A stretch of DNA of 64,000 nucleotides from Dudresnaya verticillata (lineage: Eukaryota): assembly GCA_977862235.1 (NCBI GenBank), contig OZ374565.1, positions 2,604,001 through 2,668,000 of the forward strand, written 5' to 3'. The stretch's first letter is position 1, and every line of letters starts with the position of its first letter. The notes under the pieces were generated by a model, which was not told where the DNA came from, ran no database searches, and saw only the letters and a list, made by a program, of their open reading frames with translations. Below, piece by piece: positions 1-64,000 of this stretch. Made by a program: the position numbers and the translations under genes.

Positions 1-3000
1 ACAAGCCTTGCCCCCGGTCCGGCAGCCTGGATGAAGCCACGATAAGTCCGCACCTTGTCAGCGTGGGCGTTCTTCAGCGTCCCTTGCGGGTTTGTTATGC
101 AGCTGAGAATGCGTTGTTCTGACGACAGTGGATGACTGATTGTGACGTCCAGGTAGTCCGTTCCTCCTTCTGTTCCAAGCGCCTTGATGTCCGGCCGATC
201 CAAGTGAGCCCCCACCGGGCGGGGCTCCACAATCGGGGTGCGTGTCGCACGTTTCAGATCCGAAGCCAGCAGACGAACCTGAGAGTCGTGGCGCCACGAC
301 CGAGGAGATCCGCTGTTCCGCATGCCGTTCGGACAAATCAGCAGATGGTCGCCGTGAACATCCATCATCTTCTTGCACCCGGCCCGAGGACACTCCGTGT
401 CGGGTTCCAGCAGTGGAATCCGACAGTAGAATCGAAGCCATACGCGGTAGTCCCGATCCGCAATGTACGTCTTCATGCCTGGTGCCGGCTGGCACTTGAG
501 CCAGTCCTTGGCGCCCGGCACGCCAAGGGAAGCTCGGAAAGCTTGCGTCCGCCTGTCCCCGAGCGGCAGCTCGGCTTGCACTTTCTTCAGAACCAACCGC
601 GTCAAGTCCCGCTGGCGCGGGCACTCGTCGCTGTCGATCTTCTCCAGGTCCAGGGCATCCTCACTATGGCACTTGGCGCTCCAGTCTTCGTGCGCTTCTA
701 CTGCAAAAGGATCGTCAGAAAGAGCAGTGTTCACAGAAGCGGGTAAGATAGAACGCAGTAAGTTGCGGGTCAGTGAAAGGGACGCCAAAAACGCGCTCGA
801 GTTCATGTCGCCAGCTCCCGAAATACCGATTCCGAAGCTGGGCTCTTTCGTGCGCAGGGGAAGCTGAAGTTCGCGGAAGGTGTCCCTCGGTAGGACTCCT
901 CCCACGAGCTTGCGCATGCAAGCCTCAATCTTCTGGTCGAAGAGCTCGGCGCCCTTCGCCGTGGCGGATGATGGAACTACTCGCAGCAGGTAGTTCAGCC
1001 GGCAGACTCCGGCACAGTTGCGGAGTAGAGTGATGGCCACGTGTAGGTCTTCTAGTCCCGAAATTGCGTCCAGCAGGGGCTGGATGGACTCGACATGGCC
1101 ATTCACGCTCTCCTCCATGTAGTTCTGCGTTCCAATCGGAGCCTGAAGTGCTGTAGTGCCTTCTCCGTAGCTCTGCCCAAGATCCGACGGGTAGGCAGCG
1201 CAGTCTTCTGGGTCGGGTGCAGTAGGCCACCAAACAGTACACTTGTCCATGCGCAGGTGGAAGCCATAGCCCTTAGCTTCCTCGGAGTCAAAGAAGGACA
1301 GAACCTTCCTGAGTACGGCGTGTTTCGCCACGATGACGCCGTCGTCCAGGTAGAACAGTGACAGCAGCAAGTTGTTCGCCCCCTCCGCTTGCTGATTGCG
1401 GCCCGAGCGCCGCAGGTCGGCGGTGAGTTCCTTCAACTGTTTGATCAGTGCCTGCAGCACCAAAGCAAACAGTAACGGCCCGAGCGGGTCACCTTGCTGT
1501 ACACCAGTGACACTCCGCAGTAGAGTGTCACCCATCCACAGGTGCGGGCCCTCAGAGTCATAACAGTATCTGACCCACGGTAGTAGTTCAGGCATATGTC
1601 GGCGGACCTCCTTCATGAATGCTTTGCGGCTGACAAGGTTGAAGGCATTCTTCAAGTCCACTTGTAGCAACCCGTAGGACTTGTCATGGCCGTGAGACTT
1701 CTGCAGCTTCCGGACCGCGTGTACAATGGCTTCTGTGCCGCCCGAGGTTGCGACCCCGAGCTGAAGCGGTTCGAGGTATGCCTTGGCCTTGGGAGCGACT
1801 CTGGTCATGAGCATAGAGCTCACGAGTCGTCGGATTGTCTCTCCTACAGCAATGGGGCGGACACCGCCGGTGCGCTTCTTCAGAGCCGTGAGAGGAGCGC
1901 TGGCAATCCAAGGCGACAGCTCCGCAGGTCCTGCGCCGCTGGCCAGCACGTTGACCATTTTGGTGAGCCCGCCAAGCAGGCCCGTGTGCTCGTGAGTGGT
2001 CGGGACTGAGAGCAGTTCCTGCAGATGCGTCGGTGATAGTCCTGTGCCCCCCGAGGCCGAAGCCCGGGGGAACTTGGCCACTGCTTTTCGTACTTCGTCG
2101 GCTGTGAAAGGCACAAAGTCAGGCATGGTCGGCAGCGGTTCGGACTGGTCAAGCTCGTGGTCCGCGTCGGTTTGCGGTACGGACTGTGGGTGCTTGTCCT
2201 TCATGGACTGTATCACAGAGTCTGTGGCTGGCGCGATTCCATCAGAGTCTAGAGCTGCTGCTGCCTTACTGTAGGCGCCCTCCTTTGCGAGGCGAAGGGC
2301 TCGTGAGGCGTTGATACGGCGTTGCTCTTCTGCGGAAGGCGCAGTCTGCTCACGGAATGTCGAGCCCTTCAAGGCCTCCTGCCATAGGGCGTCGTAATCC
2401 TTGAGTCCCCAGCGGCGGATTCGATCGCGGAAGGTGCCGATCGAGGACGCAGAGGTTGACGCGCCGGCCCTTGCACTCGCCGCGGGAGGATTGGACAAGA
2501 CGGCTGCTGGAAAAAGCAGGAATGCAGTGAGCTCTTTGGTGGCTTCCTGAGAGTTGTTTGCGTTCGTAAAAGCCCATACCGTCTTGGACAGTGCGTCGCG
2601 CACCTCTGCGCGCACGCGAGACGGTATATGTGTGACCATAGGGATATGCGAGCGACAGATATCTTCGACCGCCGGCAGAAGCTGCCCTCCTGGACCCCGC
2701 GCAGCGTGTCGGGTTTGCGCAGTTGGTACCACTTGAGTAGCTGGTACCGGTGCAGGAGGCGGCTCCTGGCTGTCCGGGATTCGTCGCGGGGCTGGCAGGA
2801 TATCGTCCGCCGGCTCGCCGTCCTCGGGTTGCGTCTCCGTGACCGCGTCCAGAGCAGGAGTCTGTGATGGCGCGGCTACAGTTTCTTCACGGCTCGGTGT
2901 CGTCAATTGGTTGGACGGGACGTGGGAGAACGCCGGAGTGCGAGTGGCGGGACATGCGCTGCAATTCTTGTACCGCATACTGTACATGCCTTCACTGTTC

Positions 3001-3293
3001 ATGCGGGAGCTACAGTGGGTAGGCATGTACTTGTTGTGAGTCACACAGTACCATACTCCATAGTCCAGGAGCTGCTGCTTGAGAGGCTCGATGTCGGTCC
3101 TCGTCGGTGGTCCTCGCCTGCCAGGAACATGCATCTTCCGCAGGTGCATGAGTAGCGCTTCTACAGTAGGCAGTGAGGACGACTGGCAGCCCAGAGGACA
3201 GCTGGTACTGTTTGTCGGGCGGTGTTTTGCCGAAGGCATAAAGCATGGAGAGAGCCATACCTTCGGCATGTCGGGGTGCTGCTGACCAATCAT
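1..3293 (-). CDS. Retrotransposon RT-endonuclease ORF, copy A (C-terminus runs off window start)
   Basis: ATG at 3293 (CAT at 3291-3293 on +); colinear with the 1162-aa ORF of copy B at offset 4658. Confidence 0.9.
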   Translation of the reverse strand, partial: MIGQQHPDMPKVWLSPCFMPSAKHRPTNSTSCPLGCQSSSLPTVEALLMHLRKMHVPGRRGPPTRTDIEPLKQQLLDYGVWYCVTHNKYMPTHCSSRMNSEGMYSMRYKNCSACPATRTPAFSHVPSNQLTTPSREETVAAPSQTPALDAVTETQPEDGEPADDILPAPRRIPDSQEPPPAPVPATQVVPTAQTRHAARGPGGQLLPAVEDICRSHIPMVTHIPSRVRAEVRDALSKTVWAFTNANNSQEATKELTAFLLFPAAVLSNPPAASARAGASTSASSIGTFRDRIRRWGLKDYDALWQEALKGSTFREQTAPSAEEQRRINASRALRLAKEGAYSKAAAALDSDGIAPATDSVIQSMKDKHPQSVPQTDADHELDQSEPLPTMPDFVPFTADEVRKAVAKFPRASASGGTGLSPTHLQELLSVPTTHEHTGLLGGLTKMVNVLASGAGPAELSPWIASAPLTALKKRTGGVRPIAVGETIRRLVSSMLMTRVAPKAKAYLEPLQLGVATSGGTEAIVHAVRKLQKSHGHDKSYGLLQVDLKNAFNLVSRKAFMKEVRRHMPELLPWVRYCYDSEGPHLWMGDTLLRSVTGVQQGDPLGPLLFALVLQALIKQLKELTADLRRSGRNQQAEGANNLLLSLFYLDDGVIVAKHAVLRKVLSFFDSEEAKGYGFHLRMDKCTVWWPTAPDPEDCAAYPSDLGQSYGEGTTALQAPIGTQNYMEESVNGHVESIQPLLDAISGLEDLHVAITLLRNCAGVCRLNYLLRVVPSSATAKGAELFDQKIEACMRKLVGGVLPRDTFRELQLPLRTKEPSFGIGISGAGDMNSSAFLASLSLTRNLLRSILPASVNTALSDDPFAVEAHEDWSAKCHSEDALDLEKIDSDECPRQRDLTRLVLKKVQAELPLGDRRTQAFRASLGVPGAKDWLKCQPAPGMKTYIADRDYRVWLRFYCRIPLLEPDTECPRAGCKKMMDVHGDHLLICPNGMRNSGSPRSWRHDSQVRLLASDLKRATRTPIVEPRPVGAHLDRPDIKALGTEGGTDYLDVTISHPLSSEQRILSCITNPQGTLKNAHADKVRTYRGFIQAAGPGARL

Positions 3294-4031
3294 GGTTACA
3301 GCGCTGGGTAAGGTACCTGTAAAGGTCCTCTACAGTAGGTTCCCTCGGGGCACAGACCTCCTAACCGGGACGCAAGCCTGTCGTCCGTCGTCAGTCTGTT
3401 CGGGACACCTCCAGAGGGTGCTACAGGTGGCCTTGCTGCGAGATGAAGGCCTCTTCGCAGCGTAGGGCGTGAGATTGCGCAATTTGCGCACGAGCTCGCG
3501 CAAAAGGGCGCACGTGTTAGCGTTCGCGCGTAGACTTATCGGACGTTCCCTTCCCTGCCGCAGCTGAGAAGAGTCTCTTCACTGCGGTCCTGTAACGCGC
3601 GGTACTTCTCGTTTGCACAAGCTCTCAATGGGGTCGCAGAACCACCGTTTACCTGTGAGTGCCCACAGGATTTTTGGCCTCCCCCGAAGGTTCGCTGGCA
3701 GGACGTTCGCTCGATCTTAGAAGGGGTGGTTTCAAAACAGGATCCACCAGGCTTAAGCCACGTTACCCCAACTTCGACGTTGCTTGGCACGTTTCTGCGA
3801 TGAGCTTGTGGGTCACGAGCCGCCTACCACTCAAGGTCGAGGGTCTTTGGCGATTCCCACACTTGTAGGTCTCTCGGCACTTCCCGAAGGAAGATTTTAC
3901 AGGACAAGCCTGGCCTTTACCAATCTGTCAGTTGAAGGGTGTGAAACCCCTCTGTCGACAGTCCACGGCAGCCTAGACAGAGTCTAGGCTGTGCCGGGTA
4001 CAAGCAAAACGCGTACAGGGCCAGGGAAAGA

Positions 4032-4077
4032 AAGATAAGTCAGTGGGGCCCGGGCAAATTTCAAGGTGAGGGATCAC
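4032..4077 (+). promoter_or_regulatory. 5S internal-control-region (box A / IE / box C) mimic in the element 5' UTR; also at 20738-20783, 29259-29304, 33943-33988, 39634-39679, 44293-44338, 48977-49022, 55960-56005, 63823-63868
   Basis: AAGATAAGTC (4032-4041) equals 5S +51..+60 and AGGTGAGGGATCAC (4064-4077) equals 5S +83..+96, with the same 32-bp offset as in the 5S gene (9117 to 9149). Regulatory function is inferred. Confidence 0.7.
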
Positions 4078-4360
4078 CTTAAAAGTAAGCGCAAAATAGG
4101 AAACGCGTGACCGTCGGCGACGACGGCGGCGGCGACGGCGGCGACGACGACGGCGTCGCGGCGCAGATCGACGGCGCAAAAAGAGACAAAAGTAGACCGC
4201 GCTCGCCCGCCGTCAAAGGTGAAGGGCTGAAAAACCCCGCACCGACGCGCCGTCGCGCGCTCGAACAGGCGGCACCGCCGCCGAAAAGATCGGTGCAGAA
4301 CTTGTTGAGATATCCGCGAAACAAAATTTTCGGCAGATCGCGAGGGGGTACTGAGGTGAG

Positions 4361-7300
4361 TTCAACTTTATAACAGGGGACCATATTCTAATATTTGTCG
4401 ACGTACAATCTACTGTAGTATCACAACAAAGTTAAACCCCCAACTCAAAACAACTTGCACATCTACACCTCCTGTTGGATCCCTTCCATCAGGCACTTGA
4501 CGTTGTTCTGTACCAGTCGCGCCGCGTGCCTGTGGAATAGAGCCGCTCGCGAAACACCGCGAGTTACCATGGCCCGAGAAGCCACGGTATCCGCCAACTC
4601 TTGCATATACTTGTGCGCCTCCGGGTGCCAGCCACCTAGTGTGGTCATCGGCACCGGCACAAGCCTTGCCCCCGGTCCGGCAGCCTGGATGAAGCCACGG
4701 TAAGTCCGCACCTTGTCAGCGTGGGCGTTCTTCAGCGTCCCTTGCGGGTTTGTTATGCAGCTGAGAATGCGTTGTTCTGACGACAGTGGATGACTTATTG
4801 TGACGTCCAGGTAGTCCGTTCCTCCTTCTGTTCCAAGCGCCTTGATGTCTGGCCGATCCAGGTGAGCCCCCACCGGGCGGGGCTCCACAATCGGGGTGCG
4901 TGTCGCACGTTTCAGATCCGAAGCCAGCAGACGAACCTGAGAGTCGTGGCGCCACGACCGAGGAGAACCGCTGTTCCGCATGCCGTTCGGACAAATCAGC
5001 AGATGGTCGCCGTGAACATCCATCTTCTTCTTGCACCCGGCCCGAGGACACTCCGTGTCGGGTTCCAGCAGTGGGATCTGACAGTAGAATCGAAGCCATA
5101 CGCGGTAGTCCCGATCCGCAATGTACGTCTTCATGCCTGGTGCCGGCTGGCACTTGAGCCAGTCCTTGGCGCCCGGCACGCCAAGGGAAGCTCGGAAAGC
5201 TTGAGTCCGCCTGTCCCCGAGCGGCAGCTCGGCTTGCACTTTCTTCAGTACCAACCGCGTCAAGTCCCGCTGGCGCGGGCACTCGTCGCTGTCGATCTTC
5301 TCCAGGTCCAGGGCATCCTCACTATGGCACTTGGCGCTCCAGGCTTCGTGCGCTTCTACTGCAAAAGGATCGTCAGAAAGAGCAGTGTTCACAGAAGCGG
5401 GTAAGATAGAACGCAGTAAGTTGCGGGTCAGTGAAAGGGATGCCAAAAACGCGCTCGAGTTCATGTCTCCAGCTCCCGAAATACCGATTCCGAAGCTGGG
5501 CTCTTTCGTGCGCAGGGGAAGCTGAAGTTCGCGGAAGGTGTCCCTCGGTAGGACTCCTCCCACGAGCTTGCGCGTGCAAGCCTCAATCTTCTGGTCGAAG
5601 AGCTCGGCGCCCTTTGCCGTGGCGGATGATGGAACTACTCGCAGCAGGTAGTTCAGCCGGCAGACTCCGGCACAGTTGCGGAGTAGAGTGATGGCCACGT
5701 GTAGGTCTTCTAGTCCCGAAATTGCGTCCAGCAGGGGCTGGATGGACTCGACATGGCCATTCACGCTCTCCTCCATGTAGTTCTGCGTTCCAATCGGAGC
5801 CTGAAGTACTGTAGTGCCTTCTCCGTAGCTCTGCCCAAGATCCGACGGGTAGGCAGCGCAGTCTTCTGGGTCGGGTGCAGTAGGCCACCAAACAGTACAC
5901 TTGTCCATGCGCAGGTGGAAGCCATAGCCCTTAGCTTCCTCGGAGTCAAAGAAGGACAGAACCTTCCTGAGTACGGCGTGTTTCGCCACGATGACGCCGT
6001 CGTCCAGGTAGAACAGTGACAGCAGCAAGTTGTTCGCCCCCTCCGCTTGCTGATTGCGGCCCGAGCGCCGCAGGTCGGCGGTGAGTTCCTTCAACTGTTT
6101 GATCAGTGCCTGCAGCACCAAAGCAAACAGTAACGGCCCGAGCGGGTCACCTTGCTGTACACCAGTGACACTCCGCAGTAGAGTGTCACCCATCCACAGG
6201 TGCGGGCCCTCAGAGTCATAACAGTATCTGACCCACGGTAGTAGTTCAGGCATATGTCGGCGGACCTCCTTCATGAATGCTTTGCGGCTGACAAGGTTGA
6301 AGGCATTCTTCAAGTCCACTTGTAGCAACCCGTAGGACTTGTCATGGCCGTGAGACTTCTGCAGCTTCCGGACCGCGTGTACAATGGCTTCTGTGCCGCC
6401 CGAGGTTGCGACCCCGAGCTGAAGCGGTTCGAGGTATGCCTTGGCCTTGGGAGCGACTCTGGTCATGAGCATAGAGCTCACGAGTCGTCGGATTGTCTCT
6501 CCTACAGCAATGGGGCGGACACCGCCGGTGCGCTTCTTCAGAGCCGTGAGAGGAGCGCTGGCAATCCAAGGCGACAGCTCCGCAGGTCCTGCGCCGCTGG
6601 CCAGCACGTTGACCATTTTGGTGAGCCCGCCAAGCAGGCCCGTGTGCTCGTGAGTGGTCGGGACTGAGAGCAGTTCCTGCAGATGCGTCGGTGATAGTCC
6701 TGTTCCCCCCGAGGCCGAAGCCCGGGGGAACTTGGCCACTGCTTTTCGTACTTCGTCGGCTGTGAAAGGCACAAAGTCAGGCATGGTCGGCAGCGGTTCG
6801 GACTGGTCAAGCTCGTGGTCCGCGTCGGTTTGCGGTACGGACTGCGGGTGCTTGTCCTTCATGGACTGTATCACAGAGTCTGTGGCTGGGGCGATTCCAT
6901 CAGAGTCTAGAGCTGCTGCTGCCTTACTGTAGGCGCCCTCCTTTGCAAGGCGAAGGGCTCGTGAGGCATTGATACGGCGTTGCTCTTCTGCGGAAGGCGC
7001 AGTCTGCTCACGGAATGTCGAGCCCTTCAAGGCCTCCTGCCATAGGGCGTCGTAATCCTTGAGTCCCCAGCGTCGGATTCGATCGCGGAAGGTGCCGATC
7101 GAGGACGCAGAGGTTGACGCGCTGGCCCTTGCACTCGCCGCGGGAGGATTGGACAAGACGGCTGCTGGAAAAAGCAGGAATGCAGTGAGCTCTTTGGTGG
7201 CTTCCTGAGAGTTGGTTGCGTTCGTAAAAGCCCATACCGTCTTGGACAGTGCGTCGCGCACCTCGGCGCGGACGCGAGACGGTATATGTGTGACCATAGG

Positions 7301-8001
7301 GATATGCGAGCGACAGATGTCTTCGACCGCCGGCAGAAGCTGCCCTCCTGGACCCCGCGCAACGGGTGGGGTTTGCGCAGTTGGTACCTCTCGAGTAGCA
7401 GGTACCGGTGCAGGAGGCGGCTCCTGGCTGTCCGGGATTCGTCGCGGGGCTGGCAGGATATCGTCCGCTGGCTCGCCGTCCTCGGGTTGCGTCTCCGTGA
7501 CCGCGTCCAGAGCAGGAGTCTGTGATGGCGCGGCTACAGTTTCTTCACGGCTCGGTGTCGTCAATTGGTTGGACGGGACGTGGGAGAACGCCGGAGTGCG
7601 AGTAGCGGGACATGCGCTGCAATTCTTGTACCGCATACTGTACATGCCTTCACTGTTCATGCGGGAGCTACAGTGGGTAGGCATGTACTTGTTGTGAGTC
7701 ACACAGTACCATACTCCATAGTCCAGGAGCTGCTGCTTGAGAGGCTCGATGTCGGTCCTCGTCGGTGGTCCTCGCCTGCCAGGAACATGCATCTTCCGCA
7801 GGTGCATGAGTAGCGCTTCTACAGTAGGCAGTGAGGACGACTGGCAGCCCAGAGGACAGCTGGTACTGTTTGTCGGGCGGTGTTTTGCCGAAGGCATAAA
7901 GCATGGAGAGAGCCATACCTTCGGCATGTCGGGGTGCTGCTGACCAATCATGGTTACAGCGCTGGGTAAGGTACCTGTAAAGGTCCTCTACAGTAGGTTC
8001 C
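4361..8001 (-). mobile_element. Copy B; intact ORF, ~1 kb of 5' UTR missing, fused to the 5S spacer
   Basis: Starts TTCAACTTTATAAC after GTGAG; ends at TTCC (7998-8001), a 4-bp microhomology with the spacer. Confidence 0.95.
4463..7951 (-). CDS. 1162-aa non-LTR retrotransposon protein: C2H2 Zn finger, reverse transcriptase, CCHC knuckle, restriction-like endonuclease (CRE-clade-like)
   Basis: CPLGC-x13-H-x4-H; RPIAVGE; QLGV..GGTEAIVH; VDLKNAFN; GVQQGDPLGPLLF; YLDD; C-x4-C-x9-H-x3-C; RHD; RPDI..DVT..K. Confidence 0.96.
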   Translation of the reverse strand: MIGQQHPDMPKVWLSPCFMPSAKHRPTNSTSCPLGCQSSSLPTVEALLMHLRKMHVPGRRGPPTRTDIEPLKQQLLDYGVWYCVTHNKYMPTHCSSRMNSEGMYSMRYKNCSACPATRTPAFSHVPSNQLTTPSREETVAAPSQTPALDAVTETQPEDGEPADDILPAPRRIPDSQEPPPAPVPATREVPTAQTPPVARGPGGQLLPAVEDICRSHIPMVTHIPSRVRAEVRDALSKTVWAFTNATNSQEATKELTAFLLFPAAVLSNPPAASARASASTSASSIGTFRDRIRRWGLKDYDALWQEALKGSTFREQTAPSAEEQRRINASRALRLAKEGAYSKAAAALDSDGIAPATDSVIQSMKDKHPQSVPQTDADHELDQSEPLPTMPDFVPFTADEVRKAVAKFPRASASGGTGLSPTHLQELLSVPTTHEHTGLLGGLTKMVNVLASGAGPAELSPWIASAPLTALKKRTGGVRPIAVGETIRRLVSSMLMTRVAPKAKAYLEPLQLGVATSGGTEAIVHAVRKLQKSHGHDKSYGLLQVDLKNAFNLVSRKAFMKEVRRHMPELLPWVRYCYDSEGPHLWMGDTLLRSVTGVQQGDPLGPLLFALVLQALIKQLKELTADLRRSGRNQQAEGANNLLLSLFYLDDGVIVAKHAVLRKVLSFFDSEEAKGYGFHLRMDKCTVWWPTAPDPEDCAAYPSDLGQSYGEGTTVLQAPIGTQNYMEESVNGHVESIQPLLDAISGLEDLHVAITLLRNCAGVCRLNYLLRVVPSSATAKGAELFDQKIEACTRKLVGGVLPRDTFRELQLPLRTKEPSFGIGISGAGDMNSSAFLASLSLTRNLLRSILPASVNTALSDDPFAVEAHEAWSAKCHSEDALDLEKIDSDECPRQRDLTRLVLKKVQAELPLGDRRTQAFRASLGVPGAKDWLKCQPAPGMKTYIADRDYRVWLRFYCQIPLLEPDTECPRAGCKKKMDVHGDHLLICPNGMRNSGSPRSWRHDSQVRLLASDLKRATRTPIVEPRPVGAHLDRPDIKALGTEGGTDYLDVTISHPLSSEQRILSCITNPQGTLKNAHADKVRTYRGFIQAAGPGARLVPVPMTTLGGWHPEAHKYMQELADTVASRAMVTRGVSRAALFHRHAARLVQNNVKCLMEGIQQEV

Positions 8002-9035
8002 TTCCTCCCCGCCGCCCTCTGCGTACATTGCTGCCTTGCATACCTCTCCCACAGAATCCCCGACCCACTGCCTCTGTACAGCGTATTCTTTTCACTCGCA
8101 CTTTTCCCCTTTTCTTGTAAGTGGGAGGGAGTCTGAGAGTGTTTGCAGGTGTCTAGGGGTTGTTTAGGGTTAGGTCTAGGGTTAGTTTGGTTACTGTGGT
8201 ACGCGAGGGGCATGATATTGGGAGGGTAAAGGGTCTAGTGTTGGTGCATGGAATGAATCATGGTGGTGGAAGGAATGGATCAGTGTGGTGGATGAATTGG
8301 ATTTAGGGACATAGAATTGGATTAGATTTAGTACCCAGAAGATTGGATCAAGGATCACCACAATCGGATCAAGTCTGGTGGCTGGGGTGAGGGTGGCTTG
8401 GACGTTTGTGCTCATAACTTTGGAACGGCTGGGGCTAGGGAGCTGCTCAGTAGCTGAATCGAAGCGTCTCGTTGCTGCGCATTGCGTAGCGCTCTTACCC
8501 TCCTAAATCGACTTTTTGGCGCGTTTCTATGGTGCAAAACGTCCCCACGGGCCGTCGGCAGCTTTTGAGCAGATCAAATAGGGGTTTGGGGCATGTATGG
8601 TTATGGGTGGGTTTAGGGGTGTTAGGGATGTGTCATTTTAACGCGTTTAGGAGTGTAGGGAGTGGGAATGAAAGTAGTAAGGATGAGGAAATGGAAAGGG
8701 AAGGATGAGAAAGTATAGTACAATGCAGTAATACAAATCACGGAATGCATCAGGTTGGGATCCAATAAGGGTGGATGGATTGGATCAACGGAAGTCAAGG
8801 CGTTATAGGATTGGATCTAGGGGCTCTGTAAATTAGATTGGGTGCTGGTTTCATTGAACCAAGGGGTCAGAACGTCCATGAGCTGGTTGACTGTATTTAT
8901 ATTGAATCCTGCGTTTAGAGTAAATGGTATACGGTTATGGGTCATTACTTTAATGCTCCACGTGTACACTACAGTCGGATGGACATTGGACGCAGGAGTC
9001 TTTAGTCGATGACGGGGAGTGCAGTTGATGGCGCA

Positions 9036-9043
9036 TTTAAATA
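9036..9043 (+). promoter_or_regulatory. TATA-like element at -31..-24 of the 5S gene (present in every unit)
   Basis: TTTAAATA about 30 bp upstream of 5S +1, the typical position for Pol III 5S upstream elements. Confidence 0.6.
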
Positions 9044-9066
9044 GGGGTACGGCGGGAACAGCAAGC

Positions 9067-9186
9067 ACATTCGGCCATACTACGCAGACATGCTCCGTAT
9101 CCCATCCCGAACTGCGAAGATAAGTCTCGTCAGGCTGGTTTAGTACTGAGGTGAGGGATCACTCTGGAATCGCCAGTGCCGAATGT
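9067..9186 (+). rRNA. 5S rRNA: 5S rRNA (intact)
   Basis: 120 nt; terminal helix ACATTCGGC/GCCGAATGT; CCCATCCCGAAC loop C; TTAGTACT loop E; GTGA-GGGA-TCAC hairpin; followed by a T-run. Confidence 0.97.
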
Positions 9187-9198
9187 TTTTATTTTTTT
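9186..9198 (+). terminator. RNA Pol III terminator TTTTTATTTTTTT (after every 5S 3' end)
   Basis: Oligo-T tract immediately after the 5S gene. Confidence 0.9.
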
Positions 9199-10275
9199 GC
9201 ACCTCATTCCTTCCTCCCCGCCGCCCTCTGCGTACATTGCTGCCTTGCATACCTCTCCCACAGAATCCCCGACCCACTGCCTCTGTACAGCGTATTCTTT
9301 TCACTCGCACTTTTCCCCTTTTCTTGTAAGTGGGAGGGAGTCTGAGAGTGTTTGCAGGTGTCTAGGGGTTGTTTAGGGTTAGGTCTAGGGTTAGTTTGGT
9401 TACTGTGGTACGCGAGGGGCATGATATTGGGAGGGTAAAGGGTCTAGTGTTGGTGCATGGAATGAATCATGGTGGTGGAAGGAATGGATCAGTGTGGTGG
9501 ATGAATTGGATTTAGGGACATAGAATTGGATTAGATTTAGTACCCAGAAGATTGGATCAAGGATCACCACAATCGGATCAAGTCTGGTGGCTGGGGTGAG
9601 GGTGGCTTGGACGTTTGTGCTCATAACTTTGGAACGGCTGGGGCTAGGGAGCTGCTCAGTAGCTGAATCGAAGCGTCTCGTTGCTGCGCATTGCGTAGCG
9701 CTCTTACCCTCCTAAATCGACTTTTTGGCGCGTTTCTATGGTGCAAAACGTCCCCACGGGCCGTCGGCAGCTTTTGAGCAGATCAAATAGGGGTTTGGGG
9801 CATGTATGGTTATGGGTGGGTTTAGGGGTGTTAGGGATGTGTCATTTTAACGCGTTTAGGAGTGTAGGGAGTGGGAATGAAAGTAGTAAGGATGAGGAAA
9901 TGGAAAGGGAAGGATGAGAAAGTATAGTACAATGCAGTAATACAAATCACGGAATGCATCAGGTTGGGATCCAATAAGGGTGGATGGATTGGATCAACGG
10001 AAGTCAAGGCGTTATAGGATTGGATCTAGGGGCTCTGTAAATTAGATTGGGTGCTGGTTTCATTGAACCAAGGGGTCAGAACGTCCATGAGCTGGTTGAC
10101 TGTATTTATATTGAATCCTGCGTTTAGAGTAAATGGTATACGGTTATGGGTCATTACTTTAATGCTCCACGTGTACACTACAGTCGGATGGACATTGGAC
10201 GCAGGAGTCTTTAGTCGATGACGGGGAGTGCAGTTGATGGCGCATTTAAATAGGGGTACGGCGGGAACAGCAAGC

Positions 10276-10395
10276 ACATTCGGCCATACTACGCAGACAT
10301 GCTCCGTATCCCATCCCGAACTGCGAAGATAAGTCTCGTCAGGCTGGTTTAGTACTGAGGTGAGGGATCACTCTGGAATCGCCAGTGCCGAATGT
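10276..10395 (+). rRNA. 5S rRNA: 5S rRNA (intact)
   Basis: Same sequence as 9067-9186. Confidence 0.97.
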
Positions 10396-11484
10396 TTTTA
10401 TTTTTTTGCACCTCATTCCTTCCTCCCCGCCGCCCTCTGCGTACATTGCTGCCTTGCATACCTCTCCCACAGAATCCCCGACCCACTGCCTCTGTACAGC
10501 GTATTCTTTTCACTCGCACTTTTCCCCTTTTCTTGTAAGTGGGAGGGAGTCTGAGAGTGTTTGCAGGTGTCTAGGGGTTGTTTAGGGTTAGGTCTAGGGT
10601 TAGTTTGGTTACTGTGGTACGCGAGGGGCATGATATTGGGAGGGTAAAGGGTCTAGTGTTGGTGCATGGAATGAATCATGGTGGTGGAAGGAATGGATCA
10701 GTGTGGTGGATGAATTGGATTTAGGGACATAGAATTGGATTAGATTTAGTACCCAGAAGATTGGATCAAGGATCACCACAATCGGATCAAGTCTGGTGGC
10801 TGGGGTGAGGGTGGCTTGGACGTTTGTGCTCATAACTTTGGAACGGCTGGGGCTAGGGAGCTGCTCAGTAGCTGAATCGAAGCGTCTCGTTGCTGCGCAT
10901 TGCGTAGCGCTCTTACCCTCCTAAATCGACTTTTTGGCGCGTTTCTATGGTGCAAAACGTCCCCACGGGCCGTCGGCAGCTTTTGAGCAGATCAAATAGG
11001 GGTTTGGGGCATGTATGGTTATGGGTGGGTTTAGGGGTGTTAGGGATGTGTCATTTTAACGCGTTTAGGAGTGTAGGGAGTGGGAATGAAAGTAGTAAGG
11101 ATGAGGAAATGGAAAGGGAAGGATGAGAAAGTATAGTACAATGCAGTAATACAAATCACGGAATGCATCAGGTTGGGATCCAATAAGGGTGGATGGATTG
11201 GATCAACGGAAGTCAAGGCGTTATAGGATTGGATCTAGGGGCTCTGTAAATTAGATTGGGTGCTGGTTTCATTGAACCAAGGGGTCAGAACGTCCATGAG
11301 CTGGTTGACTGTATTTATATTGAATCCTGCGTTTAGAGTAAATGGTATACGGTTATGGGTCATTACTTTAATGCTCCACGTGTACACTACAGTCGGATGG
11401 ACATTGGACGCAGGAGTCTTTAGTCGATGACGGGGAGTGCAGTTGATGGCGCATTTAAATAGGGGTACGGCGGGAACAGCAAGC

Positions 11485-11604
11485 ACATTCGGCCATACTA
11501 CGCAGACATGCTCCGTATCCCATCCCGAACTGCGAAGATAAGTCTCGTCAGGCTGGTTTAGTACTGAGGTGAGGGATCACTCTGGAATCGCCAGTGCCGA
11601 ATGT
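11485..11604 (+). rRNA. 5S rRNA: 5S rRNA (intact)
   Basis: Same sequence as 9067-9186. Confidence 0.97.
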
Positions 11605-12693
11605 TTTTATTTTTTTGCACCTCATTCCTTCCTCCCCGCCGCCCTCTGCGTACATTGCTGCCTTGCATACCTCTCCCACAGAATCCCCGACCCACTGCCT
11701 CTGTACAGCGTATTCTTTTCACTCGCACTTTTCCCCTTTTCTTGTAAGTGGGAGGGAGTCTGAGAGTGTTTGCAGGTGTCTAGGGGTTGTTTAGGGTTAG
11801 GTCTAGGGTTAGTTTGGTTACTGTGGTACGCGAGGGGCATGATATTGGGAGGGTAAAGGGTCTAGTGTTGGTGCATGGAATGAATCATGGTGGTGGAAGG
11901 AATGGATCAGTGTGGTGGATGAATTGGATTTAGGGACATAGAATTGGATTAGATTTAGTACCCAGAAGATTGGATCAAGGATCACCACAATCGGATCAAG
12001 TCTGGTGGCTGGGGTGAGGGTGGCTTGGACGTTTGTGCTCATAACTTTGGAACGGCTGGGGCTAGGGAGCTGCTCAGTAGCTGAATCGAAGCGTCTCGTT
12101 GCTGCGCATTGCGTAGCGCTCTTACCCTCCTAAATCGACTTTTTGGCGCGTTTCTATGGTGCAAAACGTCCCCACGGGCCGTCGGCAGCTTTTGAGCAGA
12201 TCAAATAGGGGTTTGGGGCATGTATGGTTATGGGTGGGTTTAGGGGTGTTAGGGATGTGTCATTTTAACGCGTTTAGGAGTGTAGGGAGTGGGAATGAAA
12301 GTAGTAAGGATGAGGAAATGGAAAGGGAAGGATGAGAAAGTATAGTACAATGCAGTAATACAAATCACGGAATGCATCAGGTTGGGATCCAATAAGGGTG
12401 GATGGATTGGATCAACGGAAGTCAAGGCGTTATAGGATTGGATCTAGGGGCTCTGTAAATTAGATTGGGTGCTGGTTTCATTGAACCAAGGGGTCAGAAC
12501 GTCCATGAGCTGGTTGACTGTATTTATATTGAATCCTGCGTTTAGAGTAAATGGTATACGGTTATGGGTCATTACTTTAATGCTCCACGTGTACACTACA
12601 GTCGGATGGACATTGGACGCAGGAGTCTTTAGTCGATGACGGGGAGTGCAGTTGATGGCGCATTTAAATAGGGGTACGGCGGGAACAGCAAGC

Positions 12694-12813
12694 ACATTCG
12701 GCCATACTACGCAGACATGCTCCGTATCCCATCCCGAACTGCGAAGATAAGTCTCGTCAGGCTGGTTTAGTACTGAGGTGAGGGATCACTCTGGAATCGC
12801 CAGTGCCGAATGT
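12694..12813 (+). rRNA. 5S rRNA: 5S rRNA (intact)
   Basis: Same sequence as 9067-9186. Confidence 0.97.
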
Positions 12814-13902
12814 TTTTATTTTTTTGCACCTCATTCCTTCCTCCCCGCCGCCCTCTGCGTACATTGCTGCCTTGCATACCTCTCCCACAGAATCCCCGAC
12901 CCACTGCCTCTGTACAGCGTATTCTTTTCACTCGCACTTTTCCCCTTTTCTTGTAAGTGGGAGGGAGTCTGAGAGTGTTTGCAGGTGTCTAGGGGTTGTT
13001 TAGGGTTAGGTCTAGGGTTAGTTTGGTTACTGTGGTACGCGAGGGGCATGATATTGGGAGGGTAAAGGGTCTAGTGTTGGTGCATGGAATGAATCATGGT
13101 GGTGGAAGGAATGGATCAGTGTGGTGGATGAATTGGATTTAGGGACATAGAATTGGATTAGATTTAGTACCCAGAAGATTGGATCAAGGATCACCACAAT
13201 CGGATCAAGTCTGGTGGCTGGGGTGAGGGTGGCTTGGACGTTTGTGCTCATAACTTTGGAACGGCTGGGGCTAGGGAGCTGCTCAGTAGCTGAATCGAAG
13301 CGTCTCGTTGCTGCGCATTGCGTAGCGCTCTTACCCTCCTAAATCGACTTTTTGGCGCGTTTCTATGGTGCAAAACGTCCCCACGGGCCGTCGGCAGCTT
13401 TTGAGCAGATCAAATAGGGGTTTGGGGCATGTATGGTTATGGGTGGGTTTAGGGGTGTTAGGGATGTGTCATTTTAACGCGTTTAGGAGTGTAGGGAGTG
13501 GGAATGAAAGTAGTAAGGATGAGGAAATGGAAAGGGAAGGATGAGAAAGTATAGTACAATGCAGTAATACAAATCACGGAATGCATCAGGTTGGGATCCA
13601 ATAAGGGTGGATGGATTGGATCAACGGAAGTCAAGGCGTTATAGGATTGGATCTAGGGGCTCTGTAAATTAGATTGGGTGCTGGTTTCATTGAACCAAGG
13701 GGTCAGAACGTCCATGAGCTGGTTGACTGTATTTATATTGAATCCTGCGTTTAGAGTAAATGGTATACGGTTATGGGTCATTACTTTAATGCTCCACGTG
13801 TACACTACAGTCGGATGGACATTGGACGCAGGAGTCTTTAGTCGATGACGGGGAGTGCAGTTGATGGCGCATTTAAATAGGGGTACGGCGGGAACAGCAA
13901 GC

Positions 13903-14022
13903 ACATTCGGCCATACTACGCAGACATGCTCCGTATCCCATCCCGAACTGCGAAGATAAGTCTCGTCAGGCTGGTTTAGTACTGAGGTGAGGGATCACTC
14001 TGGAATCGCCAGTGCCGAATGT
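13903..14022 (+). rRNA. 5S rRNA: 5S rRNA (intact)
   Basis: Same sequence as 9067-9186. Confidence 0.97.
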
Positions 14023-15111
14023 TTTTATTTTTTTGCACCTCATTCCTTCCTCCCCGCCGCCCTCTGCGTACATTGCTGCCTTGCATACCTCTCCCACAGA
14101 ATCCCCGACCCACTGCCTCTGTACAGCGTATTCTTTTCACTCGCACTTTTCCCCTTTTCTTGTAAGTGGGAGGGAGTCTGAGAGTGTTTGCAGGTGTCTA
14201 GGGGTTGTTTAGGGTTAGGTCTAGGGTTAGTTTGGTTACTGTGGTACGCGAGGGGCATGATATTGGGAGGGTAAAGGGTCTAGTGTTGGTGCATGGAATG
14301 AATCATGGTGGTGGAAGGAATGGATCAGTGTGGTGGATGAATTGGATTTAGGGACATAGAATTGGATTAGATTTAGTACCCAGAAGATTGGATCAAGGAT
14401 CACCACAATCGGATCAAGTCTGGTGGCTGGGGTGAGGGTGGCTTGGACGTTTGTGCTCATAACTTTGGAACGGCTGGGGCTAGGGAGCTGCTCAGTAGCT
14501 GAATCGAAGCGTCTCGTTGCTGCGCATTGCGTAGCGCTCTTACCCTCCTAAATCGACTTTTTGGCGCGTTTCTATGGTGCAAAACGTCCCCACGGGCCGT
14601 CGGCAGCTTTTGAGCAGATCAAATAGGGGTTTGGGGCATGTATGGTTATGGGTGGGTTTAGGGGTGTTAGGGATGTGTCATTTTAACGCGTTTAGGAGTG
14701 TAGGGAGTGGGAATGAAAGTAGTAAGGATGAGGAAATGGAAAGGGAAGGATGAGAAAGTATAGTACAATGCAGTAATACAAATCACGGAATGCATCAGGT
14801 TGGGATCCAATAAGGGTGGATGGATTGGATCAACGGAAGTCAAGGCGTTATAGGATTGGATCTAGGGGCTCTGTAAATTAGATTGGGTGCTGGTTTCATT
14901 GAACCAAGGGGTCAGAACGTCCATGAGCTGGTTGACTGTATTTATATTGAATCCTGCGTTTAGAGTAAATGGTATACGGTTATGGGTCATTACTTTAATG
15001 CTCCACGTGTACACTACAGTCGGATGGACATTGGACGCAGGAGTCTTTAGTCGATGACGGGGAGTGCAGTTGATGGCGCATTTAAATAGGGGTACGGCGG
15101 GAACAGCAAGC

Positions 15112-15231
15112 ACATTCGGCCATACTACGCAGACATGCTCCGTATCCCATCCCGAACTGCGAAGATAAGTCTCGTCAGGCTGGTTTAGTACTGAGGTGAG
15201 GGATCACTCTGGAATCGCCAGTGCCGAATGT
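15112..15231 (+). rRNA. 5S rRNA: 5S rRNA (intact)
   Basis: Same sequence as 9067-9186. Confidence 0.97.
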
Positions 15232-16320
15232 TTTTATTTTTTTGCACCTCATTCCTTCCTCCCCGCCGCCCTCTGCGTACATTGCTGCCTTGCATACCTC
15301 TCCCACAGAATCCCCGACCCACTGCCTCTGTACAGCGTATTCTTTTCACTCGCACTTTTCCCCTTTTCTTGTAAGTGGGAGGGAGTCTGAGAGTGTTTGC
15401 AGGTGTCTAGGGGTTGTTTAGGGTTAGGTCTAGGGTTAGTTTGGTTACTGTGGTACGCGAGGGGCATGATATTGGGAGGGTAAAGGGTCTAGTGTTGGTG
15501 CATGGAATGAATCATGGTGGTGGAAGGAATGGATCAGTGTGGTGGATGAATTGGATTTAGGGACATAGAATTGGATTAGATTTAGTACCCAGAAGATTGG
15601 ATCAAGGATCACCACAATCGGATCAAGTCTGGTGGCTGGGGTGAGGGTGGCTTGGACGTTTGTGCTCATAACTTTGGAACGGCTGGGGCTAGGGAGCTGC
15701 TCAGTAGCTGAATCGAAGCGTCTCGTTGCTGCGCATTGCGTAGCGCTCTTACCCTCCTAAATCGACTTTTTGGCGCGTTTCTATGGTGCAAAACGTCCCC
15801 ACGGGCCGTCGGCAGCTTTTGAGCAGATCAAATAGGGGTTTGGGGCATGTATGGTTATGGGTGGGTTTAGGGGTGTTAGGGATGTGTCATTTTAACGCGT
15901 TTAGGAGTGTAGGGAGTGGGAATGAAAGTAGTAAGGATGAGGAAATGGAAAGGGAAGGATGAGAAAGTATAGTACAATGCAGTAATACAAATCACGGAAT
16001 GCATCAGGTTGGGATCCAATAAGGGTGGATGGATTGGATCAACGGAAGTCAAGGCGTTATAGGATTGGATCTAGGGGCTCTGTAAATTAGATTGGGTGCT
16101 GGTTTCATTGAACCAAGGGGTCAGAACGTCCATGAGCTGGTTGACTGTATTTATATTGAATCCTGCGTTTAGAGTAAATGGTATACGGTTATGGGTCATT
16201 ACTTTAATGCTCCACGTGTACACTACAGTCGGATGGACATTGGACGCAGGAGTCTTTAGTCGATGACGGGGAGTGCAGTTGATGGCGCATTTAAATAGGG
16301 GTACGGCGGGAACAGCAAGC

Positions 16321-16409
16321 ACATTCGGCCATACTACGCAGACATGCTCCGTATCCCATCCCGAACTGCGAAGATAAGTCTCGTCAGGCTGGTTTAGTAC
16401 TGAGGTGAG
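16321..16409 (+). pseudogene. 5S rRNA 5' part (+1..+89), interrupted by copies C and D
   Basis: 5S sequence stops at ...CTGAGGTGAG and element sequence TTCAAC begins. Confidence 0.95.
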
Positions 16410-19400
16410 TTCAACTTTATAACAGGTGATCATATTCTAATATTTGTCGACGTACAATCTACTGTAGTATCACAACAAAGTTAAACCCCAACTCAAAACA
16501 ACTTGCACATCTACACCTCCTGTTGGATCCCTTCCATCAGGCACTTGACGTTGTTCTGCACCAGTCGCGCCGCGTGCCTGTGGAATAGAGCCGCTCGCGA
16601 AACACCGCGAGTTACCATGGCCCGAGAAGCCACAGTATCCGCCAACTCTTGCATGTACTTGTGCGCCTCCGGGTGCCAGCCACCTAGTGTGGTCATCGGC
16701 ACCGGCACAAGTCTTGCCCCCGGTCCGGCAGCCTGGATGAAGCCACGGTAAGTCCGCACCTTGTCAGCGTGGGCGTTCTTCAGCGTCCCTTGCGGGTTTG
16801 TTATGCAGCTGAGAATGCGTTGTTCTGACGACAGTGGATGACTGATTGTGACGTCCAGGTAGTCCGTTCCTCCTTCTGTTCCAAGCGCCTTGATGTCCGG
16901 CCGATCCAGGTGAGCCCCCACAGGGCGGGGCTCCACAATCGGGGTGCGTGTCGCACGTTTCAGATCCGAAGCCAGCAGACGAACCTGAGAGTCGTGGCGC
17001 CACGACCGAGGAGATCCGCTGTTCCGCATGCCGTTCGGACAAATCAGCAGATGGTCGCCGTGAACATCCATCATCTTCTTGCACCCGGCCCGAGGACACT
17101 CCGTGTCGGGTTCCAGCAGTGGAATCCGACAGTAGAATCGAAGCCATACGCGGTAGTCCCGATCCGCAATGTACGTCTTCATGCCTGGTGCCGGCTGGCA
17201 CTTGAGCCAGTCCTTGGCGCCCGGCGCGCCAAGGGAAGCTCGGAAAGCTTGCGTCCGCCTGTCCCCGAGCGGCAGCTCGGCTTGCACTTTCTTCAGTACC
17301 AACCGCGTCAAGTCCCTCTGGCGTGGGCACTCGTCGCTGTCGATCTTCTCCAGGTCCAGGGCATCCTCACTATGGCACTTGGCGCTCCAGTCTTCGTGCG
17401 CTTCTACTGCAAAAGGATCGTCAGAAAGAGCAGTGTTCACAGAAGCGGGTAAGATAGAACGCAGTAAGTTGCGGGTCAGTGAAAGGGACGCCAAAAACGC
17501 GCTCGAGTTCATGTCGCCAGCTCCCGAAATACCGATACCGAAGCTGGGCTCTTTCGTGCGCAGGGGAAGCTGAAGTTCGCGGAAGGTGTCCCTCGGTAGG
17601 ACTCCTCCCACGAGCTTGCGCATGCAAGCCTCAATCTTCTGGTCGAAGAGCTCGGCGCCCTTCGCCGTGGCGGATGATGGAACTACTCGCAGCAGGTAGT
17701 TCAGCCGGCAGACTCCGGCACAGTTGCGGAGTAGAGTGATGGCCACGTGTAGGTCTTCTAGTCCCGAAATTGCGTCCAGCAGGGGCTGGATGGACTCGAC
17801 ATGGCCATTCACGCTCTCCTCCATGTAGTTCTGCGTTCCAATCGGAGCCTGAAGTACTGTAGTGCCTTCTCCGTAGCTCTGCCCAAGATCCGATGGGTAG
17901 GCAGCGCAGTCTTCTGGGTCGGGTGCAGTAGGCCACCAAACAGTACACTTGTCCATGCGCAGGTGGAAGCCATAGCCCTTAGCTTCCTCGGAGTCAAAGA
18001 AGGACAGAACCTTCCTGAGTACGGCGTGTTTCGCCACGATGACGCCGTCGTCCAGGTAGAACAGTGACAGCAGCAAGTTGTTCGCCCCCTCCGCTTGCTG
18101 ATTGCGGCCCGAGCGCCGCAGGTCGGCGGTGAGTTCCTTCAACTGTTTGATCAGTGCCTGCAGCACCAAAGCAAACAGTAACGGCCCGAGCGGGTCACCT
18201 TGCTGTACACCAGTGACACTCCGCAGTAGAGTGTCACCCATCCACAGGTGCGGGCCCTCAGAGTCATAACAGAATCTGACCCACGGTAGTAGTTCAGGCA
18301 TATGTCGGCGGACCTCCTTCATGAATGCTTTGCGGCTGACAAGGTTGAAGGCATTCTTCAAGTCCACTTGTAGCAACCCGTAGGACTTGTCATGGCCGTG
18401 AGACTTCTGCAGCTTCCGGACCGCGTGTACAATCGCTTCTGTGCCGCCCGAGGTTGCGACCCCGAGCTGAAGCGGTTCGAGGTATGCCTTGGCCTTGGGA
18501 GCGACTCTGGTCATGAGCATAGAGCTCACGAGTCGTCGGATTGTCTCTCCTACAGCAATGGGGCGGACACCGCCGGTGCGCTTCTTCAGAGCCGTGAGAG
18601 GAGCGCTGGCAATCCAAGGCGACAGCTCCGCAGGTCCTGCGCCGCTGGCCAGCACGTTGACCATTTTGGTGAGCCCGCCAAGCAGGCCCGTGTGCTCGTG
18701 AGTGGTCGGGACTGAGAGCAGTTCCTGCAGATGCGTCGGTGATAGTCCTGTGCCCCCCGAGGCCGAAGCCCGGGGGAACTTGGCAACTGCTTTTCGTACT
18801 TCGTCGGCTGTGAAAGGCACGAAGTCAGGCATGGTCGGCAGCGGTTCGGACTGGTCAAGCTCGTGGTCCGCGTCGGTTTGCGGTACGGACTGTGGGTGCT
18901 TGTCCTTCATGGACTGTATCACAGAGTCTGTGGCTGGCGCGATTCCATCAGAGTCTAGAGCTGCTGCTGCCTTACTGTAGGCGCCCTCCTTTGCGAGGCG
19001 AAGGGCTCGTGAGGCATTGATACGGCGTTGCTCTTCTGCGGAAGGCGCAGTCTGCTCACGGAATGTCGAGCCCTTCAAGGCCTCCTGCCATAGGGCGTCG
19101 TAATCCTTGAGTCCCCAGCGGCGGATTCGATCGCGGAAGGTGCCGATCGAGGACGCAGAGGTTGACGCGCCGGCCCTTGCACTCGCTGCGGGAGGATTGG
19201 ACAAGACGGCTGCTGGAAAAAGCAGGAATGCAGTGAGCTCTTTGGTGGCTTCCTGAGAGTTGTTTGCGTTCGTAAAAGCCCATACCGTCTTGGACAGTGC
19301 GTCGCGCACCTCTGCGCGGACGCGAGACGGTATATGTGTGACCATAGGGATATGCGAGCGACAGATATCTTCGACCGCCGGCAGAAGCTGCCCTCCTGGA

Positions 19401-21052
19401 CCCCGCGCAGCGTGTCGGGTTTGCGCAGTTGGTACCACTTGAGTAGCTGGTACCGGTGCAGGAGGCGGCTCCTGGCTGTCCGGGATTCGTCGCGGGGCTG
19501 GCAGGATATCGTCCGCCGGCTCGCCGTCCTCGGGTTGCGTCTCCGTGACCGCGTCCAGAGCAGGAGTCTGTGATGGCGCGGCTACAGTTTCTTCACGGCT
19601 CGGTGTCGTCAATTGGTTGGACGGGACGTGGGAGAACGCCGGAGTGCGAGTGGCGGGACATGCGCTGCAATTCTTGTACCGCATACTGTACATGCCTTCA
19701 CTGTTCATGCGGGAGCTACAGTGGGTAGGCATGTACTTGTTGTGAGTCACACAGTACCATACTCCATAGTCCAGGAGCTGCTGCTTGAGAGGCTCGATGT
19801 CGGTCCTCGTCGGTGGTCCTCGCCTGCCAGGAACATGCATCTTCCGCAGGTGCATGAGTAGCGCTTCTACAGTAGGCAGTGAGGACGACTGGCAGCCCAG
19901 AGGACAGCTGGTACTGTTTGTCGGGCGGTGTTTTGCCGAAGGCATAAAGCATGGAGAGAGCCATACCTTCGGCATGTCGGGGTGCTGCTGACCAATCATG
20001 GTTACAGCGCTGGGTAAGGTACCTGTAAAGGTCCTCTACAGTAGGTTCCCTCGGGGCACAGACCTCCTAACCGGGACGCAAGCCTGTCGTCCGTCGTCAG
20101 TCTGTTCGGGACACCTCCAGAGGGTGCTACAGGTGGCCTTGCTGCGAGATGAAGGCCTCTTCGCAGCGTAGGGCGTGAGATTGCGCAATTTGCGCACGAG
20201 CTCGCGCAAAAGGGCGCACGTGTTAGCGTTCGCGCGTAGACTTATCGGACGTTCCCTTCCCTGCCGCAGCTGAGAAGAGTCTCTTCACTGCGGTCCTGTA
20301 ACGCGCGGTACTTCTCGTTTGCACAAGCTCTCAATGGGGTCGCAGAACCACCGTTTACCTGTGAGTGCCCACAGGATTTTTGGCCTCCCCCGAAGGTTCG
20401 CTGGCAGGACGTTCGCTCGATCTTAGAAGGGGTGGTTTCAAAACAGGATCCACCAGGCTTAAGCCACGTTACCCCAACTTCGACGTTGCTTGGCACGTTT
20501 CTGCGATGAGCTTGTGGGTCACGAGCCGCCTACCACTCAAGGTCGAGGGTCTTTGGCGATTCCCACACTTGTAGGTCTCTCGGCACTTCCCGAAGGAAGA
20601 TTTTACAGGACAAGCCTGGCCTTTACCAATCTGTCAGTTGAAGGGTGTGAAACCCCTCTGTCGACAGTCCACGGCAGCCTAGACAGAGTCTAGGCTGTGC
20701 CGGGTACAAGCAAAACGCGTACAGGGCCAGGGAAAGAAAGATAAGTCAGTGGGGCCCGGGCAAATTTCAAGGTGAGGGATCACCTTAAAAGTAAGCGCAA
20801 AATAGGAAACGCGTGACCGTCGGCGACGACGGCGGCGGCGACGGCGGCGACGACGACGGCGTCGCGGCGCAGATCGACGGCGCAAAAAGAGACAAAAGTA
20901 GACCGCGCTCGCCCGCCGTCAAAGGTGAAGGGCTGAAAAACCCCGCACCGACGCGCCGTCGCGCGCTCGAACAGGCGGCACCGCCGCCGAAAAGATCGGT
21001 GCAGAACTTGTTGAGATATCCGCGAAACAAAATTTTCGGCAGATCGCGAGGG
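16410..21052 (-). mobile_element. Copy C, full length (4643 bp)
   Basis: Flanked by the 14-bp duplication AGTACTGAGGTGAG (16396-16409 and 21053-21066). Confidence 0.97.
16511..19999 (-). CDS. 1162-aa RT/RLE protein, copy C (variant subfamily)
   Basis: Intact ORF with all motifs. Confidence 0.96.
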   Translation of the reverse strand: MIGQQHPDMPKVWLSPCFMPSAKHRPTNSTSCPLGCQSSSLPTVEALLMHLRKMHVPGRRGPPTRTDIEPLKQQLLDYGVWYCVTHNKYMPTHCSSRMNSEGMYSMRYKNCSACPATRTPAFSHVPSNQLTTPSREETVAAPSQTPALDAVTETQPEDGEPADDILPAPRRIPDSQEPPPAPVPATQVVPTAQTRHAARGPGGQLLPAVEDICRSHIPMVTHIPSRVRAEVRDALSKTVWAFTNANNSQEATKELTAFLLFPAAVLSNPPAASARAGASTSASSIGTFRDRIRRWGLKDYDALWQEALKGSTFREQTAPSAEEQRRINASRALRLAKEGAYSKAAAALDSDGIAPATDSVIQSMKDKHPQSVPQTDADHELDQSEPLPTMPDFVPFTADEVRKAVAKFPRASASGGTGLSPTHLQELLSVPTTHEHTGLLGGLTKMVNVLASGAGPAELSPWIASAPLTALKKRTGGVRPIAVGETIRRLVSSMLMTRVAPKAKAYLEPLQLGVATSGGTEAIVHAVRKLQKSHGHDKSYGLLQVDLKNAFNLVSRKAFMKEVRRHMPELLPWVRFCYDSEGPHLWMGDTLLRSVTGVQQGDPLGPLLFALVLQALIKQLKELTADLRRSGRNQQAEGANNLLLSLFYLDDGVIVAKHAVLRKVLSFFDSEEAKGYGFHLRMDKCTVWWPTAPDPEDCAAYPSDLGQSYGEGTTVLQAPIGTQNYMEESVNGHVESIQPLLDAISGLEDLHVAITLLRNCAGVCRLNYLLRVVPSSATAKGAELFDQKIEACMRKLVGGVLPRDTFRELQLPLRTKEPSFGIGISGAGDMNSSAFLASLSLTRNLLRSILPASVNTALSDDPFAVEAHEDWSAKCHSEDALDLEKIDSDECPRQRDLTRLVLKKVQAELPLGDRRTQAFRASLGAPGAKDWLKCQPAPGMKTYIADRDYRVWLRFYCRIPLLEPDTECPRAGCKKMMDVHGDHLLICPNGMRNSGSPRSWRHDSQVRLLASDLKRATRTPIVEPRPVGAHLDRPDIKALGTEGGTDYLDVTISHPLSSEQRILSCITNPQGTLKNAHADKVRTYRGFIQAAGPGARLVPVPMTTLGGWHPEAHKYMQELADTVASRAMVTRGVSRAALFHRHAARLVQNNVKCLMEGIQQEV

Positions 21053-21066
21053 AGTACTGAGGTGAG

Positions 21067-22497
21067 TTCAACTTTATAACAGGTGATCATATTCTAATAT
21101 TTGTCGACGTACAATCTACTGTAGTATCACAACAAAGTTAAACCCCAACTCAAAACAACTTGCACATCTACACCTCCTGTTGGATCCCTTCCATCAGGCA
21201 CTTGACGTTGTTCTGCACCAGTCGCGCCGCGTGCCTGTGGAATAGAGCCGCTCGCGAAACACCGCGAGTTACCATGGCCCGAGAAGCCACAGTATCCGCC
21301 AACTCTTGCATGTACTTGTGCGCCTCCGGGTGCCAGCCACCTAGTGTGGTCATCGGCACCGGCACAAGTCTTGCCCCCGGTCCGGCAGCCTGGATGAAGC
21401 CACGGTAAGTCCTCACCTTGTCAGCGTGGGCGTTCTTCAGCGTCCCTTGCGGGTTTGTTATGCAGCTGAGAATGCGTTGTTCTGACGACAGTGGGTGACT
21501 GATTGTGACGTCCAGGTAGTCCGTTCCTCCTTCTGTTCCAAGCGCCTTGATGTCCGGCCGATCCAGGTGAGCCCCCACAGGGCGGGGCTCCACAATCGGG
21601 GTGCGTGTCGCACGTTTCAGATCCGAAGCCAGCAGACGAACCTGAGAGTCGTGGCGCCACGACCGAGGAGATCCGCTGTTCCGCATGCCGTTCGGACAAA
21701 TCAGCAGATGGTCGCCGTGAACATCCATCATCTTCTTGCACCCGGCCCGAGGACACTCCGTGTCGGGTTCCAGCAGTGGAATCCGACAGTAGAATCGAAG
21801 CCATACGCGGTAGTCCCGATCCGCAATGTACGTCTTCATGCCTGGTGCCGGCTGGCACTTGAGCCAGTCCTTGGCGCCCGGCGCGCCAAGGGAAGCTCGG
21901 AAAGCTTGCGTCCGCCTGTCCCCGAGCGGCAGCTCGGCTTGCACTTTCTTCAGTACCAACCGCGTCAAGTCGCTCTGGCGTGGGCACTCGTCGCTGTCGA
22001 TCTTCTCCAGGTCCAGAGCATCCTCACTATGGCACTTGGCGCTCCAGTCTTCGTGCGCTTCTACTGCAAAAGGATCGTCAGAAAGAGCAGTGTTCACAGA
22101 AGCGGGTAAGATAGAACGCAGTAAGTTGCGGGTCAGTGAAAGGGACGCCAAAAACGCGCTCGAGTTCATGTCGCCAGCTCCCGAAATACCGATTCCGAAG
22201 CTGGGCTCTTTCGTGCGCAGGGGAAGCTGAAGTTCGCGGAAGGTGTCCCTCGGTAGGACTCCCCCCACGAGCTTGCGCATGCAAGCCTCAATCTTCTGGT
22301 CGAAGAGCTCGGCGCCCTTCGCCGTGGCGGATGATGGAACTACTCGCAGCAGGTAGTTCAGCCGGCAGACTCCGGCACAGTTGCGGAGTAGAGTGATGGC
22401 CACGTGTAGGTCTTCTAGTCCCGAAATTGCGTCCAGCAGGGGCTGGATGGACTCGACATGGCCATTCACGCTCTCCTCCATGTAGTTCTGCGTTCCA
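21067..22497 (-). mobile_element. Copy D, 5'-truncated (~1.43 kb; C-terminal and endonuclease part only)
   Basis: Element sequence stops at CGTTCCA, then the TSD and the 3' part of 5S follow. Confidence 0.95.
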
Positions 22498-22541
22498 GTA
22501 CTGAGGTGAGGGATCACTCTGGAATCGCCAGTGCCGAATGT
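22497..22541 (+). pseudogene. 5S rRNA 3' part (+76..+120) including the TSD
   Basis: AGTACTGAGGTGAGGGATCAC...GCCGAATGT followed by the terminator. Confidence 0.95.
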
Positions 22542-23630
22542 TTTTATTTTTTTGCACCTCATTCCTTCCTCCCCGCCGCCCTCTGCGTACATTGCTGCCT
22601 TGCATACCTCTCCCACAGAATCCCCGACCCACTGCCTCTGTACAGCGTATTCTTTTCACTCGCACTTTTCCCCTTTTCTTGTAAGTGGGAGGGAGTCTGA
22701 GAGTGTTTGCAGGTGTCTAGGGGTTGTTTAGGGTTAGGTCTAGGGTTAGTTTGGTTACTGTGGTACGCGAGGGGCATGATATTGGGAGGGTAAAGGGTCT
22801 AGTGTTGGTGCATGGAATGAATCATGGTGGTGGAAGGAATGGATCAGTGTGGTGGATGAATTGGATTTAGGGACATAGAATTGGATTAGATTTAGTACCC
22901 AGAAGATTGGATCAAGGATCACCACAATCGGATCAAGTCTGGTGGCTGGGGTGAGGGTGGCTTGGACGTTTGTGCTCATAACTTTGGAACGGCTGGGGCT
23001 AGGGAGCTGCTCAGTAGCTGAATCGAAGCGTCTCGTTGCTGCGCATTGCGTAGCGCTCTTACCCTCCTAAATCGACTTTTTGGCGCGTTTCTATGGTGCA
23101 AAACGTCCCCACGGGCCGTCGGCAGCTTTTGAGCAGATCAAATAGGGGTTTGGGGCATGTATGGTTATGGGTGGGTTTAGGGGTGTTAGGGATGTGTCAT
23201 TTTAACGCGTTTAGGAGTGTAGGGAGTGGGAATGAAAGTAGTAAGGATGAGGAAATGGAAAGGGAAGGATGAGAAAGTATAGTACAATGCAGTAATACAA
23301 ATCACGGAATGCATCAGGTTGGGATCCAATAAGGGTGGATGGATTGGATCAACGGAAGTCAAGGCGTTATAGGATTGGATCTAGGGGCTCTGTAAATTAG
23401 ATTGGGTGCTGGTTTCATTGAACCAAGGGGTCAGAACGTCCATGAGCTGGTTGACTGTATTTATATTGAATCCTGCGTTTAGAGTAAATGGTATACGGTT
23501 ATGGGTCATTACTTTAATGCTCCACGTGTACACTACAGTCGGATGGACATTGGACGCAGGAGTCTTTAGTCGATGACGGGGAGTGCAGTTGATGGCGCAT
23601 TTAAATAGGGGTACGGCGGGAACAGCAAGC

Positions 23631-23750
23631 ACATTCGGCCATACTACGCAGACATGCTCCGTATCCCATCCCGAACTGCGAAGATAAGTCTCGTCAGGCT
23701 GGTTTAGTACTGAGGTGAGGGATCACTCTGGAATCGCCAGTGCCGAATGT
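23631..23750 (+). rRNA. 5S rRNA: 5S rRNA (intact)
   Basis: Same sequence as 9067-9186. Confidence 0.97.
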
Positions 23751-24839
23751 TTTTATTTTTTTGCACCTCATTCCTTCCTCCCCGCCGCCCTCTGCGTACA
23801 TTGCTGCCTTGCATACCTCTCCCACAGAATCCCCGACCCACTGCCTCTGTACAGCGTATTCTTTTCACTCGCACTTTTCCCCTTTTCTTGTAAGTGGGAG
23901 GGAGTCTGAGAGTGTTTGCAGGTGTCTAGGGGTTGTTTAGGGTTAGGTCTAGGGTTAGTTTGGTTACTGTGGTACGCGAGGGGCATGATATTGGGAGGGT
24001 AAAGGGTCTAGTGTTGGTGCATGGAATGAATCATGGTGGTGGAAGGAATGGATCAGTGTGGTGGATGAATTGGATTTAGGGACATAGAATTGGATTAGAT
24101 TTAGTACCCAGAAGATTGGATCAAGGATCACCACAATCGGATCAAGTCTGGTGGCTGGGGTGAGGGTGGCTTGGACGTTTGTGCTCATAACTTTGGAACG
24201 GCTGGGGCTAGGGAGCTGCTCAGTAGCTGAATCGAAGCGTCTCGTTGCTGCGCATTGCGTAGCGCTCTTACCCTCCTAAATCGACTTTTTGGCGCGTTTC
24301 TATGGTGCAAAACGTCCCCACGGGCCGTCGGCAGCTTTTGAGCAGATCAAATAGGGGTTTGGGGCATGTATGGTTATGGGTGGGTTTAGGGGTGTTAGGG
24401 ATGTGTCATTTTAACGCGTTTAGGAGTGTAGGGAGTGGGAATGAAAGTAGTAAGGATGAGGAAATGGAAAGGGAAGGATGAGAAAGTATAGTACAATGCA
24501 GTAATACAAATCACGGAATGCATCAGGTTGGGATCCAATAAGGGTGGATGGATTGGATCAACGGAAGTCAAGGCGTTATAGGATTGGATCTAGGGGCTCT
24601 GTAAATTAGATTGGGTGCTGGTTTCATTGAACCAAGGGGTCAGAACGTCCATGAGCTGGTTGACTGTATTTATATTGAATCCTGCGTTTAGAGTAAATGG
24701 TATACGGTTATGGGTCATTACTTTAATGCTCCACGTGTACACTACAGTCGGATGGACATTGGACGCAGGAGTCTTTAGTCGATGACGGGGAGTGCAGTTG
24801 ATGGCGCATTTAAATAGGGGTACGGCGGGAACAGCAAGC

Positions 24840-24928
24840 ACATTCGGCCATACTACGCAGACATGCTCCGTATCCCATCCCGAACTGCGAAGATAAGTCT
24901 CGTCAGGCTGGTTTAGTACTGAGGTGAG
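24840..24928 (+). pseudogene. 5S rRNA 5' part (+1..+89), interrupted by 8 tandem copies E-L
   Basis: Same breakpoint GTGAG|TTCAAC. Confidence 0.95.
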
Positions 24929-27900
24929 TTCAACTTTATAACAGGTGACCATATTCTAATATTTGTCGACGTACAATCTACTGTAGTATCACAACAAAGT
25001 TAAACCCCAACTCAAAACAACCTGCACATCTACACCTCCTGTTGGATCCCTTCCATCAGGCACTTGACGTTGTTCTGCACCAGTCGCGCCGCGTGCCTGT
25101 GGAACAGAGCCGCTCGCGAAACACCGCGAGTTACCATGGCCCGAGAAGCCACGGTATCCGCCAACTCTTGCATATACTTGTGCGCCTCCGGGTGCCAGCC
25201 ACCTAGTGTGGTCATCGGCACCGGCACAAGCCTTGCCCCCGGTCCGGCAGCCTGGATGAAGCCACGATAAGTCCGCACCTTGTCAGCGTGGGCGTTCTTC
25301 AGCGTCCCTTGCGGGTTTGTTATGCAGCTGAGAATGCGTTGTTCTGACGACAGTGGATGACTGATTGTGACGTCCAGGTAGTCCGTTCCTCCTTCTGTTC
25401 CAAGCGCCTTGATGTCCGGCCGATCCAAGTGAGCCCCCACAGGGCGGGGCTCCACAATCGGGGTGCGTGTCGCACGTTTCAGATCCGAAGCCAGCAGACG
25501 AACCTGAGAGTCGTGGCGCCACGACCGAGGAGATCCGCTGTTCCGCATGCCGTTCGGACAAATCAGCAGATGGTCGCCGTGAACATCCATCATCTTCTTG
25601 CACCCGGCCCGAGGACACTCCGTGTCGGGTTCCAGCAGTGGAATCCGACAGTAGAATCGAAGCCATACGCGGTAGTCCCGATCCGCAATGTACGTCTTCA
25701 TGCCTGGTGCCGGCTGGCACTTGAGCCAGTCCTTGGCGCCCGGCACGCCAAGGGAAGCTCGGAAAGCTTGCGTCCGCCTGTCCCCGAGCGGCAGCTCGGC
25801 TTGCACTTTCTTCAGAACCAACCGCGTCAAGTCCCGCTGGCGCGGGCACTCGTCGCTGTCGATCTTCTCCAGGTCCAGGGCATCCTCACTATGGCACTTG
25901 GCGCTCCAGTCTTCGTGCGCTTCTACTGCAAAAGGATCGTCAGAAAGAGCAGTGTTCACAGAAGCGGGTAAGATAGAACGCAGTAAGTTGCGGGTCAGTG
26001 AAAGGGACGCCAAAAACGCGCTCGAGTTCATGTCGCCAGCTCCCGAAATACCGATTCCGAAGCTGGGCTCTTTCGTGCGCAGGGGAAGCTGAAGTTCGCG
26101 GAAGGTGTCCCTCGGTAGGACTCCTCCCACGAGCTTGCGCATGCAAGCCTCAATCTTCTGGTCGAAGAGCTCGGCGCCCTTTGCCGTGGCGGATGATGGA
26201 ACTACTCGCAGCAGGTAGTTCAGCCGGCAGACTCCGGCACAGTTGCGGAGTAGAGTGATGGCCACGTGTAGGTCTTCTAGTCCCGAAATTGCGTCCAGCA
26301 GGGGCTGGATGGACTCGACATGGCCATTCACGCTCTCCTCCATGTAGTTCTGCGTTCCAATCGGAGCCTGAAGTACTGTAGTGCCTTCTCCGTAGCTCTG
26401 CCCAAGATCCGACGGGTAGGCAGCGCAGTCTTCTGGGTCGGGTGCAGTAGGCCACCAAACAGTACACTTGTCCATGCGCAGGTGGAAGCCATAGCCCTTA
26501 GCTTCCTCGGAGTCAAAGAAGGACAGAACCTTCCTGAGTACGGCGTGTTTCGCCACGATGACGCCGTCGTCCAGGTAGAACAGTGACAGCAGCAAGTTGT
26601 TCGCCCCCTCCGCTTGCTGATTGCGGCCCGAGCGCCGCAGGTCGGCGGTGAGTTCCTTCAACTGTTTGATCAGTGCCTGCAGCACCAAAGCAAACAGTAA
26701 CGGCCCGAGCGGGTCACCTTGCTGTACACCAGTGACACTCCGCAGTAGAGTGTCACCCATCCACAGGTGCGGGCCCTCAGAGTCATAACAGTATCTGACC
26801 CACGGTAGTAGTTCAGGCATATGTCGGCGGACCTCCTTCATGAATGCTTTGCGGCTGACAAGGTTGAAGGCATTCTTCAAGTCCACTTGTAGCAACCCGT
26901 AGGACTTGTCATGGCCGTGAGACTTCTGCAGCTTCCGGACCGCGTGTACAATGGCTTCTGTGCCGCCCGAGGTTGCGACCCCGAGCTGAAGCGGTTCGAG
27001 GTATGCCTTGGCCTTGGGAGCGACTCTGGTCATGAGCATAGAGCTCACGAGTCGTCGGATTGTCTCTCCTACAGCAATGGGGCGGACACCGCCGGTGCGC
27101 TTCTTCAGAGCCGTGAGAGGAGCGCTGGCAATCCAAGGCGACAGCTCCGCAGGTCCTGCGCCGCTGGCCAGCACGTTGACCATTTTGGTGAGCCCGCCAA
27201 GCAGGCCCGTGTGCTCGTGAGTGGTCGGGACTGAGAGCAGTTCCTGCAGATGCGTCGGTGATAGTCCTGTTCCCCCCGAGGCCGAAGCCCGGGGGAACTT
27301 GGCCACTGCTTTTCGTACTTCGTCGGCTGTGAAAGGCACGAAGTCAGGCATGGTCGGCAGCGGTTCGGACTGGTCAAGCTCGTGGTCCGCGTCGGTTTGC
27401 GGTACGGACTGCGGGTGCTTGTCCTTCATGGACTGTATCACAGAGTCTGTGGCTGGGGCGATTCCATCAGAGTCTAGAGCTGCTGCTGCCTTACTGTAGG
27501 CGCCCTCCTTTGCAAGGCGAAGGGCTCGTGAGGCATTGATACGGCGTTGCTCTTCTGCGGAAGGCGCAGTCTGCTCACGGAATGTCGAGCCCTTCAAGGC
27601 CTCCTGCCATAGGGCGTCGTAATCCTTGAGTCCCCAGCGTCGGATTCGATCGCGGAAGGTGCCGATCGAGGACGCAGAGGTTGACGCGCTGGCCCTTGCA
27701 CTCGCGGCGGGAGGATTGGACAAGACGGCTGCTGGAAAAAGCAGGAATGCAGTGAGCTCTTTGGTGGCTTCCTGAGAGTTGGTTGCGTTCGTAAAAGCCC
27801 ATACCGTCTTGGACAGTGCGTCGCGCACCTCGGCGCGGACGCGAGACGGTATATGTGTGACCATAGGGATATGCGAGCGACAGATGTCTTCGACCGCCGG

Positions 27901-29582
27901 CAGAAGCTGCCCTCCTGGACCCCGCGCAACGGGTGGGGTTTGCGCAGTTGGTACCTCTCGAGTAGCAGGTACCGGTGCAGGAGGCGGCTCCTGGCTGTCC
28001 GGGATTCGTCGCGGGGCTGGCAGGATATCGTCCGCTGGCTCGCCGTCCTCGGGTTGCGTCTCCGTGACCGCGTCCAGAGCAGGAGACTGTGATGGCGCGG
28101 CTACAGTTTCTTCACGGCTCGGTGTCGTCAATTGGTTGGACGGGACGTGGGAGAACGCCGGAGTGCGAGTAGCGGGACATGCGCTGCAATTCTTGTACCG
28201 CATACTGTACATGCCTTCACTGTTCATGCGGGAGCTACAGTGGGTGGGCATGTACTTGTTGTGAGTCACACAGTACCATACTCCATAGTCCAGGAGCTGC
28301 TGCTTGAGAGGCTCGATGTCGGTCCTCGTCGGTGGTCCTCGCCTGCCAGGAACATGCATCTTCCGCAGGTGCATGAGTAGCGCTTCTACAGTAGGCAGTG
28401 AGGACGACTGGCAGCCCAGAGGACAGCTGGTACTGTTTGTCGGGCGGTGTTTTGCCGAAGGCATAAAGCATGGAGAGAGCCATACCTTCGGCATGTCGGG
28501 GTGCTGCTGACCAATCATGGTTACAGCGCTGGGTAAGGTACCTGTAAAGGTCCTCTACAGTAGGTTCCCACGGGGCACAGACCTCCTAACCGGGACGCAA
28601 GCCTGTCGTCCGTCGTCAGTCTGTTCGGGACACCTCCAGAGGGTGCTACAGGTGGCCTTGCTGCGAGATGAGGGCCTCTTCGCAGCGTAGGGCGCGAGAT
28701 CGCGCACTTTGCGCACGAGCTCGCGCAAAAGGGCGCGCGTGTTAGCGTTCGTGCGCGCAGAGTTATCGGACGTTCCCTTCCCTGCCGCAGCTGAGAAGAC
28801 TCTCTTCACTGCGGTCCTGTAACGCGCGGTACTTCTCGTTTGCACAAGCTCTCAATGGGGTCGCAGAACCACCGTTTACCTGTGAGTGCCCACAGGATTT
28901 TTGGCCTCCCCCGAAGGTTCGCTGGCAGGACGTTCGCTCGATCTTAGAAGGGGTGGTTTCAAAACAGGATCCACCAGGCTTAAGCCACGTTACCCCAACT
29001 TCGACGTTGCTTGGCACGTTTCTGCGATGAGCTTGTGGGTCACGAGCCGCCTACCACTCAAGGTCGAGGGTCTTTGGCGATTCCCACACTTGTAGGTCTC
29101 TCGGCACTTCCCGAAGGAAGATTTTACAGGACAAGCCTGGCCTTTACCAATCTGTCAGTTGAAGGGTGTGAAACCCCTCTGTCGACAGTCCACGGCAGCC
29201 TAGACAGAGTCTAGGCTGTGCCGGGTACAAGCAAAACGCGTACAGGGCCAGGGAAAGAAAGATAAGTCAGTGGGGCCCGGGCAAATTTCAAGGTGAGGGA
29301 TCACCTTAAAAGTAAGCGCAAAATAGGAAACGCGTGACCGTCGGCGACGACGGCGGCGGCGACGGCGGCGACGACGACGGCGTCGCGGCGCAGATCGGCG
29401 GCGCGGAAAGAGACAAAAGTAGACCGCGCTCGCCCGCCCGCGAAGGTGAAGGGCTGAAAAACCCCGCACCGACGCGCCGTCGCGCGCTCGAACAGGCGGC
29501 ACCGCCGCCGAAAAGATCGGTGCAGAACTTGCTGAGAAATCTCCGAAACAAAAAATTCGGCAGATCGCGAGGGGTTCTCCGG
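24929..29582 (-). mobile_element. Copy E, full length with the longest 5' end
   Basis: Ends ...AGATCGCGAGGGGTTCTCCGG, then a complex target-derived junction (29583-29612). Confidence 0.96.
25030..28518 (-). CDS. 1162-aa RT/RLE protein, copy E
   Basis: Intact ORF. Confidence 0.96.
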   Translation of the reverse strand: MIGQQHPDMPKVWLSPCFMPSAKHRPTNSTSCPLGCQSSSLPTVEALLMHLRKMHVPGRRGPPTRTDIEPLKQQLLDYGVWYCVTHNKYMPTHCSSRMNSEGMYSMRYKNCSACPATRTPAFSHVPSNQLTTPSREETVAAPSQSPALDAVTETQPEDGEPADDILPAPRRIPDSQEPPPAPVPATREVPTAQTPPVARGPGGQLLPAVEDICRSHIPMVTHIPSRVRAEVRDALSKTVWAFTNATNSQEATKELTAFLLFPAAVLSNPPAASARASASTSASSIGTFRDRIRRWGLKDYDALWQEALKGSTFREQTAPSAEEQRRINASRALRLAKEGAYSKAAAALDSDGIAPATDSVIQSMKDKHPQSVPQTDADHELDQSEPLPTMPDFVPFTADEVRKAVAKFPRASASGGTGLSPTHLQELLSVPTTHEHTGLLGGLTKMVNVLASGAGPAELSPWIASAPLTALKKRTGGVRPIAVGETIRRLVSSMLMTRVAPKAKAYLEPLQLGVATSGGTEAIVHAVRKLQKSHGHDKSYGLLQVDLKNAFNLVSRKAFMKEVRRHMPELLPWVRYCYDSEGPHLWMGDTLLRSVTGVQQGDPLGPLLFALVLQALIKQLKELTADLRRSGRNQQAEGANNLLLSLFYLDDGVIVAKHAVLRKVLSFFDSEEAKGYGFHLRMDKCTVWWPTAPDPEDCAAYPSDLGQSYGEGTTVLQAPIGTQNYMEESVNGHVESIQPLLDAISGLEDLHVAITLLRNCAGVCRLNYLLRVVPSSATAKGAELFDQKIEACMRKLVGGVLPRDTFRELQLPLRTKEPSFGIGISGAGDMNSSAFLASLSLTRNLLRSILPASVNTALSDDPFAVEAHEDWSAKCHSEDALDLEKIDSDECPRQRDLTRLVLKKVQAELPLGDRRTQAFRASLGVPGAKDWLKCQPAPGMKTYIADRDYRVWLRFYCRIPLLEPDTECPRAGCKKMMDVHGDHLLICPNGMRNSGSPRSWRHDSQVRLLASDLKRATRTPIVEPRPVGAHLDRPDIKALGTEGGTDYLDVTISHPLSSEQRILSCITNPQGTLKNAHADKVRTYRGFIQAAGPGARLVPVPMTTLGGWHPEAHKYMQELADTVASRAMVTRGVSRAALFHRHAARLVQNNVKCLMEGIQQEV

Positions 29583-29612
29583 GTACTGAGGTGAGGACTG
29601 AGGTCAGGTGAG

Positions 29613-32600
29613 TTCAACTTTATAACAGGTGACCATATTCTAATATTTGTCGACGTACAATCTACTGTAGTATCACAACAAAGTTAAACCCCAACTCAAA
29701 ACAACCTGCACATCTACACCTCCTGTTGGATCCCTTCCATCAGGCACTTGACGTTGTTCTGCACCAGTCGCGCCGCGTGCCTGTGGAACAGAGCCGCTCG
29801 CGAAACACCGCGAGTTACCATGGCCCGAGAAGCCACGGTATCCGCCAACTCTTGCATATACTTGTGCGCCTCCGGGTGCCAGCCACCTAGTGTGGTCATC
29901 GGCACCGGCACAAGCCTTGCCCCCGGTCCGGCAGCCTGGATGAAGCCACGGTAAGTCCGCACCTTGTCAGCGTGGGCGTTCTTCAGCGTCCCTTGCGGGT
30001 TTGTTATGCAGCTGAGAATGCGTTGTTCTGACGACAGTGGATGACTGATTGTGACGTCCAGGTAGTCCGTTCCTCCTTCTGTTCCAAGCGCCTTGATGTC
30101 CGGCCGATCCAAGTGAGCCCCCACAGGGCGGGGCTCCACAATCGGGGTGCGTGTCGCACGTTTCAGATCCGAAGCCAGCAGACGAACCTGAGAGTCGTGG
30201 CGCCACGACCGAGGAGATCCGCTGTTCCGCATGCCGTTCGGACAAATCAGCAGATGGTCGCCGTGAACATCCATCATCTTCTTGCACCCGGCCCGAGGAC
30301 ACTCCGTGTCGGGTTCCAGCAGTGGAATCCGACAGTAGAATCGAAGCCATACGCGGTAGTCCCGATCCGCAATGTACGTCTTCATGCCTGGTGCCGGCTG
30401 GCACTTGAGCCAGTCCTTGGCGCCCGGCACGCCAAGGGAAGCTCGGAAAGCTTGCGTCCGCCTGTCCCCGAGCGGCAGCTCGGCTTGCACTTTCTTCAGA
30501 ACCAACCGCGTCAAGTCCCGCTGGCGCGGGCACTCGTCGCTGTCGATCTTCTCCAGGTCCAGGGCATCCTCACTATGGCACTTGGCGCTCCAGTCTTCGT
30601 GCGCTTCTACTGCAAAAGGATCGTCAGAAAGAGCAGTGTTCACAGAAGCGGGTAAGATAGAACGCAGTAAGTTGCGGGTCAGTGAAAGGGACGCCAAAAA
30701 CGCGCTCGAGTTCATGTCGCCAGCTCCCGAAATACCGATTCCGAAGCTGGGCTCTTTCGTGCGCAGGGGAAGCTGAAGTTCGCGGAAGGTGTCCCTCGGT
30801 AGGACTCCTCCCACGAGCTTGCGCATGCAAGCCTCAATCTTCTGGTCGAAGAGCTCGGCGCCCTTTGCCGTGGCGGATGATGGAACTACTCGCAGCAGGT
30901 AGTTCAGCCGGCAGACTCCGGCACAGTTGCGGAGTAGAGTGATGGCCACGTGTAGGTCTTCTAGTCCCGAAATTGCGTCCAGCAGGGGCTGGATGGACTC
31001 GACATGGCCATTCACGCTCTCCTCCATGTAGTTCTGCGTTCCAATCGGAGCCTGAAGTACTGTAGTGCCTTCTCCGTAGCTCTGCCCAAGATCCGACGGG
31101 TAGGCAGCGCAGTCTTCTGGGTCGGGTGCAGTAGGCCACCAAACAGTACACTTGTCCATGCGCAGGTGGAAGCCATAGCCCTTAGCTTCCTCGGAGTCAA
31201 AGAAGGACAGAACCTTCCTGAGTACGGCGTGTTTCGCCACGATGACGCCGTCGTCCAGGTAGAACAGTGACAGCAGCAAGTTGTTCGCCCCCTCCGCTTG
31301 CTGATTGCGGCCCGAGCGCCGCAGGTCGGCGGTGAGTTCCTTCAACTGTTTGATCAGTGCCTGCAGCACCAAAGCAAACAGTAACGGCCCGAGCGGGTCA
31401 CCTTGCTGTACACCAGTGACACTCCGCAGTAGAGTGTCACCCATCCACAGGTGCGGGCCCTCAGAGTCATAACAGTATCTGACCCACGGTAGTAGTTCAG
31501 GCATATGTCGGCGGACCTCCTTCATGAATGCTTTGCGGCTGACAAGGTTGAAGGCATTCTTCAAGTCCACTTGTAGCAACCCGTAGGACTTGTCATGGCC
31601 GTGAGACTTCTGCAGCTTCCGGACCGCGTGTACAATGGCTTCTGTGCCGCCCGAGGTTGCGACCCCGAGCTGAAGCGGTTCGAGGTATGCCTTGGCCTTG
31701 GGAGCGACTCTGGTCATGAGCATAGAGCTCACGAGTCGTCGGATTGTCTCTCCTACAGCAATGGGGCGGACACCGCCGGTGCGCTTCTTCAGAGCCGTGA
31801 GAGGAGCGCTGGCAATCCAAGGCGACAGCTCCGCAGGTCCTGCGCCGCTGGCCAGCACGTTGACCATTTTGGTGAGCCCGCCAAGCAGGCCCGTGTGCTC
31901 GTGAGTGGTCGGGACTGAGAGCAGTTCCTGCAGATGCGTCGGTGATAGTCCTGTTCCCCCCGAGGCCGAAGCCCGGGGGAACTTGGCCACTGCTTTTCGT
32001 ACTTCGTCGGCTGTGAAAGGCACGAAGTCAGGCATGGTCGGCAGCGGTTCGGACTGGTCAAGCTCGTGGTCCGCGTCGGTTTGCGGTACGGACTGCGGGT
32101 GCTTGTCCTTCATGGACTGTATCACAGAGTCTGTGGCTGGGGCGATTCCATCAGAGTCTAGAGCTGCTGCTGCCTTACTGTAGGCGCCCTCCTTTGCAAG
32201 GCGAAGGGCTCGTGAGGCATTGATACGGCGTTGCTCTTCTGCGGAAGGCGCAGTCTGCTCACGGAATGTCGAGCCCTTCAAGGCCTCCTGCCATAGGGCG
32301 TCGTAATCCTTGAGTCCCCAGCGTCGGATTCGATCGCGGAAGGTGCCGATCGAGGACGCAGAGGTTGACGCGCTGGCCCTTGCACTCGCGGCGGGAGGAT
32401 TGGACAAGACGGCTGCTGGAAAAAGCAGGAATGCAGTGAGCTCTTTGGTGGCTTCCTGAGAGTTGGTTGCGTTCGTAAAAGCCCATACCGTCTTGGACAG
32501 TGCGTCGCGCACCTCGGCGCGGACGCGAGACGGTATATGTGTGACCATAGGGATATGCGAGCGACAGATGTCTTCGACCGCCGGCAGAAGCTGCCCTCCT

Positions 32601-34252
32601 GGACCCCGCGCAACGGGTGGGGTTTGCGCAGTTGGTACCTCTCGAGTAGCAGGTACCGGTGCAGGAGGCGGCTCCTGGCTGTCCGGGATTCGTCGCGGGG
32701 CTGGCAGGATATCGTCCGCTGGCTCGCCGTCCTCGGGTTGCGTCTCCGTGACCGCGTCCAGAGCAGGAGACTGTGATGGCGCGGCTACAGTTTCTTCACG
32801 GCTCGGTGTCGTCAATTGGTTGGACGGGACGTGGGAGAACGCCGGAGTGCGAGTAGCGGGACATGCGCTGCAATTCTTGTACCGCATACTGTACATGCCT
32901 TCACTGTTCATGCGGGAGCTACAGTGGGTGGGCATGTACTTGTTGTGAGTCACACAGTACCATACTCCATAGTCCAGGAGCTGCTGCTTGAGAGGCTCGA
33001 TGTCGGTCCTCGTCGGTGGTCCTCGCCTGCCAGGAACATGCATCTTCCGCAGGTGCATGAGTAGCGCTTCTACAGTAGGCAGTGAGGACGACTGGCAGCC
33101 CAGAGGACAGCTGGTACTGTTTGTCGGGCGGTGTTTTGCCGAAGGCATAAAGCATGGAGAGAGCCATACCTTCGGCATGTCGGGGTGCTGCTGACCAATC
33201 ATGGTTACAGCGCTGGGTAAGGTACCTGTAAAGGTCCTCTACAGTAGGTTCCCACGGGGCACAGACCTCCTAACCGGGACGCAAGCCTGTCGTCCGTCGT
33301 CAGTCTGTTCGGGACACCTCCAGAGGGTGCTACAGGTGGCCTTGCTGCGAGATGAGGGCCTCTTCGCAGCGTAGGGCGCGAGATCGCGCACTTTGCGCAC
33401 GAGCTCGCGCAAAAGGGCGCGCGTGTTAGCGTTCGTGCGCGCAGAGTTATCGGACGTTCCCTTCCCTGCCGCAGCTGAGAAGACTCTCTTCACTGCGGTC
33501 CTGTAACGCGCGGTACTTCTCGTTTGCACAAGCTCTCAATGGGGTCGCAGAACCACCGTTTACCTGTGAGTGCCCACAGGATTTTTGGCCTCCCCCGAAG
33601 GTTCGCTGGCAGGACGTTCGCTCGATCTTAGAAGGGGTGGTTTCAAAACAGGATCCACCAGGCTTAAGCCACGTTACCCCAACTTCGACGTTGCTTGGCA
33701 CGTTTCTGCGATGAGCTTGTGGGTCACGAGCCGCCTACCACTCAAGGTCGAGGGTCTTTGGCGATTCCCACACTTGTAGGTCTCTCGGCACTTCCCGAAG
33801 GAAGATTTTACAGGACAAGCCTGGCCTTTACCAATCTGTCAGTTGAAGGGTGTGAAACCCCTCTGTCGACAGTCCACGGCAGCCTAGACAGAGTCTAGGC
33901 TGTGCCGGGTACAAGCAAAACGCGTACAGGGCCAGGGAAAGAAAGATAAGTCAGTGGGGCCCGGGCAAATTTCAAGGTGAGGGATCACCTTAAAAGTAAG
34001 CGCAAAATAGGAAACGCGTGACCGTCGGCGACGACGGCGGCGGCGACGGCGGCGACGACGACGGCGTCGCGGCGCAGATCGGCGGCGCGGAAAGAGACAA
34101 AAGTAGACCGCGCTCGCCCGCCCGCGAAGGTGAAGGGCTGAAAAACCCCGCACCGACGCGCCGTCGCGCGCTCGAACAGGCGGCACCGCCGCCGAAAAGA
34201 TCGGTGCAGAACTTGTTGAGATATCTCCGAAACAAAAATTTCGGCAGATCGC
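29613..34252 (-). mobile_element. Copy F, full length
   Basis: Ends AGATCGC, then TG and the TSD (34255-34268). Confidence 0.96.
29714..33202 (-). CDS. 1162-aa RT/RLE protein, copy F
   Basis: Intact ORF. Confidence 0.96.
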   Translation of the reverse strand: MIGQQHPDMPKVWLSPCFMPSAKHRPTNSTSCPLGCQSSSLPTVEALLMHLRKMHVPGRRGPPTRTDIEPLKQQLLDYGVWYCVTHNKYMPTHCSSRMNSEGMYSMRYKNCSACPATRTPAFSHVPSNQLTTPSREETVAAPSQSPALDAVTETQPEDGEPADDILPAPRRIPDSQEPPPAPVPATREVPTAQTPPVARGPGGQLLPAVEDICRSHIPMVTHIPSRVRAEVRDALSKTVWAFTNATNSQEATKELTAFLLFPAAVLSNPPAASARASASTSASSIGTFRDRIRRWGLKDYDALWQEALKGSTFREQTAPSAEEQRRINASRALRLAKEGAYSKAAAALDSDGIAPATDSVIQSMKDKHPQSVPQTDADHELDQSEPLPTMPDFVPFTADEVRKAVAKFPRASASGGTGLSPTHLQELLSVPTTHEHTGLLGGLTKMVNVLASGAGPAELSPWIASAPLTALKKRTGGVRPIAVGETIRRLVSSMLMTRVAPKAKAYLEPLQLGVATSGGTEAIVHAVRKLQKSHGHDKSYGLLQVDLKNAFNLVSRKAFMKEVRRHMPELLPWVRYCYDSEGPHLWMGDTLLRSVTGVQQGDPLGPLLFALVLQALIKQLKELTADLRRSGRNQQAEGANNLLLSLFYLDDGVIVAKHAVLRKVLSFFDSEEAKGYGFHLRMDKCTVWWPTAPDPEDCAAYPSDLGQSYGEGTTVLQAPIGTQNYMEESVNGHVESIQPLLDAISGLEDLHVAITLLRNCAGVCRLNYLLRVVPSSATAKGAELFDQKIEACMRKLVGGVLPRDTFRELQLPLRTKEPSFGIGISGAGDMNSSAFLASLSLTRNLLRSILPASVNTALSDDPFAVEAHEDWSAKCHSEDALDLEKIDSDECPRQRDLTRLVLKKVQAELPLGDRRTQAFRASLGVPGAKDWLKCQPAPGMKTYIADRDYRVWLRFYCRIPLLEPDTECPRAGCKKMMDVHGDHLLICPNGMRNSGSPRSWRHDSQVRLLASDLKRATRTPIVEPRPVGAHLDRPDIKALGTEGGTDYLDVTISHPLSSEQRILSCITNPQGTLKNAHADKVRTYRGFIQAAGPGARLVPVPMTTLGGWHPEAHKYMQELADTVASRAMVTRGVSRAALFHRHAARLVQNNVKCLMEGIQQEV

Positions 34253-34268
34253 TGAGTACTGAGGTGAG

Positions 34269-35284
34269 TTCAACTTTATAACAGGTGACCATATTCTAAT
34301 ATTTGTCGACGTACAATCTACTGTAGTATCACAACAAAGTTAAACCCCAACTCAAAACAACCTGCACATCTACACCTCCTGTTGGATCCCTTCCATCAGG
34401 CACTTGACGTTGTTCTGCACCAGTCGCGCCGCGTGCCTGTGGAACAGAGCCGCTCGCGAAACACCGCGAGTTACCATGGCCCGAGAAGCCACGGTATCCG
34501 CCAACTCTTGCATATACTTGTGCGCCTCCGGGTGCCAGCCACCTAGTGTGGTCATCGGCACCGGCACAAGCCTTGCCCCCGGTCCGGCAGCCTGGATGAA
34601 GCCACGGTAAGTCCGCACCTTGTCAGCGTGGGCGTTCTTCAGCGTCCCTTGCGGGTTTGTTATGCAGCTGAGAATGCGTTGTTCTGACGACAGTGGATGA
34701 CTGATTGTGACGTCCAGGTAGTCCGTTCCTCCTTCTGTTCCAAGCGCCTTGATGTCCGGCCGATCCAAGTGAGCCCCCACCGGGCGGGGCTCCACAATCG
34801 GGGTGCGTGTCGCACGTTTCAGATCCGAAGCCAGCAGACGAACCTGAGAGTCGTGGCGCCACGACCGAGGAGATCCGCTGTTCCGCATGCCGTTCGGACA
34901 AATCAGCAGATGGTCGCCGTGAACATCCATCATCTTCTTGCACCCGGCCCGAGGACACTCCGTGTCGGGTTCCAGCAGTGGAATCCGACAGTAGAATCGA
35001 AGCCATACGCGGTAGTCCCGATCCGCAATGTACGTCTTCATGCCTGGTGCCGGCTGGCACTTGAGCCAGTCCTTGGCGCCCGGCACGCCAAGGGAAGCTC
35101 GGAAAGCTTGCGTCCGCCTGTCCCCGAGCGGCAGCTCGGCTTGCACTTTCTTCAGAACCAACCGCGTCAAGTCCCGCTGGCGCGGGCACTCGTCGCTGTC
35201 GATCTTCTCCAGGTCCAGGGCATCCTCACTATGGCACTTGGCGCTCCAGTCTTCGTGCGCTTCTACTGCAAAAGGATCGTCAGA
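34269..35284 (-). mobile_element. Copy G, 5'-truncated (~1.0 kb)
   Basis: Stops at GGATCGTCAGA; short GATCGTCA duplication, then the TSD (35290-35303). Confidence 0.95.
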
Positions 35285-35303
35285 TCGTCAGTACTGAGGT
35301 GAG

Positions 35304-38300
35304 TTCAACTTTATAACAGGTGACCATATTCTAATATTTGTCGACGTACAATCTACTGTAGTATCACAACAAAGTTAAACCCCAACTCAAAACAACTTGC
35401 ACATCTACACCTCCTGTTGGATCCCTTCCATCAGGCACTTGACGTTGTTCTGCACCAGTCGCGCCGCGTGCCTGTGGAACAGAGCCGCTCGCGAAACACC
35501 GCGAGTTACCATGGCCCGAGAAGCCACGGTATCCGCCAACTCTTGCATATACTTGTGCGCCTCCGGGTGCCAGCCACCTAGTGTGGTCATCGGCACCGGC
35601 ACAAGCCTTGCCCCCGGTCCGGCAGCCTGGATGAAGCCACGGTAAGTCCGCACCTTGTCAGCGTGGGCGTTCTTCAGCGTCCCTTGCGGGTTTGTTATGC
35701 AGCTGAGAATGCGTTGTTCTGACGACAGTGGATGACTGATTGTGACGTCCAGGTAGTCCGTTCCTCCTTCTGTTCCAAGCGCCTTGATGTCCGGCCGATC
35801 CAAGTGAGCCCCCACCGGGCGGGGCTCCACAATCGGGGTGCGTGTCGCACGTTTCAGATCCGAAGCCAGCAGACGAACCTGAGAGTCGTGGCGCCACGAC
35901 CGAGGAGATCCGCTGTTCCGCATGCCGTTCGGACAAATCAGCAGATGGTCGCCGTGAACATCCATCATCTTCTTGCACCCGGCCCGAGGACACTCCGTGT
36001 CGGGTTCCAGCAGTGGAATCCGACAGTAGAATCGAAGCCATACGCGGTAGTCCCGATCCGCAATGTACGTCTTCATGCCTGGTGCCGGCTGGCACTTGAG
36101 CCAGTCCTTGGCGCCCGGCACGCCAAGGGAAGCTCGGAAAGCTTGCGTCCGCCTGTCCCCGAGCGGCAGCTCGGCTTGCACTTTCTTCAGAACCAACCGC
36201 GTCAAGTCCCGCTGGCGCGGGCACTCGTCGCTGTCGATCTTCTCCAGGTCCAGGGCATCCTCACTATGGCACTTGGCGCTCCAGTCTTCGTGCGCTTCTA
36301 CTGCAAAAGGATCGTCAGAAAGAGCAGTGTTCACAGAAGCGGGTAAGATAGAACGCAGTAAGTTGCGGGTCAGTGAAAGGGACGCCAAAAACGCGCTCGA
36401 GTTCATGTCGCCAGCTCCCGAAATACCGATTCCGAAGCTGGGCTCTTTCGTGCGCAGGGGAAGCTGAAGTTCGCGGAAGGTGTCCCTCGGTAGGACTCCT
36501 CCCACGAGCTTGCGCATGCAAGCCTCAATCTTCTGGTCGAAGAGCTCGGCGCCCTTTGCCGTGGCGGATGATGGAACTACTCGCAGCAGGTAGTTCAGCC
36601 GGCAGACTCCGGCACAGTTGCGGAGTAGAGTGATGGCCACGTGTAGGTCTTCTAGTCCCGAAATTGCGTCCAGCAGGGGCTGGATGGACTCGACATGGCC
36701 ATTCACGCTCTCCTCCATGTAGTTCTGCGTTCCAATCGGAGCCTGAAGTACTGTAGTGCCTTCTCCGTAGCTCTGCCCAAGATCCGACGGGTAGGCAGCG
36801 CAGTCTTCTGGGTCGGGTGCAGTAGGCCACCAAACAGTACACTTGTCCATGCGCAGGTGGAAGCCATAGCCCTTAGCTTCCTCGGAGTCAAAGAAGGACA
36901 GAACCTTCCTGAGTACGGCGTGTTTCGCCACGATGACGCCGTCGTCCAGGTAGAACAGTGACAGCAGCAAGTTGTTCGCCCCCTCCGCTTGCTGATTGCG
37001 GCCCGAGCGCCGCAGGTCGGCGGTGAGTTCCTTCAACTGTTTGATCAGTGCCTGCAGCACCAAAGCAAACAGTAACGGCCCGAGCGGGTCACCTTGCTGT
37101 ACACCAGTGACACTCCGCAGTAGAGTGTCACCCATCCACAGGTGCGGGCCCTCAGAGTCATAACAGTATCTGACCCACGGTAGTAGTTCAGGCATATGTC
37201 GGCGGACCTCCTTCATGAATGCTTTGCGGCTGACAAGGTTGAAGGCATTCTTCAAGTCCACTTGTAGCAACCCGTAGGACTTGTCATGGCCGTGAGACTT
37301 CTGCAGCTTCCGGACCGCGTGTACAATCGCTTCTGTGCCGCCCGAGGTTGCGACCCCGAGCTGAAGCGGTTCGAGGTATGCCTTGGCCTTGGGAGCGACT
37401 CTGGTCATGAGCATAGAGCTCACGAGTCGTCGGATTGTCTCTCCTACAGCAATGGGGCGGACACCGCCGGTGCGCTTCTTCAGAGCCGTGAGAGGAGCGC
37501 TGGCAATCCAAGGCGACAGCTCCGCAGGTCCTGCGCCGCTGGCCAGCACGTTGACCATTTTGGTGAGCCCGCCAAGCAGGCCCGTGTGCTCGTGAGTGGT
37601 CGGGACTGAGAGCAGTTCCTGCAGATGCGTCGGTGATAGTCCTGTTCCCCCCGAGGCCGAAGCCCGGGGGAACTTGGCCACTGCTTTTCGTACTTCGTCG
37701 GCTGTGAAAGGCACGAAGTCAGGCATGGTCGGCAGCGGTTCGGACTGGTCAAGCTCGTGGTCCGCGTCGGTTTGCGGTACGGACTGCGGGTGCTTGTCCT
37801 TCATGGACTGTATCACAGAGTCTGTGGCTGGGGCGATTCCATCAGAGTCTAGAGCTGCTGCTGCCTTACTGTAGGCGCCCTCCTTTGCAAGGCGAAGGGC
37901 TCGTGAGGCATTGATACGGCGTTGCTCTTCTGCGGAAGGCGCAGTCTGCTCACGGAATGTCGAGCCCTTCAAGGCCTCCTGCCATAGGGCGTCGTAATCC
38001 TTGAGTCCCCAGCGTCGGATTCGATCGCGGAAGGTGCCGATCGAGGACGCAGAGGTTGACGCGCTGGCCCTTGCACTCGCCGCGGGAGGATTGGACAAGA
38101 CGGCTGCTGGAAAAAGCAGGAATGCAGTGAGCTCTTTGGTGGCTTCCTGAGAGTTGGTTGCGTTCGTAAAAGCCCATACCGTCTTGGACAGTGCGTCGCG
38201 CACCTCGGCGCGGACGCGAGACGGTATATGTGTGACCATAGGGATATGCGAGCGACAGATGTCTTCGACCGCCGGCAGAAGCTGCCCTCCTGGACCCCGC

Positions 38301-39942
38301 GCAACGGGTGGGGTTTGCGCAGTTGGTACCTCTCGAGTAGCAGGTACCGGTGCAGGAGGCGGCTCCTGGCTGTCCGGGATTCGTCGCGGGGCTGGCAGGA
38401 TATCGTCCGCTGGCTCGCCGTCCTCGGGTTGCGTCTCCGTGACCGCGTCCAGAGCAGGAGACTGTGATGGCGCGGCTACAGTTTCTTCACGGCTCGGTGT
38501 CGTCAATTGGTTGGACGGGACGTGGGAGAACGCCGGAGTGCGAGTAGCGGGACATGCGCTGCAATTCTTGTACCGCATACTGTACATGCCTTCACTGTTC
38601 ATGCGGGAGCTACAGTGGGTGGGCATGTACTTGTTGTGAGTCACACAGTACCATACTCCATAGTCCAGGAGCTGCTGCTTGAGAGGCTCGATGTCGGTCC
38701 TCGTCGGTGGTCCTCGCCTGCCAGGAACATGCATCTTCCGCAGGTGCATGAGTAGCGCTTCTACAGTAGGCAGTGAGGACGACTGGCAGCCCAGAGGACA
38801 GCTGGTACTGTTTGTCGGGCGGTGTTTTGCCGAAGGCATAAAGCATGGAGAGAGCCATACCTTCGGCATGTCGGGGTGCTGCTGACCAATCATGGTTACA
38901 GCGCTGGGTAAGGTACCTGTAAAGGTCCTCTACAGTAGGTTCCCACGGGGCACAGACCTCCTAACCGGGACGCAAGCCTGTCGTCCGTCGTCAGTCTGTT
39001 CGGGACACCTCCAGAGGGTGCTACAGGTGGCCTTGCTGCGAGATGAGGGCCTCTTCGCAGCGTAGGGCGCGAGATCGCGCACTTTGCGCACGAGCTCGCG
39101 CAAAAGGGCGCGCGTGTTAGCGTTCGTGCGCGCAGAGTTATCGGACGTTCCCTTCCCTGCCGCAGCTGAGAAGACTCTCTTCACTGCGGTCCTGTAACGC
39201 GCGGTACTTCTCGTTTGCACAAGCTCTCAATGGGGTCGCAGAACCACCGTTTACCTGTGAGTGCCCACAGGATTTTTGGCCTCCCCCGAAGGTTCGCTGG
39301 CAGGACGTTCGCTCGATCTTAGAAGGGGTGGTTTCAAAACAGGATCCACCAGGCTTAAGCCACGTTACCCCAACTTCGACGTTGCTTGGCACGTTTCTGC
39401 GATGAGCTTGTGGGTCACGAGCCGCCTACCACTCAAGGTCGAGGGTCTTTGGCGATTCCCACACTTGTAGGTCTCTCGGCACTTCCCGAAGGAAGATTTT
39501 ACAGGACAAGCCTGGCCTTTACCAATCTGTCAGTTGAAGGGTGTGAAACCCCTCTGTCGACAGTCCACGGCAGCCTAGACAGAGTCTAGGCTGTGCCGGG
39601 TACAAGCAAAACGCGTACAGGGCCAGGGAAAGAAAGATAAGTCAGTGGGGCCCGGGCAAATTTCAAGGTGAGGGATCACCTTAAAAGTAAGCGCAAAATA
39701 GGAAACGCGTGACCGTCGGCGACGACGGCGGCGGCGACGGCGGCGACGACGACGGCGTCGCGGCGCAGATCGGCGGCGCGGAAAGAGACAAAAGTAGACC
39801 GCGCTCGCCCGCCCGCGAAGGTGAAGGGCTGAAAAACCCCGCACCGACGCGCCGTCGCGCGCTCGAACAGGCGGCACCGCCGCCGAAAAGATCGGTGCAG
39901 AACTTGCTGAGAAATCTCCGAAACAAAAAATTCGGCAGATCG
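35304..39942 (-). mobile_element. Copy H, full length
   Basis: Ends AGATCG, then GTACTG and the TSD (39949-39962). Confidence 0.96.
35405..38893 (-). CDS. 1162-aa RT/RLE protein, copy H
   Basis: Intact ORF. Confidence 0.96.
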   Translation of the reverse strand: MIGQQHPDMPKVWLSPCFMPSAKHRPTNSTSCPLGCQSSSLPTVEALLMHLRKMHVPGRRGPPTRTDIEPLKQQLLDYGVWYCVTHNKYMPTHCSSRMNSEGMYSMRYKNCSACPATRTPAFSHVPSNQLTTPSREETVAAPSQSPALDAVTETQPEDGEPADDILPAPRRIPDSQEPPPAPVPATREVPTAQTPPVARGPGGQLLPAVEDICRSHIPMVTHIPSRVRAEVRDALSKTVWAFTNATNSQEATKELTAFLLFPAAVLSNPPAASARASASTSASSIGTFRDRIRRWGLKDYDALWQEALKGSTFREQTAPSAEEQRRINASRALRLAKEGAYSKAAAALDSDGIAPATDSVIQSMKDKHPQSVPQTDADHELDQSEPLPTMPDFVPFTADEVRKAVAKFPRASASGGTGLSPTHLQELLSVPTTHEHTGLLGGLTKMVNVLASGAGPAELSPWIASAPLTALKKRTGGVRPIAVGETIRRLVSSMLMTRVAPKAKAYLEPLQLGVATSGGTEAIVHAVRKLQKSHGHDKSYGLLQVDLKNAFNLVSRKAFMKEVRRHMPELLPWVRYCYDSEGPHLWMGDTLLRSVTGVQQGDPLGPLLFALVLQALIKQLKELTADLRRSGRNQQAEGANNLLLSLFYLDDGVIVAKHAVLRKVLSFFDSEEAKGYGFHLRMDKCTVWWPTAPDPEDCAAYPSDLGQSYGEGTTVLQAPIGTQNYMEESVNGHVESIQPLLDAISGLEDLHVAITLLRNCAGVCRLNYLLRVVPSSATAKGAELFDQKIEACMRKLVGGVLPRDTFRELQLPLRTKEPSFGIGISGAGDMNSSAFLASLSLTRNLLRSILPASVNTALSDDPFAVEAHEDWSAKCHSEDALDLEKIDSDECPRQRDLTRLVLKKVQAELPLGDRRTQAFRASLGVPGAKDWLKCQPAPGMKTYIADRDYRVWLRFYCRIPLLEPDTECPRAGCKKMMDVHGDHLLICPNGMRNSGSPRSWRHDSQVRLLASDLKRATRTPIVEPRPVGAHLDRPDIKALGTEGGTDYLDVTISHPLSSEQRILSCITNPQGTLKNAHADKVRTYRGFIQAAGPGARLVPVPMTTLGGWHPEAHKYMQELADTVASRAMVTRGVSRAALFHRHAARLVQNNVKCLMEGIQQEV

Positions 39943-39962
39943 GTACTGAGTACTGAGGTGAG

Positions 39963-42900
39963 TTCAACTTTATAACAGGTGACCATATTCTAATATTTGT
40001 CGACGTACAATCTACTGTAGTATCACAACAAAGTTAAACCCCAACTCAAAACAACTTGCACATCTACACCTCCTGTTGGATCCCTTCCATCAGGCACTTG
40101 ACGTTGTTCTGCACCAGTCGCGCCGCGTGCCTGTGGAACAGAGCCGCTCGCGAAACACCGCGAGTTACCATGGCCCGAGAAGCCACGGTATCCGCCAACT
40201 CTTGCATATACTTGTGCGCCTCCGGGTGCCAGCCACCTAGTGTGGTCATCGGCACCGGCACAAGCCTTGCCCCCGGTCCGGCAGCCTGGATGAAGCCACG
40301 GTAAGTCCGCACCTTGTCAGCGTGGGCGTTCTTCAGCGTCCCTTGCGGGTTTGTTATGCAGCTGAGAATGCGTTGTTCTGACGACAGTGGATGACTGATT
40401 GTGACGTCCAGGTAGTCCGTTCCTCCTTCTGTTCCAAGCGCCTTGATGTCCGGCCGATCCAAGTGAGCCCCCACCGGGCGGGGCTCCACAATCGGGGTGC
40501 GTGTCGCACGTTTCAGATCCGAAGCCAGCAGACGAACCTGAGAGTCGTGGCGCCACGACCGAGGAGATCCGCTGTTCCGCATGCCGTTCGGACAAATCAG
40601 CAGATGGTCGCCGTGAACATCCATCATCTTCTTGCACCCGGCCCGAGGACACTCCGTGTCGGGTTCCAGCAGTGGAATCCGACAGTAGAATCGAAGCCAT
40701 ACGCGGTAGTCCCGATCCGCAATGTACGTCTTCATGCCTGGTGCCGGCTGGCACTTGAGCCAGTCCTTGGCGCCCGGCACGCCAAGGGAAGCTCGGAAAG
40801 CTTGCGTCCGCCTGTCCCCGAGCGGCAGCTCGGCTTGCACTTTCTTCAGAACCAACCGCGTCAAGTCCCGCTGGCGCGGGCACTCGTCGCTGTCGATCTT
40901 CTCCAGGTCCAGGGCATCCTCACTATGGCACTTGGCGCTCCAGTCTTCGTGCGCTTCTACTGCAAAAGGATCGTCAGAAAGAGCAGTGTTCACAGAAGCG
41001 GGTAAGATAGAACGCAGTAAGTTGCGGGTCAGTGAAAGGGACGCCAAAAACGCGCTCGAGTTCATGTCGCCAGCTCCCGAAATACCGATTCCGAAGCTGG
41101 GCTCTTTCGTGCGCAGGGGAAGCTGAAGTTCGCGGAAGGTGTCCCTCGGTAGGACTCCTCCCACGAGCTTGCGCATGCAAGCCTCAATCTTCTGGTCGAA
41201 GAGCTCGGCGCCCTTTGCCGTGGCGGATGATGGAACTACTCGCAGCAGGTAGTTCAGCCGGCAGACTCCGGCACAGTTGCGGAGTAGAGTGATGGCCACG
41301 TGTAGGTCTTCTAGTCCCGAAATTGCGTCCAGCAGGGGCTGGATGGACTCGACATGGCCATTCACGCTCTCCTCCATGTAGTTCTGCGTTCCAATCGGAG
41401 CCTGAAGTACTGTAGTGCCTTCTCCGTAGCTCTGCCCAAGATCCGACGGGTAGGCAGCGCAGTCTTCTGGGTCGGGTGCAGTAGGCCACCAAACAGTACA
41501 CTTGTCCATGCGCAGGTGGAAGCCATAGCCCTTAGCTTCCTCGGAGTCAAAGAAGGACAGAACCTTCCTGAGTACGGCGTGTTTCGCCACGATGACGCCG
41601 TCGTCCAGGTAGAACAGTGACAGCAGCAAGTTGTTCGCCCCCTCCGCTTGCTGATTGCGGCCCGAGCGCCGCAGGTCGGCGGTGAGTTCCTTCAACTGTT
41701 TGATCAGTGCCTGCAGCACCAAAGCAAACAGTAACGGCCCGAGCGGGTCACCTTGCTGTACACCAGTGACACTCCGCAGTAGAGTGTCACCCATCCACAG
41801 GTGCGGGCCCTCAGAGTCATAACAGTATCTGACCCACGGTAGTAGTTCAGGCATATGTCGGCGGACCTCCTTCATGAATGCTTTGCGGCTGACAAGGTTG
41901 AAGGCATTCTTCAAGTCCACTTGTAGCAACCCGTAGGACTTGTCATGGCCGTGAGACTTCTGCAGCTTCCGGACCGCGTGTACAATGGCTTCTGTGCCGC
42001 CCGAGGTTGCGACCCCGAGCTGAAGCGGTTCGAGGTATGCCTTGGCCTTGGGAGCGACTCTGGTCATGAGCATAGAGCTCACGAGTCGTCGGATTGTCTC
42101 TCCTACAGCAATGGGGCGGACACCGCCGGTGCGCTTCTTCAGAGCCGTGAGAGGAGCGCTGGCAATCCAAGGCGACAGCTCCGCAGGTCCTGCGCCGCTG
42201 GCCAGCACGTTGACCATTTTGGTGAGCCCGCCAAGCAGGCCCGTGTGCTCGTGAGTGGTCGGGACTGAGAGCAGTTCCTGCAGATGGGTCGGTGATAGTC
42301 CTGTTCCCCCCGAGGCCGAAGCCCGGGGGAACTTGGCCACTGCTTTTCGTACTTCGTCGGCTGTGAAAGGCACGAAGTCAGGCATGGTCGGCAGCGGTTC
42401 GGACTGGTCAAGCTCGTGGTCCGCGTCGGTTTGCGGTACGGACTGCGGGTGCTTGTCCTTCATGGACTGTATCACAGAGTCTGTGGCTGGGGCGATTCCA
42501 TCAGAGTCTAGAGCTGCTGCTGCCTTACTGTAGGCGCCCTCCTTTGCAAGGCGAAGGGCTCGTGAGGCATTGATACGGCGTTGCTCTTCTGCGGAAGGCG
42601 CAGTCTGCTCACGGAATGTCGAGCCCTTCAAGGCCTCCTGCCATAGGGCGTCGTAATCCTTGAGTCCCCAGCGTCGGATTCGATCGCGGAAGGTGCCGAT
42701 CGAGGACGCAGAGGTTGACGCGCTGGCCCTTGCACTCGCCGCGGGAGGATTGGACAAGACGGCTGCTGGAAAAAGCAGGAATGCAGTGAGCTCTTTGGTG
42801 GCTTCCTGAGAGTTGGTTGCGTTCGTAAAAGCCCATACCGTCTTGGACAGTGCGTCGCGCACCTCGGCGCGGACGCGAGACGGTATATGTGTGACCATAG

Positions 42901-44616
42901 GGATATGCGAGCGACAGATGTCTTCGACCGCCGGCAGAAGCTGCCCTCCTGGACCCCGCGCAACGGGTGGGGTTTGCGCAGTTGGTACCTCTCGAGTAGC
43001 AGGTACCGGTGCAGGAGGCGGCTCCTGGCTGTCCGGGATTCGTCGCGGGGCTGGCAGGATATCGTCCGCTGGCTCGCCGTCCTCGGGTTGCGTCTCCGTG
43101 ACCGCGTCCAGAGCAGGAGACTGTGATGGCGCGGCTACAGTTTCTTCACGGCTCGGTGTCGTCAATTGGTTGGACGGGACGTGGGAGAACGCCGGAGTGC
43201 GAGTAGCGGGACATGCGCTGCAATTCTTGTACCGCATACTGTACATGCCTTCACTGTTCATGCGGGAGCTACAGTGGGTGGGCATGTACTTGTTGTGAGT
43301 CACACAGTACCATACTCCATAGTCCAGGAGCTGCTGCTTGAGAGGCTCGATGTCGGTCCTCGTCGGTGGTCCTCGCCTGCCAGGAACATGCATCTTCCGC
43401 AGGTGCATGAGTAGCGCTTCTACAGTAGGCAGTGAGGACGACTGGCAGCCCAGAGGACAGCTGGTACTGTTTGTCGGGCGGTGTTTTGCCGAAGGCATAA
43501 AGCATGGAGAGAGCCATACCTTCGGCATGTCGGGGTGCTGCTGACCAATCATGGTTACAGCGCTGGGTAAGGTACCTGTAAAGGTCCTCTACAGTAGGTT
43601 CCCACGGGGCACAGACCTCCTAACCGGGACGCAAGCCTGTCGTCCGTCGTCAGTCTGTTCGGGACACCTCCAGAGGGTGCTACAGGTGGCCTTGCTGCGA
43701 GATGAGGGCCTCTTCGCAGCGTAGGGCGCGAGATCGCGCACTTTGCGCACGAGCTCGCGCAAAAGGGCGCGCGTGTTAGCGTTCGTGCGCGCAGAGTTAT
43801 CGGACGTTCCCTTCCCTGCCGCAGCTGAGAAGACTCTCTTCACTGCGGTCCTGTAACGCGCGGTACTTCTCGTTTGCACAAGCTCTCAATGGGGTCGCAG
43901 AACCACCGTTTACCTGTGAGTGCCCACAGGATTTTTGGCCTCCCCCGAAGGTTCGCTGGCAGGACGTTCGCTCGATCTTAGAAGGGGTGGTTTCAAAACA
44001 GGATCCACCAGGCTTAAGCCACGTTACCCCAACTTCGACGTTGCTTGGCACGTTTCTGCGATGAGCTTGTGGGTCACGAGCCGCCTACCACTCAAGGTCG
44101 AGGGTCTTTGGCGATTCCCACACTTGTAGGTCTCTCGGCACTTCCCGAAGGAAGATTTTACAGGACAAGCCTGGCCTTTACCAATCTGTCAGTTGAAGGG
44201 TGTGAAACCCCTCTGTCGACAGTCCACGGCAGCCTAGACAGAGTCTAGGCTGTGCCGGGTACAAGCAAAACGCGTACAGGGCCAGGGAAAGAAAGATAAG
44301 TCAGTGGGGCCCGGGCAAATTTCAAGGTGAGGGATCACCTTAAAAGTAAGCGCAAAATAGGAAACGCGTGACCGTCGGCGACGACGGCGGCGGCGACGGC
44401 GGCGACGACGACGGCGTCGCGGCGCAGATCGGCGGCGCGGAAAGAGACAAAAGTAGACCGCGCTCGCCCGCCCGCGAAGGTGAAGGGCTGAAAAACCCCG
44501 CACCGACGCGCCGTCGCGCGCTCGAACAGGCGGCACCGCCGCCGAAAAGATCGGTGCAGAACTTGCTGAGAAATCTCCGAAACAAAAAATTCGGCAGATC
44601 GCGAGGGGTTCTCCGG
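39963..44616 (-). mobile_element. Copy I, full length
   Basis: Same long 5' end and complex junction (44617-44646) as copy E. Confidence 0.96.
40064..43552 (-). CDS. 1162-aa RT/RLE protein, copy I
   Basis: Intact ORF. Confidence 0.96.
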   Translation of the reverse strand: MIGQQHPDMPKVWLSPCFMPSAKHRPTNSTSCPLGCQSSSLPTVEALLMHLRKMHVPGRRGPPTRTDIEPLKQQLLDYGVWYCVTHNKYMPTHCSSRMNSEGMYSMRYKNCSACPATRTPAFSHVPSNQLTTPSREETVAAPSQSPALDAVTETQPEDGEPADDILPAPRRIPDSQEPPPAPVPATREVPTAQTPPVARGPGGQLLPAVEDICRSHIPMVTHIPSRVRAEVRDALSKTVWAFTNATNSQEATKELTAFLLFPAAVLSNPPAASARASASTSASSIGTFRDRIRRWGLKDYDALWQEALKGSTFREQTAPSAEEQRRINASRALRLAKEGAYSKAAAALDSDGIAPATDSVIQSMKDKHPQSVPQTDADHELDQSEPLPTMPDFVPFTADEVRKAVAKFPRASASGGTGLSPTHLQELLSVPTTHEHTGLLGGLTKMVNVLASGAGPAELSPWIASAPLTALKKRTGGVRPIAVGETIRRLVSSMLMTRVAPKAKAYLEPLQLGVATSGGTEAIVHAVRKLQKSHGHDKSYGLLQVDLKNAFNLVSRKAFMKEVRRHMPELLPWVRYCYDSEGPHLWMGDTLLRSVTGVQQGDPLGPLLFALVLQALIKQLKELTADLRRSGRNQQAEGANNLLLSLFYLDDGVIVAKHAVLRKVLSFFDSEEAKGYGFHLRMDKCTVWWPTAPDPEDCAAYPSDLGQSYGEGTTVLQAPIGTQNYMEESVNGHVESIQPLLDAISGLEDLHVAITLLRNCAGVCRLNYLLRVVPSSATAKGAELFDQKIEACMRKLVGGVLPRDTFRELQLPLRTKEPSFGIGISGAGDMNSSAFLASLSLTRNLLRSILPASVNTALSDDPFAVEAHEDWSAKCHSEDALDLEKIDSDECPRQRDLTRLVLKKVQAELPLGDRRTQAFRASLGVPGAKDWLKCQPAPGMKTYIADRDYRVWLRFYCRIPLLEPDTECPRAGCKKMMDVHGDHLLICPNGMRNSGSPRSWRHDSQVRLLASDLKRATRTPIVEPRPVGAHLDRPDIKALGTEGGTDYLDVTISHPLSSEQRILSCITNPQGTLKNAHADKVRTYRGFIQAAGPGARLVPVPMTTLGGWHPEAHKYMQELADTVASRAMVTRGVSRAALFHRHAARLVQNNVKCLMEGIQQEV

Positions 44617-44646
44617 GTACTGAGGTGAGGACTGAGGTCAGGTGAG

Positions 44647-47600
44647 TTCAACTTTATAACAGGTGACCATATTCTAATATTTGTCGACGTACAATCTACT
44701 GTAGTATCACAACAAAGTTAAACCCCAACTCAAAACAACCTGCACATCTACACCTCCTGTTGGATCCCTTCCATCAGGCACTTGACGTTGTTCTGCACCA
44801 GTCGCGCCGCGTGCCTGTGGAACAGAGCCGCTCGCGAAACACCGCGAGTTACCATGGCCCGAGAAGCCACGGTATCCGCCAACTCTTGCATATACTTGTG
44901 CGCCTCCGGGTGCCAGCCACCTAGTGTGGTCATCGGCACCGGCACAAGCCTTGCCCCCGGTCCGGCAGCCTGGATGAAGCCACGGTAAGTCCGCACCTTG
45001 TCAGCGTGGGCGTTCTTCAGCGTCCCTTGCGGGTTTGTTATGCAGCTGAGAATGCGTTGTTCTGACGACAGTGGATGACTGATTGTGACGTCCAGGTAGT
45101 CCGTTCCTCCTTCTGTTCCAAGCGCCTTGATGTCCGGCCGATCCAAGTGAGCCCCCACAGGGCGGGGCTCCACAATCGGGGTGCGTGTCGCACGTTTCAG
45201 ATCCGAAGCCAGCAGACGAACCTGAGAGTCGTGGCGCCACGACCGAGGAGATCCGCTGTTCCGCATGCCGTTCGGACAAATCAGCAGATGGTCGCCGTGA
45301 ACATCCATCATCTTCTTGCACCCGGCCCGAGGACACTCCGTGTCGGGTTCCAGCAGTGGAATCCGACAGTAGAATCGAAGCCATACGCGGTAGTCCCGAT
45401 CCGCAATGTACGTCTTCATGCCTGGTGCCGGCTGGCACTTGAGCCAGTCCTTGGCGCCCGGCACGCCAAGGGAAGCTCGGAAAGCTTGCGTCCGCCTGTC
45501 CCCGAGCGGCAGCTCGGCTTGCACTTTCTTCAGTACCAACCGCGTCAAGTCCCGCTGGCGCGGGCACTCGTCGCTGTCGATCTTCTCCAGGTCCAGGGCA
45601 TCCTCACTATGGCACTTGGCGCTCCAGTCTTCGTGCGCTTCTACTGCAAAAGGATCGTCAGAAAGAGCAGTGTTCACAGAAGCGGGTAAGATAGAACGCA
45701 GTAAGTTGCGGGTCAGTGAAAGGGACGCCAAAAACGCGCTCGAGTTCATGTCGCCAGCTCCCGAAATACCGATTCCGAAGCTGGGCTCTTTCGTGCGCAG
45801 GGGAAGCTGAAGTTCGCGGAAGGTGTCCCTCGGTAGGACTCCTCCCACGAGCTTGCGCATGCAAGCCTCAATCTTCTGGTCGAAGAGCTCGGCGCCCTTT
45901 GCCGTGGCGGATGATGGAACTACTCGCAGCAGGTAGTTCAGCCGGCAGACTCCGGCACAGTTGCGGAGTAGAGTGATGGCCACGTGTAGGTCTTCTAGTC
46001 CCGAAATTGCGTCCAGCAGGGGCTGGATGGACTCGACATGGCCATTCACGCTCTCCTCCATGTAGTTCTGCGTTCCAATCGGAGCCTGAAGTACTGTAGT
46101 GCCTTCTCCGTAGCTCTGCCCAAGATCCGACGGGTAGGCAGCGCAGTCTTCTGGGTCGGGTGCAGTAGGCCACCAAACAGTACACTTGTCCATTCGCAGG
46201 TGGAAGCCATAGCCCTTAGCTTCCTCGGAGTCAAAGAAGGACAGAACCTTCCTGAGTACGGCGTGTTTCGCCACGATGACGCCGTCGTCCAGGTAGAACA
46301 GTGACAGCAGCAAGTTGTTCGCCCCCTCCGCTTGCTGATTGCGGCCCGAGCGCCGCAGGTCGGCGGTGAGTTCCTTCAACTGTTTGATCAGTGCCTGCAG
46401 CACCAAAGCAAACAGTAACGGCCCGAGCGGGTCACCTTGCTGTACACCAGTGACACTCCGCAGTAGAGTGTCACCCATCCACAGGTGCGGGCCCTCAGAG
46501 TCATAACAGTATCTGACCCACGGTAGTAGTTCAGGCATATGTCGGCGGACCTCCTTCATGAATGCTTTGCGGCTGACAAGGTTGAAGGCATTCTTCAAGT
46601 CCACTTGTAGCAACCCGTAGGACTTGTCATGGCCGTGAGACTTCTGCAGCTTCCGGACCGCGTGTACAATGGCTTCTGTGCCGCCCGAGGTTGCGACCCC
46701 GAGCTGAAGCGGTTCGAGGTATGCCTTGGCCTTGGGAGCGACTCTGGTCATGAGCATAGAGCTCACGAGTCGTCGGATTGTCTCTCCTACAGCAATGGGG
46801 CGGACACCGCCGGTGCGCTTCTTCAGAGCCGTGAGAGGAGCGCTGGCAATCCAAGGCGACAGCTCCGCAGGTCCTGCGCCGCTGGCCAGCACGTTGACCA
46901 TTTTGGTGAGCCCGCCAAGCAGGCCCGTGTGCTCGTGAGTGGTCGGGACTGAGAGCAGTTCCTGCAGATGGGTCGGTGATAGTCCTGTTCCCCCCGAGGC
47001 CGAAGCCCGGGGGAACTTGGCCACTGCTTTTCGTACTTCGTCGGCTGTGAAAGGCACGAAGTCAGGCATGGTCGGCAGCGGTTCGGACTGGTCAAGCTCG
47101 TGGTCCGCGTCGGTTTGCGGTACGGACTGCGGGTGCTTGTCCTTCATGGACTGTATCACAGAGTCTGTGGCTGGGGCGATTCCATCAGAGTCTAGAGCTG
47201 CTGCTGCCTTACTGTAGGCGCCCTCCTTTGCAAGGCGAAGGGCTCGTGAGGCATTGATACGGCGTTGCTCTTCTGCGGAAGGCGCAGTCTGCTCACGGAA
47301 TGTCGAGCCCTTCAAGGCCTCCTGCCATAGGGCGTCGTAATCCTTGAGTCCCCAGCGTCGGATTCGATCGCGGAAGGTGCCGATCGAGGACGCAGAGGTT
47401 GACGCGCTGGCCCTTGCACTCGCGGCGGGAGGATTGGACAAGACGGCTGCTGGAAAAAGCAGGAATGCAGTGAGCTCTTTGGTGGCTTCCTGAGAGTTGG
47501 TTGCGTTCGTAAAAGCCCATACCGTCTTGGACAGTGCGTCGCGCACCTCGGCGCGGACGCGAGACGGTATATGTGTGACCATAGGGATATGCGAGCGACA

Positions 47601-49286
47601 GATGTCTTCGACCGCCGGCAGAAGCTGCCCTCCTGGACCCCGCGCAACGGGTGGGGTTTGCGCAGTTGGTACCTCTCGAGTAGCAGGTACCGGTGCAGGA
47701 GGCGGCTCCTGGCTGTCCGGGATTCGTCGCGGGGCTGGCAGGATATCGTCCGCTGGCTCGCCGTCCTCGGGTTGCGTCTCCGTGACCGCGTCCAGAGCAG
47801 GAGACTGTGATGGCGCGGCTACAGTTTCTTCACGGCTCGGTGTCGTCAATTGGTTGGACGGGACGTGGGAGAACGCCGGAGTGCGAGTAGCGGGACATGC
47901 GCTGCAATTCTTGTACCGCATACTGTACATGCCTTCACTGTTCATGCGGGAGCTACAGTGGGTGGGCATGTACTTGTTGTGAGTCACATAGTACCATACT
48001 CCATAGTCCAGGAGCTGCTGCTTGAGAGGCTCGATGTCGGTCCTCGTCGGTGGTCCTCGCCTGCCAGGAACATGCATCTTCCGCAGGTGCATGAGTAGCG
48101 CTTCTACAGTAGGCAGTGAGGACGACTGGCAGCCCAGAGGACAGCTGGTACTGTTTGTCGGGCGGTGTTTTGCCGAAGGCATAAAGCATGGAGAGAGCCA
48201 TACCTTCGGCATGTCGGGGTGCTGCTGACCAATCATGGTTACAGCGCTGGGTAAGGTACCTGTAAAGGTCCTCTACAGTAGGTTCCCACGGGGCACAGGC
48301 CTCCTAACCGGGACGCAAGCCTGTCGTCCGTCGTCAGTCTGTTCGGGACACCTCCAGAGGGTGCTACAGGTGGCCTTGCTGCGAGATGAGGGCCTCTTCG
48401 CAGCGTAGGGCGCGAGATCGCGCACTTTGCGCACGAGCTCGCGCAAAAGGGCGCGCGTGTTAGCGTTCGTGCGCGCAGAGTTATCGGACGTTCCCTTCCC
48501 TGCCGCAGCTGAGAAGACTCTCTTCACTGCGGTCCTGTAACGCGCGGTACTTCTCGTTTGCACAAGCTCTCAATGGGGTCGCAGAACCACCGTTTACCTG
48601 TGAGTGCCCACAGGATTTTTGGCCTCCCCCGAAGGTTCGCTGGCAGGACGTTCGCTCGATCTTAGAAGGGGTGGTTTCAAAACAGGATCCACCAGGCTTA
48701 AGCCACGTTACCCCAACTTCGACGTTGCTTGGCACGTTTCTGCGATGAGCTTGTGGGTCACGAGCCGCCTACCACTCAAGGTCGAGGGTCTTTGGCGATT
48801 CCCACACTTGTAGGTCTCTCGGCACTTCCCGAAGGAAGATTTTACAGGACAAGCCTGGCCTTTACCAATCTGTCAGTTGAAGGGTGTGAAACCCCTCTGT
48901 CGACAGTCCACGGCAGCCTAGACAGAGTCTAGGCTGTGCCGGGTACAAGCAAAACGCGTACAGGGCCAGGGAAAGAAAGATAAGTCAGTGGGGCCCGGGC
49001 AAATTTCAAGGTGAGGGATCACCTTAAAAGTAAGCGCAAAATAGGAAACGCGTGACCGTCGGCGACGACGGCGGCGGCGACGGCGGCGACGACGACGGCG
49101 TCGCGGCGCAGATCGGCGGCGCGGAAAGAGACAAAAGTAGACCGCGCTCGCCCGCCCGCGAAGGTGAAGGGCTGAAAAACCCCGCACCGACGCGCCGTCG
49201 CGCGCTCGAACAGGCGGCACCGCCGCCGAAAAGATCGGTGCAGAACTTGTTGAGATATCCGCGAAACAAAAATTTCGGCAGATCGC
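44647..49286 (-). mobile_element. Copy J, full length
   Basis: Ends AGATCGC; short TSD CTGAGGTGAG (49286-49295). Confidence 0.96.
44748..48236 (-). CDS. 1162-aa RT/RLE protein, copy J (C83Y variant)
   Basis: Intact ORF; WYYVTH instead of WYCVTH. Confidence 0.95.
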   Translation of the reverse strand: MIGQQHPDMPKVWLSPCFMPSAKHRPTNSTSCPLGCQSSSLPTVEALLMHLRKMHVPGRRGPPTRTDIEPLKQQLLDYGVWYYVTHNKYMPTHCSSRMNSEGMYSMRYKNCSACPATRTPAFSHVPSNQLTTPSREETVAAPSQSPALDAVTETQPEDGEPADDILPAPRRIPDSQEPPPAPVPATREVPTAQTPPVARGPGGQLLPAVEDICRSHIPMVTHIPSRVRAEVRDALSKTVWAFTNATNSQEATKELTAFLLFPAAVLSNPPAASARASASTSASSIGTFRDRIRRWGLKDYDALWQEALKGSTFREQTAPSAEEQRRINASRALRLAKEGAYSKAAAALDSDGIAPATDSVIQSMKDKHPQSVPQTDADHELDQSEPLPTMPDFVPFTADEVRKAVAKFPRASASGGTGLSPTHLQELLSVPTTHEHTGLLGGLTKMVNVLASGAGPAELSPWIASAPLTALKKRTGGVRPIAVGETIRRLVSSMLMTRVAPKAKAYLEPLQLGVATSGGTEAIVHAVRKLQKSHGHDKSYGLLQVDLKNAFNLVSRKAFMKEVRRHMPELLPWVRYCYDSEGPHLWMGDTLLRSVTGVQQGDPLGPLLFALVLQALIKQLKELTADLRRSGRNQQAEGANNLLLSLFYLDDGVIVAKHAVLRKVLSFFDSEEAKGYGFHLRMDKCTVWWPTAPDPEDCAAYPSDLGQSYGEGTTVLQAPIGTQNYMEESVNGHVESIQPLLDAISGLEDLHVAITLLRNCAGVCRLNYLLRVVPSSATAKGAELFDQKIEACMRKLVGGVLPRDTFRELQLPLRTKEPSFGIGISGAGDMNSSAFLASLSLTRNLLRSILPASVNTALSDDPFAVEAHEDWSAKCHSEDALDLEKIDSDECPRQRDLTRLVLKKVQAELPLGDRRTQAFRASLGVPGAKDWLKCQPAPGMKTYIADRDYRVWLRFYCRIPLLEPDTECPRAGCKKMMDVHGDHLLICPNGMRNSGSPRSWRHDSQVRLLASDLKRATRTPIVEPRPVGAHLDRPDIKALGTEGGTDYLDVTISHPLSSEQRILSCITNPQGTLKNAHADKVRTYRGFIQAAGPGARLVPVPMTTLGGWHPEAHKYMQELADTVASRAMVTRGVSRAALFHRHAARLVQNNVKCLMEGIQQEV

Positions 49287-49295
49287 TGAGGTGAG

Positions 49296-51618
49296 TTCAA
49301 CTTTATAACAGGTGACCATATTCTAATATTTGTCGACGTACAATCTACTGTAGTATCACAACAAAGTTAAACCCCAACTCAAAACAACCTGCACATCTAC
49401 ACCTCCTGTTGGATCCCTTCCATCAGGCACTTGACGTTGTTCTGCACCAGTCGCGCCGCGTGCCTGTGGAACAGAGCCGCTCGCGAAACACCGCGAGTTA
49501 CCATGGCCCGAGAAGCCACGGTATCCGCCAACTCTTGCATATACTTGTGCGCCTCCGGGTGCCAGCCACCTAGTGTGGTCATCGGCACCGGCACAAGCCT
49601 TGCCCCCGGTCCGGCAGCCTGGATGAAGCCACGGTAAGTCCGCACCTTGTCAGCGTGGGCGTTCTTCAGCGTCCCTTGCGGGTTTGTTATGCAGCTGAGA
49701 ATGCGTTGTTCTGACGACAGTGGATGACTGATTGTGACGTCCAGGTAGTCCGTTCCTCCTTCTGTTCCAAGCGCCTTGATGTCCGGCCGATCCAAGTGAG
49801 CCCCCACAGGGCGGGGCTCCACAATCGGGGTGCGTGTCGCACGTTTCAGATCCGAAGCCAGCAGACGAACCTGAGAGTCGTGGCGCCACGACCGAGGAGA
49901 TCCGCTGTTCCGCATGCCGTTCGGACAAATCAGCAGATGGTCGCCGTGAACATCCATCATCTTCTTGCACCCGGCCCGAGGACACTCCGTGTCGGGTTCC
50001 AGCAGTGGAATCCGACAGTAGAATCGAAGCCATACGCGGTAGTCCCGATCCGCAATGTACGTCTTCATGCCTGGTGCCGGCTGGCACTTGAGCCAGTCCT
50101 TGGCGCCCGGCACGCCAAGGGAAGCTCGGAAAGCTTGCGTCCGCCTGTCCCCGAGCGGCAGCTCGGCTTGCACTTTCTTCAGAACCAACCGCGTCAAGTC
50201 CCGCTGGCGCGGGCACTCGTCGCTGTCGATCTTCTCCAGGTCCAGGGCATCCTCACTATGGCACTTGGCGCTCCAGTCTTCGTGCGCTTCTACTGCAAAA
50301 GGATCGTCAGAAAGAGCAGTGTTCACAGAAGCGGGTAAGATAGAACGCAGTAAGTTGCGGGTCAGTGAAAGGGACGCCAAAAACGCGCTCGAGTTCATGT
50401 CGCCAGCTCCCGAAATACCGATTCCGAAGCTGGGCTCTTTCGTGCGCAGGGGAAGCTGAAGTTCGCGGAAGGTGTCCCTCGGTAGGACTCCTCCCACGAG
50501 CTTGCGCATGCAAGCCTCAATCTTCTGGTCGAAGAGCTCGGCGCCCTTTGCCGTGGCGGATGATGGAACTACTCGCAGCAGGTAGTTCAGCCGGCAGACT
50601 CCGGCACAGTTGCGGAGTAGAGTGATGGCCACGTGTAGGTCTTCTAGTCCCGAAATTGCGTCCAGCAGGGGCTGGATGGACTCGACATGGCCATTCACGC
50701 TCTCCTCCATGTAGTTCTGCGTTCCAATCGGAGCCTGAAGTACTGTAGTGCCTTCTCCGTAGCTCTGCCCAAGATCCGACGGGTAGGCAGCGCAGTCTTC
50801 TGGGTCGGGTGCAGTAGGCCACCAAACAGTACACTTGTCCATTCGCAGGTGGAAGCCATAGCCCTTAGCTTCCTCGGAGTCAAAGAAGGACAGAACCTTC
50901 CTGAGTACGGCGTGTTTCGCCACGATGACGCCGTCGTCCAGGTAGAACAGTGACAGCAGCAAGTTGTTCGCCCCCTCCGCTTGCTGATTGCGGCCCGGGC
51001 GCCGCAGGTCGGCGGTGAGTTCCTTCAACTGTTTGATCAGTGCCTGCAGCACCAAAGCAAACAGTAACGGCCCGAGCGGGTCACCTTGCTGTACACCAGT
51101 GACACTCCGCAGTAGAGTGTCACCCATCCACAGGTGCGGGCCCTCAGAGTCATAACAGTATCTGACCCACGGTAGTAGTTCAGGCATATGTCGGCGGACC
51201 TCCTTCATGAATGCTTTGCGGCTGACAAGGTTGAAGGCATTCTTCAAGTCCACTTGTAGCAACCCGTAGGACTTGTCATGGCCGTGAGACTTCTGCAGCT
51301 TCCGGACCGCGTGTACAATGGCTTCTGTGCCGCCCGAGGTTGCGACCCCGAGCTGAAGCGGTTCGAGGTATGCCTTGGCCTTGGGAGCGACTCTGGTCAT
51401 GAGCATAGAGCTCACGAGTCGTCGGATTGTCTCTCCTACAGCAATGGGGCGGACACCGCCGGTGCGCTTCTTCAGAGCCGTGAGAGGAGCGCTGGCAATC
51501 CAAGGCGACAGCTCCGCAGGTCCTGCGCCGCTGGCCAGCACGTTGACCATTTTGGTGAGCCCGCCAAGCAGGCCCGTGTGCTCGTGAGTGGTCGGGACTG
51601 AGAGCAGTTCCTGCAGAT
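49296..51618 (-). mobile_element. Copy K, 5'-truncated (~2.3 kb; retains most of RT plus RLE, residual ORF 49397-51550)
   Basis: Stops at CTGCAGAT, then CGCTGAGGTGAG. Confidence 0.95.
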
Positions 51619-51630
51619 CGCTGAGGTGAG

Positions 51631-54600
51631 TTCAACTTTATAACAGGTGACCATATTCTAATATTTGTCGACGTACAATCTACTGTAGTATCACAACAAA
51701 GTTAAACCCCAACTCAAAACAACTTGCACATCTACACCTCCTGTTGGATCCCTTCCATCAGGCACTTGACGTTGTTCTGCACCAGTCGCGCCGCGTGCCT
51801 GTGGAACAGAGCCGCTCGCGAAACACCGCGAGTTACCATGGCCCGAGAAGCCACGGTATCCGCCAACTCTTGCATATACTTGTGCGCCTCCGGGTGCCAG
51901 CCACCTAGTGTGGTCATCGGCACCGGCACAAGCCTTGCCCCCGGTCCGGCAGCCTGGATGAAGCCACGGTAAGTCCGCACCTTGTCAGCGTGGGCGTTCT
52001 TCAGCGTCCCTTGCGGGTTTGTTATGCAGCTGAGAATGCGTTGTTCTGACGACAGTGGATGACTGATTGTGACGTCCAGGTAGTCCGTTCCTCCTTCTGT
52101 TCCAAGCGCCTTGATGTCCGGCCGATCCAAGTGAGCCCCCACCGGGCGGGGCTCCACAATCGGGGTGCGTGTCGCACGTTTCAGATCCGAAGCCAGCAGA
52201 CGAACCTGAGAGTCGTGGCGCCACGACCGAGGAGATCCGCTGTTCCGCATGCCGTTCGGACAAATCAGCAGATGGTCGCCGTGAACATCCATCATCTTCT
52301 TGCACCCGGCCCGAGGACACTCCGTGTCGGGTTCCAGCAGTGGAATCCGACAGTAGAATCGAAGCCATACGCGGTAGTCCCGATCCGCAATGTACGTCTT
52401 CATGCCTGGTGCCGGCTGGCACTTGAGCCAGTCCTTGGCGCCCGGCACGCCAAGGGAAGCTCGGAAAGCTTGCGTCCGCCTGTCCCCGAGCGGCAGCTCG
52501 GCTTGCACTTTCTTCAGAACCAACCGCGTCAAGTCCCGCTGGCGCGGGCACTCGTCGCTGTCGATCTTCTCCAGGTCCAGGGCATCCTCACTATGGCACT
52601 TGGCGCTCCAGTCTTCGTGCGCTTCTACTGCAAAAGGATCGTCAGAAAGAGCAGTGTTCACAGAAGCGGGTAAGATAGAACGCAGTAAGTTGCGGGTCAG
52701 TGAAAGGGACGCCAAAAACGCGCTCGAGTTCATGTCGCCAGCTCCCGAAATACCGATTCCGAAGCTGGGCTCTTTCGTGCGCAGGGGAAGCTGAAGTTCG
52801 CGGAAGGTGTCCCTCGGTAGGACTCCTCCCACGAGCTTGCGCATGCAAGCCTCAATCTTCTGGTCGAAGAGCTCGGCGCCCTTTGCCGTGGCGGATGATG
52901 GAACTACTCGCAGCAGGTAGTTCAGCCGGCAGACTCCGGCACAGTTGCGGAGTAGAGTGATGGCCACGTGTAGGTCTTCTAGTCCCGAAATTGCGTCCAG
53001 CAGGGGCTGGATGGACTCGACATGGCCATTCACGCTCTCCTCCATGTAGTTCTGCGTTCCAATCGGAGCCTGAAGTACTGTAGTGCCTTCTCCGTAGCTC
53101 TGCCCAAGATCCGACGGGTAGGCAGCGCAGTCTTCTGGGTCGGGTGCAGTAGGCCACCAAACAGTACACTTGTCCATGCGCAGGTGGAAGCCATAGCCCT
53201 TAGCTTCCTCGGAGTCAAAGAAGGACAGAACCTTCCTGAGTACGGCGTGTTTCGCCACGATGACGCCGTCGTCCAGGTAGAACAGTGACAGCAGCAAGTT
53301 GTTCGCCCCCTCCGCTTGCTGATTGCGGCCCGAGCGCCGCAGGTCGGCGGTGAGTTCCTTCAACTGTTTGATCAGTGCCTGCAGCACCAAAGCAAACAGT
53401 AACGGCCCGAGCGGGTCACCTTGCTGTACACCAGTGACACTCCGCAGTAGAGTGTCACCCATCCACAGGTGCGGGCCCTCAGAGTCATAACAGTATCTGA
53501 CCCACGGTAGTAGTTCAGGCATATGTCGGCGGACCTCCTTCATGAATGCTTTGCGGCTGACAAGGTTGAAGGCATTCTTCAAGTCCACTTGTAGCAACCC
53601 GTAGGACTTGTCATGGCCGTGAGACTTCTGCAGCTTCCGGACCGCGTGTACAATCGCTTCTGTGCCGCCCGAGGTTGCGACCCCGAGCTGAAGCGGTTCG
53701 AGGTATGCCTTGGCCTTGGGAGCGACTCTGGTCATGAGCATAGAGCTCACGAGTCGTCGGATTGTCTCTCCTACAGCAATGGGGCGGACACCGCCGGTGC
53801 GCTTCTTCAGAGCCGTGAGAGGAGCGCTGGCAATCCAAGGCGACAGCTCCGCAGGTCCTGCGCCGCTGGCCAGCACGTTGACCATTTTGGTGAGCCCGCC
53901 AAGCAGGCCCGTGTGCTCGTGAGTGGTCGGGACTGAGAGCAGTTCCTGCAGATGCGTCGGTGATAGTCCTGTTCCCCCCGAGGCCGAAGCCCGGGGGAAC
54001 TTGGCCACTGCTTTTCGTACTTCGTCGGCTGTGAAAGGCACGAAGTCAGGCATGGTCGGCAGCGGTTCGGACTGGTCAAGCTCGTGGTCCGCGTCGGTTT
54101 GCGGTACGGACTGCGGGTGCTTGTCCTTCATGGACTGTATCACAGAGTCTGTGGCTGGGGCGATTCCATCAGAGTCTAGAGCTGCTGCTGCCTTACTGTA
54201 GGCGCCCTCCTTTGCAAGGCGAAGGGCTCGTGAGGCATTGATACGGCGTTGCTCTTCTGCGGAAGGCGCAGTCTGCTCACGGAATGTCGAGCCCTTCAAG
54301 GCCTCCTGCCATAGGGCGTCGTAATCCTTGAGTCCCCAGCGTCGGATTCGATCGCGGAAGGTGCCGATCGAGGACGCAGAGGTTGACGCGCTGGCCCTTG
54401 CACTCGCCGCGGGAGGATTGGACAAGACGGCTGCTGGAAAAAGCAGGAATGCAGTGAGCTCTTTGGTGGCTTCCTGAGAGTTGGTTGCGTTCGTAAAAGC
54501 CCATACCGTCTTGGACAGTGCGTCGCGCACCTCGGCGCGGACGCGAGACGGTATATGTGTGACCATAGGGATATGCGAGCGACAGATGTCTTCGACCGCC

Positions 54601-56268
54601 GGCAGAAGCTGCCCTCCTGGACCCCGCGCAACGGGTGGGGTTTGCGCAGTTGGTACCTCTCGAGTAGCAGGTACCGGTGCAGGAGGCGGCTCCTGGCTGT
54701 CCGGGATTCGTCGCGGGGCTGGCAGGATATCGTCCGCTGGCTCGCCGTCCTCGGGTTGCGTCTCCGTGACCGCGTCCAGAGCAGGAGACTGTGATGGCGC
54801 GGCTACAGTTTCTCACGGCTCGGTGTCGTCAATTGGTTGGACGGGACGTGGGAGAACGCCGGAGTGCGAGTAGCGGGACATGCGCTGCAATTCTTGTACC
54901 GCATACTGTACATGCCTTCACTGTTCATGCGGGAGCTACAGTGGGTGGGCATGTACTTGTTGTGAGTCACACAGTACCATACTCCATAGTCCAGGAGCTG
55001 CTGCTTGAGAGGCTCGATGTCGGTCCTCGTCGGTGGTCCTCGCCTGCCAGGAACATGCATCTTCCGCAGGTGCATGAGTAGCGCTTCTACAGTAGGCAGT
55101 GAGGACGACTGGCAGCCCAGAGGACAGCTGGTACTGTTTGTCGGGCGGTGTTTTGCCGAAGGCATAAAGCATGGAGAGAGCCATACCTTCGGCATGTCGG
55201 GGTGCTGCTGACCAATCATGGTTACAGCGCTGGGTAAGGTACCTGTAAAGGTCCTCTACAGTAGGTTCCCACGGGGCACAGACCTCCTAACCGGGACGCA
55301 AGCCTGTCGTCCGTCGTCAGTCTGTTCGGGACACCTCCAGAGGGTGCTACAGGTGGCCTTGCTGCGAGATGAGGGCCTCTTCGCAGCGTAGGGCGCGAGA
55401 TCGCGCACTTTGCGCACGAGCTCGCGCAAAAGGGCGCGCGTGTTAGCGTTCGTGCGCGCAGAGTTATCGGACGTTCCCTTCCCTGCCGCAGCTGAGAAGA
55501 CTCTCTTCACTGCGGTCCTGTAACGCGCGGTACTTCTCGTTTGCACAAGCTCTCAATGGGGTCGCAGAACCACCGTTTACCTGTGAGTGCCCACAGGATT
55601 TTTGGCCTCCCCCGAAGGTTCGCTGGCAGGACGTTCGCTCGATCTTAGAAGGGGTGGTTTCAAAACAGGATCCACCAGGCTTAAGCCACGTTACCCCAAC
55701 TTCGACGTTGCTTGGCACGTTTCTGCGATGAGCTTGTGGGTCACGAGCCGCCTACCACTCAAGGTCGAGGGTCTTTGGCGATTCCCACACTTGTAGGTCT
55801 CTCGGCACTTCCCGAAGGAAGATTTTACAGGACAAGCCTGGCCTTTACCAATCTGTCAGTTGAAGGGTGTGAAACCCCTCTGTCGACAGTCCACGGCAGC
55901 CTAGACAGAGTCTAGGCTGTGCCGGGTACAAGCAAAACGCGTACAGGGCCAGGGAAAGAAAGATAAGTCAGTGGGGCCCGGGCAAATTTCAAGGTGAGGG
56001 ATCACCTTAAAAGTAAGCGCAAAATAGGAAACGCGTGACCGTCGGCGACGACGGCGGCGGCGACGGCGGCGACGACGACGGCGTCGCGGCGCAGATCGGC
56101 GGCGCGGAAAGAGACAAAAGTAGACCGCGCTCGCCCGCCCGCGAAGGTGAAGGGCTGAAAAACCCCGCACCGACGCGCCGTCGCGCGCTCGAACAGGCGG
56201 CACCGCCGCCGAAAAGATCGGTGCAGAACTTGCTGAGAAATCTCCGAAACAAAAAATTCGGCAGATCG
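51631..56268 (-). mobile_element. Copy L, full length
   Basis: 5' junction identical to copy H; followed by the 3' part of 5S. Confidence 0.96.
51732..55219 (-). pseudogene. RT/RLE ORF of copy L split by a 1-bp deletion near 54813 (138 aa + 944 aa)
   Basis: CAGTTTCTCACGG here versus CAGTTTCTTCACGG in other copies; could be a sequencing error. Confidence 0.75.
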
Positions 56269-56274
56269 GTACTG

Positions 56275-56319
56275 AGTACTGAGGTGAGGGATCACTCTGG
56301 AATCGCCAGTGCCGAATGT
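56275..56319 (+). pseudogene. 5S rRNA 3' part (+76..+120) closing the E-L stack
   Basis: TSD + GGATCAC...GCCGAATGT + terminator. Confidence 0.95.
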
Positions 56320-57408
56320 TTTTATTTTTTTGCACCTCATTCCTTCCTCCCCGCCGCCCTCTGCGTACATTGCTGCCTTGCATACCTCTCCCACAGAATC
56401 CCCGACCCACTGCCTCTGTACAGCGTATTCTTTTCACTCGCACTTTTCCCCTTTTCTTGTAAGTGGGAGGGAGTCTGAGAGTGTTTGCAGGTGTCTAGGG
56501 GTTGTTTAGGGTTAGGTCTAGGGTTAGTTTGGTTACTGTGGTACGCGAGGGGCATGATATTGGGAGGGTAAAGGGTCTAGTGTTGGTGCATGGAATGAAT
56601 CATGGTGGTGGAAGGAATGGATCAGTGTGGTGGATGAATTGGATTTAGGGACATAGAATTGGATTAGATTTAGTACCCAGAAGATTGGATCAAGGATCAC
56701 CACAATCGGATCAAGTCTGGTGGCTGGGGTGAGGGTGGCTTGGACGTTTGTGCTCATAACTTTGGAACGGCTGGGGCTAGGGAGCTGCTCAGTAGCTGAA
56801 TCGAAGCGTCTCGTTGCTGCGCATTGCGTAGCGCTCTTACCCTCCTAAATCGACTTTTTGGCGCGTTTCTATGGTGCAAAACGTCCCCACGGGCCGTCGG
56901 CAGCTTTTGAGCAGATCAAATAGGGGTTTGGGGCATGTATGGTTATGGGTGGGTTTAGGGGTGTTAGGGATGTGTCATTTTAACGCGTTTAGGAGTGTAG
57001 GGAGTGGGAATGAAAGTAGTAAGGATGAGGAAATGGAAAGGGAAGGATGAGAAAGTATAGTACAATGCAGTAATACAAATCACGGAATGCATCAGGTTGG
57101 GATCCAATAAGGGTGGATGGATTGGATCAACGGAAGTCAAGGCGTTATAGGATTGGATCTAGGGGCTCTGTAAATTAGATTGGGTGCTGGTTTCATTGAA
57201 CCAAGGGGTCAGAACGTCCATGAGCTGGTTGACTGTATTTATATTGAATCCTGCGTTTAGAGTAAATGGTATACGGTTATGGGTCATTACTTTAATGCTC
57301 CACGTGTACACTACAGTCGGATGGACATTGGACGCAGGAGTCTTTAGTCGATGACGGGGAGTGCAGTTGATGGCGCATTTAAATAGGGGTACGGCGGGAA
57401 CAGCAAGC

Positions 57409-57497
57409 ACATTCGGCCATACTACGCAGACATGCTCCGTATCCCATCCCGAACTGCGAAGATAAGTCTCGTCAGGCTGGTTTAGTACTGAGGTGAG
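57409..57497 (+). pseudogene. 5S rRNA 5' part (+1..+89), interrupted by copy M
   Basis: Same breakpoint. Confidence 0.95.
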
Positions 57498-58256
57498 TTC
57501 AACTTTATAACAGGTGACCATATTCTAATATTTGTCGACGTACAATCTACTGTAGTATCACAACAAAGTTAAACCCCAACTCAAAACAACCTGCACATCT
57601 ACACCTCCTGTTGGATCCCTTCCATCAGGCACTTGACGTTGTTCTGCACCAGTCGCGCCGCGTGCCTGTGGAACAGAGCCGCTCGCGAAACACCGCGAGT
57701 TACCATGGCCCGAGAAGCCACGGTATCCGCCAACTCTTGCATATACTTGTGCGCCTCCGGGTGCCAGCCACCTAGTGTGGTCATCGGCACCGGCACAAGC
57801 CTTGCCCCCGGTCCGGCAGCCTGGATGAAGCCACGATAAGTCCGCACCTTGTCAGCGTGGGCGTTCTTCAGCGTCCCTTGCGGGTTTGTTATGCAGCTGA
57901 GAATGCGTTGTTCTGACGACAGTGGATGACTGATTGTGACGTCCAGGTAGTCCGTTCCTCCTTCTGTTCCAAGCGCCTTGATGTCCGGCCGATCCAGGTG
58001 AGCCCCCACAGGGCGGGGCTCCACAATCGGGGTGCGTGTCGCACGTTTCAGATCCGAAGCCAGCAGACGAACCTGAGAGTCGTGGCGCCACGACCGAGGA
58101 GATCCGCTGTTCCGCATGCCGTTCGGACAAATCAGCAGATGGTCGCCGTGAACATCCATCATCTTCTTGCACCCGGCCCGAGGACACTCCGTGTCGGGTT
58201 CCAGCAGTGGAATCCGACAGTAGAATCGAAGCCATACGCGGTAGTCCCGATCCGCA
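57498..58256 (-). mobile_element. Copy M, 5'-truncated (~0.76 kb)
   Basis: Stops at GATCCGCA; followed by a doubled target site. Confidence 0.95.
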
Positions 58257-58270
58257 GTACTGAGGTGAGT

Positions 58271-58314
58271 GTACTGAGGTGAGGGATCACTCTGGAATCG
58301 CCAGTGCCGAATGT
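58271..58314 (+). pseudogene. 5S rRNA 3' part (+77..+120)
   Basis: GTACTGAGGTGAGGGATCAC...GCCGAATGT. Confidence 0.95.
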
Positions 58315-59403
58315 TTTTATTTTTTTGCACCTCATTCCTTCCTCCCCGCCGCCCTCTGCGTACATTGCTGCCTTGCATACCTCTCCCACAGAATCCCCGA
58401 CCCACTGCCTCTGTACAGCGTATTCTTTTCACTCGCACTTTTCCCCTTTTCTTGTAAGTGGGAGGGAGTCTGAGAGTGTTTGCAGGTGTCTAGGGGTTGT
58501 TTAGGGTTAGGTCTAGGGTTAGTTTGGTTACTGTGGTACGCGAGGGGCATGATATTGGGAGGGTAAAGGGTCTAGTGTTGGTGCATGGAATGAATCATGG
58601 TGGTGGAAGGAATGGATCAGTGTGGTGGATGAATTGGATTTAGGGACATAGAATTGGATTAGATTTAGTACCCAGAAGATTGGATCAAGGATCACCACAA
58701 TCGGATCAAGTCTGGTGGCTGGGGTGAGGGTGGCTTGGACGTTTGTGCTCATAACTTTGGAACGGCTGGGGCTAGGGAGCTGCTCAGTAGCTGAATCGAA
58801 GCGTCTCGTTGCTGCGCATTGCGTAGCGCTCTTACCCTCCTAAATCGACTTTTTGGCGCGTTTCTATGGTGCAAAACGTCCCCACGGGCCGTCGGCAGCT
58901 TTTGAGCAGATCAAATAGGGGTTTGGGGCATGTATGGTTATGGGTGGGTTTAGGGGTGTTAGGGATGTGTCATTTTAACGCGTTTAGGAGTGTAGGGAGT
59001 GGGAATGAAAGTAGTAAGGATGAGGAAATGGAAAGGGAAGGATGAGAAAGTATAGTACAATGCAGTAATACAAATCACGGAATGCATCAGGTTGGGATCC
59101 AATAAGGGTGGATGGATTGGATCAACGGAAGTCAAGGCGTTATAGGATTGGATCTAGGGGCTCTGTAAATTAGATTGGGTGCTGGTTTCATTGAACCAAG
59201 GGGTCAGAACGTCCATGAGCTGGTTGACTGTATTTATATTGAATCCTGCGTTTAGAGTAAATGGTATACGGTTATGGGTCATTACTTTAATGCTCCACGT
59301 GTACACTACAGTCGGATGGACATTGGACGCAGGAGTCTTTAGTCGATGACGGGGAGTGCAGTTGATGGCGCATTTAAATAGGGGTACGGCGGGAACAGCA
59401 AGC

Positions 59404-59492
59404 ACATTCGGCCATACTACGCAGACATGCTCCGTATCCCATCCCGAACTGCGAAGATAAGTCTCGTCAGGCTGGTTTAGTACTGAGGTGAG
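59404..59492 (+). pseudogene. 5S rRNA 5' part (+1..+89), interrupted by copy N
   Basis: Same breakpoint. Confidence 0.95.
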
Positions 59493-62400
59493 TTCAACTT
59501 TATAACAGGTGACCATATTCTAATATTTGTCGACGTACAATCTACTGTAGTATCACAACAAAGTTAAACCCCAACTCAAAACAACCTGCACATCTACACC
59601 TCCTGTTGGATCCCTTCCATCAGGCACTTGACGTTGTTCTGCACCAGTCGCGCCGCGTGCCTGTGGAACAGAGCCGCTCGCGAAACACCGCGAGTTACCA
59701 TGGCCCGAGAAGCCACGGTATCCGCCAACTCTTGCATATACTTGTGCGCCTCCGGGTGCCAGCCACCTAGTGTGGTCATCGGCACCGGCACAAGCCTTGC
59801 CCCCGGTCCGGCAGCCTGGATGAAGCCACGATAAGTCCGCACCTTGTCAGCGTGGGCGTTCTTCAGCGTCCCTTGCGGGTTTGTTATGCAGCTGAGAATG
59901 CGTTGTTCTGACGACAGTGGATGACTGATTGTGACGTCCAGGTAGTCCGTTCCTCCTTCTGTTCCAAGCGCCTTGATGTCCGGCCGATCCAAGTGAGCCC
60001 CCACAGGGCGGGGCTCCACAATCGGGGTGCGTGTCGCACGTTTCAGATCCGAAGCCAGCAGACGAACCTGAGAGTCGTGGCGCCACGACCGAGGAGATCC
60101 GCTGTTCCGCATGCCGTTCGGACAAATCAGCAGATGGTCGCCGTGAACATCCATCATCTTCTTGCACCCGGCCCGAGGACACTCCGTGTCGGGTTCCAGC
60201 AGTGGAATCCGACAGTAGAATCGAAGCCATACGCGGTAGTCCCGATCCGCAATGTACGTCTTCATGCCTGGTGCCGGCTGGCACTTGAGCCAGTCCTTGG
60301 CGCCCGGCACGCCAAGGGAAGCTCGGAAAGCTTGCGTCCGCCTGTCCCCGAGCGGCAGCTCGGCTTGCACTTTCTTCAGAACCAACCGCGTCAAGTCCCG
60401 CTGGCGCGGGCACTCGTCGCTGTCGATCTTCTCCAGGTCCAGGGCATCCTCACTATGGCACTTGGCGCTCCAGTCTTCGTGCGCTTCTACTGCAAAAGGA
60501 TCGTCAGAAAGAGCAGTGTTCACAGAAGCGGGTAAGATAGAACGCAGTAAGTTGCGGGTCAGTGAAAGGGACGCCAAAAACGCGCTCGAGTTCATGTCGC
60601 CAGCTCCCGAAATACCGATTCCGAAGCTGGGCTCTTTCGTGCGCAGGGGAAGCTGAAGTTCGCGGAAGGTGTCCCTCGGTAGGACTCCTCCCACGAGCTT
60701 GCGCATGCAAGCCTCAATCTTCTGGTCGAAGAGCTCGGCGCCCTTTGCCGTGGCGGATGATGGAACTACTCGCAGCAGGTAGTTCAGCCGGCAGACTCCG
60801 GCACAGTTGCGGAGTAGAGTGATGGCCACGTGTAGGTCTTCTAGTCCCGAAATTGCGTCCAGCAGGGGCTGGATGGACTCGACATGGCCATTCACGCTCT
60901 CCTCCATGTAGTTCTGCGTTCCAATCGGAGCCTGAAGTACTGTAGTGCCTTCTCCGTAGCTCTGCCCAAGATCCGACGGGTAGGCAGCGCAGTCTTCTGG
61001 GTCGGGTGCAGTAGGCCACCAAACAGTACACTTGTCCATGCGCAGGTGGAAGCCATAGCCCTTAGCTTCCTCGGAGTCAAAGAAGGACAGAACCTTCCTG
61101 AGTACGGCGTGTTTCGCCACGATGACGCCGTCGTCCAGGTAGAACAGTGACAGCAGCAAGTTGTTCGCCCCCTCCGCTTGCTGATTGCGGCCCGAGCGCC
61201 GCAGGTCGGCGGTGAGTTCCTTCAACTGTTTGATCAGTGCCTGCAGCACCAAAGCAAACAGTAACGGCCCGAGCGGGTCACCTTGCTGTACACCAGTGAC
61301 ACTCCGCAGTAGAGTGTCACCCATCCACAGGTGCGGGCCCTCAGAGTCATAACAGTATCTGACCCACGGTAGTAGTTCAGGCATATGTCGGCGGACCTCC
61401 TTCATGAATGCTTTGCGGCTGACAAGGTTGAAGGCATTCTTCAAGTCCACTTGTAGCAACCCGTAGGACTTGTCATGGCCGTGAGACTTCTGCAGCTTCC
61501 GGACCGCGTGTACAATGGCTTCTGTGCCGCCCGAGGTTGCGACCCCGAGCTGAAGCGGTTCGAGGTATGCCTTGGCCTTGGGAGCGACTCTGGTCATGAG
61601 CATAGAGCTCACGAGTCGTCGGATTGTCTCTCCTACAGCAATGGGGCGGACACCGCCGGTGCGCTTCTTCAGAGCCGTGAGAGGAGCGCTGGCAATCCAA
61701 GGCGACAGCTCCGCAGGTCCTGCGCCGCTGGCCAGCACGTTGACCATTTTGGTGAGCCCGCCAAGCAGGCCCGTGTGCTCGTGAGTGGTCGGGACTGAGA
61801 GCAGTTCCTGCAGATGCGTCGGTGATAGTCCTGTTCCCCCCGAGGCCGAAGCCCGGGGGAACTTGGCCACTGCTTTTCGTACTTCGTCGGCTGTGAAAGG
61901 CACGAAGTCAGGCATGGTCGGCAGCGGTTCGGACTGGTCAAGCTCGTGGTCCGCGTCGGTTTGCGGTACGGACTGCGGGTGCTTGTCCTTCATGGACTGT
62001 ATCACAGAGTCTGTGGCTGGGGCGATTCCATCAGAGTCTAGAGCTGCTGCTGCCTTACTGTAGGCGCCCTCCTTTGCAAGGCGAAGGGCTCGTGAGGCAT
62101 TGATACGGCGTTGCTCTTCTGCGGAAGGCGCAGTCTGCTCACGGAATGTCGAGCCCTTCAAGGCCTCCTGCCATAGGGCGTCGTAATCCTTGAGTCCCCA
62201 GCGTCGGATTCGATCGCGGAAGGTGCCGATCGAGGACGCAGAGGTTGACGCGCTGGCCCTTGCACTCGCGGCGGGAGGATTGGACAAGACGGCTGCTGGA
62301 AAAAGCAGGAATGCAGTGAGCTCTTTGGTGGCTTCCTGAGAGTTGGTTGCGTTCGTAAAAGCCCATACCGTCTTGGACAGTGCGTCGCGCACCTCGGCGC

Positions 62401-64000
62401 GGACGCGAGACGGTATATGTGTGACCATAGGGATATGCGAGCGACAGATGTCTTCGACCGCCGGCAGAAGCTGCCCTCCTGGACCCCGCGCAACGGGTGG
62501 GGTTTGCGCAGTTGGTACCTCTCGAGTAGCAGGTACCGGTGCAGGAGGCGGCTCCTGGCTGTCCGGGATTCGTCGCGGGGCTGGCAGGATATCGTCCGCT
62601 GGCTCGCCGTCCTCGGGTTGCGTCTCCGTGACCGCGTCCAGAGCAGGAGACTGTGATGGCGCGGCTACAGTTTCTTCACGGCTCGGTGTCGTCAATTGGT
62701 TGGACGGGACGTGGGAGAACGCCGGAGTGCGAGTAGCGGGACATGCGCTGCAATTCTTGTACCGCATACTGTACATGCCTTCACTGTTCATGCGGGAGCT
62801 ACAGTGGGTGGGCATGTACTTGTTGTGAGTCACACAGTACCATACTCCATAGTCCAGGAGCTGCTGCTTGAGAGGCTCGATGTCGGTCCTCGTCGGTGGT
62901 CCTCGCCTGCCAGGAACATGCATCTTCCGCAGGTGCATGAGTAGCGCTTCTACAGTAGGCAGTGAGGACGACTGGCAGCCCAGAGGACAGCTGGTACTGT
63001 TTGTCGGGCGGTGTTTTGCCGAAGGCATAAAGCATGGAGAGAGCCATACCTTCGGCATGTCGGGGTGCTGCTGACCAATCATGGTTACAGCGCTGGGTAA
63101 GGTACCTGTAAAGGTCCTCTACAGTAGGTTCCCACGGGGCACAGACCTCCTAACCGGGACGCAAGCCTGTCGTCCGTCGTCAGTCTGTTCGGGACACCTC
63201 CAGAGGGTGCTACAGGTGGCCTTGCTGCGAGATGAGGGCCTCTTCGCAGCGTAGGGCGCGAGATCGCGCACTTTGCGCACGAGCTCGCGCAAAAGGGCGC
63301 GCGTGTTAGCGTTCGTGCGCGCAGAGTTATCGGACGTTCCCTTCCCTGCCGCAGCTGAGAAGACTCTCTTCACTGCGGTCCTGTAACGCGCGGTACTTCT
63401 CGTTTGCACAAGCTCTCAATGGGGTCGCAGAACCACCGTTTACCTGTGAGTGCCCACAGGATTTTTGGCCTCCCCCGAAGGTTCGCTGGCAGGACGTTCG
63501 CTCGATCTTAGAAGGGGTGGTTTCAAAACAGGATCCACCAGGCTTAAGCCACGTTACCCCAACTTCGACGTTGCTTGGCACGTTTCTGCGATGAGCTTGT
63601 GGGTCACGAGCCGCCTACCACTCAAGGTCGAGGGTCTTTGGCGATTCCCACACTTGTAGGTCTCTCGGCACTTCCCGAAGGAAGATTTTACAGGACAAGC
63701 CTGGCCTTTACCAATCTGTCAGTTGAAGGGTGTGAAACCCCTCTGTCGACAGTCCACGGCAGCCTAGACAGAGTCTAGGCTGTGCCGGGTACAAGCAAAA
63801 CGCGTACAGGGCCAGGGAAAGAAAGATAAGTCAGTGGGGCCCGGGCAAATTTCAAGGTGAGGGATCACCTTAAAAGTAAGCGCAAAATAGGAAACGCGTG
63901 ACCGTCGGCGACGACGGCGGCGGCGACGGCGGCGACGACGACGGCGTCGCGGCGCAGATCGGCGGCGCGGAAAGAGACAAAAGTAGACCGCGCTCGCCCG
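59493..64000 (-). mobile_element. Copy N; 5' end runs off the window
   Basis: Colinear with the full-length copies up to the window end. Confidence 0.95.
59594..63082 (-). CDS. 1162-aa RT/RLE protein, copy N
   Basis: Intact ORF. Confidence 0.96.
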   Translation of the reverse strand: MIGQQHPDMPKVWLSPCFMPSAKHRPTNSTSCPLGCQSSSLPTVEALLMHLRKMHVPGRRGPPTRTDIEPLKQQLLDYGVWYCVTHNKYMPTHCSSRMNSEGMYSMRYKNCSACPATRTPAFSHVPSNQLTTPSREETVAAPSQSPALDAVTETQPEDGEPADDILPAPRRIPDSQEPPPAPVPATREVPTAQTPPVARGPGGQLLPAVEDICRSHIPMVTHIPSRVRAEVRDALSKTVWAFTNATNSQEATKELTAFLLFPAAVLSNPPAASARASASTSASSIGTFRDRIRRWGLKDYDALWQEALKGSTFREQTAPSAEEQRRINASRALRLAKEGAYSKAAAALDSDGIAPATDSVIQSMKDKHPQSVPQTDADHELDQSEPLPTMPDFVPFTADEVRKAVAKFPRASASGGTGLSPTHLQELLSVPTTHEHTGLLGGLTKMVNVLASGAGPAELSPWIASAPLTALKKRTGGVRPIAVGETIRRLVSSMLMTRVAPKAKAYLEPLQLGVATSGGTEAIVHAVRKLQKSHGHDKSYGLLQVDLKNAFNLVSRKAFMKEVRRHMPELLPWVRYCYDSEGPHLWMGDTLLRSVTGVQQGDPLGPLLFALVLQALIKQLKELTADLRRSGRNQQAEGANNLLLSLFYLDDGVIVAKHAVLRKVLSFFDSEEAKGYGFHLRMDKCTVWWPTAPDPEDCAAYPSDLGQSYGEGTTVLQAPIGTQNYMEESVNGHVESIQPLLDAISGLEDLHVAITLLRNCAGVCRLNYLLRVVPSSATAKGAELFDQKIEACMRKLVGGVLPRDTFRELQLPLRTKEPSFGIGISGAGDMNSSAFLASLSLTRNLLRSILPASVNTALSDDPFAVEAHEDWSAKCHSEDALDLEKIDSDECPRQRDLTRLVLKKVQAELPLGDRRTQAFRASLGVPGAKDWLKCQPAPGMKTYIADRDYRVWLRFYCRIPLLEPDTECPRAGCKKMMDVHGDHLLICPNGMRNSGSPRSWRHDSQVRLLASDLKRATRTPIVEPRPVGAHLDRPDIKALGTEGGTDYLDVTISHPLSSEQRILSCITNPQGTLKNAHADKVRTYRGFIQAAGPGARLVPVPMTTLGGWHPEAHKYMQELADTVASRAMVTRGVSRAALFHRHAARLVQNNVKCLMEGIQQEV

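Follow-up and report, generated by a model that had tools for sequence, protein, structure and literature searches.

The 5S rRNA gene array of Dudresnaya verticillata is invaded by an R2-like LINE whose 5' untranslated leader carries a two-block copy of the host 5S gene, including the very site at which the element inserts itself. The two blocks keep the spacing that they have in 5S, the sequence between them has diverged to the level of chance, and the flanks of the second block are rebuilt into what is predicted to be a hairpin of the element-sense RNA. We tentatively favour the reading that the integration machinery of the element uses this motif at the RNA level, as a copy or complement of the element's target.

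The window, that is, the whole analysed stretch of 64,000 nucleotides from contig OZ374565.1, is occupied throughout by a 5S rDNA array with a repeat unit of 1209 bp. Rfam reports eleven 5S matches, all of them on the plus strand; seven are intact (91.9 bits) and 100% identical to each other, and four are interrupted. The interrupted genes end at +89 and restart at +76 or +77. The 4643-bp LINE is present in 14 copies, all on the minus strand, each sitting behind 5S +89 and accompanied by a target duplication of 13-14 bp (5S 76/77-89). Its 3' junctions are precise in all 13 visible cases, always behind a sequence ending in GAGGTGAG, and its 5' junctions are variable. From these junction positions, the first-strand nick on the plus strand separates G89 from G90, and the second nick lies 13-14 nt upstream of it. 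The cut site in 5S thus reads AGGTGAG^GGATCAC, and the first-strand nick, behind +89, maps to loop D (G89-A92) of the Rfam 5S structure.

The leader is kept in nine of the 14 copies, the other five being 5'-truncated (at element positions 3643, 1431, 1016, 2323 and 759). A single open reading frame of 1162 amino acids, located at 16511-19999 in the reference copy, is complete in eight copies, cut by the window edge in one more and broken in one full-length copy. The eight complete reading frames indicate that the family has been active recently. Comparison of nine copies yields 84 variable columns over the element, about 3.6 per 200 bp, and two subfamilies: the copies with the motif at 4032 and 20738 on one side, the other seven on the other.

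Sequence and predicted structure both characterize the encoded protein as R2-like. The reading frame contains the Pfam domain RVT_1 (E 4.5e-16) and matches R2 reverse transcriptases in the PDB by sequence (E 7e-8). A full-length AlphaFold model, built from an alignment of 14 rows, has a mean pLDDT of 80.2 and a pTM of 0.76; in Foldseek this predicted structure matches R2Tg (9nl3_A) and R2Bm (8gh6_A) with E of about 6e-23 over about 1030 columns, and both rank ahead of LINE-1 ORF2p. Searching the last 283 amino acids against PDB and Pfam by sequence gave no match for the C-terminal endonuclease; CCHC and nuclease-like motifs were spotted by eye only. The sole named homologues found are SLACS-like proteins of Diplonema, at about 26% identity. 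With R2 the element shares a single ORF, a putative RLE-type organization, a predicted fold that matches R2 proteins over its whole length, site-specific insertion into rRNA genes, variable 5' junctions and 5' truncations. It differs in its target, which is 5S and not 28S. Since it lies antisense to its target gene, it would not be co-transcribed with 5S, unlike R2; also unlike R2, no HDV-like ribozyme was matched by Rfam in the window.

Table 1. Positions of the motif, of the element parts around it and of the reference sequences (window coordinates)
Feature	Position	Strand	Remarks
Block 1, AAGATAAGTC	4032..4041	+	identical to host 5S +51..+60 (box A core)
Spacer, 22 bp	4042..4063	+	native length; without AGTACTG
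Block 2, AGGTGAGGGATCAC	4064..4077	+	identical to host 5S +83..+96 (box C core)
Palindrome, 26 nt (11-nt arms, 4-nt loop)	4059..4084	-	homologous to 5S +78..+103 (helix IV / loop D arm)
Further identical motif copy	29259..29304	+	string match
5' UTR of copy 1	3294..4347	-	from ORF start (3293) to 5' end beside duplicated target
Invariant part of 5' UTR, 597 bp	3574..4170 (copy 1) = 20280-20876 (copy 3)	-	no variable site in nine copies
5S piece (+77..+89), 13 bp	4348..4360	+	separates copy 1 from next tandem copy
Reference full-length copy (copy 3), 4643 bp	16410..21052	-	motif at 20738-20783
Reference intact host 5S rRNA gene	9067..9187	+	+1 = 9067; Rfam

The motif comprises 46 bp (Table 1). 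An earlier sequence-only reading had described it as a correctly spaced mimic of the 5S internal promoter that spans the element's own cut site, and comparison of the sequence with the host 5S gene confirms its position, its content and its spacing: in the reference gene the equivalents of the two blocks lie at 9117-9126 and 9149-9162, and the offset between blocks is 32 bp in the element as in 5S. That block 2 straddles the cut site follows from the interruptions of 5S and from the junctions; the block is centred, seven nucleotides on either side, on the position equivalent to the first-strand nick. Identical 46-bp strings start at 4032, 20738, 29259, 33943, 39634, 44293, 48977, 55960 and 63823, so that the motif is present, as had been noted, in all nine leader-keeping copies and in both subfamilies. 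It lies 263-315 nt from the 5' end of the element RNA, with the 46-bp string at nt 270-315. As it runs in 5S orientation, it is antisense in that RNA. The spacer holds a palindrome, GCCCGGGC. Its lack of AGTACTG, the duplicated target part that carries the second-strand nick, had likewise been seen correctly, and so had the absence of insertions: the motif is interrupted in none of the nine copies, none of the 13 visible 3' junctions occurs in the motif's own context, and all 13 are found in a 5S or duplicated-target context.

The motif is a non-chance two-block copy of host 5S, as judged from sequence comparison. When 300 dinucleotide shuffles of the element were compared with 5S, a shared 14-mer was encountered once, a longest match of at least 10 was found in 161 shuffles, and two words of at least 8 on one diagonal in three. 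In the real element the two blocks are the only words of at least 8 shared with 5S in 5S orientation. A rough estimate for a 14-mer together with a collinear 10-mer arising by chance is 10^-6 to 10^-7. The rest of the 5S unit has no other similarity to the element, and the 5S covariance model (RF00001) gives no match at the motif at E up to 10.

Outside the blocks the resemblance to 5S is lost. Against 5S positions 61-77 the spacer has five identities, four transitions and eight transversions, which is the chance level; the six spacer positions earlier singled out as retained are thus not meaningful. Selective retention of the blocks themselves holds, with 24 of 24 positions identical to 5S in the blocks and 12 of the 17 spacer positions changed at random. 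This contrast excludes neutral decay of a captured 5S piece and speaks for selection on the blocks or on their structure. The presence of the motif in nine copies and both subfamilies, which had also been taken as a sign of function, is weak evidence because the surrounding 597 bp are equally invariant. The stretches on either side of this invariant part have 11 and 12 subfamily differences. The invariant part itself equals the reverse transcriptase core in conservation and is the most invariant part of the element outside that core. It looks either constrained or recently homogenized as a whole, and the motif does not stand out from the rest of it. No leader reading frame that could lie behind the invariance was evident, since there are only short stop-to-stop frames, none with an evident family match.

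Block 2 forms the centre of a palindrome which, compared with the homologous arm of 5S, has 18 identical positions, seven transitions and one transversion. Its element-sense RNA is predicted to fold into an 11-bp hairpin with ten Watson-Crick pairs and one G.U pair, and the nick position falls in the hairpin loop, behind the first loop base. Over the same 11 stem positions the sense strand of 5S has six Watson-Crick pairs, three G.U pairs and two mismatches, and the antisense strand of 5S has six Watson-Crick pairs, one G.U pair and four mismatches. Antisense 5S thus pairs at 7 of the 11 positions, and the element-sense stem of the motif at all 11. The plus strand of the motif also has ten Watson-Crick pairs, interrupted by one C.A mismatch, so that only seven contiguous pairs form there; the pair at positions 81/100 is in favour of the minus strand. 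The flank changes therefore have a direction, leading from an imperfect rRNA helix to a perfect stem that is best on the element-sense RNA.

On the minus strand the hairpin appears in both the MFE and the centroid folds of 76-, 453- and 597-nt contexts, and in the predicted element-sense fold the complement of block 1 occupies a hairpin loop. The local folding z-score is -3.5 for the minus strand and -1.1 for the plus strand. Random flanks would give seven of seven outer pairs with p of about (6/16)^7 = 1e-3, a post hoc estimate. Stems of at least 11 pairs occur somewhere in 66 of 200 element shuffles, and the hairpin is notable only through its coincidence with block 2. It is among the two best short-loop inverted repeats of the element, which are neighbours within the invariant leader block. 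To judge from its sequence, the strand-asymmetric hairpin favours a role at the RNA level, close to what the sequence-only reading had listed as an RNA segment complementary to the nicked strand or to 5S rRNA and as a binding site for the element's own Zn fingers, over the chromatin and Pol III promoter roles listed beside it.

A mechanism can be outlined along the lines of R2Bm. According to the available part of the study (Deng et al., bioRxiv 10.1101/2023.04.07.536001), R2Bm reads a target in which a 12-bp spacer separates an 18-bp recognition region from a 12-bp cleavage region; the sequence of this spacer is free, but its length is critical. The same source reports that the 5' RNA of R2Bm uses a protein interface common with the cleavage-region DNA and enables second-strand cleavage (10.1101/2023.04.07.536001). 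By analogy with what is proposed for that 5' RNA, the protein of the present element would bind the leader hairpin instead of the cleavage region of its target DNA, and this binding would release the DNA for second-strand cleavage. Alternatively, the hairpin might nucleate pairing with 5S, its loop UCCC facing the GGGA of loop D and block 1 being offered in a loop. In both cases a link between the 5' region of the RNA and the target would be established, either at the targeting step or late in target-primed reverse transcription. The layout of the motif, two blocks with a fixed spacer, resembles the target of R2Bm as described in the part of the study cited (10.1101/2023.04.07.536001), with the difference that block 1 and the R2Bm recognition region flank the nick on different sides. 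A further difference is that the 5' RNA of R2 is not a copy of target sequence, whereas the leader of this element has 24 nt identical to its target.

The hairpin-building changes, the strand asymmetry, the nick-centred block 2 and the missing upstream AT-rich block all favour such a single-strand, element-sense role. Several observations weigh on the other side. Retention of block 1 at exact spacing is not accounted for by an RNA hairpin alone and would better fit a protein that binds double-stranded DNA, and the coincidence of the blocks with box A and box C is predicted by TFIIIA binding, not by an RNA-level copy of the target. Seen from the nick, block 1 is on the primer (3' junction) side, contrary to what the R2Bm recognition region would suggest. 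The five 5'-truncated copies have normal target duplications although they lack the motif, which is therefore not essential for second-strand cleavage. As the nine copies are identical over 597 bp and none of 80 relatives lies in 5S, covariation gives the hairpin no support. Both leader strands fold better than shuffles, and the leader of one related element (L002, described below) shows no clear copy of its own flank; both facts count against an RNA-level role. A more specific version, that the leader RNA serves as a bipartite antisense guide to the element's own target, appears unlikely to us. Here the hairpin, mirroring helix IV and loop D of 5S, would form a kissing contact with loop D in nascent 5S RNA or with the displaced top strand, and a second segment of 10 nt, held in a loop, would pair with +51..+60. 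If this were true, RNA would take part in guiding a eukaryotic R2-like retrotransposon to its target or in holding the cut site.

Apart from an RNA-level copy of the target, the explanation that has most to recommend it, a serious rival though a somewhat less probable one, is a DNA site for the host 5S machinery, in which TFIIIA, and via it TFIIIC/TFIIIB, would bind the two blocks as box A and box C. The consequence could be open chromatin of the 5S type over the leader, or Pol III transcription starting at about 3982, antisense to the element. The yeast 5S gene reportedly has a 14-bp internal control region. Limits of the boxes in Xenopus are given in the accessible part of the source as +50..64 for the A box, +67..72 for the intermediate element and +80..97 for the C box, and both blocks lie inside the A and C boxes (PMC1950542). 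The earlier assignment of the blocks to box A and box C agrees with these limits; it does not extend to whole boxes, because only 10 of 15 positions of the A box (the differences from host 5S being +50 and +61..64), 4 of 6 of the intermediate element and 14 of 18 of the C box are kept, and the intermediate-element identities are near the chance level (about 0.04, with equal base use). Native spacing combined with a diverged spacer is reminiscent of Cassandra 5S promoters, in which, according to the part of the study available, the boxes are kept, inter-box motifs vary and indels are avoided (10.1101/2023.07.14.548913). Of the eight copies examined, six have no T4 run downstream on the plus strand and two have one, at +295 from block 1; the opposite strand has seven to eight such runs. 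Against binding by TFIIIA, directional changes at +79..82 and +97..101 create a hairpin that a double-strand site would have no use for, and the pair at positions 81/100 favours the minus strand. In real 5S genes an AT-rich, TATA-like block precedes the gene by about 30 bp (9037-9044), and there is a T5AT7 terminator; the matching place of the motif, 3952-3959, is GC-rich and has no counterpart of the upstream block. An antisense Pol III transcript across the start of the element would more plausibly be harmful than helpful, and the failure of the 5S covariance model to recognize the motif points in the same direction.

The same blocks could be a DNA site for the element's own protein within the donor copy, acting as a decoy, an autoregulatory site or a nicking site; it would be recognized like the target, but insertion could not be completed, the second-strand part AGTACTG being missing. 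The two-block layout with a fixed spacer like that of the R2Bm target, the nick-centred block 2, a spacer without the duplicated target part and the lack of insertions in all nine motifs would suit this explanation. We know of no LINE that regulates itself in this way, the element's own template strand would risk being nicked, and neither the hairpin-building substitutions nor the strand asymmetry would be explained. Reading of +51..+60 by the protein is unsupported; nine of 13 visible 3' junctions are preceded by another copy and not by an intact left half of 5S (+1..+75). On balance we regard such a site as very improbable. Hardly more credit is due to the motif being a functionless relic, a captured 5S fragment whose middle was replaced once and which is carried along in a leader conserved for another reason, for example as a promoter. 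The motif is indeed no better conserved among copies than the surrounding 597 bp, and one related element (L002) has no such motif. Yet it is unlikely that precisely the part with the second-strand site should have been replaced at unchanged length, or that eight further flank substitutions should have perfected a stem without selection, and neutral decay is excluded by the retention of 24 of 24 block positions against 5 of 17 in the spacer.

Several possible origins of the leader sequences were rejected. No similarity was found between the first 270 nt of the leader and the 3' flank or spacer of 5S. The motif is not a fossil 5' junction, as it contains +51..+60, which comes from the other side of the insertion, and a template switch onto 5S rRNA would have given the wrong orientation. 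One-step quasi-palindrome correction is an unlikely source of the stem, both arms of which differ from 5S.

Other mobile elements are linked to 5S. Cassandra and Ajax TRIMs and SINE3-type 5S SINEs likewise carry 5S boxes at kept spacing, and in the review tables available all mobile elements with 5S promoter boxes are non-autonomous (PMC10946416). In Cassandra, Ajax and SINE3 the 5S-like region is continuous, has about 70 bp or more, lies in sense orientation and drives their own transcription, whereas the present element is autonomous, with its own reverse transcriptase, and carries two short antisense blocks whose flanks are rebuilt into a hairpin. The endonuclease of Mutsu, a LINE of zebrafish, is AP-like. 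Like our element, Mutsu is an autonomous LINE with a fixed site inside 5S rRNA genes, but it has two ORFs and target sites in the 5' half of 5S, and the accessible part of its description contains no report of a target copy in its leader (PMC5340908). The present element has one ORF, an R2-like predicted fold and a cut at +89. CRE/SLACS-type LINEs of spliced-leader genes are also single-ORF, RLE-type and specific for a small-RNA gene; they have another target and low similarity (about 26%), and the likeness to them is drawn from sequence matches.

The comparative set comprised 80 metagenomic loci that encode relatives. Rfam found no 5S gene in any of the 80 and a single tRNA, and comparison of the window's 5S with these loci by nhmmer and short-word blastn returned chance words only. 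In a search for direct repeats, nine of the 80 loci had a flank of sufficient length, and a usable junction was obtained in one, L002. This relative, with 41% protein identity, is a decayed copy adjoining a tRNA-Arg(ACG) gene (3829-3906, 8602-8790). L002 is flanked by an 11-nt direct repeat, and about 0.7 repeats of this length per locus would arise by chance. The repeat overlaps with the 5' end of the tRNA gene, which is on the opposite strand, and is followed by about 170 nt with 73% identity to the first 172 nt of the element. L002 possibly represents a sister family associated with tRNA genes, likewise antisense and tandem. A search of its leader for a copy of its own flank gave nothing beyond chance 8-mers; since the copy is decayed and has 41% identity, this is weak evidence against a family-wide trait. 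In some relatives (L003, 6283-7506; P0004) a Ulp1-type protease domain (Peptidase_C48) is situated ahead of the reverse transcriptase. Elsewhere, two public sequencing runs have small shares of the window (X1 0.07, X2 0.05), neither of them over the motif region. X1 contains a related 5S gene which, compared with 16356-16409 of the window, has several differences after +89, and also low-depth pieces near-identical to the reverse transcriptase region (18145-18664). By these sequence matches, a close relative of both host and element may be present in public data.

Neither an RLE-type LINE in 5S genes nor a LINE leader holding a copy of its own cut site is reported in the openly accessible papers that we searched; within the same scope, Mutsu is the only 5S-specific LINE encountered. 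If the motif binds TFIIIA, the element would be the first autonomous LINE known with 5S promoter boxes. R2-type elements are being engineered for site-specific gene insertion, and the control of target recognition and second-strand cleavage by RNA is an open mechanistic question in them. A bipartite copy of the target in the leader, with a predicted hairpin around the nick position, amounts to a natural experiment, in which the same 24 nucleotides could be examined as DNA target, RNA ligand and pairing partner.

Many copies of the element are arranged in tandem. Head-to-tail copies are found at 24929-56274, 1-8004 and 16410-22496, with only 10-20 nt of 5S (+76/77/80..+89) between them. The junctions E5/E6 are identical to E9/E10, including an extra 27 bp, and the 5' junctions of E8 and E12 are identical as well; such identities indicate that the array has grown by block duplication, besides new insertions or serial template jumps. 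The tandem junctions allow no deduction as to which side of the target the protein needs, because they fit re-insertion by an older copy, serial template jumps and unequal crossover equally well.

Individual junctions have peculiarities of their own. At 51613-51630 and 35285-35303 the 5' junctions of truncated copies hold CAGATCG before the duplicated 5S piece; these are a few bases of the extreme 5' end of the neighbouring full-length copy, which fits either a duplication extending into the neighbour or a copied read-through RNA tail. Behind the 759-bp truncated copy (58256-58283) the target duplication is present twice, separated by a single T that equals the first base of the element's 3' end, and this arrangement looks like an aborted second insertion. 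The copy truncated at 3643 (junction at 7998-8004) keeps the whole ORF and has lost almost all of its leader; the 5S unit resumes beside it at position 141, with 5S +90..+140 deleted. In the spacer of the 5S unit, short runs resembling telomere-type TTAGGG repeats are located at 9375-9400 and 9790-9850.

Follow-up and report, generated by a model that had tools for sequence, protein, structure and literature searches.

The 64,000-nt stretch of DNA analysed here (the window) is a 5S rDNA array; a 4.64-kb non-LTR retrotransposon, oriented antisense to the 5S genes, fills 79% of it with 14 copies. This is probably a CRE-like element with a single ORF and a restriction-like endonuclease (RLE), which occupies position +89/+90 of the 5S gene, likely inserts through target-primed reverse transcription (TPRT), and carries copies of 5S promoter boxes that likely bind the 5S transcription factor. 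The reading rests on one window of one array, and dispersed copies are possible. The initial annotation of this DNA had proposed a recently active, 5S-targeting LINE of the RLE type with CRE-like affinity, and the protein domains, the fold, the junctions and the signs of selection all support that proposal. The coordinates of the features are collected in Table 1.

Table 1. Features of the 5S array and of the reference element copy (positions in the window).
Feature	Position	Strand	Remark
Two tandem element copies	1..8001	-	1-4346 (cut by window edge); 4361-8001 (5' UTR joins spacer)
Six intact 1209-bp 5S repeat units	9067..16320	+	empty target sites
5S rRNA gene, 5' part +1..+89	16321..16409	+	Rfam RF00001; 89 nt identical to intact units
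Full-length reference element copy	16410..21052	-	4643 nt; 3' end at 16410; no poly(A)
3' UTR	16410..16510	-	101 nt
Single ORF (P0001)	16511..19999	-	1162 aa
CCHC zinc knuckle and RLE	16754..17098	-	knuckle aa 968-987
Reverse transcriptase (RT)	17936..18586	-	Pfam RVT_1, aa 472-688; catalytic YLDD aa 648-651
N-terminal zinc-binding region	19658..19906	-	C2H2 finger aa 32-55; CxxH...CxxC motif aa 83-114
5' UTR	20000..21052	-	1053 nt; no ATG
5S box A mimic	20738..20747	+	exact match to 5S +51..+60 (10 nt)
5S box C mimic	20770..20783	+	exact match to 5S +83..+96 (14 nt); spans insertion point
Target-site duplication (TSD)	21053..21066	+	14 nt (5S +76..+89); separates two tandem copies
5'-truncated tandem copy	21067..22496	-	1430 nt
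TSD and remainder of broken 5S gene	22497..22541	+	14-nt TSD; +76..+120
Seventh intact 1209-bp 5S repeat unit	23631-24839	+	
Eight head-to-tail copies in one 5S gene	24929..56288	-	six full-length, two 5'-truncated
Lone 5'-truncated copy	57498..58283	-	about 760 nt; TSD doubled
Copy with complete ORF	59493..64000	-	5' end outside window

Rfam recognises 11 5S sequences in the window, seven of them intact and four retaining only +1..+89. The remnants end at 16409, 24928, 57497 and 59492, exactly where four genes had been described as broken at +89/+90. Only five 5S genes are interrupted in all, and the remaining copies stand head to tail at those same sites. As initially noted, every visible 3' junction (13/13) reads GTGAG/TTCAAC (the slash marks the junction), which places the site after 5S +89, inside box C, and the minus-strand ORF bears out the antisense orientation. 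A poly(A) tail is absent at all 13 of these junctions. The fixed 3' end, 5' truncation, TSDs and lack of LTRs are footprints of TPRT.

The eight complete 1162-aa ORFs counted previously were recovered, together with a ninth that is cut at the window edge and a tenth, in the copy at 51631, that carries a 1-nt frameshift. P0001 matches Pfam RVT_1 with E = 4.5e-16, and the best PDB matches are R2, then L1. When the AF2 model of aa 201-1162 (pLDDT 94) was submitted to Foldseek, the top seven matches were all R2 structures; a profile of 60 homologues likewise matches R2, in the RT as well as in the C-terminal endonuclease region (E = 3e-10 for the latter region of R2Tg). The CCHC knuckle and the PD-(D/E)xK-type endonuclease motifs (RHD 1001-1003, E1023, RPD 1033-1035, D1049 and K1080 in P0001) are conserved in the homologue alignment, and a relaxed pattern also matched. 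Structure prediction gives the N-terminal zinc region as a folded domain followed by a disordered linker; this region may serve as the DNA-recognition module, and Pfam returned no match to an N-terminal Myb domain in P0001. Polymorphic codons in the eight ORFs comprise 38 synonymous (874 sites) and 15 non-synonymous (2612 sites) changes, a ratio of about 0.13, and the six right-hand complete ORFs show 0-6 synonymous and 0-1 replacement differences. The ORFs are under purifying selection, which requires continued retrotransposition, and judging from its sequence the element is intact and likely still active. The suggestion that it could provide a compact insertion tool was overstated, as its 1162 aa compare with 1114-1169 aa in three of the four R2 proteins listed.

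By sequence, the element looks CRE-like and seems to belong to an unnamed clade with a red-algal protein among its members. In a tree of 177 of the 205 proteins compared (the ones with coverage of 330 aa or more out of 390, with no named references among them), a 29-protein clade around P0001 has a support of 1.0 and contains IDg10506t1, the one name that cluster look-ups yielded. The closest relatives are P0210 (73%), P0002 (57%) and P0003 (52%). The RT active-site motif YLDD, present in P0001 and in 157 of the 205 proteins, is typical of the CRE clade. The IDg identifiers denote Calliarthron tuberculosum gene models, according to an excerpt of PMC3734836, and on this ground the host of the element is probably a florideophyte red alga. 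The endonuclease pattern RHD-x19-E-x9-RPD-x13-D fits the SLACS/CRE consensus spacing, while the knuckle (C-x4-C-x9-H-x3-C-x13-RHD) is slightly off the spacing x1-3, x7-8, x3-4, x9-10 given for SLACS/CRE in published extracts. No named CRE proteins were found among the P0001 homologue matches. The spliced-leader-specific trypanosomatid CRE families are excluded by the 5S target and the missing poly(A), which leaves the wider clade open to the element; identity with R2 is rejected on the target, 5S and not 28S rDNA, and identity with Mutsu on the single ORF and the site at +89.

Alignment-based searches gave 80, 23 and 1 related loci (104 in total), and a P0001 search in metagenomes yielded none among 18 candidates. 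Six of the related loci fall inside the clade, and both flanks are present only in L006 (39% identity, degraded), where neither 5S nor any other Rfam match was found; 5S targeting is therefore seen in this family alone. Across the wider set, Rfam had no matches in the 60 of 104 loci scanned, blastn of the 5S gene against all 104 produced only chance-level matches of 17-20 nt, and ARAGORN found nothing in the five closest. The junction pattern of the element had no matches in viral contigs. Short contigs from one DNA run (share 0.08) are 96-100% like the ORF and the spacer; none of them runs across a junction or the promoter mimic, and they were not used as evidence.

The 5' UTR is devoid of ATG, whereas dinucleotide shuffles contain 5.9 on average and only 2 of 5000 equal it. 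Its first 400 nt have a CpG o/e of 1.49, and an internal promoter may lie near its 5' end. The 3' UTR has no unusual predicted structure (z = 0.05, 16410-16530). The 5' UTR also contains a 5S promoter mimic, which is absent from the initial annotation. Its box C block begins 32 nt after the box A block, as in the native 5S gene, and lies inside an 11-bp hairpin (20765-20790); both blocks face outward, antisense to the element ORF. None of 2000 shuffles of 5S and none of 500 shuffles of the element reached the two-block score of 24, and the highest value was 14 among 48 windows of spacer and 17 among the 80 related loci, with the qualification that this statistic was picked after the match had been seen. 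The mimic is unchanged in all nine copies that have the region, which is uninformative because the neighbouring 600 nt are equally invariant.

It is unlikely, though worth weighing, that these boxes belong to the insertion machinery, as an RNA or DNA element in which RNA complementary to 5S +83..+96 guides the cut or at which the protein regulates itself. The longer block spans the nick exactly, and the element RNA around it folds better than shuffles (z about -3.7), as such a role would predict. However, the complement is locked inside the hairpin, truncated copies without the block occupy the same site (although the block could act before copying), and only promoter mimicry accounts for a box A block at native spacing. 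Similarly improbable is a functionless origin of the boxes, either as a relic of a 5S unit captured in the 5' UTR or by chance. The mimic is marginal when scored by ordinary ungapped local alignment, with 42 and 55 of 1000 shuffles reaching its score, and it has no upstream TATA-like element, while the real 5S gene has one about 30 nt upstream. Nevertheless, both blocks match the present 5S sequence perfectly, whereas the intervening 22 nt and the flanks on either side show chance identity to 5S, a pattern that neutral decay would not yield. For a putative outward RNA (20688-21040), predicted folding does not surpass that of shuffles (z -1.07), and the T4 terminator nearest to it lacks conservation among copies.

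In the 12 5' junctions ending on target sequence, the match to 5S, counted backwards from +89, is 14 (six junctions), 13 (two), 10 (two) or 7 nt (two) long, so the TSD is exactly 14 nt in half of them and longer in none. The thirteenth visible 5' junction belongs to copy 4361-8001, which lacks its 5' kilobase and continues directly into the spacer just beyond the 5S terminator; the two overlap by 4 nt (TTCC), and a TSD is absent. The earlier statement that the element never lies in the spacer thus holds for insertion sites, as no 3' junction occurs there, and fails for this 5' end. A preference for a short motif near +89, with wide insertion at look-alike sites of which the window would display only the 5S share, is a rather remote explanation. 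Our view is limited to a single 64-kb window of one array, which leaves room for it, but no insertion is found within about 12 kb of 5S spacer, and the element's own 14-nt copy of the target site is uninserted in 9 of 9 copies with the region, which argues that the short motif is insufficient for insertion.

Slightly less probable still is that unequal crossing-over and gene conversion spread one or two old insertions, the apparent specificity then being a product of amplification instead of targeting. Among the 13 visible 5' junctions there are 11 distinct sequences, complex junctions being shared between copies 24929 and 39963 and between 35304 and 51631, and copies 24929 and 59493 do not differ across 4509 nt; the 13 junctions are therefore not 13 independent events. 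SNP patterns among the near-identical copies form a mosaic, and some copies are recombination duplicates. The 5S units are fully homogenised (100% identical among the intact ones), and the clade relative L006 lies outside 5S. Support for a possible growth of the array at the 5' junction is mixed: copy 49296 has the same unusual junction as the copy to its left, and copies 29613 and 44647 do not repeat theirs in this way. Several points speak against amplification as the source of specificity: the 5' junctions have 11 distinct sequences, truncation occurred at five different points (four with a TSD of their own), and the TSDs stop sharply at 14 nt. Furthermore, two subfamilies about 1.3% apart have the same 3' junction, and the purifying selection needs ongoing retrotransposition. 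An assembly artefact of collapsed repeats, to which the identity of the 5S units could point, is highly improbable, as mis-assembly does not make copy-specific junctions, truncations and synonymous-biased SNPs, even if the copy number and order might still be wrong.

Site-specific retrotransposition into 5S genes may then proceed along the lines known for R2. An internal promoter would give a capped RNA from the 5' end of the element, scanned to the first AUG. The antisense orientation predicts a plus-strand nick: the protein would cut the 5S sense strand after +89, and the RNA would be copied from that 3'-OH, with the 3' end of the 5S part at 16321..16409 as the presumed primer. Having no poly(A), this RNA probably ends in read-through target sequence or at a precise cut. 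A second nick in the other strand, between +75 and +76, would create the 14-nt duplication. The duplication would restore +76 onward at the 5' junction and so permit another hit at the site, and the arrays would grow longer by unequal crossing-over. Finally, the mimic probably stands in for the destroyed box C by recruiting TFIIIA/TFIIIC, and either keeps the locus open or drives an outward antisense RNA; this recruitment, proposed by analogy, is the least certain step, and we regard the chances for and against it as even.

No 5S-specific RLE element was found in the literature searched, Repbase and Fell et al. 2025 being outside that search, and the element is likely a new site-specific family. 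More tentatively, it could be the first 5S-specific RLE retrotransposon and also the first LINE to combine cutting of box C, where TFIIIA binds, with a selected 5S promoter replica, by which it would keep the Pol III machinery on the disrupted gene (for staying transcribable or for antisense self-regulation) or even help to guide insertion. The element adds a target to the short list for RLE retrotransposons, a class now being developed into tools that insert genes from an RNA template. Since box C varies from lineage to lineage, it is uncertain whether the element could be used in other hosts; the consensus for plants, in the portion of PMC10853983 concerned, shares 5 of 10 positions. As no CRE-like proteins occur among the solved structures searched, the element would provide a second model of RLE target change. 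The sequence itself gives the substrate, the nick positions and intact proteins, which makes the system testable in vitro at once. The mimic offers a test of how a wrong-facing parasite of a Pol III array gets transcribed and of compensation for a destroyed promoter.

Several known systems share parts of this organisation. R2 is the best structural and profile match in the PDB and has in common the RT-knuckle-RLE layout, the size and an rDNA target. In contrast to R2, with which it shares 16-17% identity, the element has YLDD, inserts antisense into a Pol III gene, and forms 14-nt TSDs and tandem arrays; no HDV-like ribozyme was found, either by Rfam or by a simple home-made descriptor used without a positive control. 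Mutsu of zebrafish, of the Tx1/APE class, is likewise a non-LTR element with sequence-specific insertion in 5S arrays. It differs from the single-ORF, RLE-bearing element at +89 in having, as far as extracts of PMC5340908 describe it, two ORFs, a length of about 5.5 kb and insertion about 20 nt from the 5' end of 5S; Tx1 elements use APE (PMC4640811). CRE-clade elements (CRE1/CRE2, SLACS, CZAR; MoTeR, FoTeR, Cnl1) are described in parts of PMC12278014 and PMC12857005 as having a single ORF with one or two N-terminal zinc-finger motifs, RT and a C-terminal RLE, and as hitting one position of a tandem small-RNA gene with variable TSDs. The element shares their ORF layout, their use of a single position in a tandem small-RNA gene and their variable TSDs but targets 5S box C instead of spliced-leader genes or telomeres, lacks poly(A) and carries the promoter mimic. 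Dada-5S and the Starship Voyager also target 5S rRNA genes (PMC8869645; PMC9156397), yet both are DNA elements, and the site of Voyager is 20 bp from the 5' end. Utopia, specific for U2 snRNA, is another RLE element at a small multicopy RNA gene (PMC4640811), of a NeSL-related lineage. Cassandra TRIMs, Ajax and SINE3 bear boxes of the 5S internal promoter whose spacing is conserved while the linkers drift (PMC10946416 and the relevant part of PMC10853983), and box A and box C at native spacing are shared by Cassandra, SINE3 and the element. Those elements are non-autonomous and use the promoter for their own transcription, whereas the element described here is an autonomous LINE with outward, antisense boxes that inserts into the very box it copies.

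The element is a real, young, site-specific RLE retrotransposon of 5S rRNA genes. The window is a 5S rDNA array of tandem units measuring 1209 bp each, and all ten 5S unit segments compared are completely identical to the reference unit; the 5S sequence presumably resembles florideophyte 5S RNAs. Each 5S gene ends in a long T run. Fourteen copies of the 4.64-kb element cover 50,520 of 64,000 bases in five blocks (2, 2, 8, 1 and 1 copies), every one on the minus strand. The antisense orientation claimed in the initial annotation is thereby confirmed, as are its four genes broken at +89: Rfam detected seven intact 5S genes and four whose match ends after this position.

The 3' junctions are uniform: 13 of the 13 visible ones read GTGAG|TTCAAC, as originally described, and lack poly(A). 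Twelve visible 5' junctions terminate in 5S sequence, and their match, counted back from +89, is 14 nt (six junctions), 13 (two), 10 (two) or 7 (two), with a maximum of 14. Several 5' junctions contain additional pieces of the target, in part repeated, or the element end recurs there as a slipped repeat, as would be expected by analogy with R2, for which template jumps at second-strand priming are established. At the thirteenth 5' junction (copy 4361-8001), the 5' UTR is fused to the 5S spacer through a 4-nt overlap; there is no TSD, and the fusion removes the 5S gene's 3' end. The claim that the element never lies in the spacer therefore holds for all 3' junctions but not for this 5' end. This copy has kept its ORF and lost both the promoter region and the 5S promoter mimic (box A and box C look-alike blocks); its SNPs form a mosaic with many private changes. 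Four truncated copies (about 760, 1016, 1430 and 2323 nt) each have their own TSD. The 13 visible 5' junctions comprise 11 distinct sequences, two of which are each shared by a pair of copies, and over 4509 nt there is no difference between copies 24929 and 59493, so some copies were duplicated by recombination. The copies form two subfamilies that diverge by about 1.3% and have mosaics; both use this insertion site.

Coordinates of features in the window
Feature	Position	Strand	Remark
Reference copy	16410..21052	-	
5' UTR	20000-21052		1053 nt ahead of the ORF
5S promoter mimic	20738-20783	+	270-315 nt inside the element 5' end; outward-facing
Box A look-alike	20738..20747	+	exact match to 5S +51..+60
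Box C look-alike	20770..20783	+	exact match to 5S +83..+96
TATA-like element	15080-15087		about 30 nt upstream of each 5S gene
5' junction, copy 4361-8001	7998-8004		joined to spacer
Frameshift, copy 51631	54806-54812		1-nt deletion
Eight-copy array	24929-56288		higher-order duplication, junction-type series A-B-x-D, A'-B'-y-D'; x and y are differing truncated copies

The 1162-aa ORF is intact in eight copies, the number of near-identical ORFs reported initially. Among them, 38 synonymous (874 sites) versus 15 replacement (2612 sites) polymorphic codons show a young family maintained by transposition. Apart from the deletion that frameshifts its ORF, copy 51631 is identical to copy 35304. The element protein (P0001) has a predicted folded N-terminal domain that contains a C2H2 finger as well as a CxxH...CxxC motif, followed by a predicted disordered linker (aa 125-203). 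Further on come an RT whose active-site motif is YLDD, then a CCHC knuckle and finally the residues RHD...E...RPD...D...K. With a profile built from 60 sequences, R2 was matched over the RT and also over the endonuclease region, the second match having E = 3e-10. For aa 201-1162, AF2 gave a model with a pLDDT of 94.3, and its top seven Foldseek matches were R2 structures (TM about 0.55, 16-17% identity).

Given the element orientation, the 5S sense strand would serve as primer: it ends at +89 and would be extended into the element 3' end. The second nick would fall between +75 and +76, because TSDs never exceed 14 nt. R2 proteins read mainly the flank destined to be the 5' junction. Since the TSD restores +76 onward beside the element 5' end, repeated insertion there, with R2-style reading of this flank, would yield head-to-tail arrays. 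As predicted by such a model, copy 49296 carries the same unusual junction as its left neighbour. Copies 29613 and 44647 do not repeat the neighbouring junction, so these two would need recombination, or else an insertion at the other junction. We infer these biochemical steps as well as what the mimic does.

Because the element runs opposite to a Pol III gene, it needs an internal promoter. Its 5' UTR contains no ATG in either subfamily, equalled by only 2 of 5000 dinucleotide shuffles, and this fits a capped leader on which scanning begins at the 5' end of the element itself; CAT is likewise rare (3). No HDV-like ribozyme was found in the element. The mimic is present in the reference and eight other copies. 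Its two blocks share a single alignment diagonal with 5S; between them 6 of 22 positions match, and outside them identity is at chance level. One block belongs to box A and the other to box C, whose established limits in Xenopus numbering are +50-64 and +80-97. The summed exact runs (24) were reached by 0 of 2000 5S shuffles and 0 of 500 element shuffles, and the real-sequence controls peaked at 14 for 48 spacer windows and at 17 for 80 loci. However, this statistic was picked only after the match had been noticed, and 42 and 55 of 1000 shuffles reached the mimic's plain local-alignment score; both points count against its significance. The box C part sits inside an 11-bp hairpin. Although the mimic covers the cut site, it is empty in nine of nine copies, hence site recognition needs more than +83..+96. 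The absence at the mimic of a TATA-like element, as found upstream of the real 5S gene, and of a conserved downstream terminator makes factor binding more likely than productive transcription by Pol III. Cassandra shows the same pattern, boxes and spacing being kept while linkers drift (PMC10853983); unlike in Cassandra, the mimic is part of an autonomous LINE and points outward.

The mimic was unexpected, and the 5S target was not found in print for the RLE class, the clades and target classes of which are catalogued in PMC4640811. Three 5S-targeting elements were found in print: Mutsu, which has two ORFs and inserts some 20 nt from the 5' end (PMC5340908) instead of at +89, Dada-5S (PMC8869645) and Voyager (PMC9156397). 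A 2024 review gives Mutsu as the named LINE entering 5S and states that no other within-gene insertions are reported (PMC10946416). The literature searched, to which Repbase and Fell et al. 2025 did not belong, listed no RLE element in 5S. According to reviews (PMC13586686, PMC13580325), the latter survey covers 4,464 animal assemblies and includes CRE elements, and could therefore contain an animal 5S-RLE family. On balance, we consider it rather probable that no 5S-specific RLE family has been catalogued so far.

The nearest long homologues of P0001 (36-57% identity) bear no functional name; a 399-aa fragment is closer (73%). A FastTree tree of 177 of 205 proteins, those spanning 330 or more of the 390 query residues, placed P0001 on a long branch within a 29-member clade (support 1.0). 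This clade contains IDg10506t1, whose IDg prefix marks proteins of Calliarthron tuberculosum, a red alga (PMC3734836). Proteins labelled Ephydatia, Symbiodinium and Tanacetum are found in the next tier of homologues (25-35%). Searches with P0001 returned no named CRE, R2, R4, NeSL or HERO protein, so the clade is assigned by architecture and motifs, following CRE criteria from PMC12278014 and PMC12857005. Six of 104 related loci had their best protein match inside the clade; only L006 had both flanks, without 5S, and an Rfam scan of 60 of the 104 gave zero matches, so 5S targeting is shown for the window's family only. Some clade members (proteins P0005, P0124 and P0165; L006 2828-4225) have an extra PF02902 domain, presumably a Ulp1-type protease, between zinc fingers and RT, and in P0124 the N-terminal zinc region is present twice. 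CRE-like retrotransposon contigs binned into prokaryotic MAGs (23 loci, L081-L103) are probably eukaryotic contamination.

What the first reader, a model, noticed from the sequence alone, without database searches (positions are those of the whole stretch)
24840..56319. Eight head-to-tail elements (~31 kb) stacked within a single 5S gene
Seen: copies E-L are separated only by 10-30 bp of target-derived sequence. Several distinct 5' junction types and two different truncation points occur. Two-copy stacks also occur (C-D, and A-B, which may extend beyond the window). Inference: the TSD regenerates a usable target, so insertion is iterative and inserted units act as sinks. This would let the element amplify while sparing intact 5S genes: six contiguous genes at 9067-15231 are untouched.
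Basis: partly seen in the sequence, partly recalled or inferred. Interest (0 to 1): 0.7.

Follow-up and report, generated by a model that had tools for sequence, protein, structure and literature searches.

The report
Retrotransposon stack inside a 5S gene
Eight copies of one jumping gene lie head to tail inside a single 5S ribosomal RNA gene, likely piled up by re-insertion into the short target copy each insertion leaves plus later recombination, as already known for fly R1 elements; the element itself appears to be an undescribed 5S-targeting type that also carries a copy of the 5S promoter boxes.

Summary
The stack is real in the assembly: eight head-to-tail copies (24929-56268, 31.3 kb) of a 4.64-kb non-LTR retrotransposon with reverse transcriptase and restriction-like endonuclease (CRE-like), antisense in one 5S gene, nicked at nt 89|90 with a 13-14-bp duplication. 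All 13 visible 3' ends use that site. Re-insertion is supported (six distinct junctions, private truncations, 5 of 9 internal spacers equal the full duplication) but is not the whole story: two junctions occur twice letter for letter (E/I, H/L), haplotypes are mosaic, and neighbours are closer than chance, so recombination also built it. Stacking by target re-use, then unequal exchange, is published for Drosophila R1; tandem Utopia copies are published too. 'Sparing' is not shown: intact units are identical and probably re-amplified. What looks new is the element: known 5S-gene-targeting elements found in my searches are Mutsu and Dada-5S, not restriction-like endonuclease elements.

The parts
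24840..24928 (+). 5' part (nt 1-89) of the interrupted 5S rRNA gene; its last 13 nt (24916-24928) are the left copy of the target-site duplication
24929..29567 (-). Copy E, full length, intact ORF (25030-28554, 1174 codons stop to stop); identical to copy N over 4508 bp
29568..29612 (.). 45-nt complex junction (7-nt longer 5' end, non-target bases, one full and two partial target copies); identical to the junction after I
29613..34251 (-). Copy F, full length, intact ORF; 17-nt junction follows
34269..35284 (-). Copy G, 5'-truncated at 1016 bp; junction with short duplication and full 14-nt target match
35304..39942 (-). Copy H, full length, intact ORF; 20-nt junction identical to that after L
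39634..39679 (+). 5S internal-control-region mimic in the 5' UTR of H (exact 5S nt 51-60 at 39634-39643 and nt 83-96 at 39666-39679, same spacing as in the gene, antisense to the element); the 14-mer is present in 9 of 9 copies that reach it and the region is invariant among them
39963..44601 (-). Copy I, full length, intact ORF; H-type body, one J-type allele, E-type junction (mosaic)
44647..49285 (-). Copy J, full length, intact ORF; 10-nt junction
49296..51618 (-). Copy K, truncated at 2323 bp, flanked by an 18-bp direct repeat (49278-49295, 51613-51630) made of the 5' end of J plus 10 nt of target
51631..56268 (-). Copy L, full length, identical to H but for a 1-bp frameshifting deletion
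56276..56320 (+). Right copy of the 13-bp duplication (56276-56288) and 3' part (nt 90-121) of the interrupted 5S gene
9067..15232 (+). Six contiguous intact 5S genes in identical 1209-bp units
16321..22542 (.). 5S gene holding the two-copy stack C (full) and D (1431 bp), a more diverged lineage
57409..58315 (.). 5S gene holding single truncated copy M (759 bp) whose 5' junction has two full target duplications one base apart

Best explanation
A 4.64-kb non-LTR retrotransposon with reverse transcriptase and restriction-like endonuclease motifs sits eight times head to tail, antisense, at nt 89|90 of one 5S gene, and the stack was likely built in two ways: new copies likely inserted into the 13-14-bp target duplication left by earlier copies, and unequal exchange or gene conversion likely duplicated and mixed some copies afterwards. 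Shown: one fixed 3' junction, the duplication, six distinct and two repeated 5' junctions, mosaic haplotypes, purifying selection on the ORF. Inferred: target-primed reverse transcription from a nick after nt 89 with a second nick 13-14 nt away; re-use mainly of the duplication on the element's 5' side, which keeps all of box C and the 3' part of the gene (about 60%; the other side is not excluded); up to six independent insertions and at least two recombination-borne copies. An occupied unit would stay one target among many (a passive sink); the runs of intact genes are likely kept up by array turnover and selection, not by the element avoiding them.
For: 13 of 13 visible 3' ends follow 5S sequence ending at nt 89; 5 of 9 internal spacers match the target for 13-14 nt, the length of the terminal duplications of D, L and M, the other 4 for 7-10 nt. 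Five different truncation points (B, D, G, K, M), each with its own junction. K is flanked by an 18-bp repeat holding bases of J's 5' end, as expected if K went into J's junction. ORF: 46 synonymous vs 17 non-synonymous variants, pN/pS 0.12; CCHC-RHD-E-RPD-D motif conserved in 31-37 of 37 aligned proteins per residue, the H-D/N position varying; best fold matches are R2 proteins. Recombination: 45-nt junction identical in E and I although their bodies differ at 5 sites; H and L identical with the same junction; E = N; 224 of 1653 informative site pairs fail the four-gamete test (6 of 45 among E-N); copies of one unit differ by 0.19% vs 0.81% between units, permutation p = 0.0016. Precedent: R1 tandem arrays, dimer then unequal exchange.
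Against: No reads confirm the order or number of copies (run X1 barely touches the element). K can equally be a duplicate of a J-type copy shortened through 6 bp of microhomology (K shares one private allele with J, differs at 2 sites). The 6 incompatible pairs among E-N all involve one site, so one conversion or one recurrent change explains them. Repeated junctions could also be copied from RNAs that include the junction. E, M and N, all next to the 5S 5' part, are nearly identical, which fits re-use of the other side or whole-unit duplication. Even six independent insertions in one unit are unlikely under one equal target per unit (P = 0.0026), so unit age, extra targets or more recombination must be added.
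Confidence: 0.7

Rival explanations
1. Insertion only, with inserted units as preferred sinks: all eight copies are separate retrotranspositions, and repeated junctions were copied from read-through RNAs that carry the junction at their 5' end.
For: Strong overdispersion (variance/mean 4.5; P = 5e-5 under one target per unit); melanogaster-type R1 RNAs are inferred to carry target sequence at the 5' end (PMC2718515 passages); L could be an RT copy of H with one error.
Against: I joins an H-type body to an E-type junction; four-gamete failures and within-unit clustering; a model without preference but with n+1 targets gives P(max >= 8) = 0.03 and P(>= 7 empty) = 0.16; the same paper reads identical rearranged junctions between tandem R1s as amplification of one event.
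Confidence: 0.13
2. Recombination nearly alone: one or two original insertions, expanded by unequal exchange, with truncations and junction variety made later by microhomology deletions and slippage.
For: Repeated junctions, 0.19% divergence within units, K explicable as a deletion.
Against: Six distinct junctions in 8 copies; all 13 3' ends exact while 5' ends vary; truncated D, G and M end in a clean 13-14-nt duplication, which random deletion would not give; unequal exchange needs a dimer to start.
Confidence: 0.08
3. Concatemers made in one event: the reverse transcriptase jumps from the 5' end of one RNA to the 3' end of another that carries read-through target sequence, so spacers mimic duplications.
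For: Spacers vary (7, 10, 13, 14 nt) and hold extra bases; end-to-end jumping by R2 reverse transcriptase is mentioned in PMC13708176 (passage).
Against: 5 of 9 internal spacers end where the terminal duplications end, a boundary set by the second nick rather than by an RNA end; 31 kb in one event is implausible.
Confidence: 0.05
4. Assembly artefact: reads from different 5S units were chained through the near-identical elements.
For: Copies are 98.6-100% alike and units identical; H/L and E/N are all but identical; no supporting reads were available.
Against: Element-to-element junctions are short unique strings that any read would span, so head-to-tail neighbours exist whatever the exact count; every stack copy has its own combination of haplotype and junction.
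Confidence: 0.04

Closest known systems
Ancestral-type R1 tandem arrays in Drosophila 28S rDNA (PMC2718515; bioRxiv 10.1101/158386; passages read)
   Same: Head-to-tail copies at one rDNA site separated by a ~14-bp duplication; exact 3' and variable 5' junctions; formation attributed to insertion into the 5' duplication, then unequal exchange; identical rearranged junctions read as amplification.
   Different: R1 has an apurinic-type endonuclease and targets 28S; this element has one ORF with a C-terminal restriction-like endonuclease and lies antisense in the 5S gene. R1 averages at most 2-3 per inserted unit in that survey.
CRE clade (CRE1/2, SLACS, CZAR, MoTeR, FoTeR, Cnl1; PMC12857005 passages)
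   Same: Single ORF, N-terminal C2H2-like finger, RT, then CCHC-RHD-E-RPD-D motif in the same order; a relative's cluster holds proteins named '132 kDa protein' (that this label derives from SLACS is recalled).
   Different: Those target spliced-leader genes (recalled) or telomeric repeats; spacers within the CCHC motif are slightly longer here; no 5S target found in my searches.
Mutsu (zebrafish; PMC5340908 passages) and Dada-5S (PMC8869645 passages)
   Same: Sequence-specific insertion into 5S rRNA genes of a tandem array.
   Different: Mutsu has two ORFs, about 5.5 kb, and inserts ~20 nt from the 5S 5' end; Dada-5S is a DNA transposon. This element has one ORF and inserts at nt 89|90.
Utopia-1_NVit (PMC4640811 passages and Introduction)
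   Same: Restriction-like endonuclease element occasionally inserted in tandem in a small-RNA gene.
   Different: Targets U2 snRNA genes; arthropod Utopia is reported to make no duplication.
Cassandra, Ajax and SINE3 5S promoter mimics (PMC10853983, PMC10886601 passages)
   Same: Only the internal control boxes of 5S are kept, with divergent sequence between and around them.
   Different: Those are non-autonomous and use the boxes to make their own RNA; here the boxes lie ~260-310 nt inside the 5' UTR of an autonomous element, point against its transcription, and box C is also its insertion site.

Membership tests
RLE-type non-LTR retrotransposon | Single ORF with RT domain | tested here: met
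   1174-codon ORF; PF00078 E 1.2e-16
RLE-type non-LTR retrotransposon | C-terminal CCHC finger and PD-(D/E)xK-type endonuclease | tested here: met
   C968-C973-H983-C987, RHD 1001-1003, E1023, RPD 1033-1035, D1049, K1080 conserved in alignment A1; whole-chain fold closest to R2. Activity untested.
RLE-type non-LTR retrotransposon | TPRT signature: fixed 3' junction, variable or truncated 5' ends, duplication | tested here: met
   13 of 13 3' ends fixed; 5 truncations; 13-14-bp duplication
CRE clade | Endonuclease motif order as in SLACS/CRE/MoTeR | tested here: met
   Order matches the pattern quoted in PMC12857005; spacers X4, X9, X13 exceed the quoted ranges, and the pattern is not unique to CRE
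CRE clade | RT phylogeny groups it with named CRE elements | not testable with these tools
   No named CRE reference among the hits; only the '132 kDa protein' label in a 29%-identical relative's cluster. YLDD active site as a CRE trait is recalled.
R2 clade | 28S target and N-terminal Myb domain | tested here: not met
   Target is 5S; no Myb domain by Pfam; N-terminal region poorly modelled, 16-17% identity to R2 in fold alignments
Mutsu / Tx1 | Two ORFs, insertion ~20 nt from the 5S 5' end | tested here: not met
   One long ORF, site at nt 89|90 (vs)
R1-type tandem array (works like) | Copies at the normal site separated by the duplication | tested here: met
   5 of 9 internal spacers hold the full 13-14 nt, 4 hold 7-10 nt
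R1-type tandem array (works like) | New copies enter the duplication at the 5' end of the resident copy | tested here: inconclusive
   K's 18-bp chimeric repeat favours it, but a deletion origin of K and re-use of the other side are not excluded
5S type-1 Pol III promoter mimic (Cassandra/Ajax-like) | Boxes A, IE, C at gene spacing with divergent flanks | tested here: met
   10/15, 4/6, 14/18 vs 9/49 and 6/24 in flanks; 24/33 reached by 0 of 5000 shuffles; box limits are recalled Xenopus numbering
5S type-1 Pol III promoter mimic (Cassandra/Ajax-like) | TFIIIA binding and Pol III transcription | not testable with these tools
   Needs binding or transcription data

The most novel reading that the evidence does not exclude
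An undescribed CRE-like element parasitises the 5S promoter twice: it cuts inside box C and carries its own box A + box C mimic about 270-310 bp from its 5' end, so that every full-length insertion brings a fresh TFIIIA/Pol III landing site next to the regenerated target. That would keep occupied units competent or even preferred for re-insertion, or drive an antisense Pol III RNA that regulates the element: a self-made sink in a Pol III gene array.
Probability: 0.2. Interest if true: 0.85.

Novelty: new variant of a known kind. Interest (0 to 1): 0.52.

Why it matters
Stacking by target re-use is known, so the finding as written is a large example of a published process. The element is the better result. 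If confirmed it adds a natural specificity (a conserved 5S box C site, 13-14-bp duplication) to the restriction-like endonuclease retrotransposons now mined for RNA-templated gene insertion, from a clade little studied biochemically. The window also hands over a natural substrate series (intact site, 14-, 10- and 7-nt junctions, and an unused 7+7-nt copy in the UTR) that makes its target requirements directly testable, and the UTR promoter mimic suggests a link between targeting or regulation and the Pol III machinery.

Tried and rejected
No whole genome is held, so genome-wide occupancy and off-target copies were not examined. One public run was listed, share 0.07, no RNA holder listed; its contigs cover scattered short pieces and bridge no junction: uninformative. 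First metagenome scan: 0 of 18 candidates confirmed. Second scan kept 80 of 477 confirmed loci; none shows a 5S gene (Rfam 0 hits in 20 of the 80; blastn best E 0.29 and nhmmer none in all 80), best box score 20 of 33; most are short contigs and at most ~45% identical, so this does not bound the family. L003 and L004 are followed by (GA)n; L033, L039, L046 are one family with unlike 3' flanks. No Rfam ribozyme in the 5' UTR (1 weak unrelated hit). Single-sequence fold of the N-terminal 226 residues failed (pLDDT 31). Cluster look-ups gave names in 2 of 20 clusters; atlas gave only unnamed RVT_1 clusters. Bacterial promoter scan is not applicable. Simple 2 x (E-F-G-H) duplication rejected: G and K differ in truncation, junction and alleles, F and J differ at 7 sites. 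My first reading of the 14-nt UTR match as an RNA guide was dropped in favour of a promoter mimic once a second exact block appeared on the same diagonal. Four look-ups in earlier findings returned nothing on this element. Fell et al. 2025 is not held, and neither Repbase nor that paper's supplements could be seen; either may already list such an element.

Full report
Setting. The window is a 5S rDNA tandem array with a 1209-bp unit. Rfam lists 11 5S matches: 7 complete genes and 4 interrupted ones. The 7 intact units and the spacers behind interrupted genes are identical letter for letter. Fourteen copies (A-N) of one element interrupt the array, all on the minus strand, antisense to 5S.

The element. 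Full copies are 4639 bp (four have a few more bases at the 5' end), with a 101-bp 3' UTR without poly(A), a 1174-codon ORF (1162 aa from the first Met) and a 5' UTR of about 1 kb. Pfam finds RVT_1 only. The C-terminus has C968-C973-H983-C987, RHD, E1023, RPD, D1049 and K1080, conserved across a 37-protein alignment, in the order quoted for SLACS, CRE and MoTeR (PMC12857005, passages). The model (pLDDT 82) matches R2 proteins best. Variation among copies is 46 synonymous to 17 non-synonymous, pN/pS 0.12, so the lineages were shaped by retrotransposition. The nearest proteins are unnamed, 53-55% and then about 40% identical over most of the length. I call it CRE-like; a tree with named references could not be made.

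Observation. The stack is as described: E-L fill 24929-56268 between 5S nt 89 and nt 90. Five of 8 copies have the whole ORF, L is frameshifted, G and K are truncated. All 13 visible 3' ends follow 5S sequence ending at nt 89; four follow the whole 89 nt, and the nine internal ones match 13, 14, 7, 14, 14, 14, 7, 10 and 10 nt. D, L and M show the terminal duplication of 13-14 bp.

Evidence for re-insertion. The 8 junctions are 6 distinct strings. Five truncation points in the window each have their own junction, and D, G and M end in a clean duplication. Five of 9 internal spacers stop where terminal duplications stop. K is bracketed by an 18-bp repeat that includes bases of J's 5' end: the expected trace of insertion into J's junction, though a deletion through 6 bp of microhomology gives the same letters. 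M has two full duplications one base apart, an aborted second round or a slipped second strand.

Evidence for recombination. The 45-nt rearranged junction is identical after E and I; H and L are identical but for one base and share a 20-nt junction; E equals N over 4508 bp. I has an H-type body, a J-type allele and an E-type junction. Four-gamete failures: 224 of 1653 informative pairs overall, 6 of 45 among E-N, the latter all through one site. Copies in one unit differ by 0.19%, between units by 0.81% (p = 0.0016).

Sink and sparing. Counts per unit are 2,0,0,0,0,0,0,2,0,8,1,1 (first and last are lower bounds). One equal target per unit gives P(max >= 8) = 5e-5 and P(>= 7 empty) = 0.003; n+1 targets give 0.03 and 0.16; counting six independent events gives 0.0026 and 0.11. 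The window was chosen for its stack and units are not independent, so these are indicative. Overdispersion is real but needs no preference: old units collect copies, recombination adds more, and intact units are re-amplified. That last step is inference from their identity.

Precedent. Stage and Eickbush report R1 tandem arrays in seven Drosophila species, separated by the 14-bp duplication and formed by insertion into the 5' duplication, and read identical rearranged junctions as amplification of one event (PMC2718515, passages). McGurk and Barbash describe double insertion followed by unequal exchange (10.1101/158386, passages). Utopia-1_NVit is occasionally tandem in U2 genes, and targeting multicopy genes as a way to limit harm is stated as the standard view (PMC4640811, passages and Introduction). 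The stacking mechanism is therefore known.

What looks new. Ten searches (listings seen) turned up as 5S-gene-targeting elements only Mutsu (two ORFs, ~20 nt from the 5' end; PMC5340908, passages) and Dada-5S (PMC8869645, passages); a 2024 review lists Mutsu and Rex3 and otherwise spacer insertions (PMC10946416, passages). The largest RLE survey used animal assemblies (PMC13586686, PMC13580325, passages) and could not be read; Repbase was not available. Passages of PMC11202950 and PMC13708176 added no such element. Absence from print is thus limited to these searches. Distant relatives in 80 metagenome loci show no 5S neighbour.

Side finding. The 5' UTR holds an exact 14-bp match to 5S nt 83-96, centred on the nick (8 of 3000 shuffles reach 14 anywhere in 5S, 1 across the nick), and an exact 10-bp match to nt 51-60 on the same ungapped diagonal. 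With recalled box limits the match is 10/15 (A), 4/6 (IE), 14/18 (C), against 9/49 and 6/24 in the flanks; 24 of 33 is reached by 0 of 5000 shuffles. The test was set up after the match was seen. The region is invariant in the 9 copies that reach it, across both lineages. This is the pattern of Cassandra and Ajax (PMC10853983, PMC10886601, passages), but antisense and in an autonomous element. None of the 9 UTR sites carries an insertion, so 7+7 bases around the nick seem not to suffice, which fits recognition further into the 5S 3' part (inference, low power). A TFIIIA site is the likeliest reading; whether it matters for stacking is open.

Verdict. Observation confirmed; interpretation partly supported and already described for R1; the element and its promoter mimic are the reasons to follow up. 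New variant of a known kind, interest 0.52.

Noticed in passing
window 39634-39679 (copy H; same place in A, C, E, F, I, J, L, N): 5S box A and box C mimic at exact gene spacing in the element's 5' UTR, antisense to the element; the box C copy sits in an 11-bp RNA hairpin.
   Followed up: yes
window 7998-8001: Copy B joins the spacer at unit position 141 through a 4-base overlap; the 3' part of its 5S gene and the terminator are missing.
   Followed up: partly
window 58257-58283: Copy M's 5' junction has two full 13-bp duplications separated by one base.
   Followed up: partly
window 23707-29436 and 58271-64000: Identical over 5730 bp, including copy E versus N: probable whole-unit duplication or two recent copies of one master.
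   Followed up: partly
window 1-22497 versus 24929-64000: Two element lineages about 1.2% apart are spatially sorted (A, C, D left; E-N right; B in between), while host units are identical.
   Followed up: partly
window 39913-39942 (5' end of H): The first ~30 nt of the RNA fold into a hairpin; by eye the alleles of A, C and J keep it. Its first bases weakly resemble the 5S 3' end and terminator (E 0.5, not significant).
   Followed up: no
window 9067-9187: The 5S sequence recalls red-algal 5S rRNA (from memory, untested; host not determined).
   Followed up: no
L003:5713-5966, L004:6147-6478; L033, L039, L046: Distant relatives end near (GA)n tracts, or belong to one family with unlike 3' flanks, so target choice varies in this group.
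   Followed up: partly
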